Assembly: GCA_964497285.1 (NCBI GenBank)
Contig: CAZCDK010000001.1
Span: 9,472 to 49,751, forward strand
DNA from: an uncultured Anaerolineaceae bacterium
GTDB taxonomy: Bacteria; Chloroflexota; Dehalococcoidia; Tepidiformales; Tepidiformaceae
Reading direction: 5' to 3'
DNA: 40,280 bases
Shown here: one piece after another, positions 1 through 40,280 of the stretch
Layout of the letters: the number at the start of each line of letters is the position of its first letter
Position numbering within the stretch: the first letter of the stretch is position 1
Program-made: the position numbers and the translations under genes
The notes under the pieces: model-generated
What the model saw: the letters and a program-made list of their open reading frames with translations, nothing else
Told to the model about the DNA's origin: nothing
Databases searched by the model: none

Positions 1-60
1 GGCGCAGATGGGCAAGTTCGGGGTTTCGGTTTGGCCTCCGGCCCCGTACCGTTGTTGGCC

Positions 61-861
61 ATGACGAAGGCATTTCAGGGTCAATGGTCACTCATCTTGG
101 GAGCATCAAGCGGCTTCGGCGCAGCCGCCGCCCGCGAGCTGGCGCGGCACGGGTCGAACATCTTCGGCGTTCACCTCGACCGGCGGCAGGGGATGCCCGC
201 GGTGGACGCCATCGCCGCAGACATCGAATCGAGTGGTGCGCAATCGAAGTTCTTCAACATCAACGTGGCCGATGCCGAGAAGCGCCAGTCCGCGATAGAG
301 GAAATGAAGGCGGCAACCGGCAGTCCCCTGAGGGTTCTGCTCCACTCGATCGCGTTCGGGACGACGGGGCTCTCGCTGCTACCCGATCCGGCCGGTCAGG
401 CACTGAACCAGAAACAGATCGAGATGACGCTCGATACCATGGCCAACAGCCTCGTCTACTGGATCCAGGACCTGTTTCGCGCCGGGCTGGTAGGAAAAGG
501 AACGCGGATCTACGGGATGACCAGCGCCGGAAACCAGCGGGTCATCCCCGGCTACGGCGCCGTGTCGGCCGCGAAATCCGTGCTTGAATCCCATCTGCGG
601 CAGCTTGCGGTCGAGCTTGCACCTCACGGTGCTACCGCCAACGCGATCCAGGCGGGCGTGACCGACACGCCGGCGCTTTCGAAGATCCCCGGGGCGGAGA
701 GGTTGCGCGAGTTTGCGCGGCTGGCCAACCCGGCGGGGCGCATGACCCTGCCGGAAGACGTGGCCCGGGCCCTGGTTGCGCTCTCGGCCGACGGAACAGA
801 GTGGATGACGGGAAACGTAATCCGAATCGACGGCGGTGAAGACCTCGTCATCACCCCGTGA
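61..861 (+). CDS. Short-chain dehydrogenase/reductase, enoyl-reductase-like
   Basis: ORF 31..861. Rossmann glycine motif LILGASSGFG. The putative catalytic pair Y-GAVSAA-K has Tyr-x6-Lys spacing, as in FabI/FabL-type enoyl reductases, not the classical Y-x3-K. ATG 61 places the glycine motif about 10 aa from the start; TTG 31 remains possible. Confidence 0.8.
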   Translation: MTKAFQGQWSLILGASSGFGAAAARELARHGSNIFGVHLDRRQGMPAVDAIAADIESSGAQSKFFNINVADAEKRQSAIEEMKAATGSPLRVLLHSIAFGTTGLSLLPDPAGQALNQKQIEMTLDTMANSLVYWIQDLFRAGLVGKGTRIYGMTSAGNQRVIPGYGAVSAAKSVLESHLRQLAVELAPHGATANAIQAGVTDTPALSKIPGAERLREFARLANPAGRMTLPEDVARALVALSADGTEWMTGNVIRIDGGEDLVITP

Positions 862-917
862 TCGCTGCGGTGGGCCGCGCGCGGGAGCCTGCCCACGCCC
901 CAACGAGGCAAGTACTA

Positions 918-955
918 AACAAGAGAGGCCTCCCTCGCGAGAGACCTTTCTTGTT
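918..955 (+). terminator. Imperfect long hairpin downstream of the SDR gene (possible intrinsic terminator)
   Basis: AACAAGAGAGG (918-928) pairs with CCTTTCTTGTT (945-955): 11 bp including one G-U. An inner 3-bp extension follows. The right arm ends in TTGTT, but there is no clean U-tract. Confidence 0.4.
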
Positions 956-1042
956 GGAAGCGCGGTCGGGGAGGGCGAGTCGTACTAGCAGAGCAGTTCA
1001 GGGAGGGACGGACTAGCCGACCGTTCGCTTCCGTTGGGACAA

Positions 1043-1058
1043 TGTGAATCCTATCACA
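1043..1058. promoter_or_regulatory. Perfect CRP-consensus palindrome TGTGA-ATCCTA-TCACA
   Basis: Read directly from the sequence. It lies in the low-GC intergenic region 168 nt upstream of the acyl-CoA dehydrogenase ATG (1226). Confidence 0.55.
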
Positions 1059-1225
1059 ATTCACTACATGATCTAAAGAGCCGGGCGCTTCAAACTTTCG
1101 ATACCCACCTCCCCTCCCGTCGATGCGTCCCCCGGGGAGCCTGAAGGCCGGCACTTTGTGCTTGCCGCGCCCGTGGAGGTCGATGACAATGTGGGCACGT
1201 TATTCCGAAAGCAGGTAGTTCACGC

Positions 1226-2401
1226 ATGGCTATCAACCTTGGAGACAATCCGCACGAGGCAACCTGGCGCAAGGAAGTACGCGACTTCATCGCCAACGAA
1301 ACCCCGGCGGCGATGCGCCAGACTGGCGACGCCGGCGGAGAGGGCGCCTTGTTCGCGCGGGGCCGCGACGCCATGGGGGCGATGCTGGAGTGGCGCAACA
1401 AGATCATCGCGCGCGGCTGGATCGCCCCCGCCTGGCCGAAGAAGTACGGCGGCGCCGGCCTCGGCGTCCTCGAGCAGTTCGTCATGAGCGAGGAGTTTGC
1501 GGAAGCGGGCGTCCCGGGCAACCTCGGCGGCTTCGGCGTCATGATGATCGGCCCGACGCTCATCGAGCACGGCACCGAGGAGCAGAAGGAAGAGCACCTC
1601 ACACGCATCCTCAAGGGTGAAGTGGTCTGGTGCCAGGGCTACAGTGAGCCAGGCGCGGGCAGCGACCTGGCGGCGCTTCAGACGCGCGCCGTCCGTGACG
1701 GCGATGACTACGTGCTCAACGGCCAGAAAATCTGGACGACGGGCGCCCAGTTCTCCGATTGGATGTACATGCTGGCGCGCACCGACCCCGACGCGCCGAA
1801 GCACCGCGGCATTACCTATCTGCTCGTCAACATGAAAAGCCCGGGCGTGACTGTCCGTCCGCTCACGACGCTCGCGGGCGTGCAGACTTTCAACGAGGTG
1901 TTCTTCGAGGACGTGCGCGTGCCCATCCGCAACCGTGTCGGCGAAGAGAACCGCGGCTGGTACGTGGGAACCACGACGCTCGACTTCGAACGCAGTTCCA
2001 TCGGCAGCGCCGTCGGAGTGCGCAAGGCGCTCGAAGCGCTCATCCGCCAGGCCAAAGAAGGTGGCGAGGTCTCGTTCGAGCGCAATCCGCACGTCAAGAC
2101 GGAGTTCGTCGATCGCTGGATCGAGTGCGAAGTGGCCAAGATGCTGAGCTACCGTGTAGTCAACATGCAGGTTCGCGGCCTCATTCCCAACTACGAGGCA
2201 AGCATGTGCAAGCTGTTCTCCAGCGATCTGCAGCAGCGAATCGCGAACCTCAGCATGCACTTGAACGGGATGTACGGGAACGTTCGGGGCAGGGCGGCCA
2301 TGGGGTACATGCAGGCCGTAAGCTCGACCATTGCCGGCGGCACAACAGAAGTGCAGAAGGGGATCATCGCTACTCGCGGCCTGGGGCTCCCGCGCGGATA
2401 G
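1226..2401 (+). CDS. Acyl-CoA dehydrogenase (FadE-like)
   Basis: 391-aa ORF with WCQGYSEPGAGSDLAALQTRAVRDGDDYVLNGQKIWTTG and a C-terminal IAGGTTEVQKGIIA motif, both typical of acyl-CoA dehydrogenases. Close paralogue of 31336..32511. Confidence 0.9.
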   Translation: MAINLGDNPHEATWRKEVRDFIANETPAAMRQTGDAGGEGALFARGRDAMGAMLEWRNKIIARGWIAPAWPKKYGGAGLGVLEQFVMSEEFAEAGVPGNLGGFGVMMIGPTLIEHGTEEQKEEHLTRILKGEVVWCQGYSEPGAGSDLAALQTRAVRDGDDYVLNGQKIWTTGAQFSDWMYMLARTDPDAPKHRGITYLLVNMKSPGVTVRPLTTLAGVQTFNEVFFEDVRVPIRNRVGEENRGWYVGTTTLDFERSSIGSAVGVRKALEALIRQAKEGGEVSFERNPHVKTEFVDRWIECEVAKMLSYRVVNMQVRGLIPNYEASMCKLFSSDLQQRIANLSMHLNGMYGNVRGRAAMGYMQAVSSTIAGGTTEVQKGIIATRGLGLPRG

Positions 2402-2412
2402 CTGGCTCGCAG

Positions 2413-2452
2413 CGCCGAATCCGGCTGCCCTGATCGTCGCCCGGATTCGGCG
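2413..2452 (+). repeat. Perfect 12-bp inverted repeat with a 16-nt spacer
   Basis: CGCCGAATCCGG (2413-2424) and CCGGATTCGGCG (2441-2452), starting 12 nt after the ACAD stop codon. No T-tract follows, so it is either a terminator-like hairpin or a protein-binding site. Confidence 0.5.
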
Positions 2453-2820
2453 AGCCTGAAGGCACGCACCAGCGCCGTCAACATCTGGACTGACCGCTCT
2501 GGCCCCCGATCGTTGGGGCTCAGAGCGAGACTGACTCGAAGGATCAGCAGCATGGCCGGACGGTTCGTTGGGACTCGGCGGAAACGCAGGCTGATTGCGC
2601 GCGCGGAATCGAGAGGCCCTATACTGGGCATCGAGAGCTTCAGGAGCTTTGTTGGGGGCACGCCATGAGCTGGCCAACCACCGCCGCGAGGCTGGGGGCC
2701 GCCGCTGGTACCGCCCGCGCGAGCCGGCGCACGGGTTCGGTGCTGGTTGAGGAGCCCGTGGCGACTTGGGTCTTCCTGCCCGGGGACAACGCCCGGGGGC
2801 ACCGTCCGGAGGGACCGGCT

Positions 2821-3573
2821 ATGGATGACGGCGCGGCGCTGGTGGCTGTCCTGGAGCGCTGCCCCTTGCTCGCTGGCCTGGCGACCAGGGAAGTGGCCGA
2901 GATCGCCTCGCTCTGCCGTTTTCACGCCGTCAGCGCGCAAACCGACGTGTTCGTCGAGGGACAGCGCTGCGACGGGCTCTGGGTCCTCGCCAATGGCCGC
3001 GTGCGGCTCTACCACTCGGCGGCAGACGGTCGCCAGCATGTCGTGAGCTTCCGAGGGCCGAGCTCGGCCCTCGAACTCGGCCCCGCGCTTGACCGGAGAA
3101 CCTACACCGCGACCGCGACTGCCCTTGAGGACTGCGTGCTTGTCTTCGTGCCCCGGCCGGTAATCTCCCAGCTCGCTCAAAACTACCCGGTGACCGTTCG
3201 GAACACGATCGACCAGCTGTGCCTCGAATTGCGGCAACGCGACATCGCCACCGCCGTCGCGACCCTCAAGGACGCCCGCGGCCGCATCGGCTGCGCCCTC
3301 CTCCAACTGGCGCGCCAATACGGAGTCGATACTCCGCAGGGATTGCGCATCGGCTTCCGCCTCACGCGCCAGGACATCGCCGACCGGTCGGGCGTGACTA
3401 TCGAGACGGCGATCCGCGTCCTTTCCGACCTGCAGCGCCAGGGGATACTGCGCACGCACGCGCAGATGATCGAAATCCTTGACATGGAGCGACTGCAGGA
3501 CCCGACGAACTGCGGCGAATGCCAGTTCGATTGCTCGGTGTTCGGCCCGAGCCTGTCGCTGACCGGGTCCTAG
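2821..3573 (+). CDS. Crp/Fnr-family transcriptional regulator with a C-terminal Cys cluster
   Basis: ORF 2665..3573. cNMP-binding-like N-terminal domain (LERCPLLAGL...GLWVLANGRVRLY). C-terminal helix-turn-helix (LTRQDIADRSGVTIETAIRVLSDLQRQGIL). ATG 2821 is preceded by GGAGGGA and gives the usual short N-terminus. The tail carries C-G-E-C-Q-F-D-C. Confidence 0.85.
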   Translation: MDDGAALVAVLERCPLLAGLATREVAEIASLCRFHAVSAQTDVFVEGQRCDGLWVLANGRVRLYHSAADGRQHVVSFRGPSSALELGPALDRRTYTATATALEDCVLVFVPRPVISQLAQNYPVTVRNTIDQLCLELRQRDIATAVATLKDARGRIGCALLQLARQYGVDTPQGLRIGFRLTRQDIADRSGVTIETAIRVLSDLQRQGILRTHAQMIEILDMERLQDPTNCGECQFDCSVFGPSLSLTGS

Positions 3574-3658
3574 ATCCAGCACAGGCGAAGGCCCCGGGTC
3601 TGTTCCCTGTCCCCCGGGACCACCACGCTCGAACCAACGGGCAATCGCGCGCAGCCGG

Positions 3659-3674
3659 GGTGATCGCCGTCATG
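3659..3674. promoter_or_regulatory. Weak member of the TGA-N6-TCA palindrome family (GGTGA-TCGCCG-TCATG)
   Basis: Read directly from the sequence, 86 nt upstream of the MFS start codon. Only the xxTGA/TCAxx core is symmetric. Confidence 0.3.
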
Positions 3675-3759
3675 TCACTGCGATGCCCGGGCGAGCGTTA
3701 CTTGGCCATGTTCTCTGAAGTCCTCCCGGGGCCCGGCGGGCGTCTGACCCGGGCACACC

Positions 3760-5025
3760 ATGAGTGACGCCGCCGCCGCGAGCGGTTGGCGGGCGCGGTT
3801 TCCGGCTCTTCAGCACCGGGACTTCCGCATCCTCTGGTTCGGCATGTTCTTCTCCAGCGCCACGATGATGTTTCAGTTCTACGCTCAGGGCTGGTTCGTT
3901 CTCGGCATGACGGGTTCGGCGGGCCTGCTCGGGCTGCTTGGAGTTTCGCGTGGCACCGGCATGCTCCTGTTCAGCCTCTACGGCGGCGCCCTCGCGGACC
4001 GGATGGACCGCCGCACGCTCCTCATGGCGACCCAGTCCACGGCGTTTGCGGTCTACGGTCTGCTGTCGATCCTCGTGATCACGGACCACGTCGGGCTGTG
4101 GCTTGCATTCGCGCTAATCTTCGTCTCCGCATCGGTGGAGTCCATGGACGCGCCCGCGCGGCAGGCACTGGTGCCTCACCTCGTGCCACGGGAACACCTC
4201 CCGAATGCCGTTGCCCTGTTCATGGCAGCGCAGGTGAGTTCCTATGCATTCCTGCCGCCGATGGCCGGCCTGGCGATCGAAACCATTGGCGTGGGCGGCG
4301 CTTTCGCCCTGAGTCTCATCGGACATGCCGTAGTGGTGCTGGCCCTGCTGACGCTGAAGGTCCGGGCGAGACCGGCAAGGGGAGCATCGAGTGTCTTCCG
4401 CAGCGTGGGCGACGGGATCACCTATGCCGCGGGCCGGCCGCGCGTGCTCTGGGTGCTCGCGTTCGGCGTGTTCCTGGGGATACTCGGGTTCCCCATCATC
4501 AGTACGTTGGCACCGTACTGGATGAAGCATGAGCTGGGGCTGGGGGCCGGTGGCTGGACACTGATGGGATGGATGTGGGGGCTCGGGACGCTCGTGAGCA
4601 CAGTCACGCTCTCCGCCCGGAACACCCCGAGGCATCTCGGCCGGATCATCGTCGGCGCCACGACAGGATTCGCGCTGACGCTCGTGGTCTTCGGGTTGAC
4701 GAGGTCGCTGCCCCTCGCGGCCATCGCCTGGTCGCTGAATGGGACGTTCTTCACCGCGAACATGATCGCGTCGACTTCGCTGCTTCAGATAATCGTGGAG
4801 AACCAATACCTCGGTCGCGTTATGTCGCTTCGCGGGATCTCCTCCGCCGTCAACCAGATGGCGGCGGCACCGCTCGGGTCCCTGGCCGACGGTATCGGGA
4901 TCGGGCGCATGGTGCCGGCAGTGGCCGCCCTGCTCGCGGCGCTAGTTGTCGTGCCCACGTTGCTCAGCCCGACTGTGCGGACACTCGACGCCGAGGCCCA
5001 GCGCGACGCGGCCCACGGGGGATGA
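3760..5025 (+). CDS. MFS transporter
   Basis: 421-aa ORF with about 12 hydrophobic segments. N-terminus FRILWFGMFFSS and the loop motif GGALADRMDRR are typical of the MFS DHA3/EntS-like group. Confidence 0.85.
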   Translation: MSDAAAASGWRARFPALQHRDFRILWFGMFFSSATMMFQFYAQGWFVLGMTGSAGLLGLLGVSRGTGMLLFSLYGGALADRMDRRTLLMATQSTAFAVYGLLSILVITDHVGLWLAFALIFVSASVESMDAPARQALVPHLVPREHLPNAVALFMAAQVSSYAFLPPMAGLAIETIGVGGAFALSLIGHAVVVLALLTLKVRARPARGASSVFRSVGDGITYAAGRPRVLWVLAFGVFLGILGFPIISTLAPYWMKHELGLGAGGWTLMGWMWGLGTLVSTVTLSARNTPRHLGRIIVGATTGFALTLVVFGLTRSLPLAAIAWSLNGTFFTANMIASTSLLQIIVENQYLGRVMSLRGISSAVNQMAAAPLGSLADGIGIGRMVPAVAALLAALVVVPTLLSPTVRTLDAEAQRDAAHGG

Positions 5026-5039
5026 CGCCGCCGACAGAC

Positions 5040-5055
5040 TATGACAGTCATCATA
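5040..5055. promoter_or_regulatory. Perfect palindrome TATGA-CAGTCA-TCATA (candidate Crp/Fnr-type operator)
   Basis: Read directly from the sequence. It lies between the MFS stop (5025) and alpha1. A hexamer GATGCT (nAnnnT) follows after exactly 21 nt (5077-5082). Confidence 0.65.
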
Positions 5056-5190
5056 CGCCGGAGGCGAGCTATCTTCGATGCTCGCTGACGGTCGTGCCCG
5101 GCCGCGTTGCCCGCTGTCCGGGACGTTTCGGCATTGCCGGCGGCCAGGGCGCCCGTGTGGAACACGCGGACGCGCTTGAAGGAGATTGTG

Positions 5191-7974
5191 ATGGTCCTTG
5201 AATCCGCTGCCAGTCTTCAAGTGAGCTCAGAAGAGCGGTACCGCGAGCGCTGGTCGTGGGACACCGTGAACTGGGCAACCCACTGCATCGACTGCTACCC
5301 CGGCAACTGCCAGATGCGCGTTTATCTCAAGGATGGTCACGTCTTGCGTGAAGAGTCCGCAGGCGTCTACCCCACTGTCCAGGAAGGCGTCCCCGACATG
5401 AACCCGATGGGATGCCAGAAGGGCGTGGGCTGGACGCAGATGCTCGACTCCCAGGAGCGCCTGCTCTACCCGCTCAAGCGAGACGGCGAGCGGGGCTCCG
5501 GGCGGTGGAAGCGGATCAGCTGGGACCAGGCCGCAACGGAGATCGCGGACGCCGTGATCGACGCTGTCCAAGAGCTCGGACCCGAATCAGTGATGGCCCC
5601 ATCGGGCTGCAACCTCGGCACCTGGGGAGCCACGGGACGAGCGCAGTACATGCGCATCATCGGCGGGCTTACAACCGACCTGAACGCGGAGATGAACGAC
5701 TTCAGCCCGGGCCACTACCTGACGTGGGGCACGTTCGACCCGGTTAGCAGCATCGATGATTGGTTCCACGCCGAGCTGACCTTCATCTGGTTCCAGAACC
5801 CGTTCTACACGCGCATTCCGCACATCCACTACGCGCTGGAGAGCCGCTATGCAGGCGGGGAGGTCTGCACCGTTGCGCCCGACGCCTCGCCATCATCGAT
5901 CCACTCCGATTACTACGTGCCGGTGAGGATCGGGAGCGACGCCGCGTTCGCGCTCGGCATGGCCCAGGTTGTCATCGAAGAGGGCCTGGTCAACGAGACC
6001 TTCGTCCGCGAGCAAACCGACCTGCCTCTGCTGGTGAACCCCGCCACAAAACGGTACCTCCGCCAGTCGGACCTTGATGAGGGCGGAAGTGAGGACCAGC
6101 TCTACGCATGGGACGCCATTTCCAACAAGCCAGTTCCGGCACCAAAAGGAACTCTCTTCTGGGGCGCGGCCGCGCCCGCGCTCGAAGGCGAGTGGACCGT
6201 GCAGACGAAGAGCGGGCCGGTGAGGCTGACGACCGTCCATGCGCTGATGCGTGAACGCCTGAAGGAGTACACGCCGGAGAACGCCTCCACCATTTGCGGC
6301 ATCCACCCGGACACCATCCGAACCCTCGCACGCAAGGTTGCGTCAAAGCGAACCAATATCCTGTGCTGTCTCAACAACGCCGGCAAGCACTATCACGGCG
6401 ACCTGATCGAGCGCTCGCAACTGCTCCTCCTTGCGCTGACAGGCAACTGGGGACGGCACGGCACAGGCGTGCGCGCCTGGCTCAGTGGCCTCATGGACGG
6501 CTGGTTTACACCGCTGGCGAAGACGAAGCGAGGGCCCCAGGAACTGAGCGCAATGCTCGACACCATGGAACAGATGGTCGGCATGATTCAAGGCCAGGAT
6601 CCGACCCTCACCCGGGCCCAACTGGCGATCATGCAGGCGAAGATGCCCGGCCAGGGGCAGGGCACCGGGTTCGTACCGCCCGTATTCTGGTGGTATCGCC
6701 ACGCAGGCTACAAGGACGCATGGCAACGTCGTGAATGGCACGACCCGAGCATGGTGCGCGAGTTCGACGACTACTTCCAGGAAGCCGTCGCCAAGGGGTG
6801 GTGGCAGGGTGTCGACCTGCCGCGAGAGAACCAGCCCACGCGCGTCGTGATCGAGTGCGGCGGGAACTTCGTCCGCCGGACTCGCGGCGGCGGCAAGATG
6901 TTGCTTCAGCACCTCTTTCCAGGGCTAAAGATGGTGGCCACGCTCGACGTGCGCATGAGCGGGACGGCGATGCTGTCGGACATCGTCCTGCCGATTGCCC
7001 ACCAGTACGAGAAGCTTGGCTTCGGCATTCCAAGCACGCACACGATGAACCTCACCTTCAGCGATAAGTCGGTGGAACCGCCCGGCGAGGCAGTCGACGA
7101 GTGGGAGGCGTTCCGGCGGCTGGCGGAAAAGCTCGAAGAACGCGCCCGCGCCCGGGGAGTGCAGGTCTACAGCAACGCCCTCGGCGGCCAGCACGACCTC
7201 CAGAAAGCCCACAGCACGTTCACCGCCAACGGCCTGTGGGTCGACACGGAGGCCATGTTCGATGAGATGATCCGCGACAGCGCCCTCATCGGAACGCTGC
7301 CCCCCGACGCAAGCCTGGAAGAGGTGCGCCGGAAGGGGTTCTTCCGCTTCCAGGGACTCGGCATCTCGGCGCGGGCACTCGCACAGGCGACCGACCCCCA
7401 ACCGGACGAGACATTCGTTCCGTTCCGCAACCACGTCGAGAAGGGCGAACCCTATCCAACCCTCTGCCGGCGCGCCCAGTTCCTCATCGAACACGAGTGG
7501 TTCATCGAGGCCGACGAGCATCTGCCCCGGCACAAGGACGCCCCCGCGATGGGCGGCAGCTACCCGTTCCTGCTTACAAGCGGCCACAACCGCTGGAGCA
7601 TCCATTCACTCAACACGGCCAATCACCTCATGCTGGATACCCACCGGGGCACCCCGCACCTTGTGATGATCAAGCTCGATGCAGACCCACTTGGGATCGT
7701 CGACAACGAGACGGTTCGCGTCCACAACGACCAGGGCGACTTCGAGGTGCCGGTCAAGATCTCGCCAACGGCACAGCCCGGCCAGGTGATTGTCTACAAC
7801 GGCTTCGACACCTACCAGTTCCCCAGGTGGGCGTCCGTCAACGACGCCGAACCGGGCATGATCAAGTGGTTGCACCTGGCCGGTGGCTACGGGCATTTGC
7901 GCTACTGGGCGACGGAATGGCAGCCGTGCGCAGTGATGCGGGGAACACGCGTGGGAATCACCAGGCGCCCCTGA
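5191..7974 (+). CDS. Molybdopterin oxidoreductase catalytic subunit, type II DMSO-reductase family (NarG/EbdA-like), paralogue alpha1
   Basis: ORF 5107..7974. ATG 5191 is preceded by GAAGGAG. The N-terminus YRERWSWD..THCIDCYPGNC..NPMGCQKG is a NarG-like FS0 cluster motif. MNDF provides the candidate Asp ligand for Mo. At 927 aa it is in the EbdA/SerA/DdhA size class. No twin-arginine signal. Confidence 0.9.
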   Translation: MVLESAASLQVSSEERYRERWSWDTVNWATHCIDCYPGNCQMRVYLKDGHVLREESAGVYPTVQEGVPDMNPMGCQKGVGWTQMLDSQERLLYPLKRDGERGSGRWKRISWDQAATEIADAVIDAVQELGPESVMAPSGCNLGTWGATGRAQYMRIIGGLTTDLNAEMNDFSPGHYLTWGTFDPVSSIDDWFHAELTFIWFQNPFYTRIPHIHYALESRYAGGEVCTVAPDASPSSIHSDYYVPVRIGSDAAFALGMAQVVIEEGLVNETFVREQTDLPLLVNPATKRYLRQSDLDEGGSEDQLYAWDAISNKPVPAPKGTLFWGAAAPALEGEWTVQTKSGPVRLTTVHALMRERLKEYTPENASTICGIHPDTIRTLARKVASKRTNILCCLNNAGKHYHGDLIERSQLLLLALTGNWGRHGTGVRAWLSGLMDGWFTPLAKTKRGPQELSAMLDTMEQMVGMIQGQDPTLTRAQLAIMQAKMPGQGQGTGFVPPVFWWYRHAGYKDAWQRREWHDPSMVREFDDYFQEAVAKGWWQGVDLPRENQPTRVVIECGGNFVRRTRGGGKMLLQHLFPGLKMVATLDVRMSGTAMLSDIVLPIAHQYEKLGFGIPSTHTMNLTFSDKSVEPPGEAVDEWEAFRRLAEKLEERARARGVQVYSNALGGQHDLQKAHSTFTANGLWVDTEAMFDEMIRDSALIGTLPPDASLEEVRRKGFFRFQGLGISARALAQATDPQPDETFVPFRNHVEKGEPYPTLCRRAQFLIEHEWFIEADEHLPRHKDAPAMGGSYPFLLTSGHNRWSIHSLNTANHLMLDTHRGTPHLVMIKLDADPLGIVDNETVRVHNDQGDFEVPVKISPTAQPGQVIVYNGFDTYQFPRWASVNDAEPGMIKWLHLAGGYGHLRYWATEWQPCAVMRGTRVGITRRP

Positions 7975-7999
7975 AAGGCGGCCGGCAAGAACCCTCGAT

Positions 8000-8032
8000 C
8001 GGCGGGGCGAAAGTGCCCCGCCGCGCTGCTTT
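8000..8032 (+). terminator. GC-rich hairpin after alpha1 (candidate intrinsic terminator)
   Basis: CGGCGGGGC (8000-8008), loop GAAAGT, GCCCCGCCG (8015-8023), followed by CGCTGCTTT. The U-tract is short. Confidence 0.5.
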
Positions 8033-8072
8033 GAAGGGGTCCTCCGACTCCAGATCGGGGGCCCGCCGTCGA

Positions 8073-8088
8073 TATGACGGGAGTCATA
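8073..8088. promoter_or_regulatory. Perfect palindrome TATGA-CGGGAG-TCATA (candidate Crp/Fnr-type operator)
   Basis: Read directly from the sequence. Its centre lies 42.5 nt upstream of the alpha2 ATG. The hexamer GAACAT follows after exactly 21 nt (8110-8115). Confidence 0.65.
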
Positions 8089-8122
8089 CCGATAGGCGCC
8101 CTCGAACCAGAACATTGGCCGC

Positions 8123-10924
8123 ATGACTAGCCAAACCCCCATCGAACCCATCTACACGGGCTGGCAGGATCTCTACCGCCAAAAGTGGGACTGGGACGCC
8201 GTCTACTGGGGAACGCATTGCGTTGACTGCTACCCCGGCAACTGCCCGATGCGCGTCTACGTGAAGGACGGCATCGTCTGGCGCGAGGAACAGTCCGGGT
8301 CCTTCGACACGATCCAGCAGGGCGTGCCCGACTTCAACCCCATGGGCTGCCAGAAGGGCGCCTCCTGGAGCCAATCGCTCTACGGCCCCGATCGCGTCAT
8401 GTTCCCGCTGAAGCGCGCCGGCGAGCGCGGCGAAGGCAAGTGGAACCGCATCAGTTGGGATCAGGCTCTGAGCGAGATCGCAGACAAGCTCATCGACGCC
8501 ATCGAGGAACAGGGGCCCCACTCCACCATCCACGAAGGTACGCCGGGGATGGCCACCGCCGCTCCGACCGGCCGGTTCTTCTCGACCATTGGCGGCCTGG
8601 GCACAGACCTCAACGGGTCGATAAACGACTTCTCGATCGGCCTCTACGAGACTTTCGGGAAGTTTAGTCCGGTCTCGTCCGCCGATGACTGGTTCCATTC
8701 GGAAGTCGTGCTCATCTGGCACATGAACCCGGTCTACACCCGGATCCCCTTCTATCACTTCATCGCTGAAGCGCGTTACAACGGGGCCGAGGTCATCAAC
8801 ATCTCGCCCGACGTGAACCCGTCCCATCTCCACGCAGACATGCAGGTGCCAATTCGGGGCGCGTCGGACCAGGCGTTCGGACTCGCGATGGTTCAGGTGA
8901 TGTTCGAAGAGAACATCGCGAACTGGAAGTTCCTGAAGGAGCAGACCGACTTCGGGTACCTCGTGCGCACCGACACCCGCCGCTACCTCCGCCAGACGGA
9001 CGTCGAGGGCCAGGGCCGGGACGACCAGATGTACCAGTGGATTCCCGGCACCGGACTGAAGCTCGCCGACCGCGGCAGCGTCTTCCTCGGGGATGTGGAC
9101 ATCGCGCTGGAAGGCGTCTTCGACGTGAAGCTGGCCGACGGCTCGACCGTCCAGGTCACGCCCGTCTACTCGGTGCTGAAGAAGAAGCTCGACAGCGAGT
9201 ACACGCCCGAGAAACAGCAGGAGATCACCGGGGTCCACCCGGATGTCGTCCGCACAGTCGCCCGCAAGGTGGCAGCCAAGCGGACGAACATCATGCTTGG
9301 CTACAACGCCTGCAAGTTCTATCACGGCGACCTGATCGAGCGCGTACAGTGCCTCGTTCTCGCCGCCAGCGGGAATTGGGGCAAGCACGGGACCGGCATC
9401 CGCTGCTGGGCCGCCGGCATGCACGACGGCCTTTTCATCTCCTCCAACAAGCCCGGACCCGGCGCGGCCAACACGGAGATCATCCTCGCGGGCCGCGACG
9501 CTGCCGTGGCAGCAATGAAGGCAACCGATCCGACAATGACCACCGAGATCGCGGTGCGCGAGCTCGGTATGCTCGCCTCACGCTTCGAGATGGGTCCGGC
9601 CAACAGCCCCACGGGGTCGTCCACCATCCCGGCGATGATGTGGTACTTCCAGGGCGGCTATGACAAGCGCTGGAACACCCCCGGCTGGGGCGACGAGTCG
9701 CTCCCACGAAAGTTCGACGACTACTTCAACGAGGCCATCGAAAAGGGCTGGTGGCTCGGCTTGGACAAGCCGCGGCCGGAAAACCCCCCACGCGTGCTCA
9801 TTGAGTGCGGCGGAAACATGCTGCGGCGCACTCGCGGAGGCAAGGCGGCACTCCTGCCCACGCTTTGGCCCAAGCTCAGCGCGATCGTGACCATCGACTT
9901 CCGCATGAGCCAGACGGCGCTCTACGCGGACTATTTCCTCCCCGCGGCCCAGCACTATGAGAAGGTCTCGTTCCACATCCCTACGCCTCACGTGATGAAC
10001 CTCACGTTCTCCGACAAGGCGGCGCAGCCGGCAGGCGAAGCCAGGAACGAGTGGGAGATCTACTCCTCGCTGCTGGAGAAGCTCGCGGAACGGGCCCAGG
10101 CGCGCGGGCTCTCGGAATACACCGACAAGCGCGGCTACACCCGAAAATACGGCGAGTTGGCGTCCTACTACTCCATGAACGGGTACCTCCTCGACGAGGA
10201 CAAGATGGCCGACGAAGCCGTTCGTGACTCGGCGTTGGCGGGAACGCTGCCCATGGGCACGAACCTCAAGACCATGCGCGAGAAGGGCCACGTACGCTTC
10301 ATCGACTGGGGCCTCACGCCGATGGCGCTTGCCCAGGCTTCCCCGATTTCCGCGACCGAAACGCATGTTCCGTTCCGCGACAACACCGAGTCTGGGCATC
10401 CCTTCCCCACGTACGCGCGGCGCGCGCAGTTCTACATCGACCACGAATGGTTCCTGGAGGCAGGCGAAGAACTCCCCGTTTGGAAGCCGAACCCCAAGAT
10501 GGGCGGCGACTATCCCCTGGGTCTCACCTCCGGACACAATCGCTGGTCCATCCACGCCATGAACCAGAGCAACAACGTCATCCTCGGCACCCACCGCGGC
10601 GAACCCGACGTCTCGATCAATCCCGACGACGCGGCCGAGCGAGGCGTGAAGGACGGGGATCTCATCCGCGTCTTCAACGACGTGAGTTCCTTCAAGGTTC
10701 GGGCCAGGGTGGCCCCAAACGTGAAGCCGGGCCAGGTCATCTCCTACAACGGCTGGGCCGGCTTCCAGTACACGGACTGGTCGGGCGCGAACGAGATCGA
10801 GCCCGGAATGGTCAAGTGGATCGGGCTGGCCGGGGGCTATGGCCACCTGCGCCACTTGGGCACGGAGTGGCAGCCGGTTCCCAGCGATCGCTGGGTCCGC
10901 TGCGACTTCGAGAAGGTCAACTAG
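8123..10924 (+). CDS. Molybdopterin oxidoreductase catalytic subunit, type II DMSO-reductase family, paralogue alpha2
   Basis: 933-aa ORF. YRQKWDWD..THCVDCYPGNC..NPMGCQKG FS0 motif and INDF candidate Asp ligand. Collinear with alpha1 over its whole length. No Tat motif, and no Shine-Dalgarno sequence visible upstream. Confidence 0.9.
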   Translation: MTSQTPIEPIYTGWQDLYRQKWDWDAVYWGTHCVDCYPGNCPMRVYVKDGIVWREEQSGSFDTIQQGVPDFNPMGCQKGASWSQSLYGPDRVMFPLKRAGERGEGKWNRISWDQALSEIADKLIDAIEEQGPHSTIHEGTPGMATAAPTGRFFSTIGGLGTDLNGSINDFSIGLYETFGKFSPVSSADDWFHSEVVLIWHMNPVYTRIPFYHFIAEARYNGAEVINISPDVNPSHLHADMQVPIRGASDQAFGLAMVQVMFEENIANWKFLKEQTDFGYLVRTDTRRYLRQTDVEGQGRDDQMYQWIPGTGLKLADRGSVFLGDVDIALEGVFDVKLADGSTVQVTPVYSVLKKKLDSEYTPEKQQEITGVHPDVVRTVARKVAAKRTNIMLGYNACKFYHGDLIERVQCLVLAASGNWGKHGTGIRCWAAGMHDGLFISSNKPGPGAANTEIILAGRDAAVAAMKATDPTMTTEIAVRELGMLASRFEMGPANSPTGSSTIPAMMWYFQGGYDKRWNTPGWGDESLPRKFDDYFNEAIEKGWWLGLDKPRPENPPRVLIECGGNMLRRTRGGKAALLPTLWPKLSAIVTIDFRMSQTALYADYFLPAAQHYEKVSFHIPTPHVMNLTFSDKAAQPAGEARNEWEIYSSLLEKLAERAQARGLSEYTDKRGYTRKYGELASYYSMNGYLLDEDKMADEAVRDSALAGTLPMGTNLKTMREKGHVRFIDWGLTPMALAQASPISATETHVPFRDNTESGHPFPTYARRAQFYIDHEWFLEAGEELPVWKPNPKMGGDYPLGLTSGHNRWSIHAMNQSNNVILGTHRGEPDVSINPDDAAERGVKDGDLIRVFNDVSSFKVRARVAPNVKPGQVISYNGWAGFQYTDWSGANEIEPGMVKWIGLAGGYGHLRHLGTEWQPVPSDRWVRCDFEKVN

Positions 10925-10940
10925 GAGGAAGAGGGACACG

Positions 10941-11513
10941 ATGAAAGTCGCAAAGGTGAACGCAGGATCCGACCTCGCCGACCCGGCCGCGCAGGCCTGG
11001 AGCAGCGTGGCCGCGGAAGCGGTATCACTCGCTCCCGTGGCGCTTGCTGCTCAGCCGACGGAGTACATCCGCGAGGCCTGGGCCAGCCGCCCCTACGGCC
11101 AGACAGCCGAGGCGAAGGTGGCCGTCGCCTCCGACGGCAGCAAGCTCTATGTGCGCGTGGAGTGGGCCGACGACGCCAGGCCGAACACCGAATTCCAGGA
11201 CGCGGTCGGCGCCGTCCTCGGCGACGGCACCCTCGCCACCCTCGGAGACGCGAAGGCTCCACTCACGTTGTGGTATTGGGAAAACGGCCGCGGTGCCCTC
11301 AACCTCGTCGCCAAGGGACCGGGCGTGTTTGGCAAGGCCGACGCCGGAGCCGTCAGCGGGGCTGGTGCAATCAGCGACGGGAAGTGGGCCGCTGTCCTGA
11401 GCGGACCGGCCTCGGCCGCCAACGGCAAACTCGGAATCGCCGTGTGGAACGGCTCGAACGAAGAACGGGCGGGCCTCGCCGCCGTCAGCCGCGCCTGGCT
11501 GCCGCTCGAGTAG
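10941..11513 (+). CDS. EB_dh/DOMON-like gamma subunit homologue with no possible haem ligands (gamma1)
   Basis: ATG 10941 follows AGGAGGAAGAGGG. The 190-aa product aligns by eye with gamma2 (QPTEYIREAW / QPSAYVQKAW; LWYW / AWHW; GIAVWNGSNEERAGL / GIAVWSGAASERAGL). No signal peptide. Apart from the initiator Met it has no Met, His or Cys. Confidence 0.8.
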   Translation: MKVAKVNAGSDLADPAAQAWSSVAAEAVSLAPVALAAQPTEYIREAWASRPYGQTAEAKVAVASDGSKLYVRVEWADDARPNTEFQDAVGAVLGDGTLATLGDAKAPLTLWYWENGRGALNLVAKGPGVFGKADAGAVSGAGAISDGKWAAVLSGPASAANGKLGIAVWNGSNEERAGLAAVSRAWLPLE

Positions 11514-11531
11514 GCTCAAGGAGTTACAACG

Positions 11532-12566
11532 ATGACTGCAAACGGAACGCGCCAGATCGCCTGGGTCTTCGACCTCAACAAGTGCATCGGCTGCCAGACA
11601 TGTTCGGTGGCGTGCAAAGTCCTCTGGACCCGCGACGAGGGTGAGAAGCACGAGTGGTGGTGCTCAGTGAACACCCAGCCCGGCCTGGGCACTCCCAAGA
11701 ACTGGGAACAGATGGGCGGCGGTGTCGATCCGAAGTCGGGCAAGCCCGCGGCGGGCCACCAGCCCACCCGCGGTGAGTTCGGCGGCGGCTTCGACTTCAA
11801 CTACTACGAGGTCTTCTACGGCGGCACCGCCGGCAAGGCTCACCTTGAACCGCAGGCCCCACGCGAAGACCGCTGGGCCATGAACTGGGACGAGGACCAG
11901 GGCGCCGGCGAGTGGCCCAACTCGTACTTCTTCTACCTGCCTCGCCTGTGCAACCACTGCACCAATCCCACCTGCATGGAGGCTTGCCCCACGGGCGCCC
12001 TCAGCAAGCGGGACGACGGCCTCGTCTTGCGCGATGAGGACGTCTGCATGGGCGATCGCTTCTGCATGGAAGCCTGCCCCTACAAGAAAATCTACTTCAA
12101 CTACGAGCGCCACGTTTCCCAGCACTGCATCGGCTGCTTCCCTCGCATCGAAGCGGGCGTGGCCCCGGCTTGCGTGCGCCAGTGCCCGGGTCGCGCCGTC
12201 TTCGTCGGCTACATCGACGAGGAGGGCACCCCCGTCCACGACCTCGTGAAGAAGTGGAAGATCGCCCTTCCGCTGCATGCAGAGGCCGGCACCGGACCGA
12301 ACGTCTTTTACGTTCCCCCGCTCTCGCCCTACCGGTTGAACGACGACTTCAGTATCGACTACCAGACGCCGCGCATCCCGCGCGAGTACCTGGAATCGCT
12401 CTTCGGCCCGGAGGTCAATGGGGCCCTTTCCACGCTCAGCGGCGAGATGCAGAAGGTCCGCGAGGGCGGATCATCGGACATGCTCAAGACACTCATCGCC
12501 TACAAGTGGAAGGAATTGCTCGGACCCTTCACCGTCGATCCCGCCGACATCGTCCAAACGGTCTAG
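11532..12566 (+). CDS. Iron-sulfur beta subunit (NarH/EbdB-like, four-cluster ferredoxin), beta1
   Basis: Four cluster motifs: CIGCQTCSVAC, CNHCTNPTCMEACP, CMGDRFCMEACP (spacing of a 3Fe-4S group) and CIGCFPRIEAGVAPACVRQCP. The WW..N..PG insertion is typical of type II beta subunits. RBS AAGGAG. Confidence 0.9.
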   Translation: MTANGTRQIAWVFDLNKCIGCQTCSVACKVLWTRDEGEKHEWWCSVNTQPGLGTPKNWEQMGGGVDPKSGKPAAGHQPTRGEFGGGFDFNYYEVFYGGTAGKAHLEPQAPREDRWAMNWDEDQGAGEWPNSYFFYLPRLCNHCTNPTCMEACPTGALSKRDDGLVLRDEDVCMGDRFCMEACPYKKIYFNYERHVSQHCIGCFPRIEAGVAPACVRQCPGRAVFVGYIDEEGTPVHDLVKKWKIALPLHAEAGTGPNVFYVPPLSPYRLNDDFSIDYQTPRIPREYLESLFGPEVNGALSTLSGEMQKVREGGSSDMLKTLIAYKWKELLGPFTVDPADIVQTV

Positions 12567-12581
12567 CCAGGAGGCGCCGCC

Positions 12582-13268
12582 ATGTTCGTCTACTCACTCG
12601 CCGGTCTCCAGATCGACGGCGAAGCCAGCCAGGAGATGGAGCTTCCGGACAACGAAACCACGGCTCGCCTGGGTGTCTACCAGGTTCTGGCCCGTCTGAT
12701 GGCGTGTCCCGACGCCGACTCCCATGGGGCGGCCTTGGGCGGCGAGTGGCCCGGGCGGTTGGCCCACGATGCCAAGCTGCTTCCGTTTTCCTTCGATTTC
12801 GAGACCGCCTCGATCGATGCGGCAGTCTCCGAATCCAATTTCCAGGCCGAATACCTGCGGCTGTTCGAAGTTGGATCCGGCGAAGGCGGGCCCGGAGCGC
12901 CGCTGTTCGGCGGAGTGTATGGCAGCGGCGACCGGATGAAGAAGCTCGAAGAGGTGGTTCGCTTCTACGAGTACTTCGGACTGAAGGCATCGGCCGAGGA
13001 TCCGCGGCCGGCGGACCACCTCGCCACTGAGATGGAATTCATGAAGTTCTTGACGCTCAAGGAGGCGACCTCCGCGTCGCCCCGGCTGCAGGCCTCGTTC
13101 CGGCGGGCGCAGCATGACTTCTTGGAGCGCCAGCTGACTACGTGGCTACCCGAGCTTTCGAACCGGACCAGGGCGCAGAACCCAATGCCGTTCTGGCAGT
13201 GGGCCGTGGACCGGGCGAACGCCTTTGCCGGGGCCGACTTGGCCTACGTTCAGAGCGTGATGGGGTAG
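12582..13268 (+). CDS. TorD/NarJ-family maturation chaperone (delta1)
   Basis: 228 aa. YQVLARL...EYLRLFEVG....P..GGVY...RFYEYFGL....PADHLATEMEFMKFL matches the nitrate-reductase delta/TorD family pattern. RBS AGGAGG. Confidence 0.85.
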   Translation: MFVYSLAGLQIDGEASQEMELPDNETTARLGVYQVLARLMACPDADSHGAALGGEWPGRLAHDAKLLPFSFDFETASIDAAVSESNFQAEYLRLFEVGSGEGGPGAPLFGGVYGSGDRMKKLEEVVRFYEYFGLKASAEDPRPADHLATEMEFMKFLTLKEATSASPRLQASFRRAQHDFLERQLTTWLPELSNRTRAQNPMPFWQWAVDRANAFAGADLAYVQSVMG

Positions 13269-13316
13269 GACACACCAGCCCAATCCGTTCTCGGCTAGCA
13301 GACAGAAGCGAGACCT

Positions 13317-16061
13317 ATGACTATTCCTGCTGACGGGCAGTACCGGCAGCGCTGGAGTTGGGATCGTGTGACCTTCGGGACGCACTGTCTCAACTGCCTC
13401 GCCACCTGCCCCTACCGTGTCTACTCCCGCAACGGGAAAGTGCTGTTCGAAGAACCGGTCGGGACTTTCCCCCAAATCGACGAGGGCGTACCGGACTTCA
13501 ATCCCATGTCCTGCCAGAAGGGTAGCGCTTGGAGTGTCCAGCTCGACACGCCCGACCGTCTGAAGTACCCCCTGCGTCGCAAAGGAGAGCGCGGCTCAGG
13601 GGAGTGGGAGCGGATCTCCTGGGACGAAGCACTCACGGAGATCGCCGATGCCCTGATCGAGGCGATCGACTTGGAGGGCCCTGAGTCCATCGTCTTCGAG
13701 GAGACGGTCGAAGGCGGACTGCTCACGCAGGCCCCCTATCTCCGCTTTGCCGGCATGCTCGGCGCGGTCACCCTCGATGCGAATGGCCTCATCAACGACT
13801 TCCCCGCAGGGCACCACATCACCTGGGGCAAATTCTCCTGCGCGAGCTCCATGGACGACACGTTCCATTCCGAGCTCCTCCTCATCTGGCACTCGAACCC
13901 CGCCTACACGTGGATTCCTTACGCGCACTTCATCACCGAGGCTCGGTACCACGGATCGAAGGTCGTGTGCATCGCGCCCGACTTCAGCCCCTCCGCGCCC
14001 ATGGCAGACGCCTATGTCCCGATCAAGGTCGCGTCGGACGCCGCGTTCGCGCTCGCAATGTGCCAGGTGATCATCTCCGAGGGCCTGTTCGACCGGGACT
14101 TCGTCCTCTCCCAAACAGATCTGCCACTGCTGGTGAACCCGGCTACGCGCCGCTTCCTTCGTGGTTCGGAGGTCACAGCCGGCGAACGCGAGGACCAGTT
14201 CTACTGGTGGGACGCCGCCTCCGCGAAGATCGAGCAGGCCCCGCGCGGGACCCTGGAGATCGAGGATGTCAGCCCGGCCCTCGAAGGGCGCTGGCGCGTC
14301 ACGACGCTCGATGGCGAAGTCGAAGTCACGACGGTCTGGGAACTGCTCAAGGAACACCTGGGGCAATACACCCCCGAGGCGGTGAGCGGCATCTGCGGCG
14401 TCAGCCCACAGGTCATGCGCGACCTTGCCCGGGAAGTGGCCTCCAAGCGGACGAAGATCCTGGAAGGCTTCAACACACCCAAGTTCTACCACGGCGATCT
14501 GATGGAACGGGCGATGATCCTGCTCCTCGGCCTGACCGCGAACTGGGGGCGCAAGGGCACAGGCATCCAGGGGCTCGCACTCGCCGGCATGGACGGCTAC
14601 ATGCTCTTCGGCATGAAGCAGAAGCGCGGAGTGGCCGAGACCATTCGCGTTATGGAAGGCGTCGAGGGGGCGGTCGAGGCCCTGCGCTCACAGGACCCCG
14701 AGGCGTCGGACGAGATCCTCGGCTACGAACTCCTCCAGCGCGGCCTCGTGTCAGGCACCGCCAGCCCGCCAGCTTTCTTCCACTTCTATCACTGCGGCTA
14801 CAAAGACACGTGGAACACGCCCCAGTGGTCAGATCCATCGATGACGCGCTCGTTCGAGGACTACGTCGGCGACGCCGTGCGACGCGGGTGGTGGGGCGGC
14901 CTGGTGAAGCCCGGGCCGAGTTCCGATCCCCAGGTGCTCTTCATCGTGGCGACCAACCCGATCAGGCGCCAGCGCGGCGGCACGGACACACTCGCCAAGA
15001 CTCTCTGGCCCAAGCTGGAAAAGATCGTCGTTGTCGAAAACCGGATGAGTGCCACCGCATTGCAGGCGGACATCGTGCTTCCGGCGGCGATGCAATACGA
15101 GCGCATCAATCTCCAGTACGCCATCACGCACTCCTTCTCGGTCGGGTTTTCAGACAAGGCCGTGGAGCCCCAGGGCGAAGCGAAGACTGAGTGGGAGATC
15201 TTCAAGGCGCTCTCGAAGGTGATGCAGGAGCGCGCCATCGCCCAGGGCGTGGTCGAGTACCTCGACGGCCGGCGGCAACCCAAGCGGCTTGATGGCCTGT
15301 ACAACTCCTTCACCCTCAACGGTGCCTACGAGAACGAGGAAACCGTCGTCGAGGAGTGGCTTCGCGACAGCATCGAGGCGGGGACGTTGCCCGAAAACGG
15401 CACCCTCAGCCATCTTCGCGAGAATGGGACAGCGCGGTTCATCGATCTTGGCATGTTCGCGCCCGGTCTCTCGCTGGCGGCCGATGTCGAGTCGGACCAG
15501 ACGGACACAGCATTCCAGTGGTACGTCAACGACTTCGGGCCCTACCCGACGCTCACCCGCCGGTCACAGTCTCTGATCGACCACCCGTGGTTCGCCGAGG
15601 CAGGCGAGGACTTGCCCACGCACAAGGACAACCCGAAGCAGGGCGGCGACTACCCGCTCGTGATCACGAGCGGCCATTCCCGGTGGACAGTCCACGCCGT
15701 GTCGATGGGAAACCACGTGCTGCACGGCACGCACCGGGGCGAGCCACTCGGGATCTTGAACGCCTCGGACGCCGCCGCGCGCGGCATCGCGGACGGTGAC
15801 GTAATCGAGGTGTTCAACGACAGGGGCAACTACAATATTCGATGCCGCGTGGCTCCCCGGGTGCGTCCTGGCCAGGTGATCGTGTACAACGGCTGGGAGC
15901 CGCACATGTTCAAGGACTGGAAGGGCGCCAATGAAGTGGAGCCCGGCATGGTCAAGTGGCTGCATCTTGTGAGCCGCTACGGGCATTTGCGTTACCTGCC
16001 GTTCGGCTGGCAGCCAGTCCCTGCCGATCGGTCCGTCTTTGTGGATGTGAGGAAAGCATGA
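13317..16061 (+). CDS. Molybdopterin oxidoreductase catalytic subunit, type II DMSO-reductase family, paralogue alpha3
   Basis: 914-aa ORF. YRQRWSWD..THCLNCLATC..NPMSCQKG FS0 motif and INDF candidate Asp ligand. No Tat motif. Its TGA stop overlaps the next gene's ATG (ATGA). Confidence 0.9.
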   Translation: MTIPADGQYRQRWSWDRVTFGTHCLNCLATCPYRVYSRNGKVLFEEPVGTFPQIDEGVPDFNPMSCQKGSAWSVQLDTPDRLKYPLRRKGERGSGEWERISWDEALTEIADALIEAIDLEGPESIVFEETVEGGLLTQAPYLRFAGMLGAVTLDANGLINDFPAGHHITWGKFSCASSMDDTFHSELLLIWHSNPAYTWIPYAHFITEARYHGSKVVCIAPDFSPSAPMADAYVPIKVASDAAFALAMCQVIISEGLFDRDFVLSQTDLPLLVNPATRRFLRGSEVTAGEREDQFYWWDAASAKIEQAPRGTLEIEDVSPALEGRWRVTTLDGEVEVTTVWELLKEHLGQYTPEAVSGICGVSPQVMRDLAREVASKRTKILEGFNTPKFYHGDLMERAMILLLGLTANWGRKGTGIQGLALAGMDGYMLFGMKQKRGVAETIRVMEGVEGAVEALRSQDPEASDEILGYELLQRGLVSGTASPPAFFHFYHCGYKDTWNTPQWSDPSMTRSFEDYVGDAVRRGWWGGLVKPGPSSDPQVLFIVATNPIRRQRGGTDTLAKTLWPKLEKIVVVENRMSATALQADIVLPAAMQYERINLQYAITHSFSVGFSDKAVEPQGEAKTEWEIFKALSKVMQERAIAQGVVEYLDGRRQPKRLDGLYNSFTLNGAYENEETVVEEWLRDSIEAGTLPENGTLSHLRENGTARFIDLGMFAPGLSLAADVESDQTDTAFQWYVNDFGPYPTLTRRSQSLIDHPWFAEAGEDLPTHKDNPKQGGDYPLVITSGHSRWTVHAVSMGNHVLHGTHRGEPLGILNASDAAARGIADGDVIEVFNDRGNYNIRCRVAPRVRPGQVIVYNGWEPHMFKDWKGANEVEPGMVKWLHLVSRYGHLRYLPFGWQPVPADRSVFVDVRKA

Positions 16062-17515
16062 GTGCACCAACCCCTATTGCCCTGACCCCGGGAGAACACG
16101 CTGCCATCGCGCGGCTGTTCGAAGGTGGAAGGCCGTACTTCTCGCTGCTATCGACGCTCCGGACCAGGCGCATTGGCATGGGCTACCGCAGCGAAACGGG
16201 CGTGGAAGAGACGTTCGATTGGTCGAGCCGCCTGGCGGTACGCCAGCGCGAAGGCCCGTTGGCATACACGTCACCGGCACCGCCGGCGCCGCTTTCGGAA
16301 GTGGAAGAGGCACTCATTGCCTGGGCGGCCCTTGGTCCCAACGGTGTGATCGCCGCCGATGTGGCCGTGAACGGCGACCTTTCGAGCCTCCTCTACTGGG
16401 CCGGGCGTACAGCGCCGGGCTCCAGCAACGACATGGCGGTCAACCTCTTCATCATCAACGACCAGGGCGTGCACCTGTACCGTCCCGGGCCCGAGCGGAT
16501 GGCCCCTGTAGAGATCAGGGGCCCGGATGACTACTGGAAAATCCTCTACTGGTACCGCAACTGCCGAACAAGGATCATGGACCGCCGCCCCGACATCGGC
16601 TACATGACCGCCCCACCCGGCACCCACAACGTGAACTCGATGGGACCTCTCCAGTACAACGCGAACCGGCCCGGAAGCACATGGTTCCTCCCGGTCGGGG
16701 ACGTCGGATTGGAGTGGGTGAACCAGCTCTTGTCGTCGTACCAGTTCTCCGGCTTCTACCTCCAGGACCCGGACACCGACAAGCCGGCTGGTTGCGATCA
16801 GTGGATCCGGCCGGGCTTCCTTGAAGTCGGCTTCCCCCTCCCCACTTTCGACGAGCTCGCGATCATGCAACACGTCTCCGAAGCCGCCTGCGTCGTCCAG
16901 AACATGCGGGTCGCCTGCGAGGCCATGGGCCTCGGCGCCTGGGCAATCGGCGGCTACTCCGACGACATGTTGCTGGGGGCGTACCCCGAAATCGCCCAGG
17001 GCCTCGGCTTTGCCCACCTTGAACGCGACCCGGCCAGGAATCCCTCCCGGACGGCGACCTGCCAGGGTCTCCCCGGTCTCCTGGATGCGACCATGACCCC
17101 CTCTCGCAAGTTCCCGAACGCCGAAGCGCTGGTCACATACGTTGCTCAGCTTCGATACCAGCGCGGAGCGCAGCTCGCCCGGGAGGACAACTGGGCGCTC
17201 GCGGCGGGGGGACCGTTCAACGACCAAACCCTGCAGAAGATCATGGAGCACCCCCGAACACATATCCCCGATTGGGTCATCCAGGCGGCGATTGACACGG
17301 TGAAGTACATCGTCGAGAAGTACGGCTGCGCCCCGGCATACATCAACCCGATGCGAGCCAAGTTCTCGACGCAAGTGCATCACGTCGACCTGGACTACTA
17401 CCGGCAATTCCACGCCGGAGACGGCGAACCGTTCCTTGTGACAACCCAACTCAAAAGCCATTTCACGGACTGGCACCCTGGTGTGGCAGACCCGTATGAG
17501 AGGAGTGCCCGGTAG
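16058..17515 (+). CDS. Large nitroreductase-superfamily-like protein of unknown function
   Basis: ORF 15956..17515. ATG 16058 overlaps the alpha3 stop codon. N-terminal LRTRRIGMGYR resembles the RRSxR FMN motif. LSEVEEALIAWAALG and VQNMRVACEAMGLGAWAIGGY resemble the nitroreductase-fold core helices. At 485 aa it is about twice the size of a classical nitroreductase. The fold call is tentative. Confidence 0.65.
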   Translation: MSAPTPIALTPGEHAAIARLFEGGRPYFSLLSTLRTRRIGMGYRSETGVEETFDWSSRLAVRQREGPLAYTSPAPPAPLSEVEEALIAWAALGPNGVIAADVAVNGDLSSLLYWAGRTAPGSSNDMAVNLFIINDQGVHLYRPGPERMAPVEIRGPDDYWKILYWYRNCRTRIMDRRPDIGYMTAPPGTHNVNSMGPLQYNANRPGSTWFLPVGDVGLEWVNQLLSSYQFSGFYLQDPDTDKPAGCDQWIRPGFLEVGFPLPTFDELAIMQHVSEAACVVQNMRVACEAMGLGAWAIGGYSDDMLLGAYPEIAQGLGFAHLERDPARNPSRTATCQGLPGLLDATMTPSRKFPNAEALVTYVAQLRYQRGAQLAREDNWALAAGGPFNDQTLQKIMEHPRTHIPDWVIQAAIDTVKYIVEKYGCAPAYINPMRAKFSTQVHHVDLDYYRQFHAGDGEPFLVTTQLKSHFTDWHPGVADPYERSAR

Positions 17516-18075
17516 TGTGGTCGAATCCGGATCTGCTATCAACGGTCCTGCAGGTGGTCTATGGCATCCTGCATGACCTCTCCATTGCCGTGTACATCGG
17601 CGGCGCTGTGGCAATGGAGTACGTGCTTGGGCCCGCCCAGAACTCCATCCCGCCAGCGCAGGCGCAGGTGATGGGCCAAAAGACCGCCGACCGGTTCATC
17701 TGGTTGGTCTGGGGGTCACTTGGTGTCATCATTGTCACGGCGATTCTGCGGCTCGAACGGCTGGGCCACATCGCTTTCGGCGGGTCCATACTCCAGTCGT
17801 CAATGGGTCTAGGCCACGACTACGGCCGCACGGTTTGGGCGATGCTCGCCCTCTGGTGCGTTCTCGTGGCGAACGGCGCCATCATGACCTTCAACCTGAG
17901 GCCCAGGCTCTCCGGCAAGTTGAAGCCGGGCACGACCTCGGCCGGCGTCCAGGCCGCCCAACAAGCGAAGATGGATGCCGCCAAGTGGGTCGAGCGGATC
18001 ACCAAAGCCGATATTGTCATCGCCATCGTCATCGCGCTCTTTGGCGCATCTCTCAGGTTCAATGGGATCCTGTAG
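17515..18075 (+). CDS. 4-TM membrane protein, paralogue 1 (unknown family)
   Basis: GTG 17515 overlaps the upstream TAG by 1 nt, with AGGAG 9 nt upstream. Four hydrophobic helices. Shared motif with the next gene: H-x5-AVY[IV]GG-x3-ME[YW]VL-x3-Q-x3-PP-x-Q. Confidence 0.75.
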   Translation: MWSNPDLLSTVLQVVYGILHDLSIAVYIGGAVAMEYVLGPAQNSIPPAQAQVMGQKTADRFIWLVWGSLGVIIVTAILRLERLGHIAFGGSILQSSMGLGHDYGRTVWAMLALWCVLVANGAIMTFNLRPRLSGKLKPGTTSAGVQAAQQAKMDAAKWVERITKADIVIAIVIALFGASLRFNGIL

Positions 18076-18108
18076 ACGAGACTCTCGGGGCGGATGCCAG
18101 GAGACTGA

Positions 18109-18636
18109 ATGGACACGCTGCTTGCGTGGGCCCACGCGCTCGCGTGGGCTGTCTACGTCGGCGGATCAATAACCATGGAGTGGGTGCTGCGCTACGCCCA
18201 GAGGACGATGCCACCGTCGCAGGTGTCGATCGTCTGCAAGCGTTCGGGCAGCCGCTACCGCTGGCTCGGGCTCGGAACCCTGGGCGTGATCGGTCTCACC
18301 GGCGCCCTCATGGTGGCCACCCTCGACAGGGACGGGCTCCTCCTCCGGCCGGGCCATCCGGAGCTGGCGCTTTCCGATGCCTACGGGCAGACGGTCGCAG
18401 CGCTTTCGGTCCTCTGGGTGGCACTCGTCACGGCTTCGGCATCGATGGCGTTCTGGCTTCACCCGGCGCAAGCCCGCCGCTCCAGCCCCGAGATGTCCCA
18501 GGACGAGATCCAGGCGGAGCGCCAGCGCGTTGGCCGTGCCATTGCGCGCATGGATCGCGTGCTGAAGTTCGAGCTCCTCACCTCCGTGGTCTCAATTGCC
18601 CTCGGCGCCTCACTTGGTGCCGGCGGGTTGCTTTGA
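18109..18636 (+). CDS. 4-TM membrane protein, paralogue 2 (unknown family)
   Basis: ATG 18109 follows AGGAGA. 175 aa with the same four-helix layout and motifs as 17515..18075 (WAHALAWAVYVGGSITMEWVL..MPPSQ; YGQTV..LW; GASL near the C-terminus). Confidence 0.75.
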   Translation: MDTLLAWAHALAWAVYVGGSITMEWVLRYAQRTMPPSQVSIVCKRSGSRYRWLGLGTLGVIGLTGALMVATLDRDGLLLRPGHPELALSDAYGQTVAALSVLWVALVTASASMAFWLHPAQARRSSPEMSQDEIQAERQRVGRAIARMDRVLKFELLTSVVSIALGASLGAGGLL

Positions 18637-18652
18637 AGGTGGTATAGGTCCC

Positions 18653-19819
18653 ATGCCGAAGACGATCGCGATCACCCCCTCCTGGTACTGGCCAGCCGAC
18701 ATCCCGCGGGTGGCCGGCGTGCCCCCTTTCTCGATCTACGAGCTCTGCGTCTCTCGCGGCGTTCGCGACCGCGCTGGAGAGCCGGCTCTCATCGCCGGGA
18801 AGTCACGCCTCTCCACCAACGAGCTGAAGGACGAAGTCGATCGGCTGGCGTCGGGCCTGGCGGCACGTGCCGGGCAAGGCCGGAGGGCGGTGCTTGCGGG
18901 CGACCCTACCCTCGACACCGTACTCCTGCTGCTGGGCGCCCTCGCGGCCGGCTTGCATGTGCGCATCGCACCGCCGGGATCGAACCTTGCCGCGGTCGCC
19001 CAGCAGTTCGGCACGAGCCTCGTCCTGGAAGGCGCCGGCGCAGTCGAACCGGCGGCAGACGTCCCGCCCCACGTCCCCACCTCTGACGAACTCACCGCAC
19101 CGGCGGTCACGATAGATGGTCGCGACGGACCGGTGAGCCACTCACACCGGTCGTTGCTTGCCGCTGCGCTGAGCATGACCACCTTCTTCGATGCCGACCC
19201 ACGCCGCCCCTGGATGGCGTCGCTGCCCCTGAGTCGTTGGGAGGGATTGGCATCAGTGATCATCCCGCTCTTCCTCGGCGCGCCGCTCGTCCTGTCTCCG
19301 CAGGGTTCCGACGCGGACGCAATCGTGGAGACGATGGTGCGCGAGGGCGTCGGCTACGCGTTCACGGAACTGGACGGAGCAGCAACCCTCACCCGCGACG
19401 CGAAGAAGGCCGTGAAGGACGCGAGGCGCATCCTCAACGCCTTTCTCCTCTCGACTGCGGGTATGTTCGACCCGGACTCGCGCCGCCGCGTCAGCAGAGC
19501 CTTCGAATGCCCGGCCCTGACGGTCTTCGGTCTCCCGGAAACCGGCCCGATCTTCGCCGCGCATCAATCCTGGTACATCGACGAGTCGATCGGTATTCCG
19601 CTAAGCAACGCCCACGTCGTGCCCGCCGACCCGCGTTCTGGCCAGCCAATCCAGGCCCTGTGGGAGCTCGTGGAGTCGGCCGAGGTGACCGTTTGGACGC
19701 CATCGCTGATGGTGGGATACGAGGGAGCCGAACACCCGGAGCGCTTCATCGACGGTCGCTACCGGACCGGCATGATCGCCTCCTCCGACGCCAACGGCAT
19801 GATCTACCTGCTCGGATAG
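18653..19819 (+). CDS. Adenylate-forming (ANL) superfamily homologue, N-terminal domain only, with degenerate motifs
   Basis: ORF 18596..19819; ATG 18653. Collinear with acyl-CoA synthetase N-domains. The P-loop reads TIDGRDGPVSHSHRSL instead of TSGTTGxPKGVxxSHRNL. A5-like motif FGLPETG. The A7 motif reads YRTGM instead of YRTGD. The protein ends at DANGMIYLLG, exactly at the hinge before the C-terminal domain. Confidence 0.75.
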   Translation: MPKTIAITPSWYWPADIPRVAGVPPFSIYELCVSRGVRDRAGEPALIAGKSRLSTNELKDEVDRLASGLAARAGQGRRAVLAGDPTLDTVLLLLGALAAGLHVRIAPPGSNLAAVAQQFGTSLVLEGAGAVEPAADVPPHVPTSDELTAPAVTIDGRDGPVSHSHRSLLAAALSMTTFFDADPRRPWMASLPLSRWEGLASVIIPLFLGAPLVLSPQGSDADAIVETMVREGVGYAFTELDGAATLTRDAKKAVKDARRILNAFLLSTAGMFDPDSRRRVSRAFECPALTVFGLPETGPIFAAHQSWYIDESIGIPLSNAHVVPADPRSGQPIQALWELVESAEVTVWTPSLMVGYEGAEHPERFIDGRYRTGMIASSDANGMIYLLG

Positions 19820-19977
19820 CCGGCGGCAGCCTGACCCGCGCCCGGCAGTGCCCGGCCCATGGAGCATCCAGGGCGAGTCACGGGGTAGGCCCTTGGGGGG
19901 CGAGGTCCGCCCGCCCGCGAACTCACTCATAACCTGCCCCAATCGTCCTACTCACTACGCCTATAGATGTCCAGTCT

Positions 19978-20004
19978 TGCCAGATGGGAACGGACCTGCC
20001 AGAT
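19978..20004 (+). repeat. Direct repeat TGCCAGAT x2, 19 bp apart
   Basis: Copies at 19978-19985 and 19997-20004, in low-GC DNA upstream of the small wHTH gene. Possibly an operator or promoter element. Confidence 0.3.
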
Positions 20005-20088
20005 TCTCACCATGGCCCGCGGAGGCCCGGCGTGGGGTCGGGCCGTTGCGCCGCCGCGGCCAGTCCCGTCAGGGTAAGGAGCCACAAG

Positions 20089-20343
20089 ATGTCCGATGCC
20101 GAACCTGAAGAGAACACCGGCAAGGAATCGAGCCAGTCCCGGCATGTTCACGCGTTTCTGAAGACGGCCATCCTTTTCGGCGGCCTCGCGGCTGGCACCG
20201 CCATCAGTGTTGCCGCGCTGGTCAGACGCCACCGGGTGTCCGCCAACGCCGCGCGAGACGCCCTGGTTAGACTCGAGGACGAAGGCCTCGTTGATCGAGA
20301 AGCGCCGGACACAGTCGTCGTGTCCGACCGCCTCGACCACTGA
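20089..20343 (+). CDS. Small stand-alone winged-HTH protein (GntR-like DNA-binding domain only)
   Basis: ATG 20089 follows TAAGGAG. The 84-aa product has ISVAALVRRHRVSANAARDALVRLEDEGLV, which resembles the GntR N-terminal wHTH. No effector domain. Confidence 0.55.
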   Translation: MSDAEPEENTGKESSQSRHVHAFLKTAILFGGLAAGTAISVAALVRRHRVSANAARDALVRLEDEGLVDREAPDTVVVSDRLDH

Positions 20344-20371
20344 GCCTGAGCCCGCAAGCCGCGTTGCGCGG

Positions 20372-21034
20372 TCAGGCAGCCTCTGTGAGGAAAGCCGTCT
20401 CCCGGACGCAGTACTCGTTCAGCAGGCGGAGAACCGCCCGGTAGAACGCGGGCGGATTCTTGCCCTCGACACGCCGCACCGCCTCTGCCGACCAGCGAAG
20501 GAGGTGTCGCGCCAGGACATCGCCCTCGGCGGTCCGGACAGGCGCGGGGTCCTCCCCGTGGCTGAGGTTCGCCTCGCGGAAGGCGAGGAAATGAAGGAAC
20601 TCCAGCACAGTCGGAATGGCGTCCGGGAGGTCACGCGCTTCGCCCGACACGGTAAGACCGAAGTGCCGGTAGAAGCGCAGGAGTTCCTCCATTGAGTCGC
20701 GGCGCGAGGAGGCAAAGACCCCCGCATAGAGCGGCATCGCGGGTCCCCCACCGGGCAGGTCAAAGAGCCGGATGTAGTCGCTCTGGACCTCCAGGTACTC
20801 CATCTCGGGTTCGACGAGCCCCGCGAAGAGCTCCGCCGGCAGGCAGTATGGCAGTACCGCAGCGATGCTCTCTGCCGCGCTCCGGATCTGTCCGCCGCGG
20901 CAGGCTTCAACCAGCTGGTCGGTTGGAAACGAGAGCAATTCGCTGAGGAGCCCGTAGAACTCGCTCCGGGCCCGCGCGGTTTCGTTCACACGTTTCAGCC
21001 TACCGTACCGGCTGCCGCTGGAGCGTGGTCGCAT
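20372..21034 (-). CDS. TorD/NarJ-family maturation chaperone (delta2)
   Basis: SEFYGLLSELL...DYIRLFDLPGGGPAMPLYAGVF...RFYRHFGL...LPDAIPTVLEFLHFL matches delta1 and the TorD/NarJ pattern. The start is uncertain: ATG 21034 overlaps beta2 by 35 nt; GTG 20989 is an alternative. Confidence 0.85.
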   Translation of the reverse strand: MRPRSSGSRYGRLKRVNETARARSEFYGLLSELLSFPTDQLVEACRGGQIRSAAESIAAVLPYCLPAELFAGLVEPEMEYLEVQSDYIRLFDLPGGGPAMPLYAGVFASSRRDSMEELLRFYRHFGLTVSGEARDLPDAIPTVLEFLHFLAFREANLSHGEDPAPVRTAEGDVLARHLLRWSAEAVRRVEGKNPPAFYRAVLRLLNEYCVRETAFLTEAA

Positions 21035-22055
21035 CCGTATCGAACGGCCCCAGAAGGTCGGTCCAGTCGCGCGAGATCAGGATGTCCATCAGCTCGGACT
21101 TCCCGCCCCTGGCGACTTTCTCGCGTTCTGCTTCGATCGTGGCCAGGGCCTTATCGACCCCGGGCCCGAAGAGCTCACGAAGGTACTCGCTCGGACTGCG
21201 CGGATTCTCGTCGTCGAATTCCCCGTTCGCCTTGAACCCGAGAGGCGAAGAGGGCGGCACGTAGAAGACGTTCGGCTGAACACCGAAGTCCGCGTGAAGC
21301 GGGAGCGCCACTTTCCACTTGTTCACAAGCTTGTGGATGTGCCCGTCCTCATTGTCGAGGTAGTCGATGTGGCGCACGCGGCCGGGGCACTGGCGAATGC
21401 ACGCGGGCGCGACGCCCTGCTCGAGCCTGGGGAAGCAGGACATGCACTTCTGGGCGATGTTCCGGCCCTCGTTGAAGTAGATGCGCTTGTACGGGCAGGC
21501 CTCAGCACAGAAGCGGTAGCCGTGGCAGCGCTCTTCATCAATGAGGACAATCCCGTCTTCTTCCCTCTTGTAGACCGATTCGCGCGGGCAGGCCTCGACG
21601 CAGGCTGGCTCTGAGCAATTCATGCAGATCTGCTGCAGGTAGAAGTAGTACGAGTTGGGGTAGACACCGCCACCCATGTCCTCGTCCCAGTTGGGGCCCC
21701 ACGCTGGCGCAGCGCCGTCGTGTTCTCGCGGGCGAAGCGGGATCGCCTCCTCGCGGCCGCTGCCAAACACGCCCTCGTAGTCGAAGTCCCAGGCTTCGCC
21801 CCAGAGCCGCTTCCCCGGGAATGACCCCGCGCGGGGCTCGCCCTTGGCGTCGTATCCGCCGCCATAGGTGAACACGTCTCGGGGCGTACCGCGCCCGGGG
21901 AACGTGTTCACCGCATTCCACCACTGGTGCTCCATGCCGTTGTGGGACGTCCAGGCCGTCTTGCAGGCCAGCGAGCAGGTGTGGCAGCCCAGGCACTTGT
22001 TCAGATCGAACACCATCGCCACCTGGCGTTGGGAAGGCGCCGCTTTCTTTGCCAT
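21000..22055 (-). CDS. Iron-sulfur beta subunit (NarH/EbdB-like), beta2
   Basis: Four cluster motifs: CLGCHTCSLAC, CMNCSEPACVEACP, CHGYRFCAEACP and CMSCFPRLEQGVAPACIRQCP. RBS GGGAGGAGGA. Confidence 0.9.
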   Translation of the reverse strand: MAKKAAPSQRQVAMVFDLNKCLGCHTCSLACKTAWTSHNGMEHQWWNAVNTFPGRGTPRDVFTYGGGYDAKGEPRAGSFPGKRLWGEAWDFDYEGVFGSGREEAIPLRPREHDGAAPAWGPNWDEDMGGGVYPNSYYFYLQQICMNCSEPACVEACPRESVYKREEDGIVLIDEERCHGYRFCAEACPYKRIYFNEGRNIAQKCMSCFPRLEQGVAPACIRQCPGRVRHIDYLDNEDGHIHKLVNKWKVALPLHADFGVQPNVFYVPPSSPLGFKANGEFDDENPRSPSEYLRELFGPGVDKALATIEAEREKVARGGKSELMDILISRDWTDLLGPFDTDATTLQRQPVR

Positions 22056-22077
22056 CGTAGTCCTCCTCCCGCCTGTC

Positions 22078-22698
22078 TCAGCCGACCTTGAGGTCGTGCC
22101 AGGTTGGTGTGTGCGACTTCAGTCCTGCCCGTTCGCTGGCGGCGCCGCTCCAGACAGCGATTCCGATCTTGGCCGGGTTGCCCGGGCCCGCCAAGACGAC
22201 GTGCCACGAACCGTTTTGCCATTCGCCGGTCGCCTGGAGCGCGTGCTTCTTCTCACGAGTGACCGTGCCCAGCCCTTGCGCCGTGGCGACGTTCGGGCCG
22301 GCAGCGCCCGCTCGCCAATGCCAGGCGGTGACCGGCTTGCCGGCGCTGCCCATGGTGCCGATCTCGGCGTCGTTCCCGTTCGCAGGAAACAGAACCGCAC
22401 ACGCGTCGGCATACACGTCGTTGTCGTTGATCGTGTGACGCGGGTCTGGGGCCGCCCATTGGAGGCGAACCACGAGCTCGTCCCCGGCGGCGAGGGCCTT
22501 CACCGCCACCGACTCGATGCCGCCGCGCTGCCGCCCGGCCCACGCCTTCTGCACATAGGCCGAGGGCTGCGCCTCCAGGGGCGTCGGCTGCAGTGGCAAC
22601 GATACCTCGATTGCGTCATCCCATGCAGGGGCGCGAGGCGACAGGAGATCCCGGACCACACCTGACGCCTTCTTTGCCGTCACGTTCTGTGTAGTCAT
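22078..22698 (-). CDS. EB_dh/DOMON-like haem-b-type gamma subunit (gamma2), no signal peptide
   Basis: 206 aa. Its ATG overlaps the alpha4 stop codon (ATGA). It retains a Met (GTMGS) and a Lys (AGLKS) at positions expected for the Met/Lys haem ligands of EbdC-type gamma subunits. The N-terminus is hydrophilic. Confidence 0.85.
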   Translation of the reverse strand: MTTQNVTAKKASGVVRDLLSPRAPAWDDAIEVSLPLQPTPLEAQPSAYVQKAWAGRQRGGIESVAVKALAAGDELVVRLQWAAPDPRHTINDNDVYADACAVLFPANGNDAEIGTMGSAGKPVTAWHWRAGAAGPNVATAQGLGTVTREKKHALQATGEWQNGSWHVVLAGPGNPAKIGIAVWSGAASERAGLKSHTPTWHDLKVG

Positions 22699-25592
22699 CG
22701 CCGCACCTCGACCTTCTCAATCTCGATTGCGACTTCCTTGGGGATGTGGTTCATGGTGTATGAGGCCATGCGGTAGTGAAGCTGGCCATAGTTGCCAACC
22801 ATGTTCGTCGGCTTGATCGGGCTGGCCGCGAGGTCGTTCTGCGTCGCCCAGTTCTTGAACTGGTACCCCTCCCAGGCGTGATAGACGATCGCCGAACCCG
22901 GCTGCACCGACGCCGCCACCTTGGCGAGGAGTTCGACCTTGCCCACATCGTTCCGCAGCCGAATGTAGTCGTTGTCCTTGATGCCGCGGGCGGCGGCGTC
23001 TTGCTCCGAGATGTAGGCGACCGGCTCACCGCGCTGGAGGCGCAGGAGCTGGGTGTTGGCTCGCCAGATGGAGTGCATGCTCCAGCGCGTGTGACCGCCG
23101 GTCATGCGGATCGGGTACTTGCCGCCGGATTGCACCGGTTCCTTGTGCACGAGCATCTCTTCGCCCGCTTCCAGGAACCAGGGGTGGTCGATGTAGAACT
23201 GCTGCCGCCCGGTGAGCGTCGGCCACGGGTTCTTCATGTTCACGAACCAGCCGCACTGGTTCGTGGGCTCGTCTTCGCTGTAATCGTTGTAGACGGAATT
23301 GAAATGCACGGCGAGTGCCGACGGCTGGATCTTCTTGATCTTCACCATGCCCTTCTCGGCCGCCTTGCCCCACGCGCCCTCGCCGAGGCCGCTGTTCCGG
23401 GTGATCGCCGAGTACTGCAGGATGAAGTCAAGTGCCTTCTCCTCGCCCTCCTCACCGATGGGATAGTGCCCGTTTGCGGTGATGTCATCGAAGATTGTCT
23501 GTAGGCTGTGCGCGCCACCGCGGGAGTCCGAGTAGGTCTCGATCCCGCGAGCCTTTGCGCGCTCCTGCAGCTTCTGCGCCAAGAGGAGGGCAATGTCCCA
23601 TTCGTGCTTCGAGTCGTAGAGCGGCGGCACGGCCCGGTCGCCCACAATCACGTAAGGGATGTAGGAACTCGTGTACTTGATGCCCGGCTTCTCGTAGTAG
23701 CCACAGGCCGGGAGGATGTAGTCGGAGTACAGGCCGGAGGTCGACATCCGGAAGTCGCAGGTAACGATGGTGTCCAGGCTCGCCCACAGGCTGTCGCGAA
23801 TGACTCCTGGGTTCGGCCAGCGGCGCAGGGGGTTGGGCCCCGAGAAGTAGAGGAACTTGGGCCGCTTTGGCGGCCGGGGCGACACCGGCTGCCAGTTGCT
23901 TGCCAGCGACTCCTCGATGTAGTCCTTCACCGGCCGGGTCAGCGAGGGGTCGTTATATTCCTGCTTGTGGGCGATAGCACGCCATTTCTCATCATGGGCG
24001 TAGAGCCACGGGATGAGCGGCGACGCGGCGCCCATTCGCCCCATTTGGAACGTCATCTTCGAAAACTCTTGCATTGCGACGCGCTCGACAGGAAGCTCGC
24101 CGGTATCCTCGGTCTGGAGAGCGACCGAAGGCCCAGCACCAAGCCTGCCTCCCATGAGCGAGATCATTGGCGGCGGCCACCACGTCGATACCTTTATTCC
24201 GGACCCGGGCTTGCCACCCGAGTTCCCCGTCAGCGCGCACAGGTAGGCCATCCCACGCTGGAACAGGTCCGAGTGGAAATGCTTGCACGAGCCCCAGGAG
24301 GAGTAGATCATCGCCGACTTCGCCGCCGCGAATTCACGCGCGACCCGGGCGATGTTGTTCTGGTGTACGCCCGTGATCTCGGTGACGCGGTCGAGCGTGT
24401 ATTCGTTGACCCGCTCGCGCATGAGCTCAAAGACGGGCCGGACCTTCACGCGCTTCCCGTCCTTGAGGCGCACCGTATGGACGCCCTCCAGTTCGGGGTC
24501 CACGTCTTCATCGAGCTTGATGGTGGCGCGGGTCGAGCCCCACGTGCCGGGCGCCTCGACCTTCCGGCCGGTGTTCGCGTTCCAGAAGTAGAAGACGCCG
24601 TCGTTCCCGTCCTCCTCGACGTCGGACTGGCGGAGAAACTGCTTCGTGTCGTCGCGTACCAGGAACGGCAGATCGGTCTGTTCCTTCACGTAGTCCGCCT
24701 TGTACAGCTTCTCGTTGATGATCACGTTGATCATGCCGAGGGCGAGGGCGGCATCGGTCGCGTACCGTGGGTTCAGCCAGCGGTCAGCGTGCATCGTCGA
24801 GGCGCTGAAGTCGGGCGAAATAGTGACGATCTTCGCCCCCCGGTAGCGCGCCTCATAGAGGAAATGTGCCTCGGGAACCCTCGTGTAGGAGGGGTTCCCG
24901 ATCCAGATGAGGGCATAGTCGGTGAGGAACCAGTCGTCGGCGGTGCCCTCGCTCATGTAGAGGCCCCAGGCCTGGATCAGCCCCACCGGCAAGTCGCCAA
25001 CGCCAGCGTAGGAGTCGATTGTGCTGGCCCCCAGGCCGTTGCTCAAGAGATGGCTCTCCATCGGCGAGCCGATACCGAAGTCGATGTTTGTCGTGCCGTT
25101 GTCGTAGATGATGCACTCGGGGCCATCCTTGTGGGTGGCCGTGTCGATCAGCTTGTCCGCGATCTCGCTCAGGGCATCGTCCCACGAGAGCCGCTGCCAC
25201 TTCCCCGACCCACGTTCGCCCACGCGCTTCATGGGATACTTGATGCGCGTCGGGTCGTACATCTGCACGGCGTAGACAGACCCGGAAGGGCAGCCGCGCG
25301 GATTGAAGTCGGGCACGTCCTCGAACGCCTTCTCGTAGGTAGCATTTGCTTCTTCGCGCCAGACGATGCCGTCCTTGACGTACGCATCCAGCGAGCATGC
25401 CGAGATGCAGTTCACGCGCGTGTGCGTGACCTTGACCACCTTGTCCCAGGTCCACTCGTCCCGGTACACGTCCTCCCAACCCCGGTACTCGTAGGGCCGG
25501 GAAAGGATCTCGGCGAGATGGGCGCCCGCATCAGCCGGCTTCAACCGGCGCAGCGAAGGAGAAACAGGCGAAGCAGCAGTCATAGTGGCCAC
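22695..25592 (-). CDS. Molybdopterin oxidoreductase catalytic subunit, type II DMSO-reductase family, divergent paralogue alpha4
   Basis: 965 aa. GWEDVYRDEWTWDKVVKVTHTRVNCISAC..NPRGCPSG is very similar to the NarG N-terminus. GDL provides the candidate Asp ligand. RBS AAGGTGG. The N-terminal SLRRLKP is not followed by a hydrophobic h-region. Confidence 0.9.
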   Translation of the reverse strand: MATMTAASPVSPSLRRLKPADAGAHLAEILSRPYEYRGWEDVYRDEWTWDKVVKVTHTRVNCISACSLDAYVKDGIVWREEANATYEKAFEDVPDFNPRGCPSGSVYAVQMYDPTRIKYPMKRVGERGSGKWQRLSWDDALSEIADKLIDTATHKDGPECIIYDNGTTNIDFGIGSPMESHLLSNGLGASTIDSYAGVGDLPVGLIQAWGLYMSEGTADDWFLTDYALIWIGNPSYTRVPEAHFLYEARYRGAKIVTISPDFSASTMHADRWLNPRYATDAALALGMINVIINEKLYKADYVKEQTDLPFLVRDDTKQFLRQSDVEEDGNDGVFYFWNANTGRKVEAPGTWGSTRATIKLDEDVDPELEGVHTVRLKDGKRVKVRPVFELMRERVNEYTLDRVTEITGVHQNNIARVAREFAAAKSAMIYSSWGSCKHFHSDLFQRGMAYLCALTGNSGGKPGSGIKVSTWWPPPMISLMGGRLGAGPSVALQTEDTGELPVERVAMQEFSKMTFQMGRMGAASPLIPWLYAHDEKWRAIAHKQEYNDPSLTRPVKDYIEESLASNWQPVSPRPPKRPKFLYFSGPNPLRRWPNPGVIRDSLWASLDTIVTCDFRMSTSGLYSDYILPACGYYEKPGIKYTSSYIPYVIVGDRAVPPLYDSKHEWDIALLLAQKLQERAKARGIETYSDSRGGAHSLQTIFDDITANGHYPIGEEGEEKALDFILQYSAITRNSGLGEGAWGKAAEKGMVKIKKIQPSALAVHFNSVYNDYSEDEPTNQCGWFVNMKNPWPTLTGRQQFYIDHPWFLEAGEEMLVHKEPVQSGGKYPIRMTGGHTRWSMHSIWRANTQLLRLQRGEPVAYISEQDAAARGIKDNDYIRLRNDVGKVELLAKVAASVQPGSAIVYHAWEGYQFKNWATQNDLAASPIKPTNMVGNYGQLHYRMASYTMNHIPKEVAIEIEKVEVRR

Positions 25593-25649
25593 CTTCGTGA
25601 AACCGTCGCAACGGCATGAGCCGTTTCTTGCCCGGGCGAATGCCGGGGT

Positions 25650-25793
25650 TCAGGACTTCTTGGCAGTCTTGTCCGCGGCCGAGGCGTCCTTCCGCCCCTT
25701 GGCCCCCTTTGCTGCCACCTTCTTCGTCGACGCCGGCGGCTCTTCCGCCTGCGCGAGCTTGGAGAGGTCGAGGTTCAGTGACGGTGCAAACAT
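25650..25793 (-). CDS. Small Lys/Ala-rich protein (47 aa), hypothetical
   Basis: MFAPSLNLDLSKLAQAEEPPASTKKVAAKGAKGRKDASAADKTAKKS. Strong G/C bias at third codon positions, as in the neighbouring genes. AGGAG lies 11 nt upstream of the ATG. It would be the first cistron of the alpha4 operon. Confidence 0.4.
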   Translation of the reverse strand: MFAPSLNLDLSKLAQAEEPPASTKKVAAKGAKGRKDASAADKTAKKS

Positions 25794-25882
25794 CCTTGGT
25801 GATACTCCTGCGGGGATTCGCGAACGTACGCAGCGAGGTGCGATTCGTTTCACGGACGGTACGACCGCGCCGGGCCAGCCTC

Positions 25883-25898
25883 CATGATCTGAATCATA
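25883..25898. promoter_or_regulatory. Palindrome CATGA-TCTGAA-TCATA (candidate Crp/Fnr-type operator, minus-strand promoter)
   Basis: Read directly from the sequence. On the minus strand, TACCGT (TAnnnT; 25861-25856) follows after exactly 21 nt, pointing toward the small ORF and alpha4. Confidence 0.6.
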
Positions 25899-25987
25899 GG
25901 ACGCGTCGACGGGCTCACTCGGAACGGTCTATAGCTCCGTCTCCAACACTGGCCCGACCTGCGGGGGGCATCCCATGTGGGCGGCCC

Positions 25988-26003
25988 TATGATCGCGGTC
26001 ATA
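25988..26003. promoter_or_regulatory. Perfect palindrome TATGA-TCGCGG-TCATA (candidate Crp/Fnr-type operator, plus-strand promoter)
   Basis: Read directly from the sequence. TAGCCT (TAnnnT; 26025-26030) follows after exactly 21 nt. It lies 59 nt upstream of the ACAD ATG at 26062. Confidence 0.65.
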
Positions 26004-26061
26004 CGACCCCACGAGGGGCATCCCTAGCCTGAACATTCATTCTGCACAGGGGTTCCCCCAA

Positions 26062-27267
26062 ATGATCATGACCGACATCGAACTCGATCTGTCGGACCAG
26101 GAACGTCAGATCCGTGACACTGCGCATAAGTTCGCCGAAGAAGTAATGCGCCCAGCCGGCCGCGAACTCGACCTGCTTGCCGATCCGGCTGATGTCATCA
26201 AGAAGGACTCGATCCTCTGGGAGGTCTTCCGCAAGCACCGGGAGATCGGCCTCGCCGACATCGAGACCGAGACTGCGGACCTCAGTCCCGTCGAACGTTC
26301 GCGCCTGCGCGCACTCGTGAGCGAAGAGATGGGCTGGGGCGACTCGGGTCTCGCGATCAGCCTCGGGGTGGCCAACTTCCACAAGACCTTCGCCATGATG
26401 TCGGGCCGGCCGGCGCTCATTCAGCGATACTGCCAGCCGGGCAGTCAGGACATCGGCTGCTGGGCCGTGACCGAACCGGACCACGGCAGCGACACCCTGA
26501 CCGTGACCGAACCGCACTTCAGTGACCCGTCCCTAAGGGCCAACTGCATCGCTCGCAAGGACGGCGACTTCTACGTCATCAACGGACAAAAGTCGGCCTG
26601 GGTCTCCAACGGCACGATCGCGAATGTCGCGGCGCTCTTCTGCACCATCGACGGCGACCAGGGCTTCAAGGGCGGCGGTGTGGCCGTTGTCGATCTCACA
26701 CTCCCGGGCGTTTCCAAGGGCAAGCCCCTGAACAAGCTCGGTCAGCGGGCCCTGAACCAGGGCGAAATCTTCTTCGATGACGTGCGCATCCCGGCCGAGA
26801 ACATGGTGGTCGGCAAGGAGCTCTACGGCCAGGTTGTGGAGGGCATCCTCACCGGGGCAAACGCCGCCATGGGCACGATCTTCATCGGTGTCGCCCGGGC
26901 TGCCTACGAAATGGCCCTGGACTATGCAAAGGACCGCGTCCAGGGCGGCGTCCCGATCATCCAGCACCAGGGCGTCAAGGCCCGGCTCTTCAAGATGTTC
27001 ATGCAGGTCGAGGCCGGGCGCGGCCTGGCGCGGCGCGTGCTCTCCTACAACTCAACGCACCCGGGACTCATTCAGTACTCGATCGCCTCGAAGGTCTTCT
27101 GCACCACGGCCGCCTTCCAGGTCTCAAGCGAAGCACTGCAGATCTTCGGTGGCAATGGGCTGACGAAGGAGTTCATGATCGAGAAGCTCATGCGCGACGC
27201 CCGCGCCTCGATGATCGAGGACGGCTGCAACGAGCTCCTTGGCCTCGTCGGCGCGAGCCGCCTCTAG
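26062..27267 (+). CDS. Acyl-CoA dehydrogenase
   Basis: 401 aa. CWAVTEPDHGSD, FYVINGQKSAWVSNG and a C-terminal QIFGGNGLTKEFMIEKLMRDA are typical ACAD motifs. Confidence 0.9.
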   Translation: MIMTDIELDLSDQERQIRDTAHKFAEEVMRPAGRELDLLADPADVIKKDSILWEVFRKHREIGLADIETETADLSPVERSRLRALVSEEMGWGDSGLAISLGVANFHKTFAMMSGRPALIQRYCQPGSQDIGCWAVTEPDHGSDTLTVTEPHFSDPSLRANCIARKDGDFYVINGQKSAWVSNGTIANVAALFCTIDGDQGFKGGGVAVVDLTLPGVSKGKPLNKLGQRALNQGEIFFDDVRIPAENMVVGKELYGQVVEGILTGANAAMGTIFIGVARAAYEMALDYAKDRVQGGVPIIQHQGVKARLFKMFMQVEAGRGLARRVLSYNSTHPGLIQYSIASKVFCTTAAFQVSSEALQIFGGNGLTKEFMIEKLMRDARASMIEDGCNELLGLVGASRL

Positions 27268-27294
27268 TACCCAAATCTGAAGGAGAAGACCCGA

Positions 27295-28083
27295 ATGGAA
27301 TTGCGCGAAGCCATCGGCCGCCGGAGGTCCATGCGGTTCCTGTTGCCCCACAGGCCAGTGGAGCCTGAAAAGATCCAGCGCATGCTCGAAGCCGCACGGA
27401 TCGCGTCGCATTGGGGAAACGTGCAATCCCTGCGAGCAGTCGTCGTCTTCCGCGACACCGCTCCGAAAGACGTGGTCGATGCGATCGTGGCCCCGATCGC
27501 CGGGTACCAGATCAAGCTGGCCCCCGTCGTCATCGTCTGGTACGTCGACACAAATGCCGTGGACGAACAGAACGACCGGCTTCGTGAGCTGCTGAAGGCT
27601 GGCGCCATGGGCGTGGGCGAAGGCAAGGAAGAGGCGCTCGAGAAGCAGATCATCCCCATCTTCACGAACATCCTTCCCGCCATGAAGCAGCCGGGCCTGA
27701 ACGAGGTAGATTGTGGCCAGGGGATCGCCCAGGCGACCCTCATGGCGTTCGAGCAGGGCCTCGGCACCTGCCTGCTGGGATCGGGCAACGGGGAGAAGAT
27801 TCGCCAGAACCTCGGCCTGCCCGATGGGTGCCGGGTCCTCGTATTGCAGACAGTCGGGTACCCGGCCGAGAGCGAAGAGGCGGGCGGGCAACGCCCCCGC
27901 CAGCCCTTCGAGAAGCTGTTCCACATGAATGGCTACGGGAACCCGTTCCCGCGGTCCGCTCAGGTTGTGGACGAACTCAAGCGCGATAAGATGTTGCAGA
28001 ACCCCGCCCCGCTGCCGCATCGAGAAGCTGAACTCGAATACCTGAAGAACGCGCTCGGCATCAAGGGCCACGGCCTGCTGTAG
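27295..28083 (+). CDS. Nitroreductase-family flavoprotein
   Basis: N-terminal AIGRRRSMRFL FMN motif and ..CGQGIAQATLMAFEQGLGTCLLG core. RBS GAAGGAG. Confidence 0.85.
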   Translation: MELREAIGRRRSMRFLLPHRPVEPEKIQRMLEAARIASHWGNVQSLRAVVVFRDTAPKDVVDAIVAPIAGYQIKLAPVVIVWYVDTNAVDEQNDRLRELLKAGAMGVGEGKEEALEKQIIPIFTNILPAMKQPGLNEVDCGQGIAQATLMAFEQGLGTCLLGSGNGEKIRQNLGLPDGCRVLVLQTVGYPAESEEAGGQRPRQPFEKLFHMNGYGNPFPRSAQVVDELKRDKMLQNPAPLPHREAELEYLKNALGIKGHGLL

Positions 28084-28121
28084 GAAGAGCTCACGGCGGG
28101 ACAAGAAAGGACGATTTCGGA

Positions 28122-29354
28122 ATGAAGATGAAGGCCGTGATTGCCGGAGTGGGGATGACCCGCTTTGGAAAGCATCTCGAGACGGGTCTCAAGGCCCTTG
28201 GCGGCGAGGCCGTCGAGGCCGCAATCAAGGATGCCGGCATCACCAAGGCGGACATCCAGGCCGCCTATGTCGGAAATGCCGCCTCCGGCCTCATCACCGG
28301 CCAGGAGTCCATCCGCGGCCAGGTCGTCCTGCGGTCAGTCGGGATTGGCAAGATCCCGGTCATCAACGTCGAGAACGCCTGTGCGAGCGCCTCCACAGCG
28401 CTGAACCAGGCAGCGGCGATGGTCACCGCCGGCCTGTATGACATCGTCCTCGCCGTCGGCGTGGAGAAGCTCTATCACGAAAACAAGCAGAAGAGCTTCG
28501 CCGCCTTCAGCGGCGCCGTCGACGTCGAGGCGCTGGCGGAGATTATGGCGCGGCTGAAGGCCGGCGCACGCGAAGGCGGCGCCGAGAGAGCATTCTCCGG
28601 TGCCGGTGAAAACCGTTCCATGTTCATGGACATCTACGCCTCCGCCGCCCGAGCGCACATGAAGCGCTGGGGCACGACGGTGCAGCAGTTCGCGCGCATC
28701 TCCGCGAAGAACTCCTTCCACGGCAGCCTGAACCCGCGTGCCCAGTTCCGCGAAGCCCTGACAATCGAGGACGTGCTGGCGTCGCCCATGATTGCCGAGC
28801 CCCTGACGCGGCCGATGTGTTCACCCATCGGGGATGGGGCCGCGGCCGTCATCGTCATGAGCGAGAAGAAGGCCCGCGAGCTCGGGGTCTCGAACCCCAT
28901 CCGCATCGCGACAAGCGTGCTGCATTCGGGCTGGGACCGCAGTACAGAGGAGAACGGCACCGCCGACCTCTGCGCCCAGGAAGCCTTCGCCGAAGCAGGC
29001 GTCGGGCCGAACGACCTCAGCGTGGTCGAGTGCCATGACGCCTCCGCCCCGGCCGAGATCATGGCCTATGAAGCCATCGGATTGTGCGAAAAGGGCGGCG
29101 GCGGCGCACTGGTCGACTCGGGTGCCACCACGCTCGGCGGCCGCGTCCCGGTGAACACGTCGGGTGGCCTGCTGCGAAAGGGCCATCCCGTCGGGGCCAC
29201 AGGCATCGCCCAGATCGTCGAGTTGGCCGAGCAGCTCCAGGGCCGGGCCGGGCCGCGCCAGGTGGAAGGCGCGAAGGTCGCCCTGGCACACAACGGCGGT
29301 GGCAACATCGGATCGGACGCTGCCGCGATGTGCGTGACGATCCTCACGCGCTAG
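28122..29354 (+). CDS. Thiolase-fold protein, SCP-x / lipid-transfer-type (non-acetoacetyl thiolase)
   Basis: VIAGVGMTRFGK, VINVENACASASTALNQA (active-site Cys), ECHDASAPAEI and NTSGGLLRKGHPVGATG are hallmarks of SCP-x-type thiolases. Confidence 0.9.
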   Translation: MKMKAVIAGVGMTRFGKHLETGLKALGGEAVEAAIKDAGITKADIQAAYVGNAASGLITGQESIRGQVVLRSVGIGKIPVINVENACASASTALNQAAAMVTAGLYDIVLAVGVEKLYHENKQKSFAAFSGAVDVEALAEIMARLKAGAREGGAERAFSGAGENRSMFMDIYASAARAHMKRWGTTVQQFARISAKNSFHGSLNPRAQFREALTIEDVLASPMIAEPLTRPMCSPIGDGAAAVIVMSEKKARELGVSNPIRIATSVLHSGWDRSTEENGTADLCAQEAFAEAGVGPNDLSVVECHDASAPAEIMAYEAIGLCEKGGGGALVDSGATTLGGRVPVNTSGGLLRKGHPVGATGIAQIVELAEQLQGRAGPRQVEGAKVALAHNGGGNIGSDAAAMCVTILTR

Positions 29355-29432
29355 CCTCCGGGGCGACAAGGGCTCGCGTGCATCCCATTCGGGCCCTTCG
29401 TCTTTCGCCTGAAGGCCGGGAAGGAGACGCTT

Positions 29433-30428
29433 GTGACTGTTGCTCCATTGCAGCCCATTGAACTGCTCGCCGAAGGGAAGGCGAAGCACCATCCCGTCGA
29501 TCCCGACGGCTTCCGCGAATGGGTGCGCGAGCACAAGAGCCGCGCCATGGTCTCGAAGCTCATGATTGAGAAGGAAGCCGTCGACAAGTTCGTCTCCGAT
29601 GGCGACTACCTCACATACGAGTGCAACTACCTGACCCGCGGGCCGAACGTGGTTCTCAACGAGATCATCCGGCAGCAGAAGAAGAACCTCTGGATCGCCG
29701 GCAAGTTCACGTACGTCGATGTCGGCCTGTTGGTGGGTGCGGGCTGCGTGAGCAAGGTCGACACTGGCTTCTTCCTTTGCACCCCTGGCGTCAAGAAGGC
29801 CATGGCCGACGGCCAACTTGAGGCGTTCGAGTACAGCAACGTCGTCATGTCCATGCGTTTGGAAGCGGGCGCCCAGGGCATCCCGTTCATTCCCATTCGG
29901 TCGTTTGGTGGCACCGATGGCTTCGACTATTCGGGCGCCAAGCTGATTCGTGATCCCTACACTGGCCAGCCCACAGTCATCATCCCCGCCCTGAACCCGG
30001 ATGTGGCGATCATCCACGTGCAACAAGCGGACAAGTTCGGCAATGCCCGCGTGTTTGGCACGGGGATCTCGGACGTACCCGCCGCCCTCGCCTCGCGCAA
30101 GGTGATTGTCTCTGCTGAAGAGATCATCGATACCGACGAGATCCGGTCGAACCCCGGCCTCACGAAAATCCCTTACTGGTGCGTCGATGCGGTGATCGAC
30201 GCACCGTTCGGCGGCTACCCGGGCACAGTTCCGGGGTGGTACTCCTCGGATCCGCCGGCGGTCATGGAGTGTTTTGCCTCGGTGCTCCGCGGCGACGTTC
30301 AGCCGTATCTGGAGAAGTGGATCTTCGGCGTCGGAAGCCACCGCGAGATGCTGGAGAAACACGTCGGCCTGACGAGGCTGCTCGACATGAAGAAGCGCGA
30401 GGTCGTGAAGGAGGGTTTTCGAGGATGA
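29433..30428 (+). CDS. CoA-transferase subunit A (glutaconate CoA-transferase-like, family I)
   Basis: GTG 29433 follows GGAAGGAG. Length, position and overall sequence resemble GctA-type subunits. The stop codon overlaps the subunit B start (ATGA). Confidence 0.8.
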   Translation: MTVAPLQPIELLAEGKAKHHPVDPDGFREWVREHKSRAMVSKLMIEKEAVDKFVSDGDYLTYECNYLTRGPNVVLNEIIRQQKKNLWIAGKFTYVDVGLLVGAGCVSKVDTGFFLCTPGVKKAMADGQLEAFEYSNVVMSMRLEAGAQGIPFIPIRSFGGTDGFDYSGAKLIRDPYTGQPTVIIPALNPDVAIIHVQQADKFGNARVFGTGISDVPAALASRKVIVSAEEIIDTDEIRSNPGLTKIPYWCVDAVIDAPFGGYPGTVPGWYSSDPPAVMECFASVLRGDVQPYLEKWIFGVGSHREMLEKHVGLTRLLDMKKREVVKEGFRG

Positions 30429-31261
30429 CACGAGCCGAGGCGTTCTCTGAGCGCGAGGTGGCCATGTGCACCGTCGCGCACATGGTCGAAAACGGCAAGA
30501 CCTACTGGGCGGCTGGCGGGGGCACGCCGCTCTATTCTGTTCTCCTCGGTCAACGGCTCTATGCGCCGGATGCGCAGTACGTTACGGAGGACGGCGTGAT
30601 CGCGCCGATCCCGTTGCTCCCATTCGAACCGATGATGGTGATGGTGGCCTCGCGAGCGACGTACAAGGCCCTCTCCTGGGGGACCATGAACACCGCCGGC
30701 TACTATGCGCAGCTTGGCTACATGGACTACGGCGTCTTGAACACGCTCCAGGTGGACAAGCACGGCAACATCAACTCCACCTTCCTCGGCGAGTACGGCC
30801 ACGGGGGCCGCCGCATGCACGGTCCCGGCGGCGCCGACACGATCGCCGCTTGCTGCTGGCGCACCATCCTCATCACAGACCAGGAGAAGCGGAAGTTCGT
30901 CGAGAAGGTCGACTTCATCTCCTCGCCGGGATACCTGGACGGCAGCGAAGGGGCGCGCGAACGCGCGGGCCTGCCTCGTGGCACCGGCCCATGGCGCGTG
31001 GTGACACCATGGGCCATGTACGACTACGAGGATCGGCGGCTCAGGCTCATGGCCCGCGTTCCGTGGGTCACGGTCGATGAAATCCTCGCGGAGTGCGACT
31101 ACAAGCCACTCATCGCGCCTGAGGTCCAGGTGCTGGAGCCGCCCACCGAAGAGGAGCTTGAACTGCTCCGAACAGAGCTCGACGTTCGCGGCCAAACGAC
31201 TGATGCCGCTGGCGGCTGGATCATCTGGGACGGCGAAAAGTACGTCCGCGGCAGCGCGTAA
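30425..31261 (+). CDS. CoA-transferase subunit B
   Basis: ORF 30179..31261; ATG 30425 overlaps the subunit A stop. 278 aa, and ..GGADT.. resembles the beta subunits of family I CoA-transferases. Confidence 0.8.
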   Translation: MTRAEAFSEREVAMCTVAHMVENGKTYWAAGGGTPLYSVLLGQRLYAPDAQYVTEDGVIAPIPLLPFEPMMVMVASRATYKALSWGTMNTAGYYAQLGYMDYGVLNTLQVDKHGNINSTFLGEYGHGGRRMHGPGGADTIAACCWRTILITDQEKRKFVEKVDFISSPGYLDGSEGARERAGLPRGTGPWRVVTPWAMYDYEDRRLRLMARVPWVTVDEILAECDYKPLIAPEVQVLEPPTEEELELLRTELDVRGQTTDAAGGWIIWDGEKYVRGSA

Positions 31262-31285
31262 CCCCCGAAACGCCACCCACAAAGC

Positions 31286-31320
31286 GAGAGGGGCTCCGAA
31301 TTGGAGCCCCTCTCTTCGTT
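31286..31320. terminator. Bidirectional intrinsic terminator between convergent genes
   Basis: Perfect 12-bp stem GAGAGGGGCTCC / GGAGCCCCTCTC with loop GAATT. TTCGTT follows on the plus strand, and an A-rich tract precedes it (T-rich when read on the minus strand). Confidence 0.8.
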
Positions 31321-31335
31321 CGCCGTTGGCGCCGG

Positions 31336-32511
31336 TCAGGCGCGCGGAAGGCCGAGACCGCGCGTCGCGATGACGTTGCGCTGGATCTCGCTCGTTCCAC
31401 CCTCGATCGTGTTGCCGATCGACCGGAGATACATGTAGTTCAGGCGGCCGCGCATGGGTGCGGCCACCTTGTCGTTCCCGGGGCCGAGTTGACCCCAGAG
31501 GCCGGTCATCTTCATGCCGGTGCGGTAGATGCGCTGGTTCAGTTCGGTGGTGAACAGCTTGGCGACGCTGGCCTCGTGCCCCGGCGCAATGCCTTCCTTC
31601 GCCTGCATGGAAATGATCTTGTAGCTCATCATGGTGGCCACGCCAGCCTCGATGTAGCGGTCGACCAGTTCCTGCCCTACGGCGGGATTGTGGGAAAGCG
31701 TGCTCGAACCCTCCGCCTTGTGGTTCCTGGCGAAGTGAACGATATCCTCCACCGTCTGGCGGGCCCCGATCGCCGAGCCGATGTTCGAGCGCTCGAAGCT
31801 CAGCGTCGTCTGGGCCAGGTACCAGCCCCGGTTCTCCTCACCGATGATGTTCACGCGCGGCACCCGCACGTCTTCGAAGAAGACCTCATTGAACTCGTGC
31901 GTCATCGCTGCGTTGATGAGCGGGCGCACCGTCAGGCCGGGCGACTTCATGTCCACGATGAAGTAGGTGATGCCGCGGTGCTTGGGCGCATCGGGGTCGG
32001 TGCGCGCGAGGAGGATCATCCACTTCGCAGCATGCCCGCCAGACGTCCAGATCTTCTGGCCGTTGACAACGAAGTCGTCCCCGTCCCGGACGGCACGGGT
32101 CTGGATGGCGGCAAGGTCGGAGCCCGCGCCTGGCTCGCTGTAGCCCTGGCACCAGCTCACATCTCCCGTAAGCATCTCGGGAAGGTATTTCTGCTTCTGC
32201 TCTTCGGTGCCGTGGTGGATGAGGGTTGGTCCGGCGAAACCAGTGGCGATGCCGCCCGGGCGAGGGGCTCGAGCTTCGGCAAGTTCGCTGTTGAAGATGA
32301 ATTGCTCCATCACGCTCATGCCCGCCCCGCCATACTCGACGGGCCAGGCCGGGGCGATCCACCGCCGTTCCGCCAGCTTCTTCATGAACTCGCGGGCGCC
32401 GGCCATGCCGTAGGCCATGGGGCCACGCTCGCCTCTCGGTGCCTCCGCTTCGATGAAGGAATGCACGACCTGGCGGAATGCTGCCTCTTCAGGCGTGTCA
32501 CGGAATTCCAT
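31336..32511 (-). CDS. Acyl-CoA dehydrogenase (paralogue of 1226..2401)
   Basis: ORF 31336..32583. ATG 32511 aligns with the N-terminus of the paralogue. WCQGYSEPGAGSDLAAIQTRAVRDGDDFVVNGQKIWTSG. Both paralogues are 391 aa. Confidence 0.9.
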   Translation of the reverse strand: MEFRDTPEEAAFRQVVHSFIEAEAPRGERGPMAYGMAGAREFMKKLAERRWIAPAWPVEYGGAGMSVMEQFIFNSELAEARAPRPGGIATGFAGPTLIHHGTEEQKQKYLPEMLTGDVSWCQGYSEPGAGSDLAAIQTRAVRDGDDFVVNGQKIWTSGGHAAKWMILLARTDPDAPKHRGITYFIVDMKSPGLTVRPLINAAMTHEFNEVFFEDVRVPRVNIIGEENRGWYLAQTTLSFERSNIGSAIGARQTVEDIVHFARNHKAEGSSTLSHNPAVGQELVDRYIEAGVATMMSYKIISMQAKEGIAPGHEASVAKLFTTELNQRIYRTGMKMTGLWGQLGPGNDKVAAPMRGRLNYMYLRSIGNTIEGGTSEIQRNVIATRGLGLPRA

Positions 32512-32535
32512 GCGATGACCTCGGTGTCTGTTGAT

Positions 32536-32552
32536 TTGTGAAAGGATTCTAC
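32536..32552. promoter_or_regulatory. Half-palindrome TGTGA-N7-CTACA overlapping a TAGAAT -10-like hexamer (minus strand)
   Basis: The minus-strand reading ATCCTTTCACAA matches ATCCTATCACAA upstream of the paralogous ACAD at 11 of 12 positions. TAGAAT (32550-32545, minus strand) lies about 33 nt upstream of ATG 32511. Confidence 0.35.
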
Positions 32553-32650
32553 ATCGAAAACAGGGTCGCGTCTGGCAAGGCAACGAACCGCATCACTCCC
32601 GGGGCTCGGCAGTCCGTGATGTAGGATGGACGGCCAGACGGGAGGAGACC

Positions 32651-33133
32651 ATGCCGTCGTGGCAGGAGTTTTCGGCACAGGCGCCAGAGCTCGCGGCTCT
32701 CGGCGAGGAACGCATGGAACGGAGCGGGCTCATCTTGCTCGGAACGGTCCGGCACGATGGCACGCCTCGTATCTCACCCGTTGAGCCACTGCTTGTGGAC
32801 GGGGAACTCCTCCTCGGCATGATGTGGCAGTCGAAGAAGGCTCTTGACCTTCTCCGCGACCCCCGCTGCCTCGTCCACAACACCGTCAATGACAAGGACG
32901 GCAAGGACGGCGAGTTCAAGCTGCGAGGGCGGGCAATCGATGTTCGGGATTCTGCGACCCGCACGCGATACGGCGATGCGCTGTTTGCCAAGATCAACTG
33001 GCGCCCTGTCGAACCCTTTCACCTCTTCAGCGTTCAGGTCGAAAGCGCCGCGTTCGTCGTCTTCGGCGAAGGGCAAATGCGGATGACCCGTTGGCCCGGC
33101 CCAGATGGGTGGACGATTCGGGCAAGCCCGTAG
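32651..33133 (+). CDS. Pyridoxamine 5'-phosphate oxidase-family (split-barrel flavin/deazaflavin-binding) protein
   Basis: ATG 32651 follows GGAGGAG. 160 aa. LGTVRHDGTPRISPV....G.L......S.K..DL.RDPR is typical of the PNPOx-like family. Confidence 0.7.
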   Translation: MPSWQEFSAQAPELAALGEERMERSGLILLGTVRHDGTPRISPVEPLLVDGELLLGMMWQSKKALDLLRDPRCLVHNTVNDKDGKDGEFKLRGRAIDVRDSATRTRYGDALFAKINWRPVEPFHLFSVQVESAAFVVFGEGQMRMTRWPGPDGWTIRASP

Positions 33134-33203
33134 CCCCTGCCGGCCGGCGCCGCTGGTTCGCGGTACCTTTGGCCGCGATCACCGAGACACAAGCCGCTAC
33201 GAT

Positions 33204-34391
33204 ATGCCTATGCCCTCCAACACCTCGTTCAACCCGCCCACCCGCGGCCTCATGGGCCCGGGCCCCAGCGGCGCCAACCCGCGCGCCCTGCGCGCCACGG
33301 GCGCGCCCCTTCTGGCTCACCTTGACCCCGCCTTCCTCCAGATCATGGACGAGAGCCGCGTGATGCTCCGTGAGGTCATGGGCACAACGAACGAGGTCAC
33401 CCTCGCAGCTCCGGGAACCGGCACAAGCGGCATGGAAGCGGCTGTCATGAACCTCGTCGAACCGGGCGACAACGTCGTCATCGGCGTCGGCGGCTATTTC
33501 GGCGACCGCATCGTGCAAATGGCCGAGCGGGCCGGCGGCAACGTGACCCGCGTGACTGCCCCCTGGGGTTCGCCCGTCGACCCCGCAGAAGTCGCCACAG
33601 CGGTGAGGGCCGCCGGGAACGTGAAGCTTGTCGGCATCGTTCACGCTGAGACCTCGACCGGCGTCCAGACACCCGTCGAACCCTTCGCAACTATCGCCCA
33701 CAACGCTGGCGCGCTCCTGCTTGTGGACTGCGTCCCGTCACTCGGAGGCGTGCCCGCCGAAGTCGATCGCTGGGCGGCAGATGCCGTGTATTCGGGCACG
33801 CAGAAGTGCCTGTCCGCACCGCCCGGCGTCGCACCCCTGACGCTTTCCGAACGGGCCTGGACGGCAGTGAGGGCGCGCGAGACCCCGTGCAACTCCTGGT
33901 ACCTGGACCTGGCGCTGCTCGAGGCCTACTGGGACGAACGGCGGGCCTATCACCACACTGCCCCCATCTCGATGGTGTACGCGTTGCACGAAGCACTTGC
34001 GTTGGTCCTGGATGAAGGGCTGGAGGCTCGTTGGGCCCGGCACGACCGCAACGGCCGCGCTCTTCAAGCCGGGCTGGAAGCCATGGGATTGGCGCTCCAC
34101 GCCGACGAGGGATTCCGCCTGCCGGTCCTGACGACCGTCAGGATCCCGGAAGGCGTGAGCGACGTGGAGGTTCGGGGAGCGCTCCTGCGCCGGAACGGGA
34201 TCGAAATCGGCGGTGGCCTCGGCGAGCTGAAGGGAAAGGTGTGGCGAGTCGGACTCATGGGCGAGTCGTCAACTGCCGGGAACGTGCTCCTCTTCCTCTC
34301 AGCCCTTGGTCGAATTCTGCGGGAACACGGATTCAAGCCGGACGTGCGCGCCGCCGTGACGGCCGCCGAAGCGCGCCTGGCGCTGACCTGA
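33204..34391 (+). CDS. Class V aminotransferase (alanine-glyoxylate / serine-pyruvate aminotransferase-like)
   Basis: GPGPS..NPR, TGTSGMEAAV, and SGTQKCLSAPPG with the PLP-binding Lys. The N-terminal extension of the ORF back to 33105 is unlikely to be translated. Confidence 0.9.
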   Translation: MPMPSNTSFNPPTRGLMGPGPSGANPRALRATGAPLLAHLDPAFLQIMDESRVMLREVMGTTNEVTLAAPGTGTSGMEAAVMNLVEPGDNVVIGVGGYFGDRIVQMAERAGGNVTRVTAPWGSPVDPAEVATAVRAAGNVKLVGIVHAETSTGVQTPVEPFATIAHNAGALLLVDCVPSLGGVPAEVDRWAADAVYSGTQKCLSAPPGVAPLTLSERAWTAVRARETPCNSWYLDLALLEAYWDERRAYHHTAPISMVYALHEALALVLDEGLEARWARHDRNGRALQAGLEAMGLALHADEGFRLPVLTTVRIPEGVSDVEVRGALLRRNGIEIGGGLGELKGKVWRVGLMGESSTAGNVLLFLSALGRILREHGFKPDVRAAVTAAEARLALT

Positions 34392-34396
34392 CTCCA

Positions 34397-35638
34397 TTGC
34401 CCGTCCGAGCCGTGGCCGCTCTGGTGACGATCGTCGCACTCTCTGGCGCGTGCTCGTCGCGGAGCGGCAACGGGAGTATGACAATGGCTCCTGTGGCCGC
34501 AACCGCCTCGCCGACCATGGCTGCGGCAACACCCGCACCGCCGGGCGTGGGCATTCGCCCGGCCTTCCCAAAGCTGCCGAAGCTCGAACGCCCGGTAGCG
34601 ATGGTCGAAGTCCCCGGCCACCAGCGCATGCTCGTCGCGCTCCAGGAAGGCCGCCTCCTCTCTTTCGCCAGGGACTCCGCGGCCTCGGAAGCCGCCTCCG
34701 TGCTCGATCTGTCCGCGAAGACATCCCGGACCGACAACGAGGAGGGGCTGCTCGGGCTGGCACTCGACCCCGACTTCGCGAAGAACCGCTACCTCTACGT
34801 CTACTACAGCGCGAAAGGCGGTCAACGGCGGACTGTACTGTCCCGCCTCGCCACTTCGGGAACTGGCGCGGGTTTGAAAGCCGACCCCGCCACCGAACTC
34901 GTGATCCTGGAAGTGCCACAGCCATACGGGAACCACAAGGGGGGCCAGCTGGCCTTCGGGCCCGACGGGATGCTCTACCTCGGACTGGGCGACGGAGGTT
35001 CTGGGGGTGACCCCCAGGGGAACGGCCAGGATATCACGCGGAACCTGCTTGCCAGCATTATCCGGATCGATGTTCGGAGCGCCGCAAGACAACAGCCCTA
35101 TGCCGTCCCTCCCGACAATCCATTTGCGAGGGCCACCGATGGGACCAGGCCGGAGACCTGGGCCTACGGACTGCGAAATCCATGGCGCTTCAGCTTCGAT
35201 CGCGAGACCGGCACGCTGTGGGCAGGCGATGTCGGCCAGGACGAACGGGAAGAGATTGACATCATCGAAAAGGGCAAGAACTACGGCTGGAACCTGATGG
35301 AGGGATCCGCCTGCCACCGACCGAAGTCGGGCTGCAATCGAGACGGATTGACCTTGCCGGTGCTGGACTACGGCCACACCGCCGCGTCATGCTCGGTCAC
35401 CGGCGGCTATGTCTACCGTGGCAAGAAGATCCCTGCGCTGCGCGGCTGGTACGTCTACGGCGACTACTGCAGCGGCGCAATCTGGGCGTTCGAGGCAGGA
35501 AAGGCAACACCAGGGAGCGCGCCGCCGGTCACGACCCTCGGGCCACCGCAGCCCAACGTCGTGTCTTTCGCCGAGGACGCCGACGGGGAGCTCTACATCC
35601 TCTGCTTCGATGGGGTCATCTACCGCCTCGAACCGTAG
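34397..35638 (+). CDS. PQQ-dependent sugar (glucose/sorbosone) dehydrogenase-like beta-propeller; probable lipoprotein
   Basis: NHKGGQLAFGPDGMLYLGLGDGG, YGLRNPWRFSFD and GDVGQDEREEIDIIEKGKNYGWN. TTG 34397 (or GTG 34412) gives a signal peptide ending in LSGAC (lipobox-like). The start is uncertain. Confidence 0.8.
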   Translation: MPVRAVAALVTIVALSGACSSRSGNGSMTMAPVAATASPTMAAATPAPPGVGIRPAFPKLPKLERPVAMVEVPGHQRMLVALQEGRLLSFARDSAASEAASVLDLSAKTSRTDNEEGLLGLALDPDFAKNRYLYVYYSAKGGQRRTVLSRLATSGTGAGLKADPATELVILEVPQPYGNHKGGQLAFGPDGMLYLGLGDGGSGGDPQGNGQDITRNLLASIIRIDVRSAARQQPYAVPPDNPFARATDGTRPETWAYGLRNPWRFSFDRETGTLWAGDVGQDEREEIDIIEKGKNYGWNLMEGSACHRPKSGCNRDGLTLPVLDYGHTAASCSVTGGYVYRGKKIPALRGWYVYGDYCSGAIWAFEAGKATPGSAPPVTTLGPPQPNVVSFAEDADGELYILCFDGVIYRLEP

Positions 35639-35779
35639 GCAGCAACCCGGCCGGGCTTGTGGCCGAGGTCGCGCGAGGGCCAAACGCGGGCTCATCATCA
35701 GCTCCGCTGACACGCTCCCGAGTCGACGCAGGGCTGAGCGTCTAAACTGGGCGAAGGCTACGCCGGAGGAATGGGAAGC

Positions 35780-37444
35780 ATGAACGTCGACCGAAACCGT
35801 GCGAACGAACTCCGCCGGCGATACGACGAGCGCGTGATGCAGGAAGGCAGCGAGCTGGGAGGACCGTTCATGACCGTCTCCGGGCGGCCAGTGAACCGCG
35901 TCTACGACGCGACCGATGTGGCTGACATCGATTACGAGCGGGACCTCAACCTCCCCGGGAGCTATCCCTTCGCCCGAGGGATTCATCGCACGGGGTACAG
36001 GGGACGGCCCTGGACGATTCGAATGTTTAGCGGGTTCGGGTCGGTGGAAGAAACAAACCAGCGCTTCAAGGATCTGCTGGCAACCGGGAACAACGGCCTC
36101 TCGATCGCCTTCGACATGCCAACCCTTATGGGCTACGACCATGACGAGCCATGGGCGGCCGGGGAGTTTGGGCGCTGCGGCGTCGCTGTCGACTCCCTGG
36201 CCGACATGGAGATCCTCCTGGCAGATCTGCCCCTGGACCGCGTCTCCACCTCCATGACGATCAACAGCCCGGCGCCTGTGATCTGGGCGCTGTTCATCGC
36301 CGCGGCGGAGAAGCGGGGAATCCCCCGGGCGAAACTCGCCGGGACGCTCCAGAACGACATCCTGAAGGAGTACATCGCCCAGAACGAGTTCATCTTCCCG
36401 CCGGCGCAGTCCATGCGCCTTGTGACCGACACGATTGAGTTCGCGACAAGCGAGATGCCTCTTTGGAACTCGGTAAGCGTGAGCGGCTACCACATCCGCG
36501 AGGCCGGGGCGACTGCAGCACAAGAGCTCGCGTTCACCCTCGCCGATGGGATGGAGTACGTGAAGTGGGCGCTCGCGAGAGGGCTGGACATCGACGCCTT
36601 TGCGCCTCGCATCAGCTTCTTCTTCAACAGCCACAATGACTTCTTCGAAGAGGTCGCCAAGTTCCGGGCCGCTCGCCGCACCTGGGCGCGGTTGATGCGC
36701 GAGCGCTTCGGGGCGAAGAACGAGCGATCGTGGTACATGCGGTTCCACACCCAGACGGCCGGGGTCTCGCTCACCGAGCAGCAGCCAGAGGTCAACCTCG
36801 TGCGGGTGGCGATCCAGGCGCTTGCGGCAGTGATGGGCGGGACGCAATCGCTTCACACGGACGCCATGGATGAGGCGATTGCCCTGCCAGGCGAGAAGGC
36901 CGCGCGGCTTGCCGTGCGCACTCAGCAGGTGATTCTCCATGAAAGCGGCGCCGGCAATGCGGTCGACCCGCTGGGCGGATCCTATTTCGTGGAGCGGCTG
37001 ACGACGGACATGGAGGCCGAGGCAATGCGGTACTTCGAACAGATCGACGCGCTTGGCGGCGTCATCCCGGCCATCGAAAGCGGGTTCTTCCAGAAGGAGA
37101 TCGCGGACGCCGCGGCGCGATACCAGCGCGAGATCGAAACGCGCGACCGCCTGGTCGTGGGCGTGAACGAATACGTGATGAACGAGGCTCTCGAGATCCC
37201 TATCCTGCGAATGGACCCCGAGGGCAATGAGCGGCACCTGGCGCGCCTGCGGATGCATCGCGCCACGCGCGACGCCTCGGCATGGACCGCGGCCATGGAG
37301 CGCCTGGAACGGGCAAGCCGCACCCCGCGCGAGAACACGATGCCCTTCCTCATCGACGCGGTGAACGCAGGAGCGACCGTGGGCGAGGTGTGCAACCAGT
37401 GGCGGCGGGTGTTCGGCGAATACCGCGAACAGGTTGTGGTGTGA
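35780..37444 (+). CDS. Acyl-CoA mutase large (substrate-binding TIM-barrel) subunit, isobutyryl-CoA-mutase-like signature
   Basis: [27 protein letters not shown] and [20 protein letters not shown]. It has Phe and Gln where methylmalonyl-CoA mutase has Tyr89 and Arg207. There is no B12-binding domain and no adjacent small subunit. The second ATG (35780) has better RBS spacing than ATG 35771. Confidence 0.85.
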
Positions 37445-37567
37445 TTGGCTATGACGGCGCGTGTCGCTGAGGCGATGAGTGCCATCCCCTGGCCGCAATG
37501 CAGAGAACCCCACGACAACGGCCAATGGCCCGGCGTTCTGGAGCAACTGGCCCGATCACCGAGCTGG

Positions 37568-37813
37568 CTATCGAGCGCCGAAGGCCTCGAACGTGAGGAT
37601 GGTGAACGTCTCGCGAATGTAGGGGATGGAGTGGATGTCACGCTCGATCAGGCGGCCGAGACCATCGACGTCCGCCACGTAGAGCTTGACCAGCAGGTCG
37701 TATTGGCCCGTGATGCTGAACGCTTCCGAGAAGCTCTCGATGTCGGCCACTTGGTTCGCCACTTCCGTGCCGTGGCCAGGTTCGGTCTTGATCATGACGA
37801 AGACAGCGCGCAT
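37568..37813 (-). CDS. Stand-alone Lrp/AsnC ligand-binding (RAM) domain protein
   Basis: 81 aa. AFVMIKTEPG....V...V..I..F.E.FSITGQYDLLVKL is typical of AsnC_trans_reg-only proteins. Confidence 0.8.
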   Translation of the reverse strand: MRAVFVMIKTEPGHGTEVANQVADIESFSEAFSITGQYDLLVKLYVADVDGLGRLIERDIHSIPYIRETFTILTFEAFGAR

Positions 37814-37972
37814 GACGGGAGTTTACGGCAGTTGGCGCCGCGCTGGGCAGAGCACGCCATTCGGGATGGCGGTAGGATATGGGCCGGATTCGGCCGTTCG
37901 GGCCACGAACAAGACCCTCCCCAACGCGAGATCCGCGGTGGATCCCCAGCCCCGCAGCGAAAGGAGCCAGGC

Positions 37973-38089
37973 ATGGCAAAGCAGGCGAAGCCCAAGCCGG
38001 GCAAAGGCCCCTCGGGAGTTCCTTCGACCCAGACCAAGATCGCGAAGGGCGCGGGAGCCAAGCCCATTCGGATGCCCGTGAAGAAGTAG
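37973..38089 (+). CDS. Small Lys/Pro/Gly-rich basic protein (38 aa), hypothetical
   Basis: MAKQAKPKPGKGPSGVPSTQTKIAKGAGAKPIRMPVKK. AAGGAG lies 6 nt upstream of the ATG. Third codon positions are G/C-rich. Confidence 0.45.
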   Translation: MAKQAKPKPGKGPSGVPSTQTKIAKGAGAKPIRMPVKK

Positions 38090-38118
38090 CGACCGCCGCG
38101 GCACCGGGAATGGGCCGA

Positions 38119-39885
38119 TCAGTAGTCGTTCGGGTTGCTGCTTCCGGAAAACGCCCCACGCTGTGCCGCAATCTGGCTGCGCTCGGCCAACAACTCGAGA
38201 ATGCGGAGCGCATCGGAAGGTCCGGGCTTCCCGCCGGACTCGTCGAGGATCGCCTGCACCTCGCGATCGATCTCGGTCAGCCTGCGCTCGATCGCTCTTG
38301 GATCTGAGAACTGGTCCGCATCGCCGCCCGCGCCGGAAGCGCCCGTGCCGGGTTCGTTACGACCGGGAGCGCCAGGAGCACCCCCCGGATTGGGCTGCCC
38401 GCGATCCCCGGCCGCGGGCTCGTTCCCCGACCCATCGGCCTGAGGTTCCTCCCCCTGATCTGGGCTCGGAGTGAGCAGCCTCAACACGACCTCGTAGTCG
38501 TGGCGCGAGGCATGGTCGCCGGGGTCCAGGAGTAGCGCCTGCTTGAAGGCATCGAGCGCAGCATCGAGGCGACCGGCGCCGAATTGGTGATGTCCGATGC
38601 TGGCATAGGCGCGAGCCCGTTCCTTCGCATCGGGAGAAAGCAGCGCCCGGCGGGCGGCCTGGACCGCCTCATCGAACCTGCCGGCGCGGTGCAGCGCCGC
38701 CGCCAGGTTCAGGGCGACTACAGGATCGGCGCGACGCTCGCTCTGGGCCCGGTAGAACAGGTCGATGGCGCCGTCGGACTCGCCATGGTCGTAGGCGCGA
38801 AGACCCTGTTCGTTGAGATCGAACGCCCGCGACGCGCATCCCGGCAGCGTCATAAGAGCCATGAGCGCGAAGGCGGGAGCCATCGCCTTTCGCGCCGCTG
38901 AGATCGTCAGGCGCTCGACAAGGGTCGAGACCAGCAACAGCGCCAGCGCTGCGGCGGCGAACCACTGGAATCGCTCGACCGGGATTGTCCCGATGCGAGA
39001 ATCGATCCGTGCTCGTTGAAGCGATCCGACCCGGGTAGAGACGGCAGTGGGGACCGCCGCCAGGTCGGAGCCGAGGTAACGTCCACCGGCCGCCGCGGCC
39101 AGCGAGCGGAGGAAGGGCTCGTTGAGCTTGGAGACCAGGGGCTGCCCGTCTGGACCTAGCTTGTCCGAAAACTGAGACCGTGCGGCGTTGTAGACGGGGA
39201 TGCGGGCTCCCGCCGGCGTGCCCACTCCAGCCACCAGCAGCTCGGCGCCAGAGTCGCGGACACGAGTGGCCGCGCCAGCTGGATCGGGGCCGAGGTTCTC
39301 GCCATCAGAGATGAGCAGAATGACCTTGCCCGCCTTGCTGTTGGGCGCGAAGGCCGCGAGCGCGATGTCGAGTCCCGAAGCAGTATCGGTGCCTCCCTGC
39401 ACAAAGACGGGATCTGCCTCGATCGACTCGACCACCAGCCTGGCGGCGCTCATGTCGGTGGTGAGCGGGAAGCGGAGACGCGCCGTACCACCGAAAACGA
39501 CCAGGCCCGCACGGTCGCCGCCAAGTCGTTCCAGGATTCGCGTGATCGCGGCCTTGGCTGCGTCCAGCCGTGCAGGTGCGACGTCGCGCGCCGCCATGCT
39601 GCGCGACACGTCAAGCACGACCACCAGGTCCGCACTGTCGCGGCGAATCGCCGAATCGTTCGTACCCCAGCGAGGTTCGGCGGCGGCGATGACGGCGACG
39701 ATAGAAGCAAGCGCGAGCAATCCGGCCGAGACATGGCCGGGCCGGCGGGGAGCATCGCGGGACACCGCACGAGCCTTTCGGGCCGCCGTTCGTACTCCCG
39801 AGACCCAGAGCGCGAAGAACACCGGCACCACCGGGATACCGGGGATACCGACGATAGCCCTGGGCGCGCTCCTCGGCGTCCTCAC
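38119..39885 (-). CDS. VWA-domain protein with a C-terminal TPR region (BatB/BatC-like)
   Basis: Two N-terminal TM segments. VVVLDVSRSM...GGTDTASGL...LLISDGEN is a VWA MIDAS motif. TPR-like repeats follow (ALNLAAALHRAGRFDEAVQAARRAL..). The GTG start overlaps the upstream stop codon (GTGA). Confidence 0.85.
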   Translation of the reverse strand: MRTPRSAPRAIVGIPGIPVVPVFFALWVSGVRTAARKARAVSRDAPRRPGHVSAGLLALASIVAVIAAAEPRWGTNDSAIRRDSADLVVVLDVSRSMAARDVAPARLDAAKAAITRILERLGGDRAGLVVFGGTARLRFPLTTDMSAARLVVESIEADPVFVQGGTDTASGLDIALAAFAPNSKAGKVILLISDGENLGPDPAGAATRVRDSGAELLVAGVGTPAGARIPVYNAARSQFSDKLGPDGQPLVSKLNEPFLRSLAAAAGGRYLGSDLAAVPTAVSTRVGSLQRARIDSRIGTIPVERFQWFAAAALALLLVSTLVERLTISAARKAMAPAFALMALMTLPGCASRAFDLNEQGLRAYDHGESDGAIDLFYRAQSERRADPVVALNLAAALHRAGRFDEAVQAARRALLSPDAKERARAYASIGHHQFGAGRLDAALDAFKQALLLDPGDHASRHDYEVVLRLLTPSPDQGEEPQADGSGNEPAAGDRGQPNPGGAPGAPGRNEPGTGASGAGGDADQFSDPRAIERRLTEIDREVQAILDESGGKPGPSDALRILELLAERSQIAAQRGAFSGSSNPNDY

Positions 39886-40070
39886 TTGCCGTGCGCTAGG
39901 ACTCTTGGCGTGATCAGGATCCCGCAGAGGGCGACGGAGAGGCCCGCGTAGAACGCGTAGGAGGGGTTGGTGAAGGTCGTCGCGGCGAGGAACACCAGCG
40001 CGCCGGCCGCCGCGGAGATCGCGATACCCAGGATCACCGGGTGGGACGCCGCCTCCTTGATCGTCCTCAT
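39882..40070 (-). CDS. Small 2-TM membrane protein, hypothetical
   Basis: ORF 39882..40175. ATG 40070 gives a 62-aa product with two hydrophobic helices. Its stop codon overlaps the VWA start. The RBS spacing is poor, so both the start and the coding status are uncertain. Confidence 0.35.
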   Translation of the reverse strand: MRTIKEAASHPVILGIAISAAAGALVFLAATTFTNPSYAFYAGLSVALCGILITPRVLAHGK

Positions 40071-40280
40071 ATCGAGATCGTCGGCTCCTTCTCGTCCCCC
40101 TCTGCGTCCGGGAACCTGAGGCTCTTCGACTTCCCGAAATCCCTCACGACGAACACCCGCCCGCAGGAGGGGCACGTGAATATGTCGCCGTCCTTGGCGT
40201 CCTCGGTCCCGGGCGGCGAGGCCGGTGACCTTGGCCGCCTCGACGTGGAGATCGGAAGAGCGTCGCGCCGGGCCGCACGG

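What the first reader, a model, noticed from the sequence alone, without database searches (positions are those of the whole stretch)
5040..8088. AT-rich 16-bp palindrome family TATGA-N6-TCATA found only in front of island operons
Perfect copies are TATGACAGTCATCATA (5040-5055, before alpha1), TATGACGGGAGTCATA (8073-8088, before alpha2) and TATGATCGCGGTCATA (25988-26003, before the ACAD-thiolase-CoA-transferase operon). A near-perfect copy is CATGATCTGAATCATA (25883-25898, before the small ORF and alpha4). Related sites are TGTGAATCCTATCACA (1043-1058), a weak GGTGATCGCCGTCATG (3659-3674) and a half-site at 19916-19931. From base composition alone, a specified AT-rich 10-nt pattern should occur far less than once in a high-GC 40-kb window. 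My scan by eye for TATGA and TCATA found the paired form only in intergenic DNA. The xxTGA-N6-TCAxx architecture is the recognition pattern of Crp/Fnr-family dimers, and such a regulator is encoded at 2821..3573. This defines a candidate regulon tying the molybdoenzyme operons to the acyl-CoA operon.
Basis: partly seen in the sequence, partly recalled or inferred. Interest (0 to 1): 0.75.

Follow-up and report, generated by a model that had tools for sequence, protein, structure and literature searches.

The report
Crp/Fnr activator boxes before anaerobic-hydroxylase operons
The repeated 16-bp palindrome is real and is most likely the docking site of the neighbouring Crp/Fnr-type regulator. 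That regulator appears to switch on several molybdenum-hydroxylase operons and an acyl-CoA operon in an uncultured Chloroflexota bacterium: a previously undescribed branch of a well-known regulator family, not a new kind of system.

Summary
TATGA-N6-TCATA occurs perfectly three times in the window (5040, 8073, 25988) against 0 in 100 shuffles, with a one-mismatch copy at 25883. All four are intergenic.

Related genomes sharpen the consensus to TATGAC-N4-GTCATA. In 502 kb around orthologues of the window's Crp/Fnr gene from about 30 Chloroflexota genomes there are 34 perfect and 53 one-mismatch-or-better sites, against 0 and 0.15 in shuffles. None lies in an alignable coding segment. They sit upstream of ethylbenzene-dehydrogenase-like alpha-subunit genes, and the 4-bp spacer varies freely.

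Loci chosen independently through the acyl-CoA dehydrogenase gene carry the box 61-117 nt before its start codon in 37 of the 67 loci with at least 150 nt of upstream sequence.

A -10 element lies at a fixed distance, which puts the box centre at -41.5/-42.5. That is the classic class II Crp/Fnr activator position. The alpha2 mRNA is predicted to be leaderless.

Distant Crp/Fnr proteins (26-35% identity) that share the recognition helix VETAIRV carry the same box next to their own genes, in unrelated gene contexts.

The regulator is an unnamed Crp/Fnr clade with an invariant C-terminal C-x2-C-x3-C motif, possibly an Fe-S oxygen sensor. Binding, activation and the signal are all inferred, not shown.

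The parts
5040..5055 (+). Box 1, TATGACAGTCATCATA, in the alpha1 promoter. The predicted -10 is GATGCT at 5077-5082, the predicted transcription start is near 5089, and the alpha1 ATG is at 5191 behind an AAGGAG ribosome-binding site.
   Evidence: Exact match. Cross-genome matrix score 20.4 against a shuffle maximum of 11.2. Orthologous sites lie before alpha1 in L001, L003, L004, L005 and L028 with different spacers. Start codon.
8073..8088 (+). Box 2, TATGACGGGAGTCATA, in the alpha2 operon promoter. The predicted -10 is AACATT at 8111-8116. The ATG at 8123 is 50 nt from the site start, so the mRNA is predicted to be leaderless with the box centre at -42.5.
   Evidence: score 29.2. The 50-51 nt spacing to the ATG recurs in 10 or more orthologous loci.
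25988..26003 (+). Box 3, TATGATCGCGGTCATA, in the promoter of the ACAD-nitroreductase-thiolase-CoA-transferase operon. The predicted -10 is TAGCCT at 26025-26030 and the ATG is at 26062.
   Evidence: score 21.8. A box lies 61-117 nt before the ATG of ACAD_b homologues in 37 of the 67 loci with enough upstream sequence, mostly the closer homologues.
25883..25898 (-). Box 4, CATGATCTGAATCATA, in the divergent promoter for the small Lys-rich ORF (25793..25650) and the alpha4-gamma-beta-delta operon. The predicted -10 is TACCGT on the minus strand at 25861..25856.
   Evidence: The matrix score of 6.9 is within noise. However, the closest relatives L084/L085 have two boxes 104 nt apart at the same place, CATGATCTGCGTCATA and TATGATCACTGTCATA.
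3659..3674 (+). Degenerate box GGTGATCGCCGTCATG between the regulator gene and the MFS transporter gene. This is a candidate weak site.
   Evidence: Matrix score 9.7, within noise. GTGATCKCCRTCATG is nevertheless a conserved island in an otherwise diverged spacer in window, L001, L003, L004, L005 and L028. In L006-type loci a good box at this position precedes an ABC transporter.
2821..3573 (+). Crp/Fnr-family regulator gene (an alternative start at 2665 is possible). The recognition helix is TIETAIRVL. C134, C158 and the C-terminal C231-x2-C234-x3-C238 are invariant.
   Evidence: Pfam PF00027, PF13545 and PF00325. Alignment of 20 homologues. AF2 model with pLDDT 89.8. Foldseek top hits are MtbCRP and GlxR. 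No NCBIfam subfamily reaches its cut-off.
5191..7974 (+). alpha1, an EBDH-like Mo-bisMGD catalytic subunit and a predicted target.
   Evidence: Pfam Molybdopterin and Molydop_binding. TIGR03479 (DMSO_red_II_alp) and the EbdA model are the best NCBIfam hits, both below their cut-offs.
8123..16061 (+). Predicted target operon: alpha2, gamma (EB_dh), beta (4Fe-4S), delta (NarJ-like) and alpha3.
   Evidence: The same gene order occurs in L004, L005, L014, L017 and L032.
20372..25793 (-). Predicted target operon: small ORF, alpha4, gamma, beta and delta.
   Evidence: The divergent arrangement with ACAD_b is conserved in L084, L085, L091, L092, L095 and L105.
26062..30428 (+). Predicted target operon: ACAD, nitroreductase-like protein, thiolase-like protein and CoA-transferase.
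   Evidence: The operon is conserved in many loci.
1043..1058 (+). A separate CRP-type box, TGTGAATCCTATCACA, upstream of ACAD_a (1226..2401), the gene that precedes the regulator gene. It is not a member of the TATGAC family.
   Evidence: An identical or near-identical site lies at the same position in L001, L002, L004, L005 and L028.

Best explanation
TATGAC-N4-GTCATA is the DNA box of a Chloroflexota-specific clade of Crp/Fnr transcription factors. In this window the factor is the one encoded at 2821-3573.

**Proposed mechanism.**
- A dimer binds the palindrome, with one helix-turn-helix (recognition helix T-I/V-E-T-A-I-R-V) per half-site.
- The box is centred about 41.5-42.5 bp upstream of the predicted transcription start and takes the place of a -35 element.
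- From there the dimer recruits RNA polymerase to a TGn-extended or TAnnnT-type -10. This is class II activation.

**Predicted regulon.**
- A transporter gene.
- Four ethylbenzene-dehydrogenase-like molybdoenzyme alpha genes with their beta, gamma and delta partners.
- The ACAD-nitroreductase-thiolase-CoA-transferase operon.

Together these look like one co-induced anaerobic hydroxylation plus acyl-CoA catabolic module. The alpha2 operon is predicted to be transcribed as a leaderless mRNA.

**Signal.** It is probably redox or oxygen, sensed through a metal or Fe-S centre held by the invariant C-terminal C-x2-C-x3-C plus C134 or D141, by analogy with Bacillus Fnr.

**What is shown.** Site existence, enrichment, cross-species conservation, fixed geometry, and co-occurrence with the regulator and its helix.

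**What is inferred.** Binding, activation rather than repression, transcription starts, and the signal.
For: - **Enrichment.** 3 perfect sites against 0 expected in the window. 34 perfect and 53 sites with at most 1 mismatch in 502 kb of orthologous loci, against 0 and 0.15 in shuffles.
- **Footprinting.** Half-sites are invariant while the 4-bp spacer and the flanks vary. None of the 53 sites lies in an alignable coding segment.
- **Targets.** Sites precede alpha1- and alpha2-type genes and a transporter next to the regulator gene in about 30 genomes. They also precede ACAD_b homologues in loci chosen without reference to the regulator.
- **Geometry, alpha-type sites.** Among 39 non-redundant sites: T36 in 23/39, G37 in 19/39, A40 in 28/39 and T44 in 27/39. 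This is an extended -10 at positions 39-44.
- **Geometry, independent ACAD set.** Among 35 non-redundant sites: T38 in 17/35, A39 in 19/35 and T43 in 19/35. The two sets give box centres of -42.5 and -41.5. No -35 signal is visible.
- **Leaderless alpha2.** The alpha2 ATG lies exactly 50-51 nt from the site start in many species.
- **Motif tracks the protein.**
  - Anaerolineae regulators about 30% identical, with helix TVETAIRVM and no EBDH genes nearby, carry TATGACCTGCRTCATA 51-112 nt before their own gene.
  - Other Crp/Fnr proteins 26-29% identical, with helix TTVETAIRV, sit next to ACAD_b; in L111 and L113 TATGCGCSCCGTCATA lies between the two genes.
  - Relatives with helix ESAIR lack the site.
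- **Protein.** Crp/Fnr domains and fold. E and R of the recognition helix are invariant. C134, C158, C231, C234 and C238 are invariant.
- **Precedent for the sensor.** Bacillus Fnr uses C-terminal cysteines plus an aspartate as [4Fe-4S] ligands (PMC3520743).
Against: - There is no experimental binding, transcription-start or expression data. Every promoter element is predicted.
- The regulator-centred loci were selected through the regulator gene, so co-occurrence there is partly built in. The ACAD-selected and out-group loci ease this concern but do not remove it.
- Some proteins with the same helix have no site within 1 mismatch nearby (for example L036, L052, L063). Helix-box covariation in the ETTIR group is not clean.
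- Box 4 and the 3659 site are within matrix noise in the window.
- A box overlapping the -35 position could equally serve a repressor.
- The Fe-S idea rests on a motif resemblance.
- No complete genome was scanned, so sites inside genes elsewhere cannot be excluded.
Confidence: 0.72

Rival explanations
1. The same protein binds the same boxes but acts as a repressor. By occupying the -35 region it blocks RNA polymerase until an inducer, such as a substrate or its CoA ester, releases it.
For: The box covers roughly -50 to -35, which overlaps where a -35 hexamer would lie. Catabolic operons are often controlled by repressors. Crp/Fnr proteins can repress at some promoters (general knowledge).
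Against: No -35-like conservation is seen; positions 17-35 carry at most 0.38 bits each. The -10 is of the extended TGn type, typical of promoters that lack a -35. The rigid single-phase spacing of -41.5/-42.5, kept across dozens of species and three promoter types, is the signature of class II activation. Repressor operators tolerate variable positions.
Confidence: 0.13
2. The boxes are real transcription-factor sites, but they are bound by a different protein encoded elsewhere in the genome. Candidates are another Crp/Fnr paralogue with the same helix, or an unrelated dimeric factor such as the GntR-like ORF at 19984-20343. On this view the adjacent regulator is only a neighbour.
For: Several distinct Crp/Fnr lineages share the VETAIRV helix, so a paralogue could compete for the sites. 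A second box type, TGTGA-N6-TCACA, near the regulator locus implies that more than one Crp-type factor acts here. TATGAC/GTCATA also loosely fits the GT-N-AC cores of GntR sites (from memory).
Against: The only gene that accompanies the box in all three contexts is a Crp/Fnr gene with this helix. The contexts are EBDH loci, Anaerolineae loci without EBDH genes, and ACAD loci with a different Crp/Fnr neighbour. The GntR-like ORF has no detectable homologue in any fetched locus. The TGA-N6-TCA core and the -41.5 placement are Crp/Fnr hallmarks.
Confidence: 0.1
3. The palindromes are not regulatory. They would be chance AT-rich words, or remnants copied along with duplicated paralogous promoters or a small repeat element.
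For: The alpha genes are paralogues, so upstream DNA could have been duplicated with them.
Against: Expected counts are 0 in the window and 0.15 in 502 kb, against 3 and 53 observed. The flanks and the 4-bp spacer differ between copies while the half-sites stay fixed. The box also precedes non-paralogous genes: ACAD, an ABC transporter and the regulator genes themselves.
Confidence: 0.02

Closest known systems
E. coli FNR and its class II promoters (box TTGAT-N4-ATCAA centred at -41.5)
   Same: The protein has the same two-domain Crp/Fnr architecture. The palindrome is 6-4-6 / 5-4-5 with a TGA-N6-TCA core. The E and R of the recognition helix are kept (FNR xVETxSR, here IETAIR). The box lies at about -41.5 and replaces the -35. 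The controlled genes encode anaerobic molybdoenzymes of the DMSO-reductase family.
   Different: The half-site is TATGAC rather than TTGAT. The FNR discriminator Ser is Ile here. There is no N-terminal Cys cluster; the invariant cysteines are C-terminal and in the central helix. The NCBIfam Fnr model scores 51 against a cut-off of 228. The phylum is Chloroflexota.
Bacillus subtilis / B. cereus Fnr (C-terminal [4Fe-4S] ligated by three Cys plus Asp141)
   Same: There is a C-terminal extension after the HTH with a C-x2-C-x(3-4)-C motif. A conserved acidic or Cys residue sits in the central helix: D141 is at least 90% conserved and C134 is invariant here (PMC3520743).
   Different: The spacing is x3, not x4. 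Bacillus Fnr recognises TGTGA-N6-TCACA (from memory).
AadR (Rhodopseudomonas palustris) and AcpR (Azoarcus sp. CIB): Fnr-type activators of anaerobic aromatic-degradation operons (recalled from memory)
   Same: A Crp/Fnr activator switches on an oxygen-sensitive anaerobic catabolic pathway from a -41.5 box. This is the closest functional analogy to a regulon of anaerobic hydroxylases plus CoA-dependent degradation.
   Different: Those regulators are proteobacterial FNR orthologues with N-terminal Cys clusters and FNR-type boxes. Their targets are benzoyl-CoA pathway genes, not EBDH-like enzymes.
CprK (Desulfitobacterium; dehalobox TTAAT-N4-ATTAA) and HbaR: substrate-sensing Crp/Fnr regulators (recalled from memory)
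   Same: These are Crp/Fnr proteins with a non-canonical 5-4-5 box dedicated to one catabolic or respiratory gene cluster and encoded next to it. Effector binding in the beta-barrel could likewise be a pathway substrate here.
   Different: The box sequence and recognition helix differ. There is no evidence here for an organic effector.
cAMP-CRP, M. tuberculosis CRP and GlxR (box TGTGA-N6-TCACA)
   Same: They are the best sequence and structure matches in the PDB (E = 4e-20; TM 0.85/0.93). The box length and core are the same.
   Different: Identity is only 22-27%. The helix is RE(T/S)xxR/K against IETAIR. Box position 2 is A rather than G. The NCBIfam CRP model scores 60 against a cut-off of 266. 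The phosphate-binding Arg is not invariant in the clade.

Membership tests
Crp/Fnr superfamily of transcription factors (the protein at 2821-3573) | N-terminal cNMP-binding-type beta-barrel plus C-terminal winged HTH | tested here: met
   PF00027 (E = 2.6e-16), PF13545 (E = 2.5e-16) and PF00325 (E = 6e-9), all above their cut-offs.
Crp/Fnr superfamily of transcription factors (the protein at 2821-3573) | CRP-like three-dimensional fold with a long central dimerisation helix | tested here: met
   AF2 model with pLDDT 89.8 and helix 123-149. Foldseek against MtbCRP 4a2u gives E = 3e-20 and TM 0.85/0.93.
Crp/Fnr-type DNA box (the palindromes) | Two-fold symmetric site with a TGA-N6-TCA core, one half-site per monomer | tested here: met
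   TATGAC-N4-GTCATA; positions 2-5 and 12-15 are invariant in 39 non-redundant sites.
Crp/Fnr-type DNA box (the palindromes) | Fixed activator position relative to the promoter (class II, centre near -41.5) | tested here: met
   A conserved -10 lies at site positions 39-44 in the alpha set and 38-43 in the independent ACAD set. Transcription starts are predicted, not measured.
Crp/Fnr-type DNA box (the palindromes) | Specific binding by the cognate regulator | not testable with these tools
   The only support is co-occurrence of the box with the VETAIRV helix in three gene contexts.
FNR proper (E. coli type) | N-terminal Cys cluster (C-x2-C-x5-C plus a fourth Cys) ligating an oxygen-labile [4Fe-4S] | tested here: not met
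   No conserved N-terminal cysteines. The invariant Cys are 134, 158, 231, 234 and 238.
FNR proper (E. coli type) | E--SR recognition helix and TTGAT-N4-ATCAA box; passes the family model | tested here: not met
   The helix is IETAIR and the box is TATGAC-N4-GTCATA. NF008365 scores 51.3 against a cut-off of 228.
cAMP receptor protein (CRP) | RE---R helix, TGTGA-N6-TCACA box; passes the family model | tested here: not met
   The helix and box differ. NF008732 scores 59.9 against a cut-off of 266.
Bacillus-type Fnr | C-terminal extension whose cysteines (C-x2-C-x4-C) plus one Asp ligate a [4Fe-4S] | tested here: inconclusive
   An invariant C-terminal C-x2-C-x3-C is present, and D141 is at least 90% conserved. 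The motif in Bacillus is taken from PMC3520743. The spacing differs by one residue, there was no direct alignment, and the cofactor is untestable here.
Ethylbenzene dehydrogenase / type II DMSO-reductase family (the target alpha genes) | Mo-bisMGD alpha subunit encoded with a 4Fe-4S beta, an EB_dh haem gamma and a NarJ-like delta | tested here: met
   Pfam hits. TIGR03479 and the EbdA model are the top NCBIfam hits, but both are below their cut-offs: 824-916 against 985, and 553-771 against 2000. The genes are therefore EBDH-like, not EbdA equivalogs.

The most novel reading that the evidence does not exclude
A Chloroflexota-specific Crp/Fnr clade senses oxygen or redox state through a C-terminal Fe-S centre of the kind known so far from Bacillus Fnr. 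It has evolved a new DNA specificity (helix IETAIR reading TATGAC-N4-GTCATA). It acts as the master switch of a so far uncharacterised anaerobic, apparently cytoplasmic hydrocarbon or sterol-side-chain hydroxylation plus beta-oxidation pathway, using class II promoters that produce leaderless mRNAs. That would give a defined genetic handle, box plus regulator, for finding and expressing anaerobic C-H hydroxylases across uncultured Chloroflexota.
Probability: 0.35. Interest if true: 0.65.

Novelty: new variant of a known kind. Interest (0 to 1): 0.5.

Why it matters
EBDH-like molybdoenzymes hydroxylate unactivated C-H bonds without oxygen, for example in ethylbenzene, p-cymene and sterol side chains. 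They are of interest for anaerobic hydrocarbon and steroid degradation and for biocatalysis.

I found no report on how they are regulated in Chloroflexota, an abundant and mostly uncultured phylum (literature searches). A conserved box-regulator pair would help in three ways:
- It would define which genes belong to one pathway: a transporter, four alpha subunits, and the ACAD, nitroreductase-like, thiolase and CoA-transferase genes.
- It would predict the inducing condition, probably anoxia.
- It would offer a simple sequence tag for mining further pathway genes in metagenomes.

It would also add a new entry to the Crp/Fnr helix-to-box recognition code, and an example of class II activation at leaderless genes.

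It remains an extension of a very well understood regulatory paradigm, so its value is mainly to specialists.

Tried and rejected
- **Source contig.** Exact look-ups of the window's own proteins to recover a longer contig found nothing on record. No genome-wide scan was therefore possible.
- **Rfam.** A gathering-threshold search of the window and five loci gave no match. E-value searches of the alpha1 leaders gave only a chance hit at E = 0.79. My idea that the conserved leader is a Moco riboswitch is not supported.
- **Literature.** Searches for the motif and for Crp/Fnr regulons in Chloroflexota turned up only primer coincidences and unrelated work.
- **GntR-like ORF (19984-20343).** I considered it as the binding protein and rejected it. 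It has no homologue in any related locus and no NCBIfam hit.
- **Half-site at 19916-19931.** It is not among the top 25 matrix hits, and only a lone TCATA is present.
- **Helix-box covariation.** Actinomycetota relatives with helix ETTIR have yCTGAy-N4-GTCATG sites just downstream of their gene. The pattern is asymmetric and not clean enough to count as a specificity code.
- **Cysteine geometry.** I wanted to measure Cys-Cys distances in the AF2 model, but no coordinates are exposed.
- **-35 element.** I looked for a -35 hexamer between box and -10 and found none.

Full report
**1. The observation**

The pattern TATGA-N6-TCATA matches exactly at 5040-5055, 8073-8088 and 25988-26003. None of 100 dinucleotide-preserving shuffles gives even one match. 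With up to two mismatches there are 7 hits against 2.9 expected. These include CATGATCTGAATCATA at 25883 and TGTGAATCCTATCACA at 1043. The three perfect copies are therefore far beyond chance. The looser copies needed other evidence.

The window is 65% G+C.

**2. Gene map**

The map comes from GC3-filtered ORFs plus Pfam and NCBIfam.

| Coordinates | Strand | Gene |
|---|---|---|
| 31-861 | + | SDR |
| 1226-2401 | + | ACAD_a |
| 2821-3573 | + | Crp/Fnr regulator |
| 3760-5025 | + | MFS transporter |
| 5191-7974 | + | alpha1 |
| 8123-16061 | + | alpha2, gamma, beta, delta, alpha3 |
| 17515-18636 | + | two CopD-like genes |
| 18596-19819 | + | AMP-binding gene |
| 20372-25793 | - | small ORF, alpha4, gamma, beta, delta |
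| 26062-30428 | + | ACAD_b, nitroreductase-like, thiolase-like, CoA-transferase |

- The 'alpha' proteins are type II DMSO-reductase enzymes of the ethylbenzene-dehydrogenase type. Their best NCBIfam models are TIGR03479 and EbdA, both below cut-off.
- All four strong sites, and the weak site at 3659, lie between genes.

**3. Origin**

Homologues of the regulator carry source names such as Dehalococcoidia, Tepidiformaceae, Anaerolinea and Chloroflexi. The related loci are all Chloroflexota MAGs. The window's own contig could not be retrieved.

**4. Conservation around the regulator**

- Syntenic loci L001 (regulator 83% identical) and L003 (93%) keep a box before alpha1 and alpha2, with different central bases. 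This gives the true consensus TATGAC-N4-GTCATA.
- A scan of GTDB species genomes with a regulator alignment returned 29 orthologous loci (at least 50% identity) plus a partial fragment (L071), and 50 more distant ones.
- In nearly every orthologous locus where enough flanking sequence is held, the regulator gene sits beside EBDH-like alpha genes. Boxes precede the alpha1-type gene, the alpha2-type gene and, where present, a transporter gene.
- Counts in 502 kb are 34 perfect sites and 53 with at most 1 mismatch, against 0 and 0.15 in shuffles.
- None of the 53 lies in a segment alignable to a window protein.
- In 39 non-redundant sites the half-site positions are essentially invariant. The spacer and flanks carry little information. 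This is a classical phylogenetic footprint and rules out simple copying of promoter DNA.

**5. The link to the acyl-CoA operon**

I fetched 80 metagenome loci through ACAD_b alone.
- A box lies 61-117 nt before the ACAD_b start codon in 37 of the 67 loci that hold at least 150 nt of upstream sequence. Boxes are concentrated among the closer homologues, those at least about 65% identical.
- The operon ACAD-nitroreductase-thiolase(-CoA-transferase) is conserved. It is often divergent from an alpha4-gamma-beta-delta operon.
- The closest relatives (L084/L085, 88% identical) have two boxes 104 nt apart. This matches 25883 and 25988 in the window, which supports box 4 despite its low matrix score.
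- L020, a regulator-centred locus, also has a box before its ACAD_b homologue.

**6. Promoter geometry**

- Downstream of the 39 alpha-type sites, position 36 is T (23/39), 37 is G (19/39), 40 is A (28/39), 43 is A or T (29/39) and 44 is T (27/39). This reads as an extended -10 (TGn xAxxwT) at site positions 39-44.
- In the independent ACAD set of 35 non-redundant sites, T38, A39 and T43 stand out, giving TAnnnT at positions 38-43.
- With the -10 at -12 to -7, the box centre falls at -42.5 for the alpha set and -41.5 for the ACAD set.
- No -35-like signal is present.
- For alpha2-type genes the ATG lies exactly 50-51 nt from the site start in many species. The predicted transcription start therefore coincides with the A of the ATG, which means a leaderless mRNA.
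- In the window the four promoters fit the same frame:

| Box | Predicted -10 | Coordinates |
|---|---|---|
| 1 (5040) | GATGCT | 5077-5082 |
| 2 (8073) | AACATT | 8111-8116 |
| 3 (25988) | TAGCCT | 26025-26030 |
| 4 (25883) | TACCGT, minus strand | 25861-25856 |

These were read. This is the textbook class II Crp/Fnr arrangement, as known from E. coli CRP and FNR.

**7. Which protein?**

- The adjacent ORF has cNMP_binding plus HTH_Crp_2 domains and a confident CRP-like fold.
- It passes no named NCBIfam subfamily: CRP scores 60 against 266, and Fnr scores 51 against 228.
- Its recognition helix is T-I-E-T-A-I-R-V. The Glu and Arg that read the TGA core in CRP and FNR are invariant. The discriminator positions (R180/G184 in CRP, V208/S212 in FNR) are Ile and Ile (the CRP/FNR numbering is from memory). 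A conserved core with an altered outer half-site is what such a helix predicts.
- The box follows this helix outside the EBDH context:
  - Anaerolineae regulators about 30% identical, with helix TVETAIRVM, have no EBDH genes nearby; a VIT/VWA protein gene lies upstream. They carry TATGACCTGCRTCATA 51-112 nt before their own gene.
  - Other Crp/Fnr proteins 26-29% identical, with no C-terminal cysteines and helix TTVETAIRV, sit next to ACAD_b homologues. In L111 and L113 TATGCGCSCCGTCATA lies between the two genes.
  - Relatives with helix ESAIR lack the site.
- The GntR-like ORF at 19984 has no counterpart in any locus.
- I therefore assign the boxes to the VETAIRV-type Crp/Fnr proteins, and in this window to the one at 2821-3573.

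**8. The signal**

- The clade has invariant C134 and C158 and an invariant C-terminal C231-x2-C234-x3-C238. D141 in the central helix is at least 90% conserved.
- Bacillus Fnr holds an oxygen-labile [4Fe-4S] with three C-terminal cysteines (C-x2-C-x4-C) and Asp141 (PMC3520743).
- By analogy the regulator may be an oxygen or redox sensor. That would suit oxygen-independent hydroxylases.
- This is inference only. A substrate effector, as in CprK or HbaR, is not excluded.

**9.

- **3659-3674.** This is a degenerate box, but GTGATCKCCRTCATG is a conserved island in a diverged spacer before the MFS gene. It is a plausible weak site.
- **1043-1058.** This is a distinct CRP-type TGTGA-N6-TCACA box, conserved before ACAD_a in five relatives. 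TGTGAC-N4-GTCACA lies about 110-120 nt before the regulator gene in four more distant orthologous loci. It could be a second-tier input or an autoregulatory variant. This is unresolved.
- **19916-19931.** Not supported.

**10. Verdict**

What is there is a new branch of a very well known regulator family. It has its own box, a possibly Bacillus-Fnr-like sensor, and a regulon of anaerobic hydroxylases plus acyl-CoA enzymes in uncultured Chloroflexota.

I found no earlier description. The literature library is incomplete, and RegPrecise-type collections could not be checked.

I rate the novelty as a new variant of a known kind and the interest as moderate (0.5). Binding, activation, transcription starts and the signal all remain to be shown.

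Noticed in passing
L006 6046-6175; also L007 14711-14860, L008 9076-9225, L009, L011, L012, L020 11002-11151: A roughly 130-nt leader lies between the box/-10 and the alpha1-type start codon. About 77 nt of it are almost invariant across species whose regulators are only about 60% identical to the window's. The predicted structure has an 11-bp closing stem (CCGGGGYCCTG / CAGGGCCCCGG), inner hairpins, and a second helix that pairs CCUCUUC with the Shine-Dalgarno GGAGAGG. No Rfam family matches, and there is no covariation because the sequences are too similar. It is a candidate new cis-regulatory RNA or riboswitch in front of a molybdoenzyme gene.
   Followed up: partly
window 1043-1058; L001 8423, L002 8328, L004 8281, L005 8291, L028 103; L007 9880, L022 5844, L023 4843, L031 7674: A second, CRP-type box occurs near the regulator locus. 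TGTGAAyCCTATCACA is conserved about 180 nt before ACAD_a, the gene preceding the regulator. TGTGAC-N4-GTCACA lies about 110-120 nt before the regulator gene in more distant orthologous loci. It differs from the main box only at position 2/15 (G instead of A). It may be an input from another Crp-type factor or an autoregulatory variant.
   Followed up: partly
window 8123-8200 (alpha2), 5191-5290 (alpha1), 13317 (alpha3), 25592-25480 minus strand (alpha4): The EBDH-like alpha subunits have no twin-arginine signal peptide. alpha2 begins MTSQTPIEPIYTGWQDLYRQKWDWD, and alpha4 has only an SLRRLK remnant. Characterised EBDH-type enzymes are periplasmic, so these may work in the cytoplasm, as NarG does.
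   Followed up: no
L111 1835-2563, L113 233-1177, L100 2540-3253, L147 1145-2233: A different Crp/Fnr lineage sits directly upstream of ACAD_b homologues. It is 26-29% identical to the window's regulator and has no C-terminal cysteines, but it has the same recognition helix TTVETAIRV. In L111 and L113 TATGCGCSCCGTCATA lies between the two genes. The same box is apparently used by regulators with different sensor modules.
   Followed up: partly
L006 2156-5983; L024 1183-2991: In many orthologous loci the gene after the regulator and its box is an ABC transporter (an SBP_bac_5 binding protein plus two permeases) instead of the window's MFS gene. The uptake system has been swapped while the regulatory box is retained.
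   Followed up: partly
window 25650-25793 (minus strand): A 47-codon Lys/Ala-rich ORF (MFAPSLNLDLSKLAQAEEPPASTKKVAAKGAKGRKDASAADKTAKKS) with a good AGGAG ribosome-binding site lies between box 4 and alpha4. It has no Pfam hit, and its conservation in relatives was not checked.
   Followed up: no
L060 10744, L066 10735, L075 7142, L081 1179, L055 1448 and others: Actinomycetota Crp/Fnr relatives with helix TVETTIRVL have an asymmetric yCTGAy-N4-GTCATG site 50-125 nt (216 nt in L055) downstream of their own gene. This is a possible sister box specificity.
   Followed up: partly
window 15956-17515, 30466-31080, 37445-38089: Three sizeable ORFs in or beside the island have no Pfam or NCBIfam match. 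orf519 and orf204 have homologues in related loci (for example L138 and L084), so they are probably real genes of unknown function linked to the pathway.
   Followed up: no

Follow-up and report, generated by a model that had tools for sequence, protein, structure and literature searches.

A conserved multi-phylum cassette encoding ethylbenzene dehydrogenase-like molybdenum enzymes in an uncultured Chloroflexota genome

We analysed a 40,280-nucleotide stretch of DNA from an uncultured member of the Chloroflexota (the window), which encodes several type II molybdenum enzymes related to ethylbenzene dehydrogenase (EBDH). Searching the window with each subunit (tblastn) gave four alpha loci, two loci each for beta, gamma and delta, and nothing further, the same numbers as counted in a previous sequence-only reading. 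The gene order and convergent layout given there were correct, and the coordinates held overall apart from small start-codon changes (alpha4 and gamma1). The alphas matched Pfam Molybdopterin and Molydop_binding and NCBIfam TIGR03479, the betas Fer4_11 and TIGR03478, the gammas EB_dh and TIGR03477, and the deltas Nitrate_red_del and TIGR03482. For every subunit the type II family scored best yet stayed under the curated NCBIfam cut-off: 824-916 bits for the alphas (cut-off 984.75), 440 and 457 for the betas (480.7), 79 and 111 for the gammas (169.85), and 120 and 134 for the deltas (152.3).

On the plus strand, a Crp/Fnr-family regulator (2665..3573; Pfam cNMP_binding and HTH_Crp_2), syntenic upstream of alpha1, and an MFS transporter (3760..5025; Pfam MFS_1 and MFS_3) precede the catalytic genes. 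Most Chloroflexi loci have such a regulator ahead of alpha1 or alpha2, and MFS genes flank the cassette described below in proteobacterial loci too. The gene alpha1 (5191..7974; TIGR03479, 824 bits) encodes an EbdA-like Mo-bisPGD catalytic subunit of 927 aa without Tat signal, for which NCBI holds an identical record. It has no beta, gamma or delta gene of its own, and a 148-bp gap separates it from alpha2 (8123..10924), the cassette's first gene, whose EbdA-like product finds its best PDB match in EbdA (2ivf, 722 bits). Then follow gamma1 (10941..11513), an EB_dh-fold subunit that starts at the ATG at 10941 and not at the overlapping 10839; beta1 (11532..12566; TIGR03478, 440 bits), a four-cluster iron-sulfur subunit; delta1 (12582..13268; PF02613, TIGR03482), a NarJ/TorD-type maturation chaperone; and alpha3 (13317..16061; TIGR03479, 846 bits), a further EbdA-like catalytic subunit. 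The operon was previously taken to end at alpha3, which is wrong: four more tightly spaced genes extend it to 19819, and in full it reads alpha2-gamma1-beta1-delta1-alpha3-X519-M1-M2-ANL. X519 (16058..17515, 485 aa), directly 3' of alpha3 and overlapping its stop codon (ATGA), has a putative divergent nitroreductase (FMN oxidoreductase) fold. M1 (17515..18075) is a four-helix CopD-like membrane protein according to its hydropathy profile and PF05425 (E = 8e-9), M2 (18109..18636) its four-helix paralogue (34% identity), and the ANL-like protein (18653..19819) comprises the AMP-binding N-domain only (partial match to PF00501).

The minus strand carries alpha4 (22695..25592), gamma2 (22078..22698), beta2 (21000..22055; TIGR03478, 457 bits) and the chaperone delta2 (20372..21034; PF02613, TIGR03482). 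For alpha4, the ATG at 25583 (962 aa) is a likelier start than the GTG at 25592, since two relatives (P0174 and P0175, 86-93% identical) have the same length. Divergently oriented catabolic genes (26062..31261, plus strand; Pfam and NCBIfam) encode an acyl-CoA dehydrogenase, a nitroreductase-family protein, an SCP-x/lipid-transfer-type thiolase and CoA-transferase subunits A and B. All members of the beta-oxidation-type flanks pointed out earlier were found (acyl-CoA dehydrogenases, the SCP-x-type thiolase, two CoA-transferase subunits and a methylmalonyl-CoA-mutase-type protein), and the divergently oriented genes also accompany alpha4 in syntenic position elsewhere, for example at L074 and L078. 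A stand-alone alpha4-type operon also occurs in Microtrichaceae and, without delta, in one Gammaproteobacterium. Judged by its genes, alpha4-gamma2-beta2-delta2 (system 1) is an ordinary 1:1:1:1 operon whose gamma is heme-competent. That four alphas share two sets, as had been stated, was misleading, as alpha4 has a complete set of its own, which occurs alone elsewhere. Since this operon is self-contained, the real imbalance is that of alpha1, alpha2 and alpha3 against one gamma1-beta1-delta1 set. System 2 is the conserved block with alpha1 148 bp upstream, behind the Crp-type regulator.

From their residues, all four alphas look catalytically competent. The YRxxWxWD motif, the FS0 ligands (His82/Cys86/Cys92/Cys127 in EbdA numbering), the Mo-ligand Asp223 and Lys450 were present in 4/4 window alphas and in 88/88 alphas from related loci, which bears out the earlier claim for YRxxWxWD, FS0 and the Asp. 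PcrA has His at the position equivalent to Lys450, which is invariant in alpha1-4; EbdA His192 is absent from all four window alphas in the alignment. In beta1, the four Cys groups for FS1-FS4 are intact (at 18-28, 140-152, 172-182 and 199-218), as are the equivalent groups of beta2 (51% identity to beta1).

Three old orthogroups are represented by alpha1, alpha2 and alpha3, with 46-48% mutual identity. EbdA is their best solved relative (39-40% identity, 39% for alpha1); they scored 706-771 bits on the EbdA model versus 199-251 bits on NarG, and were sister to EbdA in a neighbour-joining tree that left out S25dA, CmdA, SerA, DdhA and ClrA. Against the EbdA equivalog NF042978 the four alphas reached 553-771 bits at a cut-off of 2000; they are not ethylbenzene dehydrogenases proper. 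The more remote alpha4, from a separate type II clade, is 34-38% identical to each other sequence compared; its best PDB match is PcrA (568 bits), then EbdA (527 bits). No functionally studied protein was seen among the closest relatives. Taxon labels of the relatives include CFX7, Thermoflexaceae, Dehalococcoidia and Tepidiformaceae, the source being an uncultured Chloroflexota.

Neither an RRxFLK motif nor a hydrophobic region, that is, no Tat signal, was found in any window alpha or orthologue. The start Met lies 8-25 residues ahead of YRxxWxWD with in-frame stops just upstream, both in the window and in all alpha1-3 orthologues (proteobacterial ones included), compared with ~58 residues in EbdA. 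The conserved N-terminus of alpha4 (LRRLAPxDAxxRLxxLLSRPYEYR), likewise without hydrophobic region, is a vestige of a twin-arginine sequence. As no alpha can take the Tat route, we predict a cytoplasmic location for all four. By comparison, Tat signals are known from S25DH and S26DH (PMC7411048). In addition, alignment to EbdC revealed that gamma1 has lost both axial ligands of heme b (Met108 to Leu, Lys201 to Ala), and the window protein is devoid of His, Cys and internal Met. The loss extends through the whole gamma1 clade: 25/25 orthologues are without the Lys ligand, as are the ~20 library representatives nearest to gamma1, in contrast to 85 remoter gammas, in which Met and Lys are retained. 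Both Met108 and Lys201 are conserved in gamma2 (aligned to 2ivf_C) and in the gammas of alpha4-type operons in other phyla. With these ligands gone and no obvious substitute in sight, gamma1 is very probably heme-free, in which case the internal electron path of system 2 would stop at the beta1 iron-sulfur clusters. By these sequence criteria, the system 2 block has neither the export signal nor the heme ligands that all its studied relatives possess. Both traits were overlooked when the locus was likened to the modular steroid C25 dehydrogenases (S25DH), and both separate the system from S25DH and EBDH.

X519 had no Pfam match above threshold, the only hit being Nitroreductase (E = 0.025), and its ~170 homologues are annotated 'hypothetical' or 'nitroreductase' without exception. 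Its AF2 model (pLDDT 79, pTM 0.85) had top Foldseek PDB matches that were all nitroreductase-fold flavoproteins, albeit weak ones (E ~1e-3, TM ~0.5-0.6 on target). With 55-94% identity, X519 is conserved above gamma1 or delta1. M1 and M2 share an invariant His in helix 1 and the motif A.Y.GGA..ME..L..AQ...PP.Q; that they bind heme is our guess. In most of 41 orthologues, the ANL-like protein ends at 'SDANGMIYLLG', the ANL hinge, and the P-loop position is variable and without SGTTGxPKG, i.e. there is no canonical phosphate loop.

The cassette alpha2-gamma1-beta1-delta1-alpha3-X519-M1-M2-ANL is kept in Chloroflexota, Acidimicrobiia/Actinomycetota, Gamma- and Alphaproteobacteria. A gene-neighbourhood search, suggested by the sequence-only reading, recovered the alpha2-to-alpha3 arrangement across these four lineages. 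Seeded with alpha2, it gave alpha2-(gamma1)-beta1-delta1-alpha3 in 22 of 54 genome loci, with X519 next wherever the contig continues; alpha2 orthologues in the four lineages adjoin gamma1-beta1-delta1 every time. An independent search seeded with X519 covered 48 metagenome loci; wherever there was room, with the sole exception of L079, an alpha3-type gene lay immediately 5' of X519. Intergenic spacing is operon-like across genomes, the gap between delta1 and alpha3 being 26-65 bp in most. The alpha3-X519-M1-M2-ANL part is detached in L106 and in L058 (Microtrichaceae), where the alpha2-gamma-beta-delta unit lies ~3 kb away, and L107 and L099 contain alpha3-X519 with no upstream gamma-beta-delta within reach. 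Directly upstream of alpha2, alpha1 without a beta of its own is found in ~15 Chloroflexi species genomes; in proteobacterial loci, a dedicated DUF3237-beta'-delta' group stands ahead of the alpha1-type gene.

The ratio of alphas to sets is 3:1 on the plus strand, and 2:1 for alpha2 and alpha3 across the four lineages. Several genomes contain at least three alpha2-like genes each, and at eight alpha2-like loci no beta, gamma or delta was present within the full 10-kb flanks (two confirmed from called genes). By analogy with Sterolibacterium denitrificans, it is plausible that alpha1-3 share gamma1-beta1-delta1. Among the eight alphas of that organism, alpha1-4 are active with beta3gamma3 or beta4gamma4 and the single chaperone SdhD (PMC6016249, PMC6153880). 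The S25DH precedent cited for the window is real, shared beta-gamma pairs and one chaperone having been shown (PMC6016249, PMC6153880), and sharing alone is therefore not new. The likeness holds in that alphas outnumber sets, but alpha1-3 are no recent isoenzymes (46-48% versus 72-82% identity). That three alphas share one set agrees with the 3:1 ratio and the orphan alphas; however, since proteobacterial alpha1-type genes come with beta and delta genes of their own, sharing by alpha1 would be a derived state in Chloroflexi, and alpha3 perhaps does not share.

The latter reading arises because alpha3 is always tied to X519-M1-M2-ANL, which is separable from gamma-beta-delta. In this case there would be no sharing: alpha2-gamma1-beta1 (with delta1) would be one enzyme, and alpha3 would complex X519 as an electron partner replacing beta-gamma, docked on M1/M2, with the ANL-like protein as accessory. 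The alpha3-X519 adjacency, with overlapping or near-abutting stop and start, is the most invariant feature of all; moreover, the separate units in L058 and L106, the lone pairs in L107 and L099 and the better conservation of X519 than of gamma1 or delta1 speak for such a partnership, which fits the linkage at least as well as sharing does. We nevertheless consider it unlikely. The FS0 ligands are kept by alpha3 as by the other alphas, in most genomes alpha3 follows closely behind delta1 in the same operon, and even in L058 alpha2-gamma-beta-delta is only ~3 kb off. To our knowledge, all characterised NarG/EbdA-type alphas hand electrons from FS0 to a NarH/EbdB-type beta, to which this pairing runs counter, and we know of no alpha that pairs with a flavoprotein. 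Distinctly improbable, in our estimation, is a merely apparent imbalance, with alpha1 and the orphan alphas using beta, gamma and delta encoded outside the 40-kb window. The proteobacterial alpha1-type genes with their own beta indicate that further beta genes may sit there, and S. denitrificans alpha1 is likewise encoded apart from the beta3gamma3 it uses (PMC6016249). Since our genome scan used alpha2-like patterns only, other beta genes would have gone undetected. But alpha1 stands beside alpha2 without its own beta throughout the ~15 Chloroflexi species genomes, no beta lies within 10 kb of the orphan alphas, and the conserved 2:1 ratio of alpha2 and alpha3 to one set would be unaffected.

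Our preferred reading, to which we assign a little less than an even chance, is that the window contains two systems, that in the second of them alphas alternate on beta1-gamma1 and electrons leave via X519 and/or M1/M2, and that hydroxylation of alkyl or isoprenoid side chains is likeliest. Modelled on the Sterolibacterium S25DH isoenzymes that share beta-gamma and SdhD, alpha2 and alpha3 would assemble in turn on the single beta1-gamma1 module, helped by delta1, and would probably be joined there, in this lineage, by alpha1 and the orphan alphas. Enzymes from different alphas would offer different substrate pockets within one pathway. In S. denitrificans, a single side-chain pathway uses two different Mo hydroxylases one after the other, and beta-oxidation genes follow (PMC6016249, PMC7411048, PMC11061730). 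Electrons may exit beta1 via the nitroreductase-fold X519 and/or the His-bearing M1/M2 towards the quinone pool. The most likely reaction would be water-dependent, its hydroxylated products being passed to enzymes encoded nearby, namely acyl-CoA dehydrogenases, the SCP-x-type thiolase and the CoA-transferase. In IMG, some of the close relatives go by the name 'steroid C-25 hydroxylase' (alpha or beta subunit); for the window alphas, we infer 'hydroxylase' from proximity to EbdA and from context.

Electron flow could equally be reversed, X519 passing NAD(P)H electrons into a reductase. A corresponding role, in which the enzymes act in the cytoplasm as Nar/Nxr/Pcr/Ser/Ddh-like reductases or dehydrogenases of small inorganic or S-/N-oxide substrates and X519 provides these electrons, seems very unlikely to us, even though alpha4 scores slightly better against PcrA than against EbdA, NCBI gives one relative the label 'dimethylsulfide dehydrogenase subunit alpha', and NAD(P)H is typical of nitroreductase-fold proteins such as the Foldseek matches of X519. 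It conflicts with the far closer match of alpha1-3 to EbdA than to NarG, with the retained EbdA Lys450 (His in PcrA) and with the surroundings of the Mo-ligand Asp, which differ between PcrA (YDWYGD) and alpha4 (DSYAGVGD). In addition, the genes nearby consistently encode acyl-CoA dehydrogenases, thiolases, CoA-transferases, SCP2 and aldehyde dehydrogenase, and nitrate/nitrite transporters and NarI are absent from the context.

More broadly, and tentatively, since we regard it as rather doubtful, the cassette may represent an unrecognised multi-phylum class of EBDH-type molybdenum C-H hydroxylases that are cytoplasmic without Tat signal, have given up the gamma heme, use at least two alphas per iron-sulfur module and are wired to the membrane via X519 and a His-bearing CopD-like pair. 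If true, lipid-like side chains would be hydroxylated independently of oxygen by uncultured, abundant heterotrophs, namely wastewater/anammox Chloroflexota, marine Gamma- and Alphaproteobacteria and Acidimicrobiia.

Among known systems, NarGHJI is a cytoplasmic type II enzyme in which the vestigial twin-arginine N-terminus of the alpha subunit is bound by the NarJ chaperone and the beta FS4 cluster hands electrons on to a membrane subunit. The N-terminal remnant of alpha4 (LRRLAPxDA...) is similar, but a NarI-type di-heme subunit is not encoded in the window (M1 and M2 being CopD-like), its alphas score only 199-322 bits against NarG, and the context is catabolic, not respiratory. PcrAB (PDB 4ydd) shares the Asp Mo ligand, and PcrA is the best solved alpha4 relative (38% identity); unlike alpha4, PcrA is periplasmic, has His at the Lys450 position and the YDWYGD motif, and works with other partners. 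EbdABCD of Aromatoleum aromaticum (PDB 2ivf) agrees in Asp223, Lys450, FS0, the four beta clusters, the delta chaperone and an EB_dh-fold gamma without its own signal peptide. It differs in the Tat signal region of ~50 residues and the His192 of EbdA, both missing in the window alphas, in EbdC, which binds heme through the Met108 and Lys201 that gamma1 has lost, and in having one alpha per set in the order alpha-beta-gamma-delta.

S25DH1-4 and S26DH1-3 of Sterolibacterium denitrificans are likewise EBDH-like type II Mo enzymes with many alpha paralogues per genome, and some S25DH alphas use a common beta-gamma pair and one delta chaperone, as shown there and proposed here. These enzymes, however, have Tat signals and a periplasmic assignment, whereas the window alphas have no such signal; each enzyme has about one heme b and passes its electrons to cytochrome c, whereas gamma1 is without heme ligands. 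The alphas that share there are 72-82% identical isoenzymes, in contrast to the old orthogroups alpha1-3 (46-48%). We saw no description of X519, M1/M2 or ANL-like partners for Sterolibacterium in PMC6016249, PMC6153880, PMC7411048 and PMC11061730, and the hosts of the cassette are Chloroflexota, Actinomycetota and marine Proteobacteria.

The sequence-only reading had described four ethylbenzene dehydrogenase-like (EbdA-like) catalytic alpha subunits, two gamma/beta/delta sets and catabolic flanking genes, and this inventory proved correct. The coordinates also held, apart from two starts: alpha4 on the minus strand probably begins at 25583, and gamma1 begins at 10941. Flanking genes encode acyl-CoA dehydrogenases, an SCP-x/lipid-transfer-type thiolase, two CoA-transferase subunits, a nitroreductase-family protein and a methylmalonyl-CoA-mutase-type protein (large subunit at 35771-37444, TIGR00641, 725 bits). 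Among the next ORFs tested, at 37445-38089 and 37879-38307, neither of which gave a Pfam match, no B12-binding subunit for the mutase-type protein was recognisable. The G+C content of the window is 64-67%, and relatives more than 90% identical to its proteins are labelled 'Chloroflexi bacterium CFX7', 'Thermoflexaceae bacterium' or 'Dehalococcoidia bacterium'. Since exact copies of window proteins, like their nearest relatives, come from Chloroflexi MAGs, we assign the window to an uncultured Chloroflexota and reject a Sterolibacterium-type denitrifier as its source.

We aligned the alphas to EbdA (2ivf) and to the perchlorate reductase subunit PcrA (4ydd), using sequences transcribed from PDB alignments; no structure of the Sterolibacterium steroid dehydrogenase S25DH was found in the PDB. 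The Mo ligand Asp223, Lys450 and the FS0 ligands His82, Cys86, Cys92 and Cys127 were kept in all four window alphas and in 88 alphas from related loci, while His192 of EbdA was absent. The four Cys groups were intact in beta1 and beta2. Judged by these residues, the subunits look catalytically competent. Pairwise identity among alpha1 (5191-7974), alpha2 (8123-10924) and alpha3 (13317-16061), all on the plus strand, is 46-48%, versus 39-40% to EbdA and 31-35% to PcrA; alpha4 shows 34-38% identity to all sequences compared. A neighbour-joining tree with EbdA and PcrA as the only reference alphas resolved three separate old orthogroups, one each for alpha1, alpha2 and alpha3 (that of alpha2 containing numerous additional paralogues), jointly sister to EbdA, with alpha4 outside this grouping. 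In NCBIfam, the type II family scored best for all of them, yet under its curated cut-offs. Database searches with alpha2 and alpha4 returned thousands of relatives. The best 120 of each search came from metagenomes and MAGs only (Chloroflexi, Acidimicrobiia, Acidobacteria, marine Gamma- and Alphaproteobacteria) and included no characterised protein, their names being generic or automatically assigned at most.

The alpha4 operon is ordinary. Stand-alone operons of this type occur as alpha-gamma-beta-delta in Microtrichaceae and as alpha-gamma-beta in a Gammaproteobacterium, both unlinked to the alpha2-alpha3 cassette, and their gammas, like gamma2, retain both heme ligands of EbdC. The alpha4 family also shares a conserved N-terminal remnant, 'LRRLAPxDAxxRLxxLLSRPYEYR', which has no hydrophobic region. 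Since alpha4 has its own set, the claim that four alphas share two sets is misleading; the true imbalance is that of alpha1, alpha2 and alpha3 against one gamma1-beta1-delta1. Next to one alpha4-type operon in Microtrichaceae (locus L055, 15288-16376) lies a gene for a 362-aa EcKL/APH-type kinase, together with acyl-CoA dehydrogenase and aldehyde dehydrogenase genes; the window holds no such kinase. In Sterolibacterium, a 40-kDa phosphotransferase that has relatives among actinobacteria serves as 25-hydroxysteroid kinase (PMC8449060). We also noted a perfect palindrome, ATGATCTGAATCAT, at 25884-25897, in the spacer that separates the divergent genes for alpha4 and an acyl-CoA dehydrogenase.

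The plus-strand operon runs past alpha3, as far as 19819. Behind a gap of 148 bp between alpha1 and alpha2, the genes are closely packed: 16 bp separate alpha2 from gamma1, 18 bp gamma1 from beta1, 15 bp beta1 from delta1 and 48 bp delta1 from alpha3, which joins the X519 gene through an ATGA overlap. X519 in turn overlaps M1, which is followed after 33 bp by M2 and after a further 16 bp by an ANL-like gene. A sigma-70 promoter scan of the operon gave no promoter-like site, and a terminator scan of it gave fewer terminator-like sites than chance. Crp/Fnr box matches in the window were at chance level, and an Rfam scan found no Moco or other riboswitch.

The gene-neighbourhood search proposed earlier was run with alpha2 on 185,579 species genomes, and the resulting 54 loci were mapped by blastp. 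The order alpha2-(gamma1)-beta1-delta1-alpha3 recurred in 22 of them, from Chloroflexi, Gamma- and Alphaproteobacteria, and X519-M1-M2-ANL came next wherever the contig extended. Look-ups from X519 homologues showed that Acidimicrobiia and other Actinomycetota carry the same cassette genes. When metagenomes were scanned independently, starting from X519, 48 loci resulted; in all but one of those with room for it, the gene immediately upstream of X519 was of the alpha3 type. Projected intergenic distances were operon-like across genomes. The locus of alpha1-3 is part of an uncharacterised cassette that is conserved across phyla, with a conserved ratio of alpha2 plus alpha3 to beta1 of 2:1. Alpha3 is nowhere accompanied by a dedicated set; alpha1 is in Proteobacteria but not in Chloroflexi. 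In proteobacterial-type loci a DUF3237-beta'-delta' set of its own precedes the alpha1-type gene, the DUF3237 gene (PF11578, E = 5e-38) replacing gamma. This DUF3237-beta'-delta'-alpha1' arrangement was found downstream of the ANL gene in L083, L084, L095, L096 and L104. Two further DUF3237 genes were seen in Thermoflexaceae H3_CFX4 (L060, 15257-16163), 2.4 kb from an orphan alpha.

In the Microtrichaceae locus L058 (233-7162), MobB and heme-biosynthesis genes (ferrochelatase, HemN-like, CtaA and a HemY-like amine oxidase) abut alpha3-X519-M1-M2-ANL. In the actinomycetotal locus L059, SCP2 and three FAD amine-oxidase/DAO-like genes of 535-567 aa flank the cassette (851-1303 and 14961-20342); their products are candidate side-chain desaturases, for which a flavin Delta24-desaturase (PMC11061730) is a possible parallel.

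Among the co-conserved partners, X519 (16058-17515, 485 aa) is highly conserved and falls into no assigned family. Its homologues number only about 170 (55-94% identity), all annotated 'hypothetical' or 'nitroreductase', and their genes lie almost exclusively immediately downstream of alpha3-type genes. An AlphaFold model built with 33 homologues (pLDDT 79, pTM 0.85) matched solely nitroreductase-fold FMN proteins in the PDB, weakly (E about 1e-3), and its predicted fold is that of a divergent, enlarged nitroreductase-type flavoprotein. M1 (17515-18075) and M2 (18109-18636) are paralogous four-helix membrane proteins, CopD-like or DUF4149-like, whose first helix carries an invariant His and which have the motif A.Y.GGA..ME..L..AQ...PP.Q in common. 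They may serve as a membrane anchor that binds heme or a metal; the heme-b protein HemJ presumably belongs to the same Pfam clan. The ANL-like protein (18653-19819) consists of the AMP-binding N-domain only. Most of its 41 orthologues stop at 'SDANGMIYLLG', the hinge, and the SGTTGxPKG phosphate loop is missing. The protein is unlikely to act as a normal CoA ligase and is probably not an adenylating enzyme.

Tat sequences are the reason why S25DH and S26DH have been assigned to the periplasm (PMC7411048), and in a recent survey S25dA, CmdA and EbdA all appear as periplasmic (PMC10100899). A Tat signal was absent from all four window alphas and from every alpha1, alpha2 and alpha3 orthologue, those of diderm Proteobacteria included. 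In all of these the start Met lies 8-25 residues ahead of YRxxWxWD, with in-frame stops just upstream, whereas EbdA has about 58 residues there. From these N-termini, the alpha enzymes are predicted to be cytoplasmic. A missing Sec signal in gamma, which we had considered as a further difference from ethylbenzene dehydrogenase (EBDH), was rejected: EbdC (2ivf_C) itself starts MKAKRV and has no signal peptide, so gamma does not differ from EBDH in this respect.

The gamma1 subunit of the window lacks His, Cys and internal Met altogether, and carries Leu at the position of EbdC Met108 and Ala at that of Lys201. In 25 gamma1 orthologues from several lineages, Lys was replaced by Ala or Gly throughout (25/25) and Met by Leu in 22; two actinobacterial gamma1-type proteins also miss the Lys. 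Scanning 1.84 billion proteins supplied a further 120 full-length representatives for examination, of which the 20 or so nearest to gamma1 had no Lys, and the 85 more distant ones retained Met and Lys. At the sequence level, both conserved heme ligands are lost from gamma1, with no obvious substitute, and gamma1 is predicted to be heme-free.

How might three alphas work with one set? The beta-gamma module and the chaperone SdhD are common to S25DH isoenzymes (PMC6016249, PMC6153880). By analogy, alpha2 and alpha3 would both rely on the one beta1-gamma1 module, with delta1 as chaperone. The finding itself is real and the sharing idea reasonable. Sharing is already precedented in print, and one of the four alphas sits in a normal operon. 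In the strongest rival reading, alpha3 takes no part in sharing and operates with X519-M1-M2 instead; this reading is favoured by the invariant coupling of these genes and by L058 and L106, where alpha3-X519-M1-M2-ANL and alpha2-gamma-beta-delta form separate neighbouring units. On the sharing model, alpha1 and the orphan alphas of this lineage would probably use beta1-gamma1/delta1 likewise; a second rival is that their partners are encoded elsewhere in the genome. As a rule, alphas outnumber sets in this lineage: three or more alpha2-like genes occur in several genomes, and eight alpha2-like loci had no beta, gamma or delta within full 10-kb flanks. One orphan checked by called genes lay between gyrA and leuA-type genes. 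In Chloroflexi CFX7 (L061, 6160-12820), called genes placed another 58 bp after ETF alpha/beta and an OYE-like/2,4-dienoyl-CoA-reductase-like gene. This placement is a hint that ETF could be an electron partner in the cytoplasm.

If gamma1 is heme-free, the built-in electron wire would end at the beta1 clusters. Electrons might exit via X519 and/or M1/M2. The alphas would catalyse water-dependent hydroxylation of alkyl or isoprenoid chains, feeding the neighbouring beta-oxidation-type enzymes. S25DH followed by S26DH in Sterolibacterium illustrates that two different Mo hydroxylases are possible in one side-chain pathway (PMC7411048, PMC11061730). A third rival holds that the alpha enzymes are reductases rather than hydroxylases.

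If they are hydroxylases, the range of organisms and habitats to which anoxic degradation of sterol-, hopanoid- or isoprenoid-type lipids is attributed would widen, and substrates would not have to be shuttled across the membrane, unlike the need noted for Sterolibacterium. Cytoplasmic enzymes may also express more easily, for regioselective hydroxylations such as that yielding 25-hydroxyvitamin D3. X519, M1/M2 and the truncated ANL protein, three families to which no function has been assigned, gain a first functional context from the cassette.

EBDH-type O2-independent hydroxylation of unactivated carbon is known from a few denitrifying Betaproteobacteria in culture; a sulfate reducer provides a further candidate. 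To our knowledge, the enzyme in the studied cases is a periplasmic heme-containing complex. Within a searchable literature that is incomplete and leaves many subscription papers outside, no description of the cluster turned up, whether for Chloroflexi, for MAGs or under the heading of an EBDH-like enzyme of the cytoplasm. Our results suggest that EBDH-type enzymes also come in a widespread cytoplasmic version, present in uncultured Chloroflexota, Actinomycetota and marine Proteobacteria, with no gamma heme ligands, its own accessory proteins and exchangeable catalytic subunits. The cassette differs from every studied EBDH-type enzyme in its predicted location, its gamma heme ligands and its partner proteins.

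Follow-up and report, generated by a model that had tools for sequence, protein, structure and literature searches.

Ethylbenzene dehydrogenase of Aromatoleum aromaticum (EBDH, EbdABCD; 2IVF) is built as an alpha-gamma-beta-delta set with a NarJ-like delta. Its alpha subunit, EbdA, carries a Tat pre-sequence of ∼50 residues, the enzyme is periplasmic, and its cofactors lie at +70 to +260 mV (PMC8840923). The haem of its gamma subunit, EbdC, is a haem b ligated by Met and Lys (Met108 and Lys201) (PMC8387239). The steroid dehydrogenases S25DH/S26DH of Sterolibacterium denitrificans, which hydroxylate alkyl or isoprenoid side chains with water, use multiple paralogous alphas for one pathway; they have been assigned to the periplasm from their Tat sequences, with cytochrome c or ferricyanide as acceptors (PMC7411048). 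In contrast, NarGHJI and NxrAB of the Nitrobacter/Nitrolancea type are type II enzymes whose active site faces the cytoplasm. NarG retains a remnant, nonfunctional Tat peptide that is bound by the NarJ chaperone (PMC10609526), and NarI, a di-haem cytochrome b, serves as anchor. Our literature search found no description of a leaderless EBDH-like cassette.

We analyzed a window of 40,280 nt (positions 9,472–49,751, forward strand, of contig CAZCDK010000001.1, assembly GCA_964497285.1) from a Chloroflexi MAG, an uncultured Anaerolineaceae bacterium (GTDB Chloroflexota; Dehalococcoidia; Tepidiformales; Tepidiformaceae). The window encodes four type II DMSO-reductase alpha subunits (alphaA–D), one more than the initial annotation had counted, and two gamma-beta-delta sets (Table 1). 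The genes represent a real, conserved, and probably cytoplasm-facing variant of EBDH-type hydroxylases. With slightly better than even confidence, we favor a conserved, horizontally spread cassette of Mo-dependent, O2-independent C–H hydroxylases of the EBDH clade that have lost the Tat leader, face the cytoplasm, and would release their electrons through the protein unk485 and a pair of CopD-like membrane proteins.

Gene order and distribution of the cassette

The cassette runs alpha(s)-gamma-beta-delta-alphaC, followed by unk485, CopD1, CopD2, and a short AMP-binding gene. It is syntenic in 66 loci from 66 species-level genomes, every one a MAG, of Chloroflexota, Acidimicrobiia, Thermoleophilia, Acidobacteria, and Alpha- and Gammaproteobacteria, and the gene order is the same in the Chloroflexi, Gammaproteobacteria, and Acidimicrobiia loci. 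Synteny defines a conserved core that starts with alphaC and extends to the AMP-binding gene: an alpha gene lies immediately 5′ of unk485 in 40 of 48 loci, both CopD genes lie 3′ of it in 55 of 56, and the AMP-binding gene follows CopD2 in all 54. Within this core, unk485 starts on the alphaC stop codon (ATGA overlap), and the GTG start of CopD1 overlaps the stop codon of unk485. The AMP-binding protein matches PF00501 only, over residues 180–375, with no AMP-binding_C domain detected by Pfam at its C terminus; its true start is likely the ATG at 18653.

Upstream, the translated Crp/Fnr-family regulator ends in a CGECQFDC motif, and such a gene also precedes the cassette in loci L001 and L002. 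The MFS transporter gene, a candidate substrate importer, is located directly 5′ of the alphas in Chloroflexi and Alpha- and Gammaproteobacteria loci. Neighboring genes encode acyl-CoA dehydrogenases, an SCP2-type thiolase, a CoA transferase, an SDR, and methylmalonyl-CoA mutase. The gene context is one of acyl-CoA and lipid catabolism, resembling the beta-oxidation-like neighborhood of S25DH/S26DH.

Table 1. Features of the locus, in window coordinates
Feature	Description	Coordinates	Strand	Basis
Crp/Fnr-family regulator	5′ of cassette	2665..3573	+	Pfam cNMP_binding + HTH_Crp_2
MFS_3/EntS-like transporter		3760..5025	+	Pfam, NCBIfam, synteny
alphaA	Leaderless EBDH-clade Mo-bisPGD catalytic subunit, without own beta and gamma	5191..7974	+	Pfam
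alphaB	Leaderless EBDH-clade catalytic subunit, 933 aa; named in the initial annotation	8123..10924	+	Molybdopterin/Molydop_binding, 2ivf_A
gammaB	EB_dh fold, 190 aa, no leader	10941..11513	+	Pfam (subthreshold), 2ivf_C alignment
betaB	Four-cluster ferredoxin subunit (FS1–FS4)	11532..12566	+	Fer4_11; cluster motifs
deltaB	NarJ/TorD-family maturation chaperone	12582..13268	+	PF02613, 68 bits
alphaC	Leaderless EBDH-clade catalytic subunit	13317..16061	+	2ivf_A, E 4.7e-215; synteny
unk485	485 aa, divergent FMN-nitroreductase-superfamily fold (predicted)	16058..17515	+	AF2 + Foldseek
CopD1	4-TM CopD/DUF4149-like membrane protein	17515..18075	+	Pfam; 60 orthologues
CopD2	4-TM CopD-like, paralogue of CopD1	18109..18636	+	Pfam; conservation
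AMP-binding protein	Short, adenylate-forming	18596..19819	+	PF00501
deltaD	NarJ-family chaperone, second operon	20372..21034	-	PF02613
betaD	Four-cluster ferredoxin subunit	21000..22055	-	Fer4_11; 15 Cys
gammaD	Leaderless EB_dh haem-b-type subunit	22078..22698	-	PF09459, 77.3 bits
alphaD	Leaderless type II alpha, different clade	22695..25592 (start 25592)	-	PcrA/EbdA scores

N termini of the alpha and gamma subunits

The best solved relative of alphaB is EbdA (2ivf_A, E 1.6e-215). Residue 9 of alphaB aligns with residue 59 of EbdA, and thus, ∼50 N-terminal residues are absent; the first ∼37 positions of the TIGR03479 alpha model likewise remain unmatched. In-frame stops lie 9, 6, and 19 codons upstream of the called starts of alphaB, alphaC, and alphaD and 33 codons upstream of that of alphaA, whose frame is open from 5089. 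None of these stop-bounded stretches contains an RR motif with a hydrophobic region, which bears out the earlier statement that no in-frame extension supplies an RRxFLK motif. When all six frames of the window were scanned for a Tat motif plus hydrophobic region, the hits were confined to internal parts of the MFS and AMP-binding genes, and across 1.19 Mb of related loci the same scan picked out no Tat signal in any cassette gene. Moreover, the best 120 homologues of alphaB (60–95% identity, several phyla) all have a short, hydrophilic, leaderless N terminus, and the stop-bounded upstream frames of alphaA–D orthologues in 71 loci were likewise leaderless, so that the comparison of orthologues proposed in the initial annotation came out in its favor. 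The next-nearest clusters at 50% identity served as a positive control and bear clear RR(E/G)FLK leaders with hydrophobic regions. The alphas were said to begin 15–25 residues before FS0; they are indeed short, but these figures are slightly low, with the FS0 His at residues 31 (alphaA), 32 (alphaB), 23 (alphaC), and 57 (alphaD).

High-GC genomes contain long spurious open frames and are prone to errors in start calling, and mis-called starts, frameshifts, or assembly errors might have masked real leaders. We give this explanation almost no credence. It is at odds with the stops 6–19 codons upstream of alphaB, alphaC, and alphaD, with the ribosome-binding sites before the called starts of several genes (e.g., alphaA, gammaB, betaB, and deltaB), and with the recurrence of the trait in assemblies made independently from numerous samples and phyla. 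It would require an exon-like piece encoding the leader, which bacteria do not splice, and is effectively refuted. As encoded, alphaA–D cannot be Tat substrates, a trait that is conserved, and the best prediction is therefore that they reside in the cytoplasm or face it, in agreement with the initial annotation. Chloroflexi are generally regarded as monoderm, and so a soluble "periplasmic" enzyme would be unexpected in this host anyway.

The gamma subunits carry no such information. It is correct that gammaB (MKVAKVNAG...) and gammaD (MTTQNVTAKK...) start with hydrophilic sequence and lack an N-terminal hydrophobic segment, and all 120 gammaB homologues among the matches listed begin in the same way. 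However, the premise that the gamma of EBDH-type enzymes has a Sec leader fails for the prototype. The SEQRES of 2ivf_C (EbdC, 214 residues) begins MKAKRVPGGKELLLDL and pairs with gammaB from the first residue of each; with the 214-position NCBIfam equivalog model for EbdC, the alignment likewise opens at position 1. Because the alpha chain was deposited with its pre-sequence (976 aa), the PDB entry 2ivf records precursor sequences. EbdC has no Sec leader, and the missing gamma leader is therefore no evidence for a cytoplasmic location.

The beta and gamma of EBDH, leaderless themselves, must be exported together with its Tat-targeted alpha. Hitch-hiking is thus normal in the family, and with 40 kb of the genome in view, the complexes could conceivably be exported together with an unlinked Tat substrate or by a nonclassical route. 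We consider this very unlikely. The usual signal carrier is the alpha, and the signal is missing from all four alphas and all orthologues examined; Tat signals are absent from the cassette genes of all 66 genomes, and the trait is kept in diderm and presumably monoderm hosts. Furthermore, alphaD shows the remnant-signal pattern of nonexported enzymes, to go by the account of Ize et al. 2009 cited in PMC10609526.

Relationships and cofactor ligands

By score, alphaA, alphaB, and alphaC are clearly nearest to EbdA, their best solved relative (E ∼1e-215; ∼720 bits compared with 440–470 bits against PcrA). The relation of the alphas to NarG is distant (190–270 bits). At 771 bits, alphaB falls short of the cutoff of 2000 for the EbdA equivalog model and is not an EbdA orthologue. 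The three alphas retain the Mo-ligand Asp and the FS0 His/Cys3 ligands, and as in EBDH, the four beta clusters are kept, with all beta-subunit cysteines retained (16 Cys in betaB, in cluster motifs of 4+4+3+4). Unlike these residues, His192 of EbdA is unmatched in alphaA–D (a gap column, with Pro in the pairwise alignment of alphaB). Some homologues are labeled "steroid C-25 hydroxylase" by JGI automatic annotation.

The initial description of the enzymes as EBDH type holds for these three alphas but not specifically for alphaD, which scores slightly higher against PcrA (568 bits) than against EbdA (527 bits); P0374 is of the same type. The N-terminal peptide of alphaD, SLRRLKPADAGAHLAEIL, is conserved among orthologues as L(K/R)RL.P.DA..L..LLS.PYEYR. 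Comparable to that of NarG, with a (K/R)R pair and no hydrophobic region, it is a candidate remnant Tat or chaperone-binding signal of NarG-type appearance.

These features of alphaD, together with the cytoplasmic orientation shared by NarGHI and Nitrobacter-type Nxr, would fit reductases with a NarG-like cytoplasmic site rather than hydroxylases, at least for alphaD-gammaD-betaD; such enzymes would draw electrons inward from quinol to respire an oxyanion or an N- or S-oxide. This is improbable given the clear proximity of the other alphas to EbdA, a window with neither a NarK-type oxyanion transporter nor NarI, and the acyl-CoA and lipid catabolism neighborhood.

The two gammas differ in their haem ligands. 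The assignment to the EB_dh type stands for gammaD, which aligns with 2ivf_C at E 2.6e-23 and keeps both the Met (TMG) and Lys (GLK) ligands. It is weaker for gammaB, which scores 31.1 bits against Pfam EB_dh (threshold 33.3) and, unlike EbdC, has Leu101 and Ala in place of Met108 and Lys201. In the alignment of its family (n = 123), the Lys column holds Ala (104) or Gly (17), the Met column is L77/M32/F7/I7, and none of the His, Met, Lys, or Cys positions reaches 90% conservation. Since the Lys ligand is absent throughout and Met is absent in most, gammaB is probably haem-free and not a cytochrome, although 32 of the 123 sequences keep the Met, and haem with one unusual ligand is conceivable there.

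A candidate route for the electrons

As the initial annotation stated, the window holds no NarI-type anchor, unlike NarGHJI, and the third subunit of the cassette is a soluble EB_dh-fold protein. Its question of where the electrons go is a genuine one. It had seen no membrane partner, yet unk485 and CopD1/CopD2 are linked to alphaC by translational coupling and conserved with it in 55 of 56 loci. For unk485, a narrow family of 171 homologues, we obtained no Pfam or NCBIfam match at threshold. Its AF2 model (pLDDT 83.7, pTM 0.88), which matches 3hj9, 3hoi, and 8cqs in Foldseek (E 4e-5 to 4e-4, probability 1.0), shows a predicted divergent FMN-nitroreductase-superfamily fold. CopD1 has an invariant His20 in TM1 and a conserved ME..PAQ..PPAQAQ loop (60 orthologues), and CopD2, 34% identical to it, has an invariant His9 and Met23-Glu24; the TM1 His and the ME motif are invariant in both paralogues. 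By the positive-inside rule, the conserved loop would lie in the cytoplasm; AF2 gave no usable model of CopD1 (pLDDT 51). The CopD pair, two small paralogous membrane proteins with one invariant TM His each, encoded beside an Fe-S wire, are the strongest candidates for the membrane anchor that is otherwise lacking, by analogy with the small two-subunit anchors of respiratory iron-sulfur enzymes (SdhC/SdhD; haem-free DmsC). The analogy does not extend to sequence: the pair belong to CopD/DUF4149, with putative cofactor and quinone sites. The Pfam family CopD is annotated as copper handling or copper resistance.

We infer hydroxylase chemistry, a shared beta-gamma module, a CopD-pair anchor, and a cytoplasmic location. 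In the favored scheme, alphaA, alphaB, and alphaC would be interchangeable catalytic subunits matured by the NarJ-like delta, with at least alphaA and alphaB using one beta-gamma module like the steroid C25/C26 dehydrogenase paralogues. The substrate, probably lipid- or isoprenoid-like, may enter via the adjacent MFS transporter and/or be activated by the AMP-binding protein, and would be hydroxylated with water at the Mo center. Electrons would pass from FS0 to FS1–FS4. The usual last step, from a high-potential haem b to a periplasmic cytochrome c, would be missing because gammaB has no haem ligands, and the coupled, co-conserved trio of unk485 (putative FMN) and CopD1/CopD2 would instead take the electrons to the quinone pool, with one TM1 His per anchor subunit, by analogy with SdhC/SdhD or NarI. 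If the potentials are like those in EBDH, whose FS4 lies at +70 mV (PMC8840923), transfer from FS4 to menaquinone would be uphill. Also, unk485 could equally be a substrate desaturase rather than an electron carrier.

Alternatively, the complexes may be soluble and cytoplasmic and reduce a soluble or flavin acceptor, with unk485 as an FMN oxidoreductase toward O2 or an ETF or ferredoxin encoded elsewhere, and with the CopD-like proteins serving metal handling or substrate uptake and channeling. We regard this as less likely, with several points in its favor: the alphas are leaderless, unk485 has a nitroreductase-type fold, Pfam links the membrane proteins to copper resistance, the adjoining acyl-CoA dehydrogenases normally use ETF, and S. 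denitrificans offers a related precedent in a flavin desaturase that works with a Mo C26 hydroxylase (PMC11061730). However, few cytoplasmic acceptors have a potential high enough for alkyl hydroxylation, and the tight coupling and co-occurrence of the CopD pair, unk485, and alphaC favor one complex. Unlike this cassette, S25DH/S26DH have no described partner resembling unk485 or CopD. The second operon, alphaD-gammaD-betaD-deltaD, would encode a separate cytoplasmic type II enzyme with haem b.

Leader sequences of the alpha subunits

GC3-guided ORF calling and Pfam scans of 30 ORFs, covering every likely gene of the window (G+C 64–68%), gave the gene map tabulated below. The stretch for which the initial annotation had predicted cytoplasmic EBDH-type enzymes, 8123–11513, comprises alphaB, one of four type II Mo catalytic subunits (alphaA–D), and gammaB, a partner subunit of the first operon.

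Coordinates and strands of the mapped genes
Feature	Position	Strand
SDR	31..861	+
Acyl-CoA dehydrogenase	1226..2401	+
Crp-family regulator (Crp/Fnr)	2665..3573	+
MFS_3 transporter	3760..5025	+
alphaA	5191..7974	+
alphaB	8123..10924	+
gammaB	10941..11513	+
betaB	11532..12566	+
deltaB	12582..13268	+
alphaC	13317..16061	+
unk485 (485 aa)	16058..17515	+
CopD1	17515..18075	+
CopD2	18109..18636	+
Short AMP-binding protein	18596..19819	+
alphaD	25592..22695	-
gammaD	22698..22078	-
betaD	22055..21000	-
deltaD	21034..20372	-
Acyl-CoA dehydrogenases, canonical nitroreductase (27295..28083), SCP2-type thiolase, CoA transferase	within 26062..30428 and 31336..32583	

All four alphas contain PF00384 (Molybdopterin) and PF01568 (Molydop_binding). 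Alignment to EbdA, the alpha chain of ethylbenzene dehydrogenase (EBDH, PDB ID code 2IVF; residues 59–264), revealed that each keeps the Mo-ligand Asp (EbdA Asp223) and the FS0 ligands, which comprise an H-x3-C-x3-4-C motif and the Cys of GC(Q/P). Among solved structures, alphaB is closest to EbdA (2ivf_A, E 1.6e-215), with PcrA and NarG ranking behind. alphaD shares ~36% identity with alphaA/B/C and matches PcrA (568 bits) slightly better than EbdA (527 bits). Scores against TIGR03479 (alphaB, 865.9; alphaC, 846; alphaD, 916.2 bits) are all below the cutoff of 984.75, and the first ~37 positions of this model, which span the leader, have no match. The EbdA equivalog NF042978 (cutoff 2000 bits) was missed by alphaB (770.7 bits), alphaC (742 bits), and alphaD (553 bits), as was the EbdC equivalog NF042980 (cutoff 400 bits) by gammaB (41.3 bits) and gammaD (105.3 bits). 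Because these cutoffs were missed by such a wide margin, the window enzymes are not orthologues of EbdABC. Both betaB and betaD match Fer4_11 and have 15–16 Cys arranged 4+4+3+4, which supply the motifs for three [4Fe-4S] clusters and a single [3Fe-4S] cluster. Apart from the haem site of gammaB, the electron wire (Mo Asp, FS0, and beta cysteines) is intact. Each operon also encodes a NarJ/TorD-family chaperone (PF02613: deltaB, 68.2 bits; deltaD, 69.2 bits).

Within the EBDH group, all characterized members, namely the dehydrogenases of ethylbenzene, p-cymene, and steroid C25/C26 together with the enzymes acting on selenate, chlorate, and DMS, are described as periplasmic and Tat dependent (PMC8840923, PMC7411048, PMC10100899, PMC10609526). 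In contrast to these periplasmic enzymes (Ebd, S25DH/S26DH, Cmd, Ser, Clr, and Ddh), the window alphas have no Tat leader. Residue 9 of alphaB pairs with residue 59 of EbdA in pairwise alignment, and ~50 N-terminal residues of EbdA therefore have no counterpart. In-frame stop codons lie 9 (alphaB), 6 (alphaC), 19 (alphaD), and 33 (alphaA) codons 5′ of the called starts, several of which are preceded by Shine–Dalgarno-like sequences, and no twin-arginine motif with a hydrophobic region was found in the stop-bounded stretches 5′ of alphaA–D. When all six frames of the window were scanned for this combination, the only matches were segments inside the MFS-transporter and AMP-binding genes. Among the 120 best alphaB homologues listed (60–95% identity; Dehalococcoidia, Tepidiformaceae, Thermoflexaceae, Acidimicrobiia, Pseudomonadales and other Gammaproteobacteria, and Acidobacteria), every one has its FS0 His ~17–50 residues from a hydrophilic N-terminus. 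No leader was found in the stop-bounded upstream frames of alphaA–D orthologues across 71 loci, nor was a Tat signal found on any cassette gene in 1.19 Mb of related loci.

As a positive control, we searched 1.84 billion representative proteins in full and inspected the nearest 50%-identity clusters. Some of these clusters are leaderless (e.g., P0361, P0362, P0366, and P0375), and others are Tat-bearing, with textbook leaders such as MRYEITRREFLKLTGCGAACLALG (P0370) and DLSRRGFLQRSAALALSAG (P0365, EbdA-like). Since the Tat-bearing outgroups were recognized by the same method, the search is able to detect leaders; since the nearest clusters split, the Tat leader was lost in particular lineages of a mostly Tat-bearing family. 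Long open frames 5′ of some orthologue starts were considered as hidden leaders and rejected: they are rich in Arg, Pro, and Ala, as spurious frames in high-GC DNA would be, and have neither a Tat consensus nor a hydrophobic region. The open frame 5′ of an alphaC-type gene in one locus (L040) holds a tandem peptide repeat, (GIGTASTA)n, which is probably a noncoding high-GC simple repeat. Given the upstream stops, the leaderless homologues, and the working control, the initial annotation was correct that the alphas have no Tat signal. Its main prediction, cytoplasmic enzymes of the EBDH type, holds, as the leader loss is conserved, and we regard a cytoplasmic orientation as highly probable.

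alphaD begins with the peptide SLRRLKPADAGAHLAEILSRPYEYR (25592..25480, minus strand), and its orthologues conserve L(K/R)RL.P.DA..L..LLS.PYEYR, with a basic pair and no hydrophobic region; the pattern is also present in P0374. According to PMC10609526 (citing Ize et al. 2009), NarJ binds a “remnant” Tat peptide of the nonexported NarG. By analogy, the alphaD peptide has the pattern of this NarJ-binding remnant, which would fit the presence of the NarJ-like deltaD.

Gamma subunits and the haem site

The lack of a Sec leader on both gammas had initially been taken as a further sign of a cytoplasmic location. Neither gammaB nor gammaD, the gamma partner of alphaD, has a hydrophobic segment at its N-terminus, and MK(V/I)AK opens the sequence of each of the 120 gammaB homologues. 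The 2ivf_C SEQRES has 214 residues and starts MKAKRVPGGKELLLDL; its residue 1 pairs with residue 1 of gammaB, and the NCBIfam EbdC equivalog model (214 positions) aligned from its first position. The alpha chain of the same PDB entry is given with its pre-sequence (976 aa), and the entry therefore holds precursor sequences. Judging from the PDB SEQRES and the NCBIfam model length, EbdC itself lacks a leader and would thus leave the cell together with its Tat-targeted alpha. A Sec leader is a property of SerC, ClrC, and DdhC but not of the prototype EbdC. The missing leader is therefore confirmed for both gammas, but it carries no weight for localization, as the premise that EB_dh-type gammas have a Sec leader fails for the prototype.

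The B operon differs from the periplasmic EBDH-type enzymes in a second respect. In EBDH and in NxrC of K. stuttgartiensis, haem b is ligated by Met and Lys (PMC8387239), at Met108/Lys201 of EbdC and Met155/Lys305 of KsNxrC. gammaD keeps both ligands (TMG...GLK); gammaB, aligned to 2ivf_C, has Leu and Ala at these positions. In gammaB plus its 120 homologues, the position of the Lys ligand is taken by Ala in 104 and Gly in 17, with Lys in 0 of 121, and within the 123-sequence alignment Lys occurs there only in EbdC and gammaD. The Met column of the same 123 sequences holds Leu (77), Met (32), Phe (7), and Ile (7). At a level of ≥90%, the gammaB family conserves no His, Met, Lys, or Cys at any position. 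Against PF09459 (EB_dh; gathering threshold 33.3 bits), gammaD scores 77.3 bits and gammaB 31.1 bits, the latter match spanning profile positions 2–75 only, and both gammas are below the TIGR03477 cutoff. Because the Lys ligand is absent throughout and the Met ligand in most members, no other potential ligand residue is conserved, and the score is below the Pfam threshold, the B-type gamma is, on sequence evidence, most likely a haem-free EB_dh-fold protein. A Met/Lys count over gammaD orthologues was mixed with gammaB-type matches and is indicative only. At least one gammaD-type gamma (L025) has Ala at the Lys position (GIASHTPA), and ligand loss may thus have occurred more than once.

A conserved cassette with unk485 and paired CopD-like proteins

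The gene order [MFS]-alpha-alpha-gamma-beta-delta-alphaC-unk485-CopD-CopD-AMP-binding recurs in three distant lineages, represented by one MAG each from Dehalococcoidia (88% identity), marine Gammaproteobacteria, and Acidimicrobiales. We sampled synteny by a scan with an alignment of unk485, the protein encoded 3′ of alphaC, using one genome per GTDB species. The 66 resulting loci, all from MAGs, belong to Chloroflexota, Acidimicrobiia/Microthrixaceae, Thermoleophilia, Acidobacteria, and Alpha- and Gammaproteobacteria. Activated-sludge and anammox reactors are the source of many of them. When only loci with enough flanking DNA were counted, CopD1 and CopD2 were found 3′ of unk485 in 55/56, an AMP-binding gene came next in 54/54, and an alpha lay directly 5′ of unk485 in 40/48. 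In the window, the alphaC stop and unk485 start overlap (ATGA), as do the unk485 stop and the GTG start of CopD1, which indicates translational coupling of the three genes. Several loci from Acidimicrobiia have alphaC-unk485-CopD-CopD-AMP-binding as a unit apart from alphaB-gamma-beta-delta. Four Acidimicrobiia/Microthrixaceae MAG loci (L035, L042, L054, and L065) with the unit alphaC-unk485-CopD-(CopD)-AMP-binding showed no beta or gamma gene in the ≤10 kb of flank retrieved on each side. Because beta/gamma are not within 10 kb in these Acidimicrobiia, alphaC-unk485-CopD1-CopD2 may form a self-contained Mo-flavo-membrane complex that works without the classical beta-gamma module.

Neither Pfam nor NCBIfam assigned unk485 to a family at threshold; PF00881 reached 15 bits (cutoff 23.5). 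Its own family is narrow, with 171 sequence clusters found in MAGs only and mostly annotated “hypothetical protein.” An AlphaFold2 model (pLDDT 83.7, pTM 0.88; 46-sequence alignment) was matched by Foldseek to 3hj9, 3hoi, and 8cqs (E 4e-5 to 4e-4, probability 1.0) and further to ThcOx, BmdC, and McbC, at TM-scores of only 0.5–0.6 (normalized to target). The model thus points to a divergent, enlarged fold of the FMN-nitroreductase superfamily and a predicted flavoprotein. Within the family, His442, His468, and His473 are invariant, Cys335 is near-invariant, and RTRR.G.G at residues 35–42 is invariant. The RTRR at residues 35–38 was rejected as a Tat motif, since no hydrophobic region follows and the model folds this part with confidence; in position and sequence, it is akin to the Arg-rich GRRRSMRF of the window’s canonical nitroreductase. 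Instead of carrying electrons, unk485 could be a substrate desaturase, for which the pairing of a flavin delta-24 desaturase with S26DH2 in S. denitrificans offers a comparable precedent (PMC11061730). That desaturase, however, comes from another family: it is limonene-dehydrogenase-like, not nitroreductase-like, and we rejected unk485 as its relative.

CopD1 and CopD2 are CopD/DUF4149-like paralogues (34% identity) with four predicted TM helices each. Both have an invariant TM1 His (His20 in CopD1 and His9 in CopD2; 60–65 orthologues each), and TM1 ends in an invariant Met-Glu followed by a conserved loop (ME..AQ..PP.Q). By the positive-inside rule, this loop and the Lys/Arg-rich TM3–TM4 loop are predicted to be cytoplasmic. 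Against PF05425 (CopD, threshold 32.1 bits), CopD1 scores 36.3 and CopD2 24.0, and the match spans TM2–TM4 only, without the His-bearing TM1. CopD-family proteins are known as copper proteins, which weakens the case for a role in electron exit. A model of CopD1 from a two-sequence alignment (pLDDT 51) was discarded. Cytoplasm-facing type II enzymes are known in NarGHI and Nitrobacter-type Nxr, which have NarI-type anchors and are sequence-distant from the window enzymes. Pfam detected no family of NarI-type di-haem cytochrome b anchors among the 30 ORFs of the window, in agreement with the initial annotation, which had noted the lack of such an anchor.

Proposed electron exit and genomic context

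In the openly accessible full-text literature searched, we found no description of a leaderless or cytoplasmic EBDH-like clade, a haem-free EB_dh gamma, or an association with unk485/CopD. We propose that the Mo enzymes would work on the cytoplasmic side, with alphaA/B/C as alternative catalytic subunits for related substrates on a common beta-gamma; the S25DH/S26DH paralogues of S. denitrificans, which have been produced heterologously in Thauera aromatica, are a precedent for such sharing. The reaction would use water to hydroxylate an alkyl or isoprenoid carbon in a lipid/acyl-CoA catabolic pathway, a hydroxylase chemistry that we somewhat favor. The block of acyl-CoA dehydrogenase, nitroreductase, thiolase, and CoA transferase genes points to a beta-oxidation-like route for the hydroxylated product. 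Other genes 3′ of the Mo-enzyme genes encode an aminotransferase, a GSDH-like protein, and a methylmalonyl-CoA mutase.

With unk485 read as an electron carrier, electrons would leave FS4 (in alphaC, possibly FS0) via unk485 and/or CopD1/CopD2 to the quinone pool. A haem might be held between CopD1 and CopD2 by the two TM1 histidines, as in SdhC/SdhD; that the pair is the membrane anchor is a tentative and rather doubtful assignment. Potentials in EbDH are +70 mV for FS4, +254 mV for the haem, and +99/+259 mV for Mo (PMC8840923), and if those of the window enzymes are similar, menaquinone would be an uphill acceptor. The loss of the gammaB haem ligands, together with the conserved flavoprotein-fold protein and CopD-like pair, may answer where the electrons go. 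As a whole, a cytoplasm-facing, O2-independent C–H hydroxylase with a haem-free scaffold gamma, whose exit to quinone is a nitroreductase-fold flavoprotein with a heterodimeric CopD-fold anchor, is unlikely to be right in every part.

If this clade does face the cytoplasm, water-dependent hydroxylation of unactivated C–H bonds would be independent of the periplasm and of cytochrome c. Charged or CoA-bound intermediates would become possible targets, and monoderm hosts would become possible; the Chloroflexota and Actinomycetota hosts are assumed to be monoderm. Metagenome labels of “ethylbenzene dehydrogenase” or “steroid C25 hydroxylase” on these genes, which are currently read as signs that hydrocarbons or sterols are degraded anaerobically, would need rereading. 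The proposed exit, if true, would define a new electron-exit module, and testable handles on the electron destination are provided by a gamma without haem ligands and by the conserved trio of unk485 and the two CopD-like proteins.

Two neighbors of the Mo-enzyme genes have unusual termini. The AMP-binding protein is short (about 390–407 aa; 372–389 aa for its counterparts in other loci), and no AMP-binding_C subdomain was detected at its C-terminus, in the window or across the loci; it may adenylate without thioester formation or depend on a partner. The Crp/Fnr-family regulator, which the closest MAGs also keep 5′ of the cassette, is without the N-terminal FNR cysteine cluster and ends in CGECQFDC (C-x2-C-x3-C), a tail that might sense redox state or metals.

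Follow-up and report, generated by a model that had tools for sequence, protein, structure and literature searches.

The enzymes EbDH, S25DH1-4 and S26DH, together with the p-cymene, DMS, selenate and chlorate enzymes, have been described as periplasmic and haem-b-containing (PMC8840923, PMC6016249, PMC7411048, PMC10100899), and the catalogued EbdA, S25dA, CmdA, DdhA, SerA and ClrA enzymes are all listed as periplasmic (PMC10100899). The characterised members of the subfamily are described as periplasmic alpha-beta-gamma complexes ending in a Met/Lys-ligated high-potential haem b, which in EbdC, the gamma subunit of Aromatoleum aromaticum ethylbenzene dehydrogenase (2IVF chain C), is ligated by a Met and a Lys (PMC8840923). 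This high-potential Met/Lys haem b explains the need of the characterised enzymes for cytochrome c or high-potential dyes as acceptors.

Close relatives include S25DH and S26DH of Sterolibacterium denitrificans, alkyl-chain hydroxylases of the same subfamily as the enzyme described here. They are periplasmic, bear a Tat signal and have a haem b content of about 0.9 per enzyme; the S26DH genes are ordered gamma-beta-alpha plus delta (PMC7411048). Several alpha paralogues of Sterolibacterium share fewer beta-gamma sets (PMC6016249), which provides a precedent for the sharing of subunits discussed below. Two further systems end the electron-transfer chain in other ways. In NarGHI, the FS4 cluster passes electrons straight to an integral membrane subunit, with no soluble EbdC-type gamma in between, and the perchlorate reductase PcrAB (4YDD) forms a stable alpha-beta complex that was crystallised with no further subunit, its terminal electron-transfer partner being a separate protein (PMC8840923).

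The window analysed here, 40,280 nucleotides from an uncultured Anaerolineaceae bacterium, carries on its plus strand an operon with the order alpha1-alpha2-gamma1-beta1-delta1-alpha3-ORF485-CopD1-CopD2-AMP-binding enzyme. The gamma1 gene (10941..11513, plus strand) has an AGGAGG ribosome-binding site upstream of its ATG and encodes a protein of 190 aa, the N-terminus of which reads MKVAKVNAGSDL by translation of 10941-11513. An earlier note on this DNA had claimed that gamma1 lacks any internal Met, His or Cys, and the translation bears this out: a single Met, the initiator, is present, and neither His nor Cys occurs. With a background M+H+C frequency of 6.1%, derived from 25 other proteins of the window, the chance of finding none of these residues in the remaining 189 positions is about 7e-6.

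A phmmer search of the PDB matched gamma1 to EbdC (2IVF_C, E 8.6e-9). In this alignment, the column of the axial ligand Met108 is occupied by Leu101 (codon CTC, 11241..11243, plus strand) and that of the axial ligand Lys201 by Ala180 (codon GCC, 11478..11480, plus strand). Neither haem ligand of EbdC is thus present, and Leu and Ala are the residues that the earlier note had placed at these columns by manual alignment; its Met116 and Lys194 of the second gamma of the window, gamma2, are likewise recovered with the same numbering. The Met column stands in a T-x-G motif and the Lys column in the motif NEERAG[LI]-x-AVS. Since both motifs are gap-free and conserved on both sides, the alignment of gamma1 with EbdC is not in doubt. 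Judged on sequence, canonical Met/Lys haem ligation, the EbdC way that the earlier note had excluded, is impossible in gamma1.

The loss of the ligands is not accompanied by a loss of the predicted fold. An AlphaFold2 model of gamma1, built on a 49-sequence alignment, reached a pLDDT of 92.9, and Foldseek returned as its sole significant matches EbdC (2IVF_C, TMq 0.84, E 2.7e-14) and NxrC (7B04_C, TMq 0.74), assigning gamma1 to the EbdC-type beta-sandwich fold. Gamma1 and EbdC also share an N-terminus without signal peptide and the conserved motifs flanking both ligand columns; gamma1 differs, besides the Met108 to Leu and Lys201 to Ala replacements and the absence of His and Cys, in being some 24 residues shorter. 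When divergence of gamma was compared with that of beta, no clear difference was observed between ligand-less and haem-type systems and no accelerated decay was apparent, indicating that gamma1 is under purifying selection and is not decaying. It should therefore still do something, which in principle could be cofactor binding.

The partners of gamma1 are similar to those of EbdC: alongside a type II alpha there are a NarJ-like delta and a beta that carries four Fe-S clusters. Gamma1 adjoins their genes in the order alpha2-gamma1-beta1-delta1, which is kept in at least 19 loci. This alpha-gamma-beta-delta order departs from that of the ebd genes, alpha-beta-gamma-delta. Alpha1 (5191..7974, plus strand) is a Mo-bisPGD catalytic subunit with the Pfam domains Molybdopterin and Molydop_binding. 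Alpha2 (8123..10924, plus strand) matches EbdA with an E of 1.6e-215, in an alignment which begins at residue 59, past the EbdA signal peptide, and alpha3 (13317..16061, plus strand) is a third catalytic subunit. The Mo-ligand Asp (EbdA Asp223 column) and the FS0 ligands (His82 and Cys86 equivalents) are kept in these three alphas and in a fourth, alpha4, encoded elsewhere in the window; the position of EbdA His192 is conserved in none of the four.

Beta1 (11532..12566, plus strand) matches EbdB (2IVF_B, E 4.7e-118) as well as 4YDD_B (E 3e-103). Compared to 2IVF_B, it keeps all four Cys groups (three [4Fe-4S] and one [3Fe-4S]), including the three-Cys FS4 group. Delta1 (12582..13268, plus strand) is a NarJ-type assembly chaperone (Pfam Nitrate_red_del, E 1e-18). 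With the FS0 and Mo ligands of the alphas and the Cys groups of beta1 retained, the catalytic site and the Fe-S wire look intact, and the last centre alone seems to be affected.

A further difference concerns location. Unlike the partner of EbdC, the alphas that accompany gamma1 have no Tat signal: a scan for the Tat RR motif detected none in alpha1, alpha2 or alpha3 or in their orthologues. Ligand-less gammas pair with Tat-less alphas, and from the missing export signal we read the enzyme as cytoplasmic. As for the number of alphas served by gamma1, the suggestion of the earlier note that there are several is in keeping with the presence of one beta/gamma/delta set per three alphas, an arrangement kept in more than 15 genomes.

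The same window provides an internal control. A second operon (25592-20372, minus strand) encodes alpha4 (22695..25592, minus strand), gamma2 (22078..22698, minus strand), the Fe-S subunit beta2 (21000..22055, minus strand) and the chaperone delta2 (20372..21034, minus strand). Gamma2 is of the haem type, with Met116 and Lys194 at the ligand columns, a Pfam EB_dh score of 77 bits and an EbdC match of E 2.6e-23. An organism-wide lack of haem as the cause of the loss in gamma1 was therefore rejected, given that gamma2 keeps both ligands. So was cytoplasmic location on its own, since alpha4 carries only a vestigial SLRRLKP motif without hydrophobic h-region, and hence no functional Tat signal, yet its gamma2 is ligand-bearing.

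To see how far the loss extends, we searched 5.8 billion proteins and obtained 148 homologues of gamma1, the best 120 of which (47-91% identical) were analysed. Nearly all of these 120 are intact, with 189-206 aa. Most belong to Chloroflexota (Dehalococcoidia, Tepidiformaceae, Thermoflexaceae and MAGs labelled Anaerolineaceae), some to Thermoleophilia and Acidimicrobiia. Among them, the Lys201 column holds Ala in 103 and Gly in 17, and never Lys. The Met108 column holds Leu in 76, Phe in 7 and Ile in 7 (75% together), with Met still present in 30 (25%). The residues flanking the two columns are nearly invariant in the same set.

For the family as a whole, HMMER was run exhaustively against 1.84 billion cluster representatives and yielded only 208 related clusters, and a table of 107 sequences was built from 104 full-length representatives plus gamma1, gamma2 and EbdC. 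Met and Lys occur together in 82 of the 107. A neighbour-joining tree was built from 96 family representatives, of which 82 have Met/Lys, and there the 13 ligand-less representative clusters nearest gamma1 form a single clade; a few isolated further losses are found elsewhere in the family, including in a sister of gamma2. By these alignments, loss of the haem ligands is a property of the clade.

We then compared gene order and Tat motifs in 37 loci fetched from reference genomes, and these separate cleanly into two types, ligand-less without Tat and Met/Lys with Tat. Chloroflexota and Actinomycetota loci (L001-L018 and L034) carry the block alpha1-alpha2-gamma-beta-delta-alpha3-ORF485-CopD-CopD with ligand-less gammas, and a scan of the alphas encoded in 19 ligand-less genome loci detected no Tat motif. 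Alphaproteobacterial loci (L019-L036) have the order gamma-beta-alpha-delta, the same as that of S26DH, and each alpha has a canonical T/SRRxFLK signal. Their gammas read NEERAGIKAVS and xMG, both ligands being kept in otherwise almost identical motifs. Neither ORF485 nor CopD genes were found in these S26DH-like loci. Deep members of the ligand-less clade, P0136 and P0131, share 34-35% identity with gamma1 and are encoded in the same block, AMP-binding gene included.

Some relatives of the block appear to dispense with gamma. Two loci, L042 (GCA_054033475.1) and L046 (ENA ERZ25071411, contig_14), were retrieved through ORF485, each as a stretch of about 21 kb. In L042, tblastn found no gamma within the 21 kb, and the stop codon of an alpha2-like gene overlaps the start codon of beta (TGATG). 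L046 has the order delta-alpha3-ORF474-CopD-CopD-AMP-DUF3237-beta-delta-alpha, likewise with no gamma match within about 21 kb. The gamma of these two systems could be encoded elsewhere in the genome. Two other loci, L044 and L045, encode a ligand-less gamma and, in addition, a further beta-delta-alpha set that has no gamma. From the layouts of all these loci, the invariant core consists of beta, delta, an alpha3-type subunit, ORF485, CopD1, CopD2 and the AMP-binding enzyme. In the loci examined, the gamma alongside this core is either ligand-less or absent.

ORF485 (16058..17515, plus strand) is a conserved hypothetical protein with 171 homologues, the best 120 of which are 55-94% identical and nearly all without Pfam domain. 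Its AlphaFold model (pLDDT 78) has a nitroreductase (FMN) fold, as judged by its best PDB matches, the nitroreductases 3hj9, 3hoi and 8cqs (probability 1.0, TM about 0.5 on the target); matches to PF00881 and SagB are weak. Four invariant His lie near the C-terminus (H441, H442, H468 and H473). CopD1 (17515..18075, plus strand) is a predicted CopD-like membrane protein (PF05425, E 7.9e-9) with invariant H20, Y27, M34 and E35 in 19 unique orthologues. Its paralogue CopD2 (18109..18636, plus strand), also predicted to be in the membrane, matches CopD with an E of 5e-5, below the cut-off, and has invariant M23, C43, Y50, H118 and M148 in 18 unique orthologues. CopD2 His9 was dropped as a conserved ligand, being Met or Phe in the deepest orthologues. 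In Pfam scans the membrane proteins of the operon match CopD and DUF4149, and neither CopD1 nor CopD2 matches the NarI family (Nitrate_red_gam). The last conserved gene of the block encodes an AMP-binding (adenylate-forming) enzyme (18653..19819, plus strand; Pfam AMP-binding), found at the same position in L038, L040, L042, L044 and L046. Genes in the neighbourhood suggest CoA-thioester and beta-oxidation chemistry.

ORF485 is syntenic in every ligand-less or gamma-less locus reaching far enough downstream, and the whole ORF485/CopD1/CopD2 module is present in every such locus long enough to show it; it was not found in Met/Lys-type loci. The ORF485 start overlaps the alpha3 stop codon, and the ORF485 stop and CopD1 start codons also overlap, which suggests translational coupling of alpha3 with ORF485 and of ORF485 with CopD1. 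On the strength of synteny and fold, ORF485 and the CopD pair may be the electron exit, as candidate electron-transfer partner and candidate membrane anchor, respectively. It is equally plausible that the module acts in substrate activation or in maturation of the enzyme.

Taken together, these results suggest that gamma1 descends from the haem-b gamma of EBDH-type molybdenum hydroxylases (type II DMSO reductase family) but is itself haem-free, being structurally retained in a cytoplasmic EBDH-like family whose electrons leave by another exit. We estimate the probability of this reading, drawn from sequence and comparative genomics, at about three in four. The complex would be composed of alpha1, alpha2 or alpha3 with beta1 and gamma1 and would work in the cytoplasm. 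Gamma1 would be a structural subunit or a docking or shielding one, sitting on beta near FS4, and electrons would leave the [3Fe-4S] FS4 cluster of beta1 to another partner, with no gamma haem on the way. The best candidates for this partner are ORF485, possibly a flavoprotein, and the CopD1/CopD2 membrane pair, the invariant His and Met of which could bind a metal or haem and provide a link to the quinone pool. A structural gamma and a different exit had already been proposed in the earlier note, and the proposal gains support from the gamma-less loci L042 and L046 and from the conserved ORF485/CopD1/CopD2 module.

NarGHI, itself a cytoplasmic enzyme of the type II DMSO reductase family, offers the closest analogy for the proposed CopD anchor: the step from its FS4 to a membrane subunit would correspond to one from FS4 of beta1 to the ORF485/CopD module. 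The analogy is partial, as NarGHI has neither an EbdC-fold subunit nor a nitroreductase-like partner, and NarI is a dihaem b protein of a family other than that of CopD1 and CopD2. PcrAB is, like the enzyme of gamma1, a type II enzyme, and differs from it by the PcrC haem c protein, by its periplasmic location and by working as a reductase.

A wider picture can be drawn from the same data, although only tentatively, as we would give it somewhat less than an even chance. Chloroflexota, Actinomycetota and a few proteobacterial MAGs would harbour a cytoplasmic EBDH-type branch in which gamma has become a cofactor-less vestige, deleted in some lineages. Terminal redox would have moved to ORF485, with its invariant His cluster, and to a CopD heterodimer with invariant His and Met, wiring oxygen-independent C-H hydroxylation to the membrane.

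Two other explanations keep the former haem site in use, and both appear improbable. Gamma1 might still bind haem b through non-canonical ligands such as Tyr42, a carboxylate (Glu84 for instance), the Met retained in some members, water, or a residue from beta or ORF485. The maintained fold and the purifying selection would agree with this, as would the persistence of Met in 30 of the best 120 homologues and Glu84, which was gained and is nearly invariant in the ligand-less clade. Nevertheless, the Lys column is always Ala or Gly, and no ligand-capable residue is both invariant and clade-specific. Among the best 120 of 148 homologues, no column of the gamma1 clade is an invariant Lys, His, Met or Cys, and the only invariant Tyr, Y42, occurs in the haem-type gamma2 as well and is thus not a replacement ligand. 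Alternative Lys or Tyr ligands, which the earlier note had named as what would speak against a haem-free gamma1, therefore receive no support. One homologue, P0090, is entirely devoid of Met, His, Cys and Lys, and L042 and L046 lack a gamma within about 21 kb. Moreover, haems ligated by Tyr or carboxylate have low potentials, which poorly suit an acceptor placed after a [3Fe-4S] cluster.

The second explanation, to which we attach a similarly small weight, is that the former haem pocket was taken over by a quinone, a flavin, a lipid or a hydrophobic substrate, so that gamma1 would handle a new cofactor or a substrate and not be purely structural. Some eight more conserved columns indeed change together in the ligand-less clade, among them (in EbdC numbering) N116 to R/T/S, A122 to D/N/H, R166 to Gly, position 135 to Pro, 137 to Val and 138 to Phe, and purifying selection acts on gamma1 to a degree comparable with haem-type gammas. 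However, filling of the pocket or docking of a partner would explain these substitutions just as well, positive support for any particular ligand is absent, and the gamma-less relatives L042 and L046 indicate that the subunit is dispensable in some lineages.

That gamma1 is a decaying or mis-called gene and that the enzyme uses gamma2 instead is very improbable: the scores of gamma1 do fall below the curated cut-offs, both in Pfam (EB_dh, PF09459, 31.1 bits against 33.3) and in TIGR03477 (79.6 against 169.85), but gamma2 misses the latter too (111.3), and the mostly intact homologues, the strong ribosome-binding site, the high-confidence fold, the conserved synteny and the unaccelerated rate effectively refute a pseudogene.

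Within the searched literature, outside which many subscription papers lie, we found no description of an EbdC-type gamma that is free of haem ligands or absent, nor of an ORF485/CopD association, of cytoplasmic EBDH-like enzymes or of such enzymes in Chloroflexota. If the preferred reading of a haem-free gamma is true, this cytoplasmic clade would need an acceptor different from that of its characterised relatives, and its redox window would probably differ as well. Such a difference matters for the range of substrates open to hydroxylation without oxygen and for the coupling of the reaction to energy conservation. It also matters for the heterologous expression of such hydroxylases in biocatalysis, as neither export nor haem insertion might be needed. 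Finally, the comparison exposes a systematic annotation error in public databases, where ligand-less gammas pass for a haem b subunit; the labels they carry in these sources are 'DMSO reductase family type II enzyme heme b subunit' or 'steroid C-25 hydroxylase gamma subunit'.

Beyond the main clade lacking the haem ligands, isolated changes at the columns of EbdC Met108 and Lys201 were found in eight representatives of the gamma family (P0147, P0149, P0162, P0140, P0146, P0151, P0154 and P0167), in which the residue pairs are Leu/Ala, Phe/Ala, Met/Ala, Leu/Arg, Asp/His, Met/Met, Lys/Lys and Trp/Arg. The Met/Ala representative is a sister of gamma2. Loss or exchange of the gamma haem ligands may have occurred several times. 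Two related loci carry orthologous operons in which ORF485, two CopD genes and the AMP-ligase gene are present: L042 (GCA_054033475.1, JBPNNO010000048.1, 2607-13724) and L046 (ENA ERZ25071411 contig_14, 6577-18582). No gamma gene was found in either by tblastn with gamma1 and gamma2 as queries (about 21 kb), and in L042 the beta start codon is overlapped by the alpha stop codon.

ORF485 (window 16058-17515) is a strongly conserved 'hypothetical' protein in which no Pfam domain was detected and for which a nitroreductase/FMN-like fold is predicted. Its histidines 441, 442, 468 and 473 are invariant, and this set could possibly form a metal or haem site. The two paralogous CopD-like proteins that follow, CopD1 (17515-18075) and CopD2 (18109-18636), are predicted to lie in the membrane and share the motif H-x6-Y-x-GG-x3-ME, its His and Met being invariant among 18-19 orthologues. 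Most often, proteins of the CopD type are associated with copper; here, they are encoded inside a molybdoenzyme operon.

In L038 (5423-6283), L040 (553-1524) and L041 (3659-4648), the deepest of the ligand-less loci, a gene of the COX15/CtaA family (haem A synthase family), whose product is described as a haem-binding membrane protein, stands two genes before the first alpha; it is absent from the window. In the deep relative L038, the AMP-binding gene is followed by one for a radical SAM/SPASM protein carrying a SEC-C motif (19255-20574); this gene and the SagB-like signal of ORF485 are together reminiscent of gene sets for peptide maturation. A DUF3237 protein is encoded after the AMP-binding gene in L042 (13756-14226), L044 (13843-14337) and L046 (13586-14080), but not in the window.

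At the column of EbdA His192, the catalytic subunits alpha1-alpha3 have a gap and alpha4 has Asn, while the Asp ligating Mo is kept in all four. The substrate of these enzymes is predicted to be other than that of EbDH, and their proton-handling chemistry is perhaps also different. The N-terminus of alpha4 (window 25592-25450) begins with SPSLRRLKPADAGAHLAEIL, the remnant of a twin-arginine motif that lacks a hydrophobic region and is similar to the vestigial Tat motif of NarG. This alpha4 is paired with gamma2, in which both haem ligands are still present.

The neighbouring genes (window 26062-32583 and 35771-37444) encode acyl-CoA dehydrogenases, a thiolase-like protein, a CoA-transferase and methylmalonyl-CoA mutase, and include a canonical nitroreductase (27295-28083). 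This neighbourhood suggests that the hydroxylase substrates enter CoA-thioester and beta-oxidation-type catabolism.

Follow-up and report, generated by a model that had tools for sequence, protein, structure and literature searches.

A conserved four-gene module tied to an ethylbenzene dehydrogenase-type molybdoenzyme in uncultured bacteria: a candidate substitute electron outlet

The window, a 40,280-nucleotide stretch of DNA from an uncultured member of the Tepidiformaceae (Chloroflexota), contains nine tightly packed genes on the forward strand, separated by gaps of 16, 18, 15, 48, -4, -1, 33 and 16 nt. The first five encode a molybdoenzyme of the ethylbenzene dehydrogenase (EBDH) type, comprising alpha2 (8123–10924), a paralog of the Mo-bisPGD catalytic subunit (Pfam Molybdopterin and Molydop_binding); gamma1 (10941–11513), an EbdC-like subunit (TIGR03477 at 2.8e-22); beta1 (11532–12566), the four-cluster Fe-S subunit (TIGR03478 at 4.2e-132, Fer4_11); delta1 (12582–13268), an assembly chaperone of the NarJ/TorD type (TIGR03482 at 1.7e-34, PF02613); and alpha3 (13317–16061), an EBDH-type catalytic subunit matching 2ivf_A at E 4.7e-215. 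These are followed by A (16058–17515), a 485-aa nitroreductase-fold protein and presumed FMN protein; B (17515–18075), a CopD-like four-helix membrane protein with a GTG start (PF05425 at 7.9e-9); C (18109–18636), a paralog of B and its presumed heterodimer partner; and D (18653–19819), which consists of an ANL-superfamily N-terminal domain only (PF00501 at 1.8e-23). The start of A overlaps the alpha3 stop (ATGA at 16058), and the GTG start of B overlaps the TAG stop of A (TAGTG at 17513). An open reading frame check reproduced exactly the coordinates, overlaps and gaps that a sequence-only reading had given for alpha2 through D. Acyl-CoA dehydrogenases, a thiolase and a CoA-transferase are also present in the window.

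The two catalytic subunits are 48% identical, and alpha3 retains the equivalent of the Mo-ligand Asp223 of 2ivf_A as well as the H-x3-C-x3-C FS0 motif. A Tat signal was found in none of 134 alpha N-termini, those of diderm proteobacteria and of the optional alpha2 included; hence, the whole clade is predicted to be cytoplasmic, and a periplasmic cytochrome c could not serve as acceptor. In EBDH, the Met/Lys-ligated haem b of gamma is the outlet to cytochrome c (PMC8840923). Aligned with the corresponding subunit EbdC (2ivf_C), gamma1 has Leu101 in place of Met108 and Ala180 in place of Lys201, so that both axial haem ligands are gone. Across 44 gamma orthologs, the site of the haem-ligating lysine is occupied by G, A or H and never by K (0/44), and in five proteobacterial loci gamma is absent altogether (L002, L020, L021, L038, L061). 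The gamma2 of a neighbouring operon, which has no A–D of its own, keeps both ligands. The reading of gamma1 as apparently haem-free is thereby supported, and the module co-occurs with a haem-ligand-free or missing gamma across genomes. Judged from the missing Tat signals and these substitutions, both export and the normal electron outlet appear to have been lost in this clade. As had been claimed, no cytochrome, NarI or NrfD gene was detected among the window ORFs scanned, nor was any among the called genes of the related loci L001–L004.

The order alpha3-A-B-C-D is retained in about 60 loci from metagenome-assembled genomes (MAGs) of uncultured Chloroflexota, Acidimicrobiia and related Actinomycetota, and Gamma- and Alphaproteobacteria; it is found in essentially all of the 78 related loci whose contig is long enough (about 60 with alpha3 and A, 46 complete at ≥60% coverage). 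According to their record titles, several of these loci stem from oxygen-minimum-zone or sediment MAGs. The gene directly 5' of A is always alpha3, and in 49 of 60 loci the alpha3 stop and the A start overlap, by 4 nt in 37, 1 nt in 7 and 8 nt in 5, which suggests that the two are translationally coupled and form a 1:1 complex. In most loci, the block alpha2-gamma-beta-delta lies upstream of alpha3-A-B-C-D, in several Acidimicrobiia it lies downstream; thus, the blocks are rearranged between loci yet kept together. A minimal operon, beta-C-delta-alpha3-A-B-D (L038), lacks alpha2 and has the membrane subunit C relocated between beta and delta. For A, B and D, no close ortholog turned up outside this molybdoenzyme context. 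With a median identity of 69%, beta is the best conserved of these genes; A (63%) is conserved at the level of the catalytic subunit alpha3 (64%), and C, D, gamma and delta range from 41 to 49%, as expected for structural subunits. The linkage of alpha3-A-B-C-D is far beyond chance, and A–D constitute a genuine module that has stayed with the molybdoenzyme across phyla. Conserved synteny, on which the sequence-only reading had staked its proposal, is strongly kept. Its description of a module "fused" to the alpha3 end of the operon is right as to linkage but understates the finding, since the conserved core is alpha3-beta-delta plus A-B-C-D, with alpha2 and gamma as optional parts.

The nitroreductase-like fold ascribed to A is upheld mainly by structure. 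Its Pfam nitroreductase match remains below threshold (15.2 bits, cut-off 23.5), and the AF2 model (pLDDT 88.6) is matched by Foldseek with probability 1.0 to the nitroreductases 3hj9, 3hoi and 8cqs; the central helix-strand motif of nitroreductases is present. Invariant residues among A orthologs are R35-T-R37-R38, R433-x-K435, H442, H468 and H473, with H441 being near-invariant, and the basic N- and C-terminal motifs may correspond to the FMN-phosphate-binding positions of nitroreductases. One distant A-like protein is a fusion with MpaB/Lcp, and another is encoded in an operon with a haem peroxidase, a RoxA-like cytochrome c and a membrane protein, which fits a redox-partner role.

B and C were identified as paralogous four-helix membrane proteins, in agreement with the initial assignment: B scores 36.3 bits against CopD (PF05425; threshold 32.1), C stays below threshold at 24 bits, the two are 34% identical (E 4e-27), and the AF2 model of B consists of four long helices. 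Invariant positions are H20, M34, E35, N120, R129, P130 and the loop PPAQAQ in B, and C43 and H118 in C. The conserved loops of B lie on the positive (cytoplasmic) side and continue as helices past the bilayer. A histidine in TM1, a potential haem ligand, is invariant in B; in C (H9) it occurs in 38 of 62 orthologs, with Phe instead in roughly one in four, and a bis-His haem at this site is therefore unlikely to be universal. No conserved haem ligand pair was found in B/C, nor any sequence similarity to NarI, FdnI or NrfD; a structural search with B returned no significant match to NarI/FdnI-type anchors (best FdnI, E 0.87), and a Pfam scan of nine B orthologs (E ≤ 1) did not list HemJ (PF03653).

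Protein D, whose profile also matches the ANL N-domains in the PDB, ends at the A8 hinge, so that the C-domain is missing. Motif analysis of 65 orthologs found neither the P-loop nor the A7 Asp in any of them, leaving D devoid of every nucleotide-binding motif, and its N-terminus MPKTIAITPSWYWP is nearly invariant. With P-loop, A7 Asp and C-domain all missing, D is predicted to be incapable of adenylation; the label of a crippled ANL-family protein was apt. Altogether, Pfam searches on A–D and the AF2 models of A and B upheld the family calls.

We conclude that A–D are obligate partner subunits of the alpha3-beta enzyme, which probably supply its missing membrane attachment and electron outlet. 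The synteny of the module, the haem-free or absent gamma, the lack of a usual anchor or cytochrome and the lack of a Tat signal make a substitute outlet the most economical reading, in which A–D would replace the haem-carrying gamma, electrons would leave the Fe-S chain through the FMN of A and reach an acceptor located at the B/C anchor, and D would act as scaffold; we put the probability of this tentative route at roughly 40%. The four proteins would be additional stoichiometric subunits of a cytoplasm-facing, membrane-attached molybdenum hydroxylase of the EBDH type. The B/C heterodimer would form an eight-helix unit of the CopD fold, whose cytoplasmic helical hairpins are conserved, and would serve as membrane anchor and docking platform. 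A would take the two electrons of water-dependent C-H hydroxylation from the alpha3/beta Fe-S chain and hand them on to a quinone bound in the membrane at B/C, unless a different acceptor of high potential, perhaps O2, takes its place. The catalytically dead ANL fold of D may lock the soluble to the membrane parts through its invariant N-terminal peptide. Of the substitute route proposed in the sequence-only reading, the module and the missing conventional elements stand, while the electron-exit function itself, like complex formation, FMN binding, route and direction of electron flow, and the acceptor, is what we infer.

Several observations count against a substitute outlet. Electrons normally leave through beta or gamma, yet the module is tied to alpha3. 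Flavoproteins with a nitroreductase fold usually carry out two-electron (hydride) chemistry on organic compounds and are poor at stabilising semiquinones, which would make A an unusual relay for one-electron Fe-S clusters. In Chloroflexota and Actinomycetota, menaquinone is the expected quinone; if it is used, the electrons of a hydroxylation couple at about 0 to +30 mV would have to move uphill to reach it. Moreover, it is hard to see what a pseudo-ANL subunit would contribute to electron transfer, B is unlike the NarI/FdnI anchors, and we know of no redox or quinone function of the CopD fold. The tie to alpha3, the usual two-electron chemistry of such flavoproteins and the patchy TM1 His of C allow for roles on the substrate side or in maturation. 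A might be a flavin-dependent dehydrogenase or desaturase that shares a hydrophobic, sterol- or isoprenoid-like substrate with alpha3 and acts on it one step earlier or later, for instance by creating or consuming the allylic position hydroxylated by alpha3, while B/C and a ligase-like, lipid-binding D extract the substrate from the membrane and hand it over. This we regard as rather unlikely, though well worth weighing, given that the module is coupled to one alpha and not to the shared beta and gamma, that substrate oxidases (ThcOx, McbC, BmdC and AlbA) are among the structures that Foldseek relates to A, and that the D profile finds the A-core of BmdB, an NRPS that crystallises with the nitroreductase-fold oxidase BmdC (7ly5) and sets a precedent for an ANL-core/oxidase pair. 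The neighbouring acyl-CoA metabolism genes, the CtmAB-like flavoproteins adjoining alpha3 in the related locus L001 and the company that distant A-like proteins keep with rubber-oxygenase-type enzymes acting on polyisoprenes point in the same direction. However, alpha3-beta would be left without an outlet, overlapping frames and a fixed order over four phyla are rare for catabolic neighbours, D lacks nucleotide-binding motifs, and B and C are too small and simple compared to known lipid transporters. A parallel exists in Sterolibacterium, where a Mo-dependent C26 hydroxylase is partnered by a flavin delta-24 desaturase; that desaturase, however, belongs to a different flavoprotein family (PMC11061730).

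A maturation role, in which CopD-like B/C import a metal such as copper and A and D install or modify an alpha3-specific cofactor, would suit the CopD match of B, the typical soft-metal ligands His, Met, Glu and Cys that are invariant in B (H20, M34, E35) and C (C43, H118), the histidine cluster of A and the specificity for one alpha. It is nevertheless improbable: we know of no enzyme of the DMSO reductase family that requires copper, a dedicated delta chaperone is already present, neither a CopC partner nor a metallochaperone was found in the window, no insertion or deletion that could hold an extra cofactor sets alpha3 apart from alpha2, and the frame overlap and catalytic-level conservation of A suggest a stoichiometric subunit and not an assembly factor. 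Slightly less credit still is due to the idea that A is a flavin oxidase delivering the hydroxylation electrons to O2, giving H2O2 or H2O, with B/C as a tether only. Among the structural relatives of A, the closest ones operating as parts of a complex (ThcOx, BmdC, AlbA) do use O2, many host lineages (Acidimicrobiia, Tepidiformaceae) are aerobic, and the thermodynamic problem of a low-potential menaquinone pool would be removed; yet there would be no need for a membrane heterodimer, several of the loci belong to the oxygen-minimum-zone or sediment MAGs mentioned above, and Mo-bisPGD/Fe-S hydroxylases of the EBDH family are known from anaerobic metabolism (PMC8840923). Public annotations ("CopD family protein", "AMP-binding protein / acyl-CoA ligase") would make A–D unrelated passengers, e.g., copper resistance plus a CoA ligase, merely co-transcribed with the molybdoenzyme. 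The five-gene order fixed in about 60 loci of several phyla, the exclusive context of A, B and D, and a D that apparently cannot adenylate speak against this very remote option, which the synteny analysis effectively refutes.

Alpha3, beta, gamma and delta are clear homologs of EbdABCD-type enzymes (ethylbenzene dehydrogenase and the steroid C25/C26 dehydrogenases; DMSO reductase subfamily II), with the Mo-ligand Asp and FS0 motif retained, and several alpha paralogs with one common beta, as in this operon, reportedly also occur in Sterolibacterium. The known enzymes are, however, periplasmic, Tat-exported and discharge to cytochrome c through the Met/Lys haem b of gamma (PMC8840923), whereas here Tat signals are lacking, gamma is missing or without haem ligands, and the four additional genes are unmatched in the described operons of the family. 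In its proposed logic, with alpha for catalysis, a beta carrying four clusters and a membrane-embedded partner as link to the quinone pool, the enzyme resembles NarGHI/DmsABC, but B and C belong to the CopD clan, are unlike NarI, FdnI and NrfD and lack a conserved haem ligand pair; the flavoprotein and the pseudo-ANL subunit have no counterpart there. In MsrPQ (YedYZ) with Fre, a molybdoenzyme is served by a small integral membrane redox protein plus a flavin or flavoprotein; that system differs in its sulfite oxidase-type Mo family, its FRD-type six-TM haem b membrane fold, its periplasmic orientation and an electron flow towards the Mo centre. BmdB-BmdC and related Ox domains likewise pair an ANL-fold core with an FMN nitroreductase-fold protein, the 7ly5 chains being matched by D and A, respectively, at the superfamily level only; D lacks the adenylation motifs and the C-terminal subdomain, and carrier protein, condensation domain and peptide substrate are missing. 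With their four-TM units and conserved TM1 His in B, B and C together mimic an eight-TM CopD as in the CopD/YcnJ importers, and HemJ binds haem b via a TM1 His; in contrast to these systems, B and C have neither a CopC domain nor a CopC partner, no copper enzyme is encoded close by, and the TM1 His is not conserved in C. No published description of the A-B-C-D module was found in the literature, in line with the claim that these proteins match no described type II molybdoenzyme operon; the enzyme that carries the module is regarded as a variant of a type II molybdoenzyme.

The four genes A to D form the 3' end of a tightly packed run of nine plus-strand genes, which opens with the ethylbenzene dehydrogenase (EBDH)-type catalytic subunit alpha2 (8123-10924), the EbdC-like gamma1 (10941-11513), the Fe-S subunit beta1 (11532-12566), the NarJ/TorD-type chaperone delta1 (12582-13268), and another catalytic subunit, alpha3 (13317-16061), and continues with A (16058-17515), B (17515-18075), C (18109-18636), and D (18653-19819). 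The successive gaps are 16, 18, 15, 48, -4, -1, 33 and 16 nt, with the start of A overlapping the alpha3 stop (ATGA) and the start of B overlapping the stop of A (TAGTG); the coordinates, overlaps and gaps of the sequence-only reading all match the ORF list and the raw sequence. A promoter and terminator scan of 4900-20500 returned fewer sites than shuffled controls and says nothing on transcript structure; an Rfam scan of the window found no RNA family.

The window holds four EBDH-type alpha copies (5107-7974, 8123-10924, 13317-16061, and, on the minus strand, 22695-25592), the last belonging to a second EBDH-type operon, alpha4-gamma2-beta2-delta2 (25592-20372, minus strand), which is convergent to the first and also adjoins the A-D module in Chloroflexota loci. 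In the intergenic region between D and delta2, a small ORF (19984-20343, plus strand; 119 aa) with a GntR-type HTH match (E 5.7e-8) is a candidate gene. The remainder of the window is a catabolic island encoding an SDR, acyl-CoA dehydrogenases, an MFS transporter, an SCP-x-type thiolase, CoA-transferase subunits, methylmalonyl-CoA mutase, and a genuine small nitroreductase (27295-28083, plus strand; 262 aa; PF00881 2e-16), which is of the conventional type and no relative of protein A, with acyl-CoA dehydrogenase, thiolase and CoA-transferase genes around it. A Crp/FNR-family regulator encoded upstream of the operon (2665-3573, plus strand) ends in a Cys-rich motif, CGECQFDC, that might be a redox- or metal-sensing element.

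Judged by its sequence, alpha3 is a genuine catalytic subunit of the EBDH type: it matches 2ivf_A, from the ethylbenzene dehydrogenase structure, with E 4.7e-215, and keeps the equivalent of the Mo ligand Asp223 (LIND) as well as the FS0 motif H-C-L-N-C-L-A-T-C. Beta1 matches TIGR03478 at 4.2e-132 (440 bits, slightly below the 480.7 cut-off) and shows the four-cluster Fe-S feature, and delta1 matches TIGR03482 (1.7e-34) and PF02613. The alpha, beta and delta subunits of this system qualify as members of DMSO reductase subfamily II; however, both Tat export and a haem b gamma subunit, as present in characterised EBDH and steroid C25 dehydrogenase (S25DH), are missing from the A-D-linked enzyme. 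To our knowledge, all characterised EBDH-type enzymes are periplasmic and dependent on a haem b/cytochrome c outlet. In the alphas studied here, the conserved YRxxWxWD motif is reached after only 8-30 residues, and neither the four window copies nor 134 alphas from related loci, those of diderm proteobacteria included, show a Tat signal (RR plus hydrophobic region). These Tat-less enzymes of the window and of loci L001-L082 are thus predicted to be a whole cytoplasmic clade.

In EbDH, electrons exit via the Met/Lys-ligated haem b of gamma to a periplasmic cytochrome c (PMC8840923). Gamma1 carries Leu in place of Met108 and Ala in place of Lys201; among its orthologs, Lys occurs at the haem-ligand site in 0/44, and Ile or Leu takes the Met position in 33. 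In gamma2, from the neighbouring operon, both ligands are present. The earlier suspicion that gamma1 is haem-free is supported by the replacement of both ligands; gamma is absent from five loci. Likewise, no cytochrome, NarI or NrfD gene was present among the window ORFs scanned, as had been claimed. The lack of a Tat signal together with a gamma subunit without haem ligands argues that the A-D-linked enzyme is cytoplasmic and has lost the canonical outlet. Alpha3 shows no insertion or deletion of at least 4 residues relative to alpha2 that could mark a docking site for A.

Searches with A returned homologs exclusively from uncultured organisms, and three long contigs carried the identical order Mo-alpha, A, CopD, CopD, AMP-binding. 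Scanning 185,579 species-representative genomes yielded 78 loci, all in metagenome-assembled genomes (MAGs), of Dehalococcoidia/Tepidiformaceae and other Chloroflexota, Acidimicrobiia/Microthrixaceae and other Actinomycetota, and Gamma- and Alphaproteobacteria; one bin was labelled Acidobacteria. According to tblastn mapping, an ortholog of alpha3, never of alpha1, alpha2 or alpha4, lies 5' of A wherever the contig reaches, and B, C and D lie 3' of it; three seeming exceptions are frameshifted assemblies. Loss of this synteny in related genomes had been set beforehand as grounds for refutation, and the alpha3-A-B-C-D order proved to be kept across phyla. In 49 of 60 loci, a start codon of A overlaps the alpha3 stop.

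In most lineages, the alpha2-gamma-beta-delta block immediately precedes alpha3, whereas in several Acidimicrobiia it comes after D. Gamma is missing from five proteobacterial loci that do encode beta. A minimal operon, beta-C-delta-alpha3-A-B-D, without alpha2 and gamma and with the CopD-like C gene between beta and delta, occurs in the Gammaproteobacteria bacterium SI047_bin61 from Saanich Inlet (L038 4900-13100). From these gamma-less loci and the minimal operon it follows that alpha3, beta, delta and A-D constitute the core, with alpha2 and gamma being dispensable. In identity across genomes, beta (69%), alpha3 (64%) and A (63%) rank far ahead of D (49%), B (48%), gamma (46%), delta (43%) and C (41%). 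In an actinobacterial MAG, a radical SAM/SPASM protein followed by an additional EBDH-type alpha (48% to alpha2) is encoded a few kb 3' of D (L003 16329-20386; L004 11780-15837).

Protein A is a very divergent member of the nitroreductase superfamily. Sequence searches of Pfam, NCBIfam and the PDB gave nitroreductase/SagB matches, all sub-threshold (PF00881, 15.2 bits against 23.5; TIGR03605, 14.6 against 78.4), which is why the assignment of its fold needed AlphaFold and Foldseek. The AlphaFold model, built from 74 homologs (pLDDT 88.6, pTM 0.91), has a predicted nitroreductase alpha+beta fold, with Foldseek retrieving 3hj9, 3hoi and 8cqs at E 6e-5 to 3e-4 and probability 1.0, followed by ThcOx, McbC, BmdC and AlbA. 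A is 54-94% identical across phyla, with the invariants R35-T-R37-R38, a central QN-R-A-E-GLG-W, R433-A-K435, H442, H468 and H473. The R35-x-R37-R38 and R433-x-K435 motifs are placed, as we assume, where nitroreductases bind the FMN phosphate, and these two basic motifs may be its binders in A. An approximate hhalign alignment to Escherichia coli NfsB covers 29 columns of the central helix-strand motif only, so that the FMN ligands of A cannot be mapped onto NfsB residue by residue.

Distant paralogs of A without alpha3, B, C or D partners were limited to two (38-40% identity) in the genome scan, and more remote ones occur elsewhere. Those of L076, L080, L083-L086 and Haladaptatus are solitary or in unrelated contexts and gave no functional lead. 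In one protein (P0216; L084 2623-5214), an A-like domain is fused to an MpaB/Lcp (rubber-oxygenase-type) domain, and on the Rhizobium phaseoli plasmid pRetR611c (L087 813-7329), an operon encodes an animal-haem-peroxidase, a RoxA-like cytochrome c, a 195-aa membrane protein, and an A-like protein; the membrane protein bears no relation to B.

B and C belong to the CopD/DUF4149/DUF2269 clan, with B scoring above the gathering score of PF05425 (36.3 against 32.1 bits) and C below it (24 bits). They are paralogs (34% identity, E 4e-27). For B, four long helices of 32-41 residues each are predicted, and its highly conserved stretches, PPAQAQVMGQKTADRF and RPRL, map to a Lys/Arg-rich side that is taken to be cytoplasmic. 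In B, the residues H20, M34, E35, N120 and R129 are invariant, as are C43 and H118 in C. B belongs to the CopD family but has no CopC: neither CopC nor another copper protein was found among the window ORFs scanned or the called genes of loci L001-L004. A bis-His haem between B-H20 and C-H9, the latter in the first transmembrane helix of C, was dropped as a universal feature because C-H9 is retained in 38/62 orthologs and replaced by Phe or another residue in 24/62. The sequence of B matched nothing in the PDB at E up to 10, and Foldseek gave nothing significant; the hits to FdnI (best membrane match, E 0.87) and to cytochrome b are put down to the background similarity of four-helix bundles in general. 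Homology to NarI/FdnI/NrfD-type anchors and their conserved haem-ligand/quinone-site pattern were looked for in B and C and are absent.

D matches PF00501, the large N-terminal domain of the ANL superfamily of adenylating enzymes, with 83.4 bits (cut-off 29.9; 1.8e-23), and its profile matches include MenE, malonyl-CoA synthetase and NRPS A domains. The A3 P-loop (T/S-S-G-T/S-T-G-x-P-K-G) is missing, the region before a conserved HSxRSLL being variable and gapped, and the Asp of A7 (Y-x-T-G-D) is replaced by M, V, I, T or L after T-G; both features hold for 65/65 orthologs. The C-terminal subdomain PF13193 with the A10 Lys is absent, as D ends at the hinge (...NGMIYLLG*); the best 120 family members listed measure 370-413 aa, and the 65 locus orthologs are equally short. 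Residues 1-14, MPKTIAITPSWYWP, are at least 95% conserved among the 65 orthologs. On these sequence features, D cannot be an adenylating enzyme and is classed as an ANL-fold pseudo-enzyme. Public databases annotate its orthologs (P0391-P0510) as 'acyl-CoA synthetase/ligase' or 'AMP-binding protein' despite the truncation and the missing P-loop, and these labels are very probably functional misannotations. The initial description of the four products, a nitroreductase-fold-like protein, two paralogous 4-TM proteins and a crippled ANL-family protein, agrees with these results.

Taken together, A-D are in all likelihood obligate partners of the alpha3 enzyme. The overlapping reading frames of alpha3 and A, the rigid gene order and the conservation ranking suggest that they are stable subunits, among which A looks like the cofactor-bearing one and C and D look structural. 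Since alpha3-beta must pass on two electrons per turnover and the operons offer no other taker, the simplest model is that A-D replace the haem b gamma as electron outlet, to which we assign a probability of roughly 0.4. B and C would anchor the alpha3-beta complex at the cytoplasmic membrane face; A, with FMN, would take electrons from the Fe-S chain and, at or near B/C, reduce an acceptor, either a membrane quinone or a different one; and D would be a catalytically dead scaffold that docks onto a partner through its invariant N-terminal peptide. The position of C beside beta in the minimal operon fits this outlet model, as do the MpaB/Lcp fusion and the Rhizobium operon, where remote A-like proteins occur together with other oxidoreductases. 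The electron exit proposed from the sequence is partly supported, by a gamma that is absent or lacks haem ligands and by the missing cytochrome; it is weakened on the membrane side, where B resembles no known anchor to a significant degree and the His in the first transmembrane helix of C is kept in 38/62 orthologs, so that a haem shared by B and C cannot, on the alignment, be universal. Furthermore, nitroreductase-fold enzymes usually perform two-electron chemistry on organic substrates, menaquinone would be a thermodynamically awkward acceptor, and we know of no redox role for the CopD fold.

The main alternative, rather unlikely in our estimate, is a task for the same proteins on the substrate side, with A acting on the substrate itself and B/C together with D extracting a membrane lipid. 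This would account for the coupling to one particular alpha and is inspired by two precedents: BmdB-BmdC, in which an ANL core is bound to a nitroreductase-fold oxidase, and the flavin desaturase/Mo hydroxylase tandem of Sterolibacterium, whose delta-24 desaturase belongs to a flavoprotein family other than that of A (PMC11061730). However, it leaves the electron problem of alpha3-beta unsolved. In the Acidimicrobiia locus SJ788 (L001 3480-6915), two adjacent ~570-aa flavoproteins of the amino-oxidase/NAD_binding_8 type are encoded directly upstream of alpha3; their similarity to limonene dehydrogenase and to the delta-24 steroid desaturase of Sterolibacterium hints that the substrate is an isoprenoid or a sterol side chain.

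A role in maturation or metal delivery, to which the CopD label and the invariant His, Met and Cys residues could point, we regard as improbable, and an O2-linked variant of the electron outlet as slightly more so. That A-D are unrelated passengers is effectively excluded by the synteny, leaving this explanation only a minimal chance. A RiPP- or NRPS-like reading of A plus D was rejected on account of the strict coupling to alpha3 and the lack of precursor, carrier and condensation genes.

A full-text literature search found no description of the alpha3-A-D module, in line with the earlier statement that A-D belong to no described type II molybdoenzyme operon. The system may function like NarGHI/DmsABC, with their membrane-anchored alpha-beta enzyme, or like MsrPQ with Fre, where a membrane protein and a flavin serve a Mo enzyme, but it is a family member of neither. 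In a bolder reading, the flavoprotein A, the B/C heterodimer and the scaffold D could form a new kind of respiratory module that couples a C-H hydroxylase (Mo-bisPGD/Fe-S; cytoplasmic and water-dependent) to electron transport in the membrane; we consider this conceivable, if doubtful. If true, the CopD fold would gain a redox or quinone-coupling role not described before, and O2-independent lipid hydroxylation in monoderm and uncultured aerobic/facultative bacteria would be explained.

EBDH-type enzymes catalyse the water-dependent hydroxylation of unactivated C-H bonds and are of interest for anaerobic hydrocarbon and sterol degradation as well as for biocatalysis, e.g., the synthesis of 25-hydroxyvitamin D3. 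The A-D clade occurs widely among uncultured Chloroflexota, Acidimicrobiia and marine proteobacteria and is, by prediction, cytoplasmic with its outlet lost and four additional proteins constant. Knowledge of the function of A-D would mend the public labels 'hypothetical protein', 'CopD family protein' and 'AMP-binding protein / acyl-CoA ligase', and would shed light on the capabilities of CopD-like membrane proteins, which are poorly understood, and of truncated ANL pseudo-enzymes. It would also reveal how EBDH-type enzymes are wired in cells without a periplasm and what determines their physiological electron acceptor, which is a practical bottleneck in whole-cell biocatalysis.
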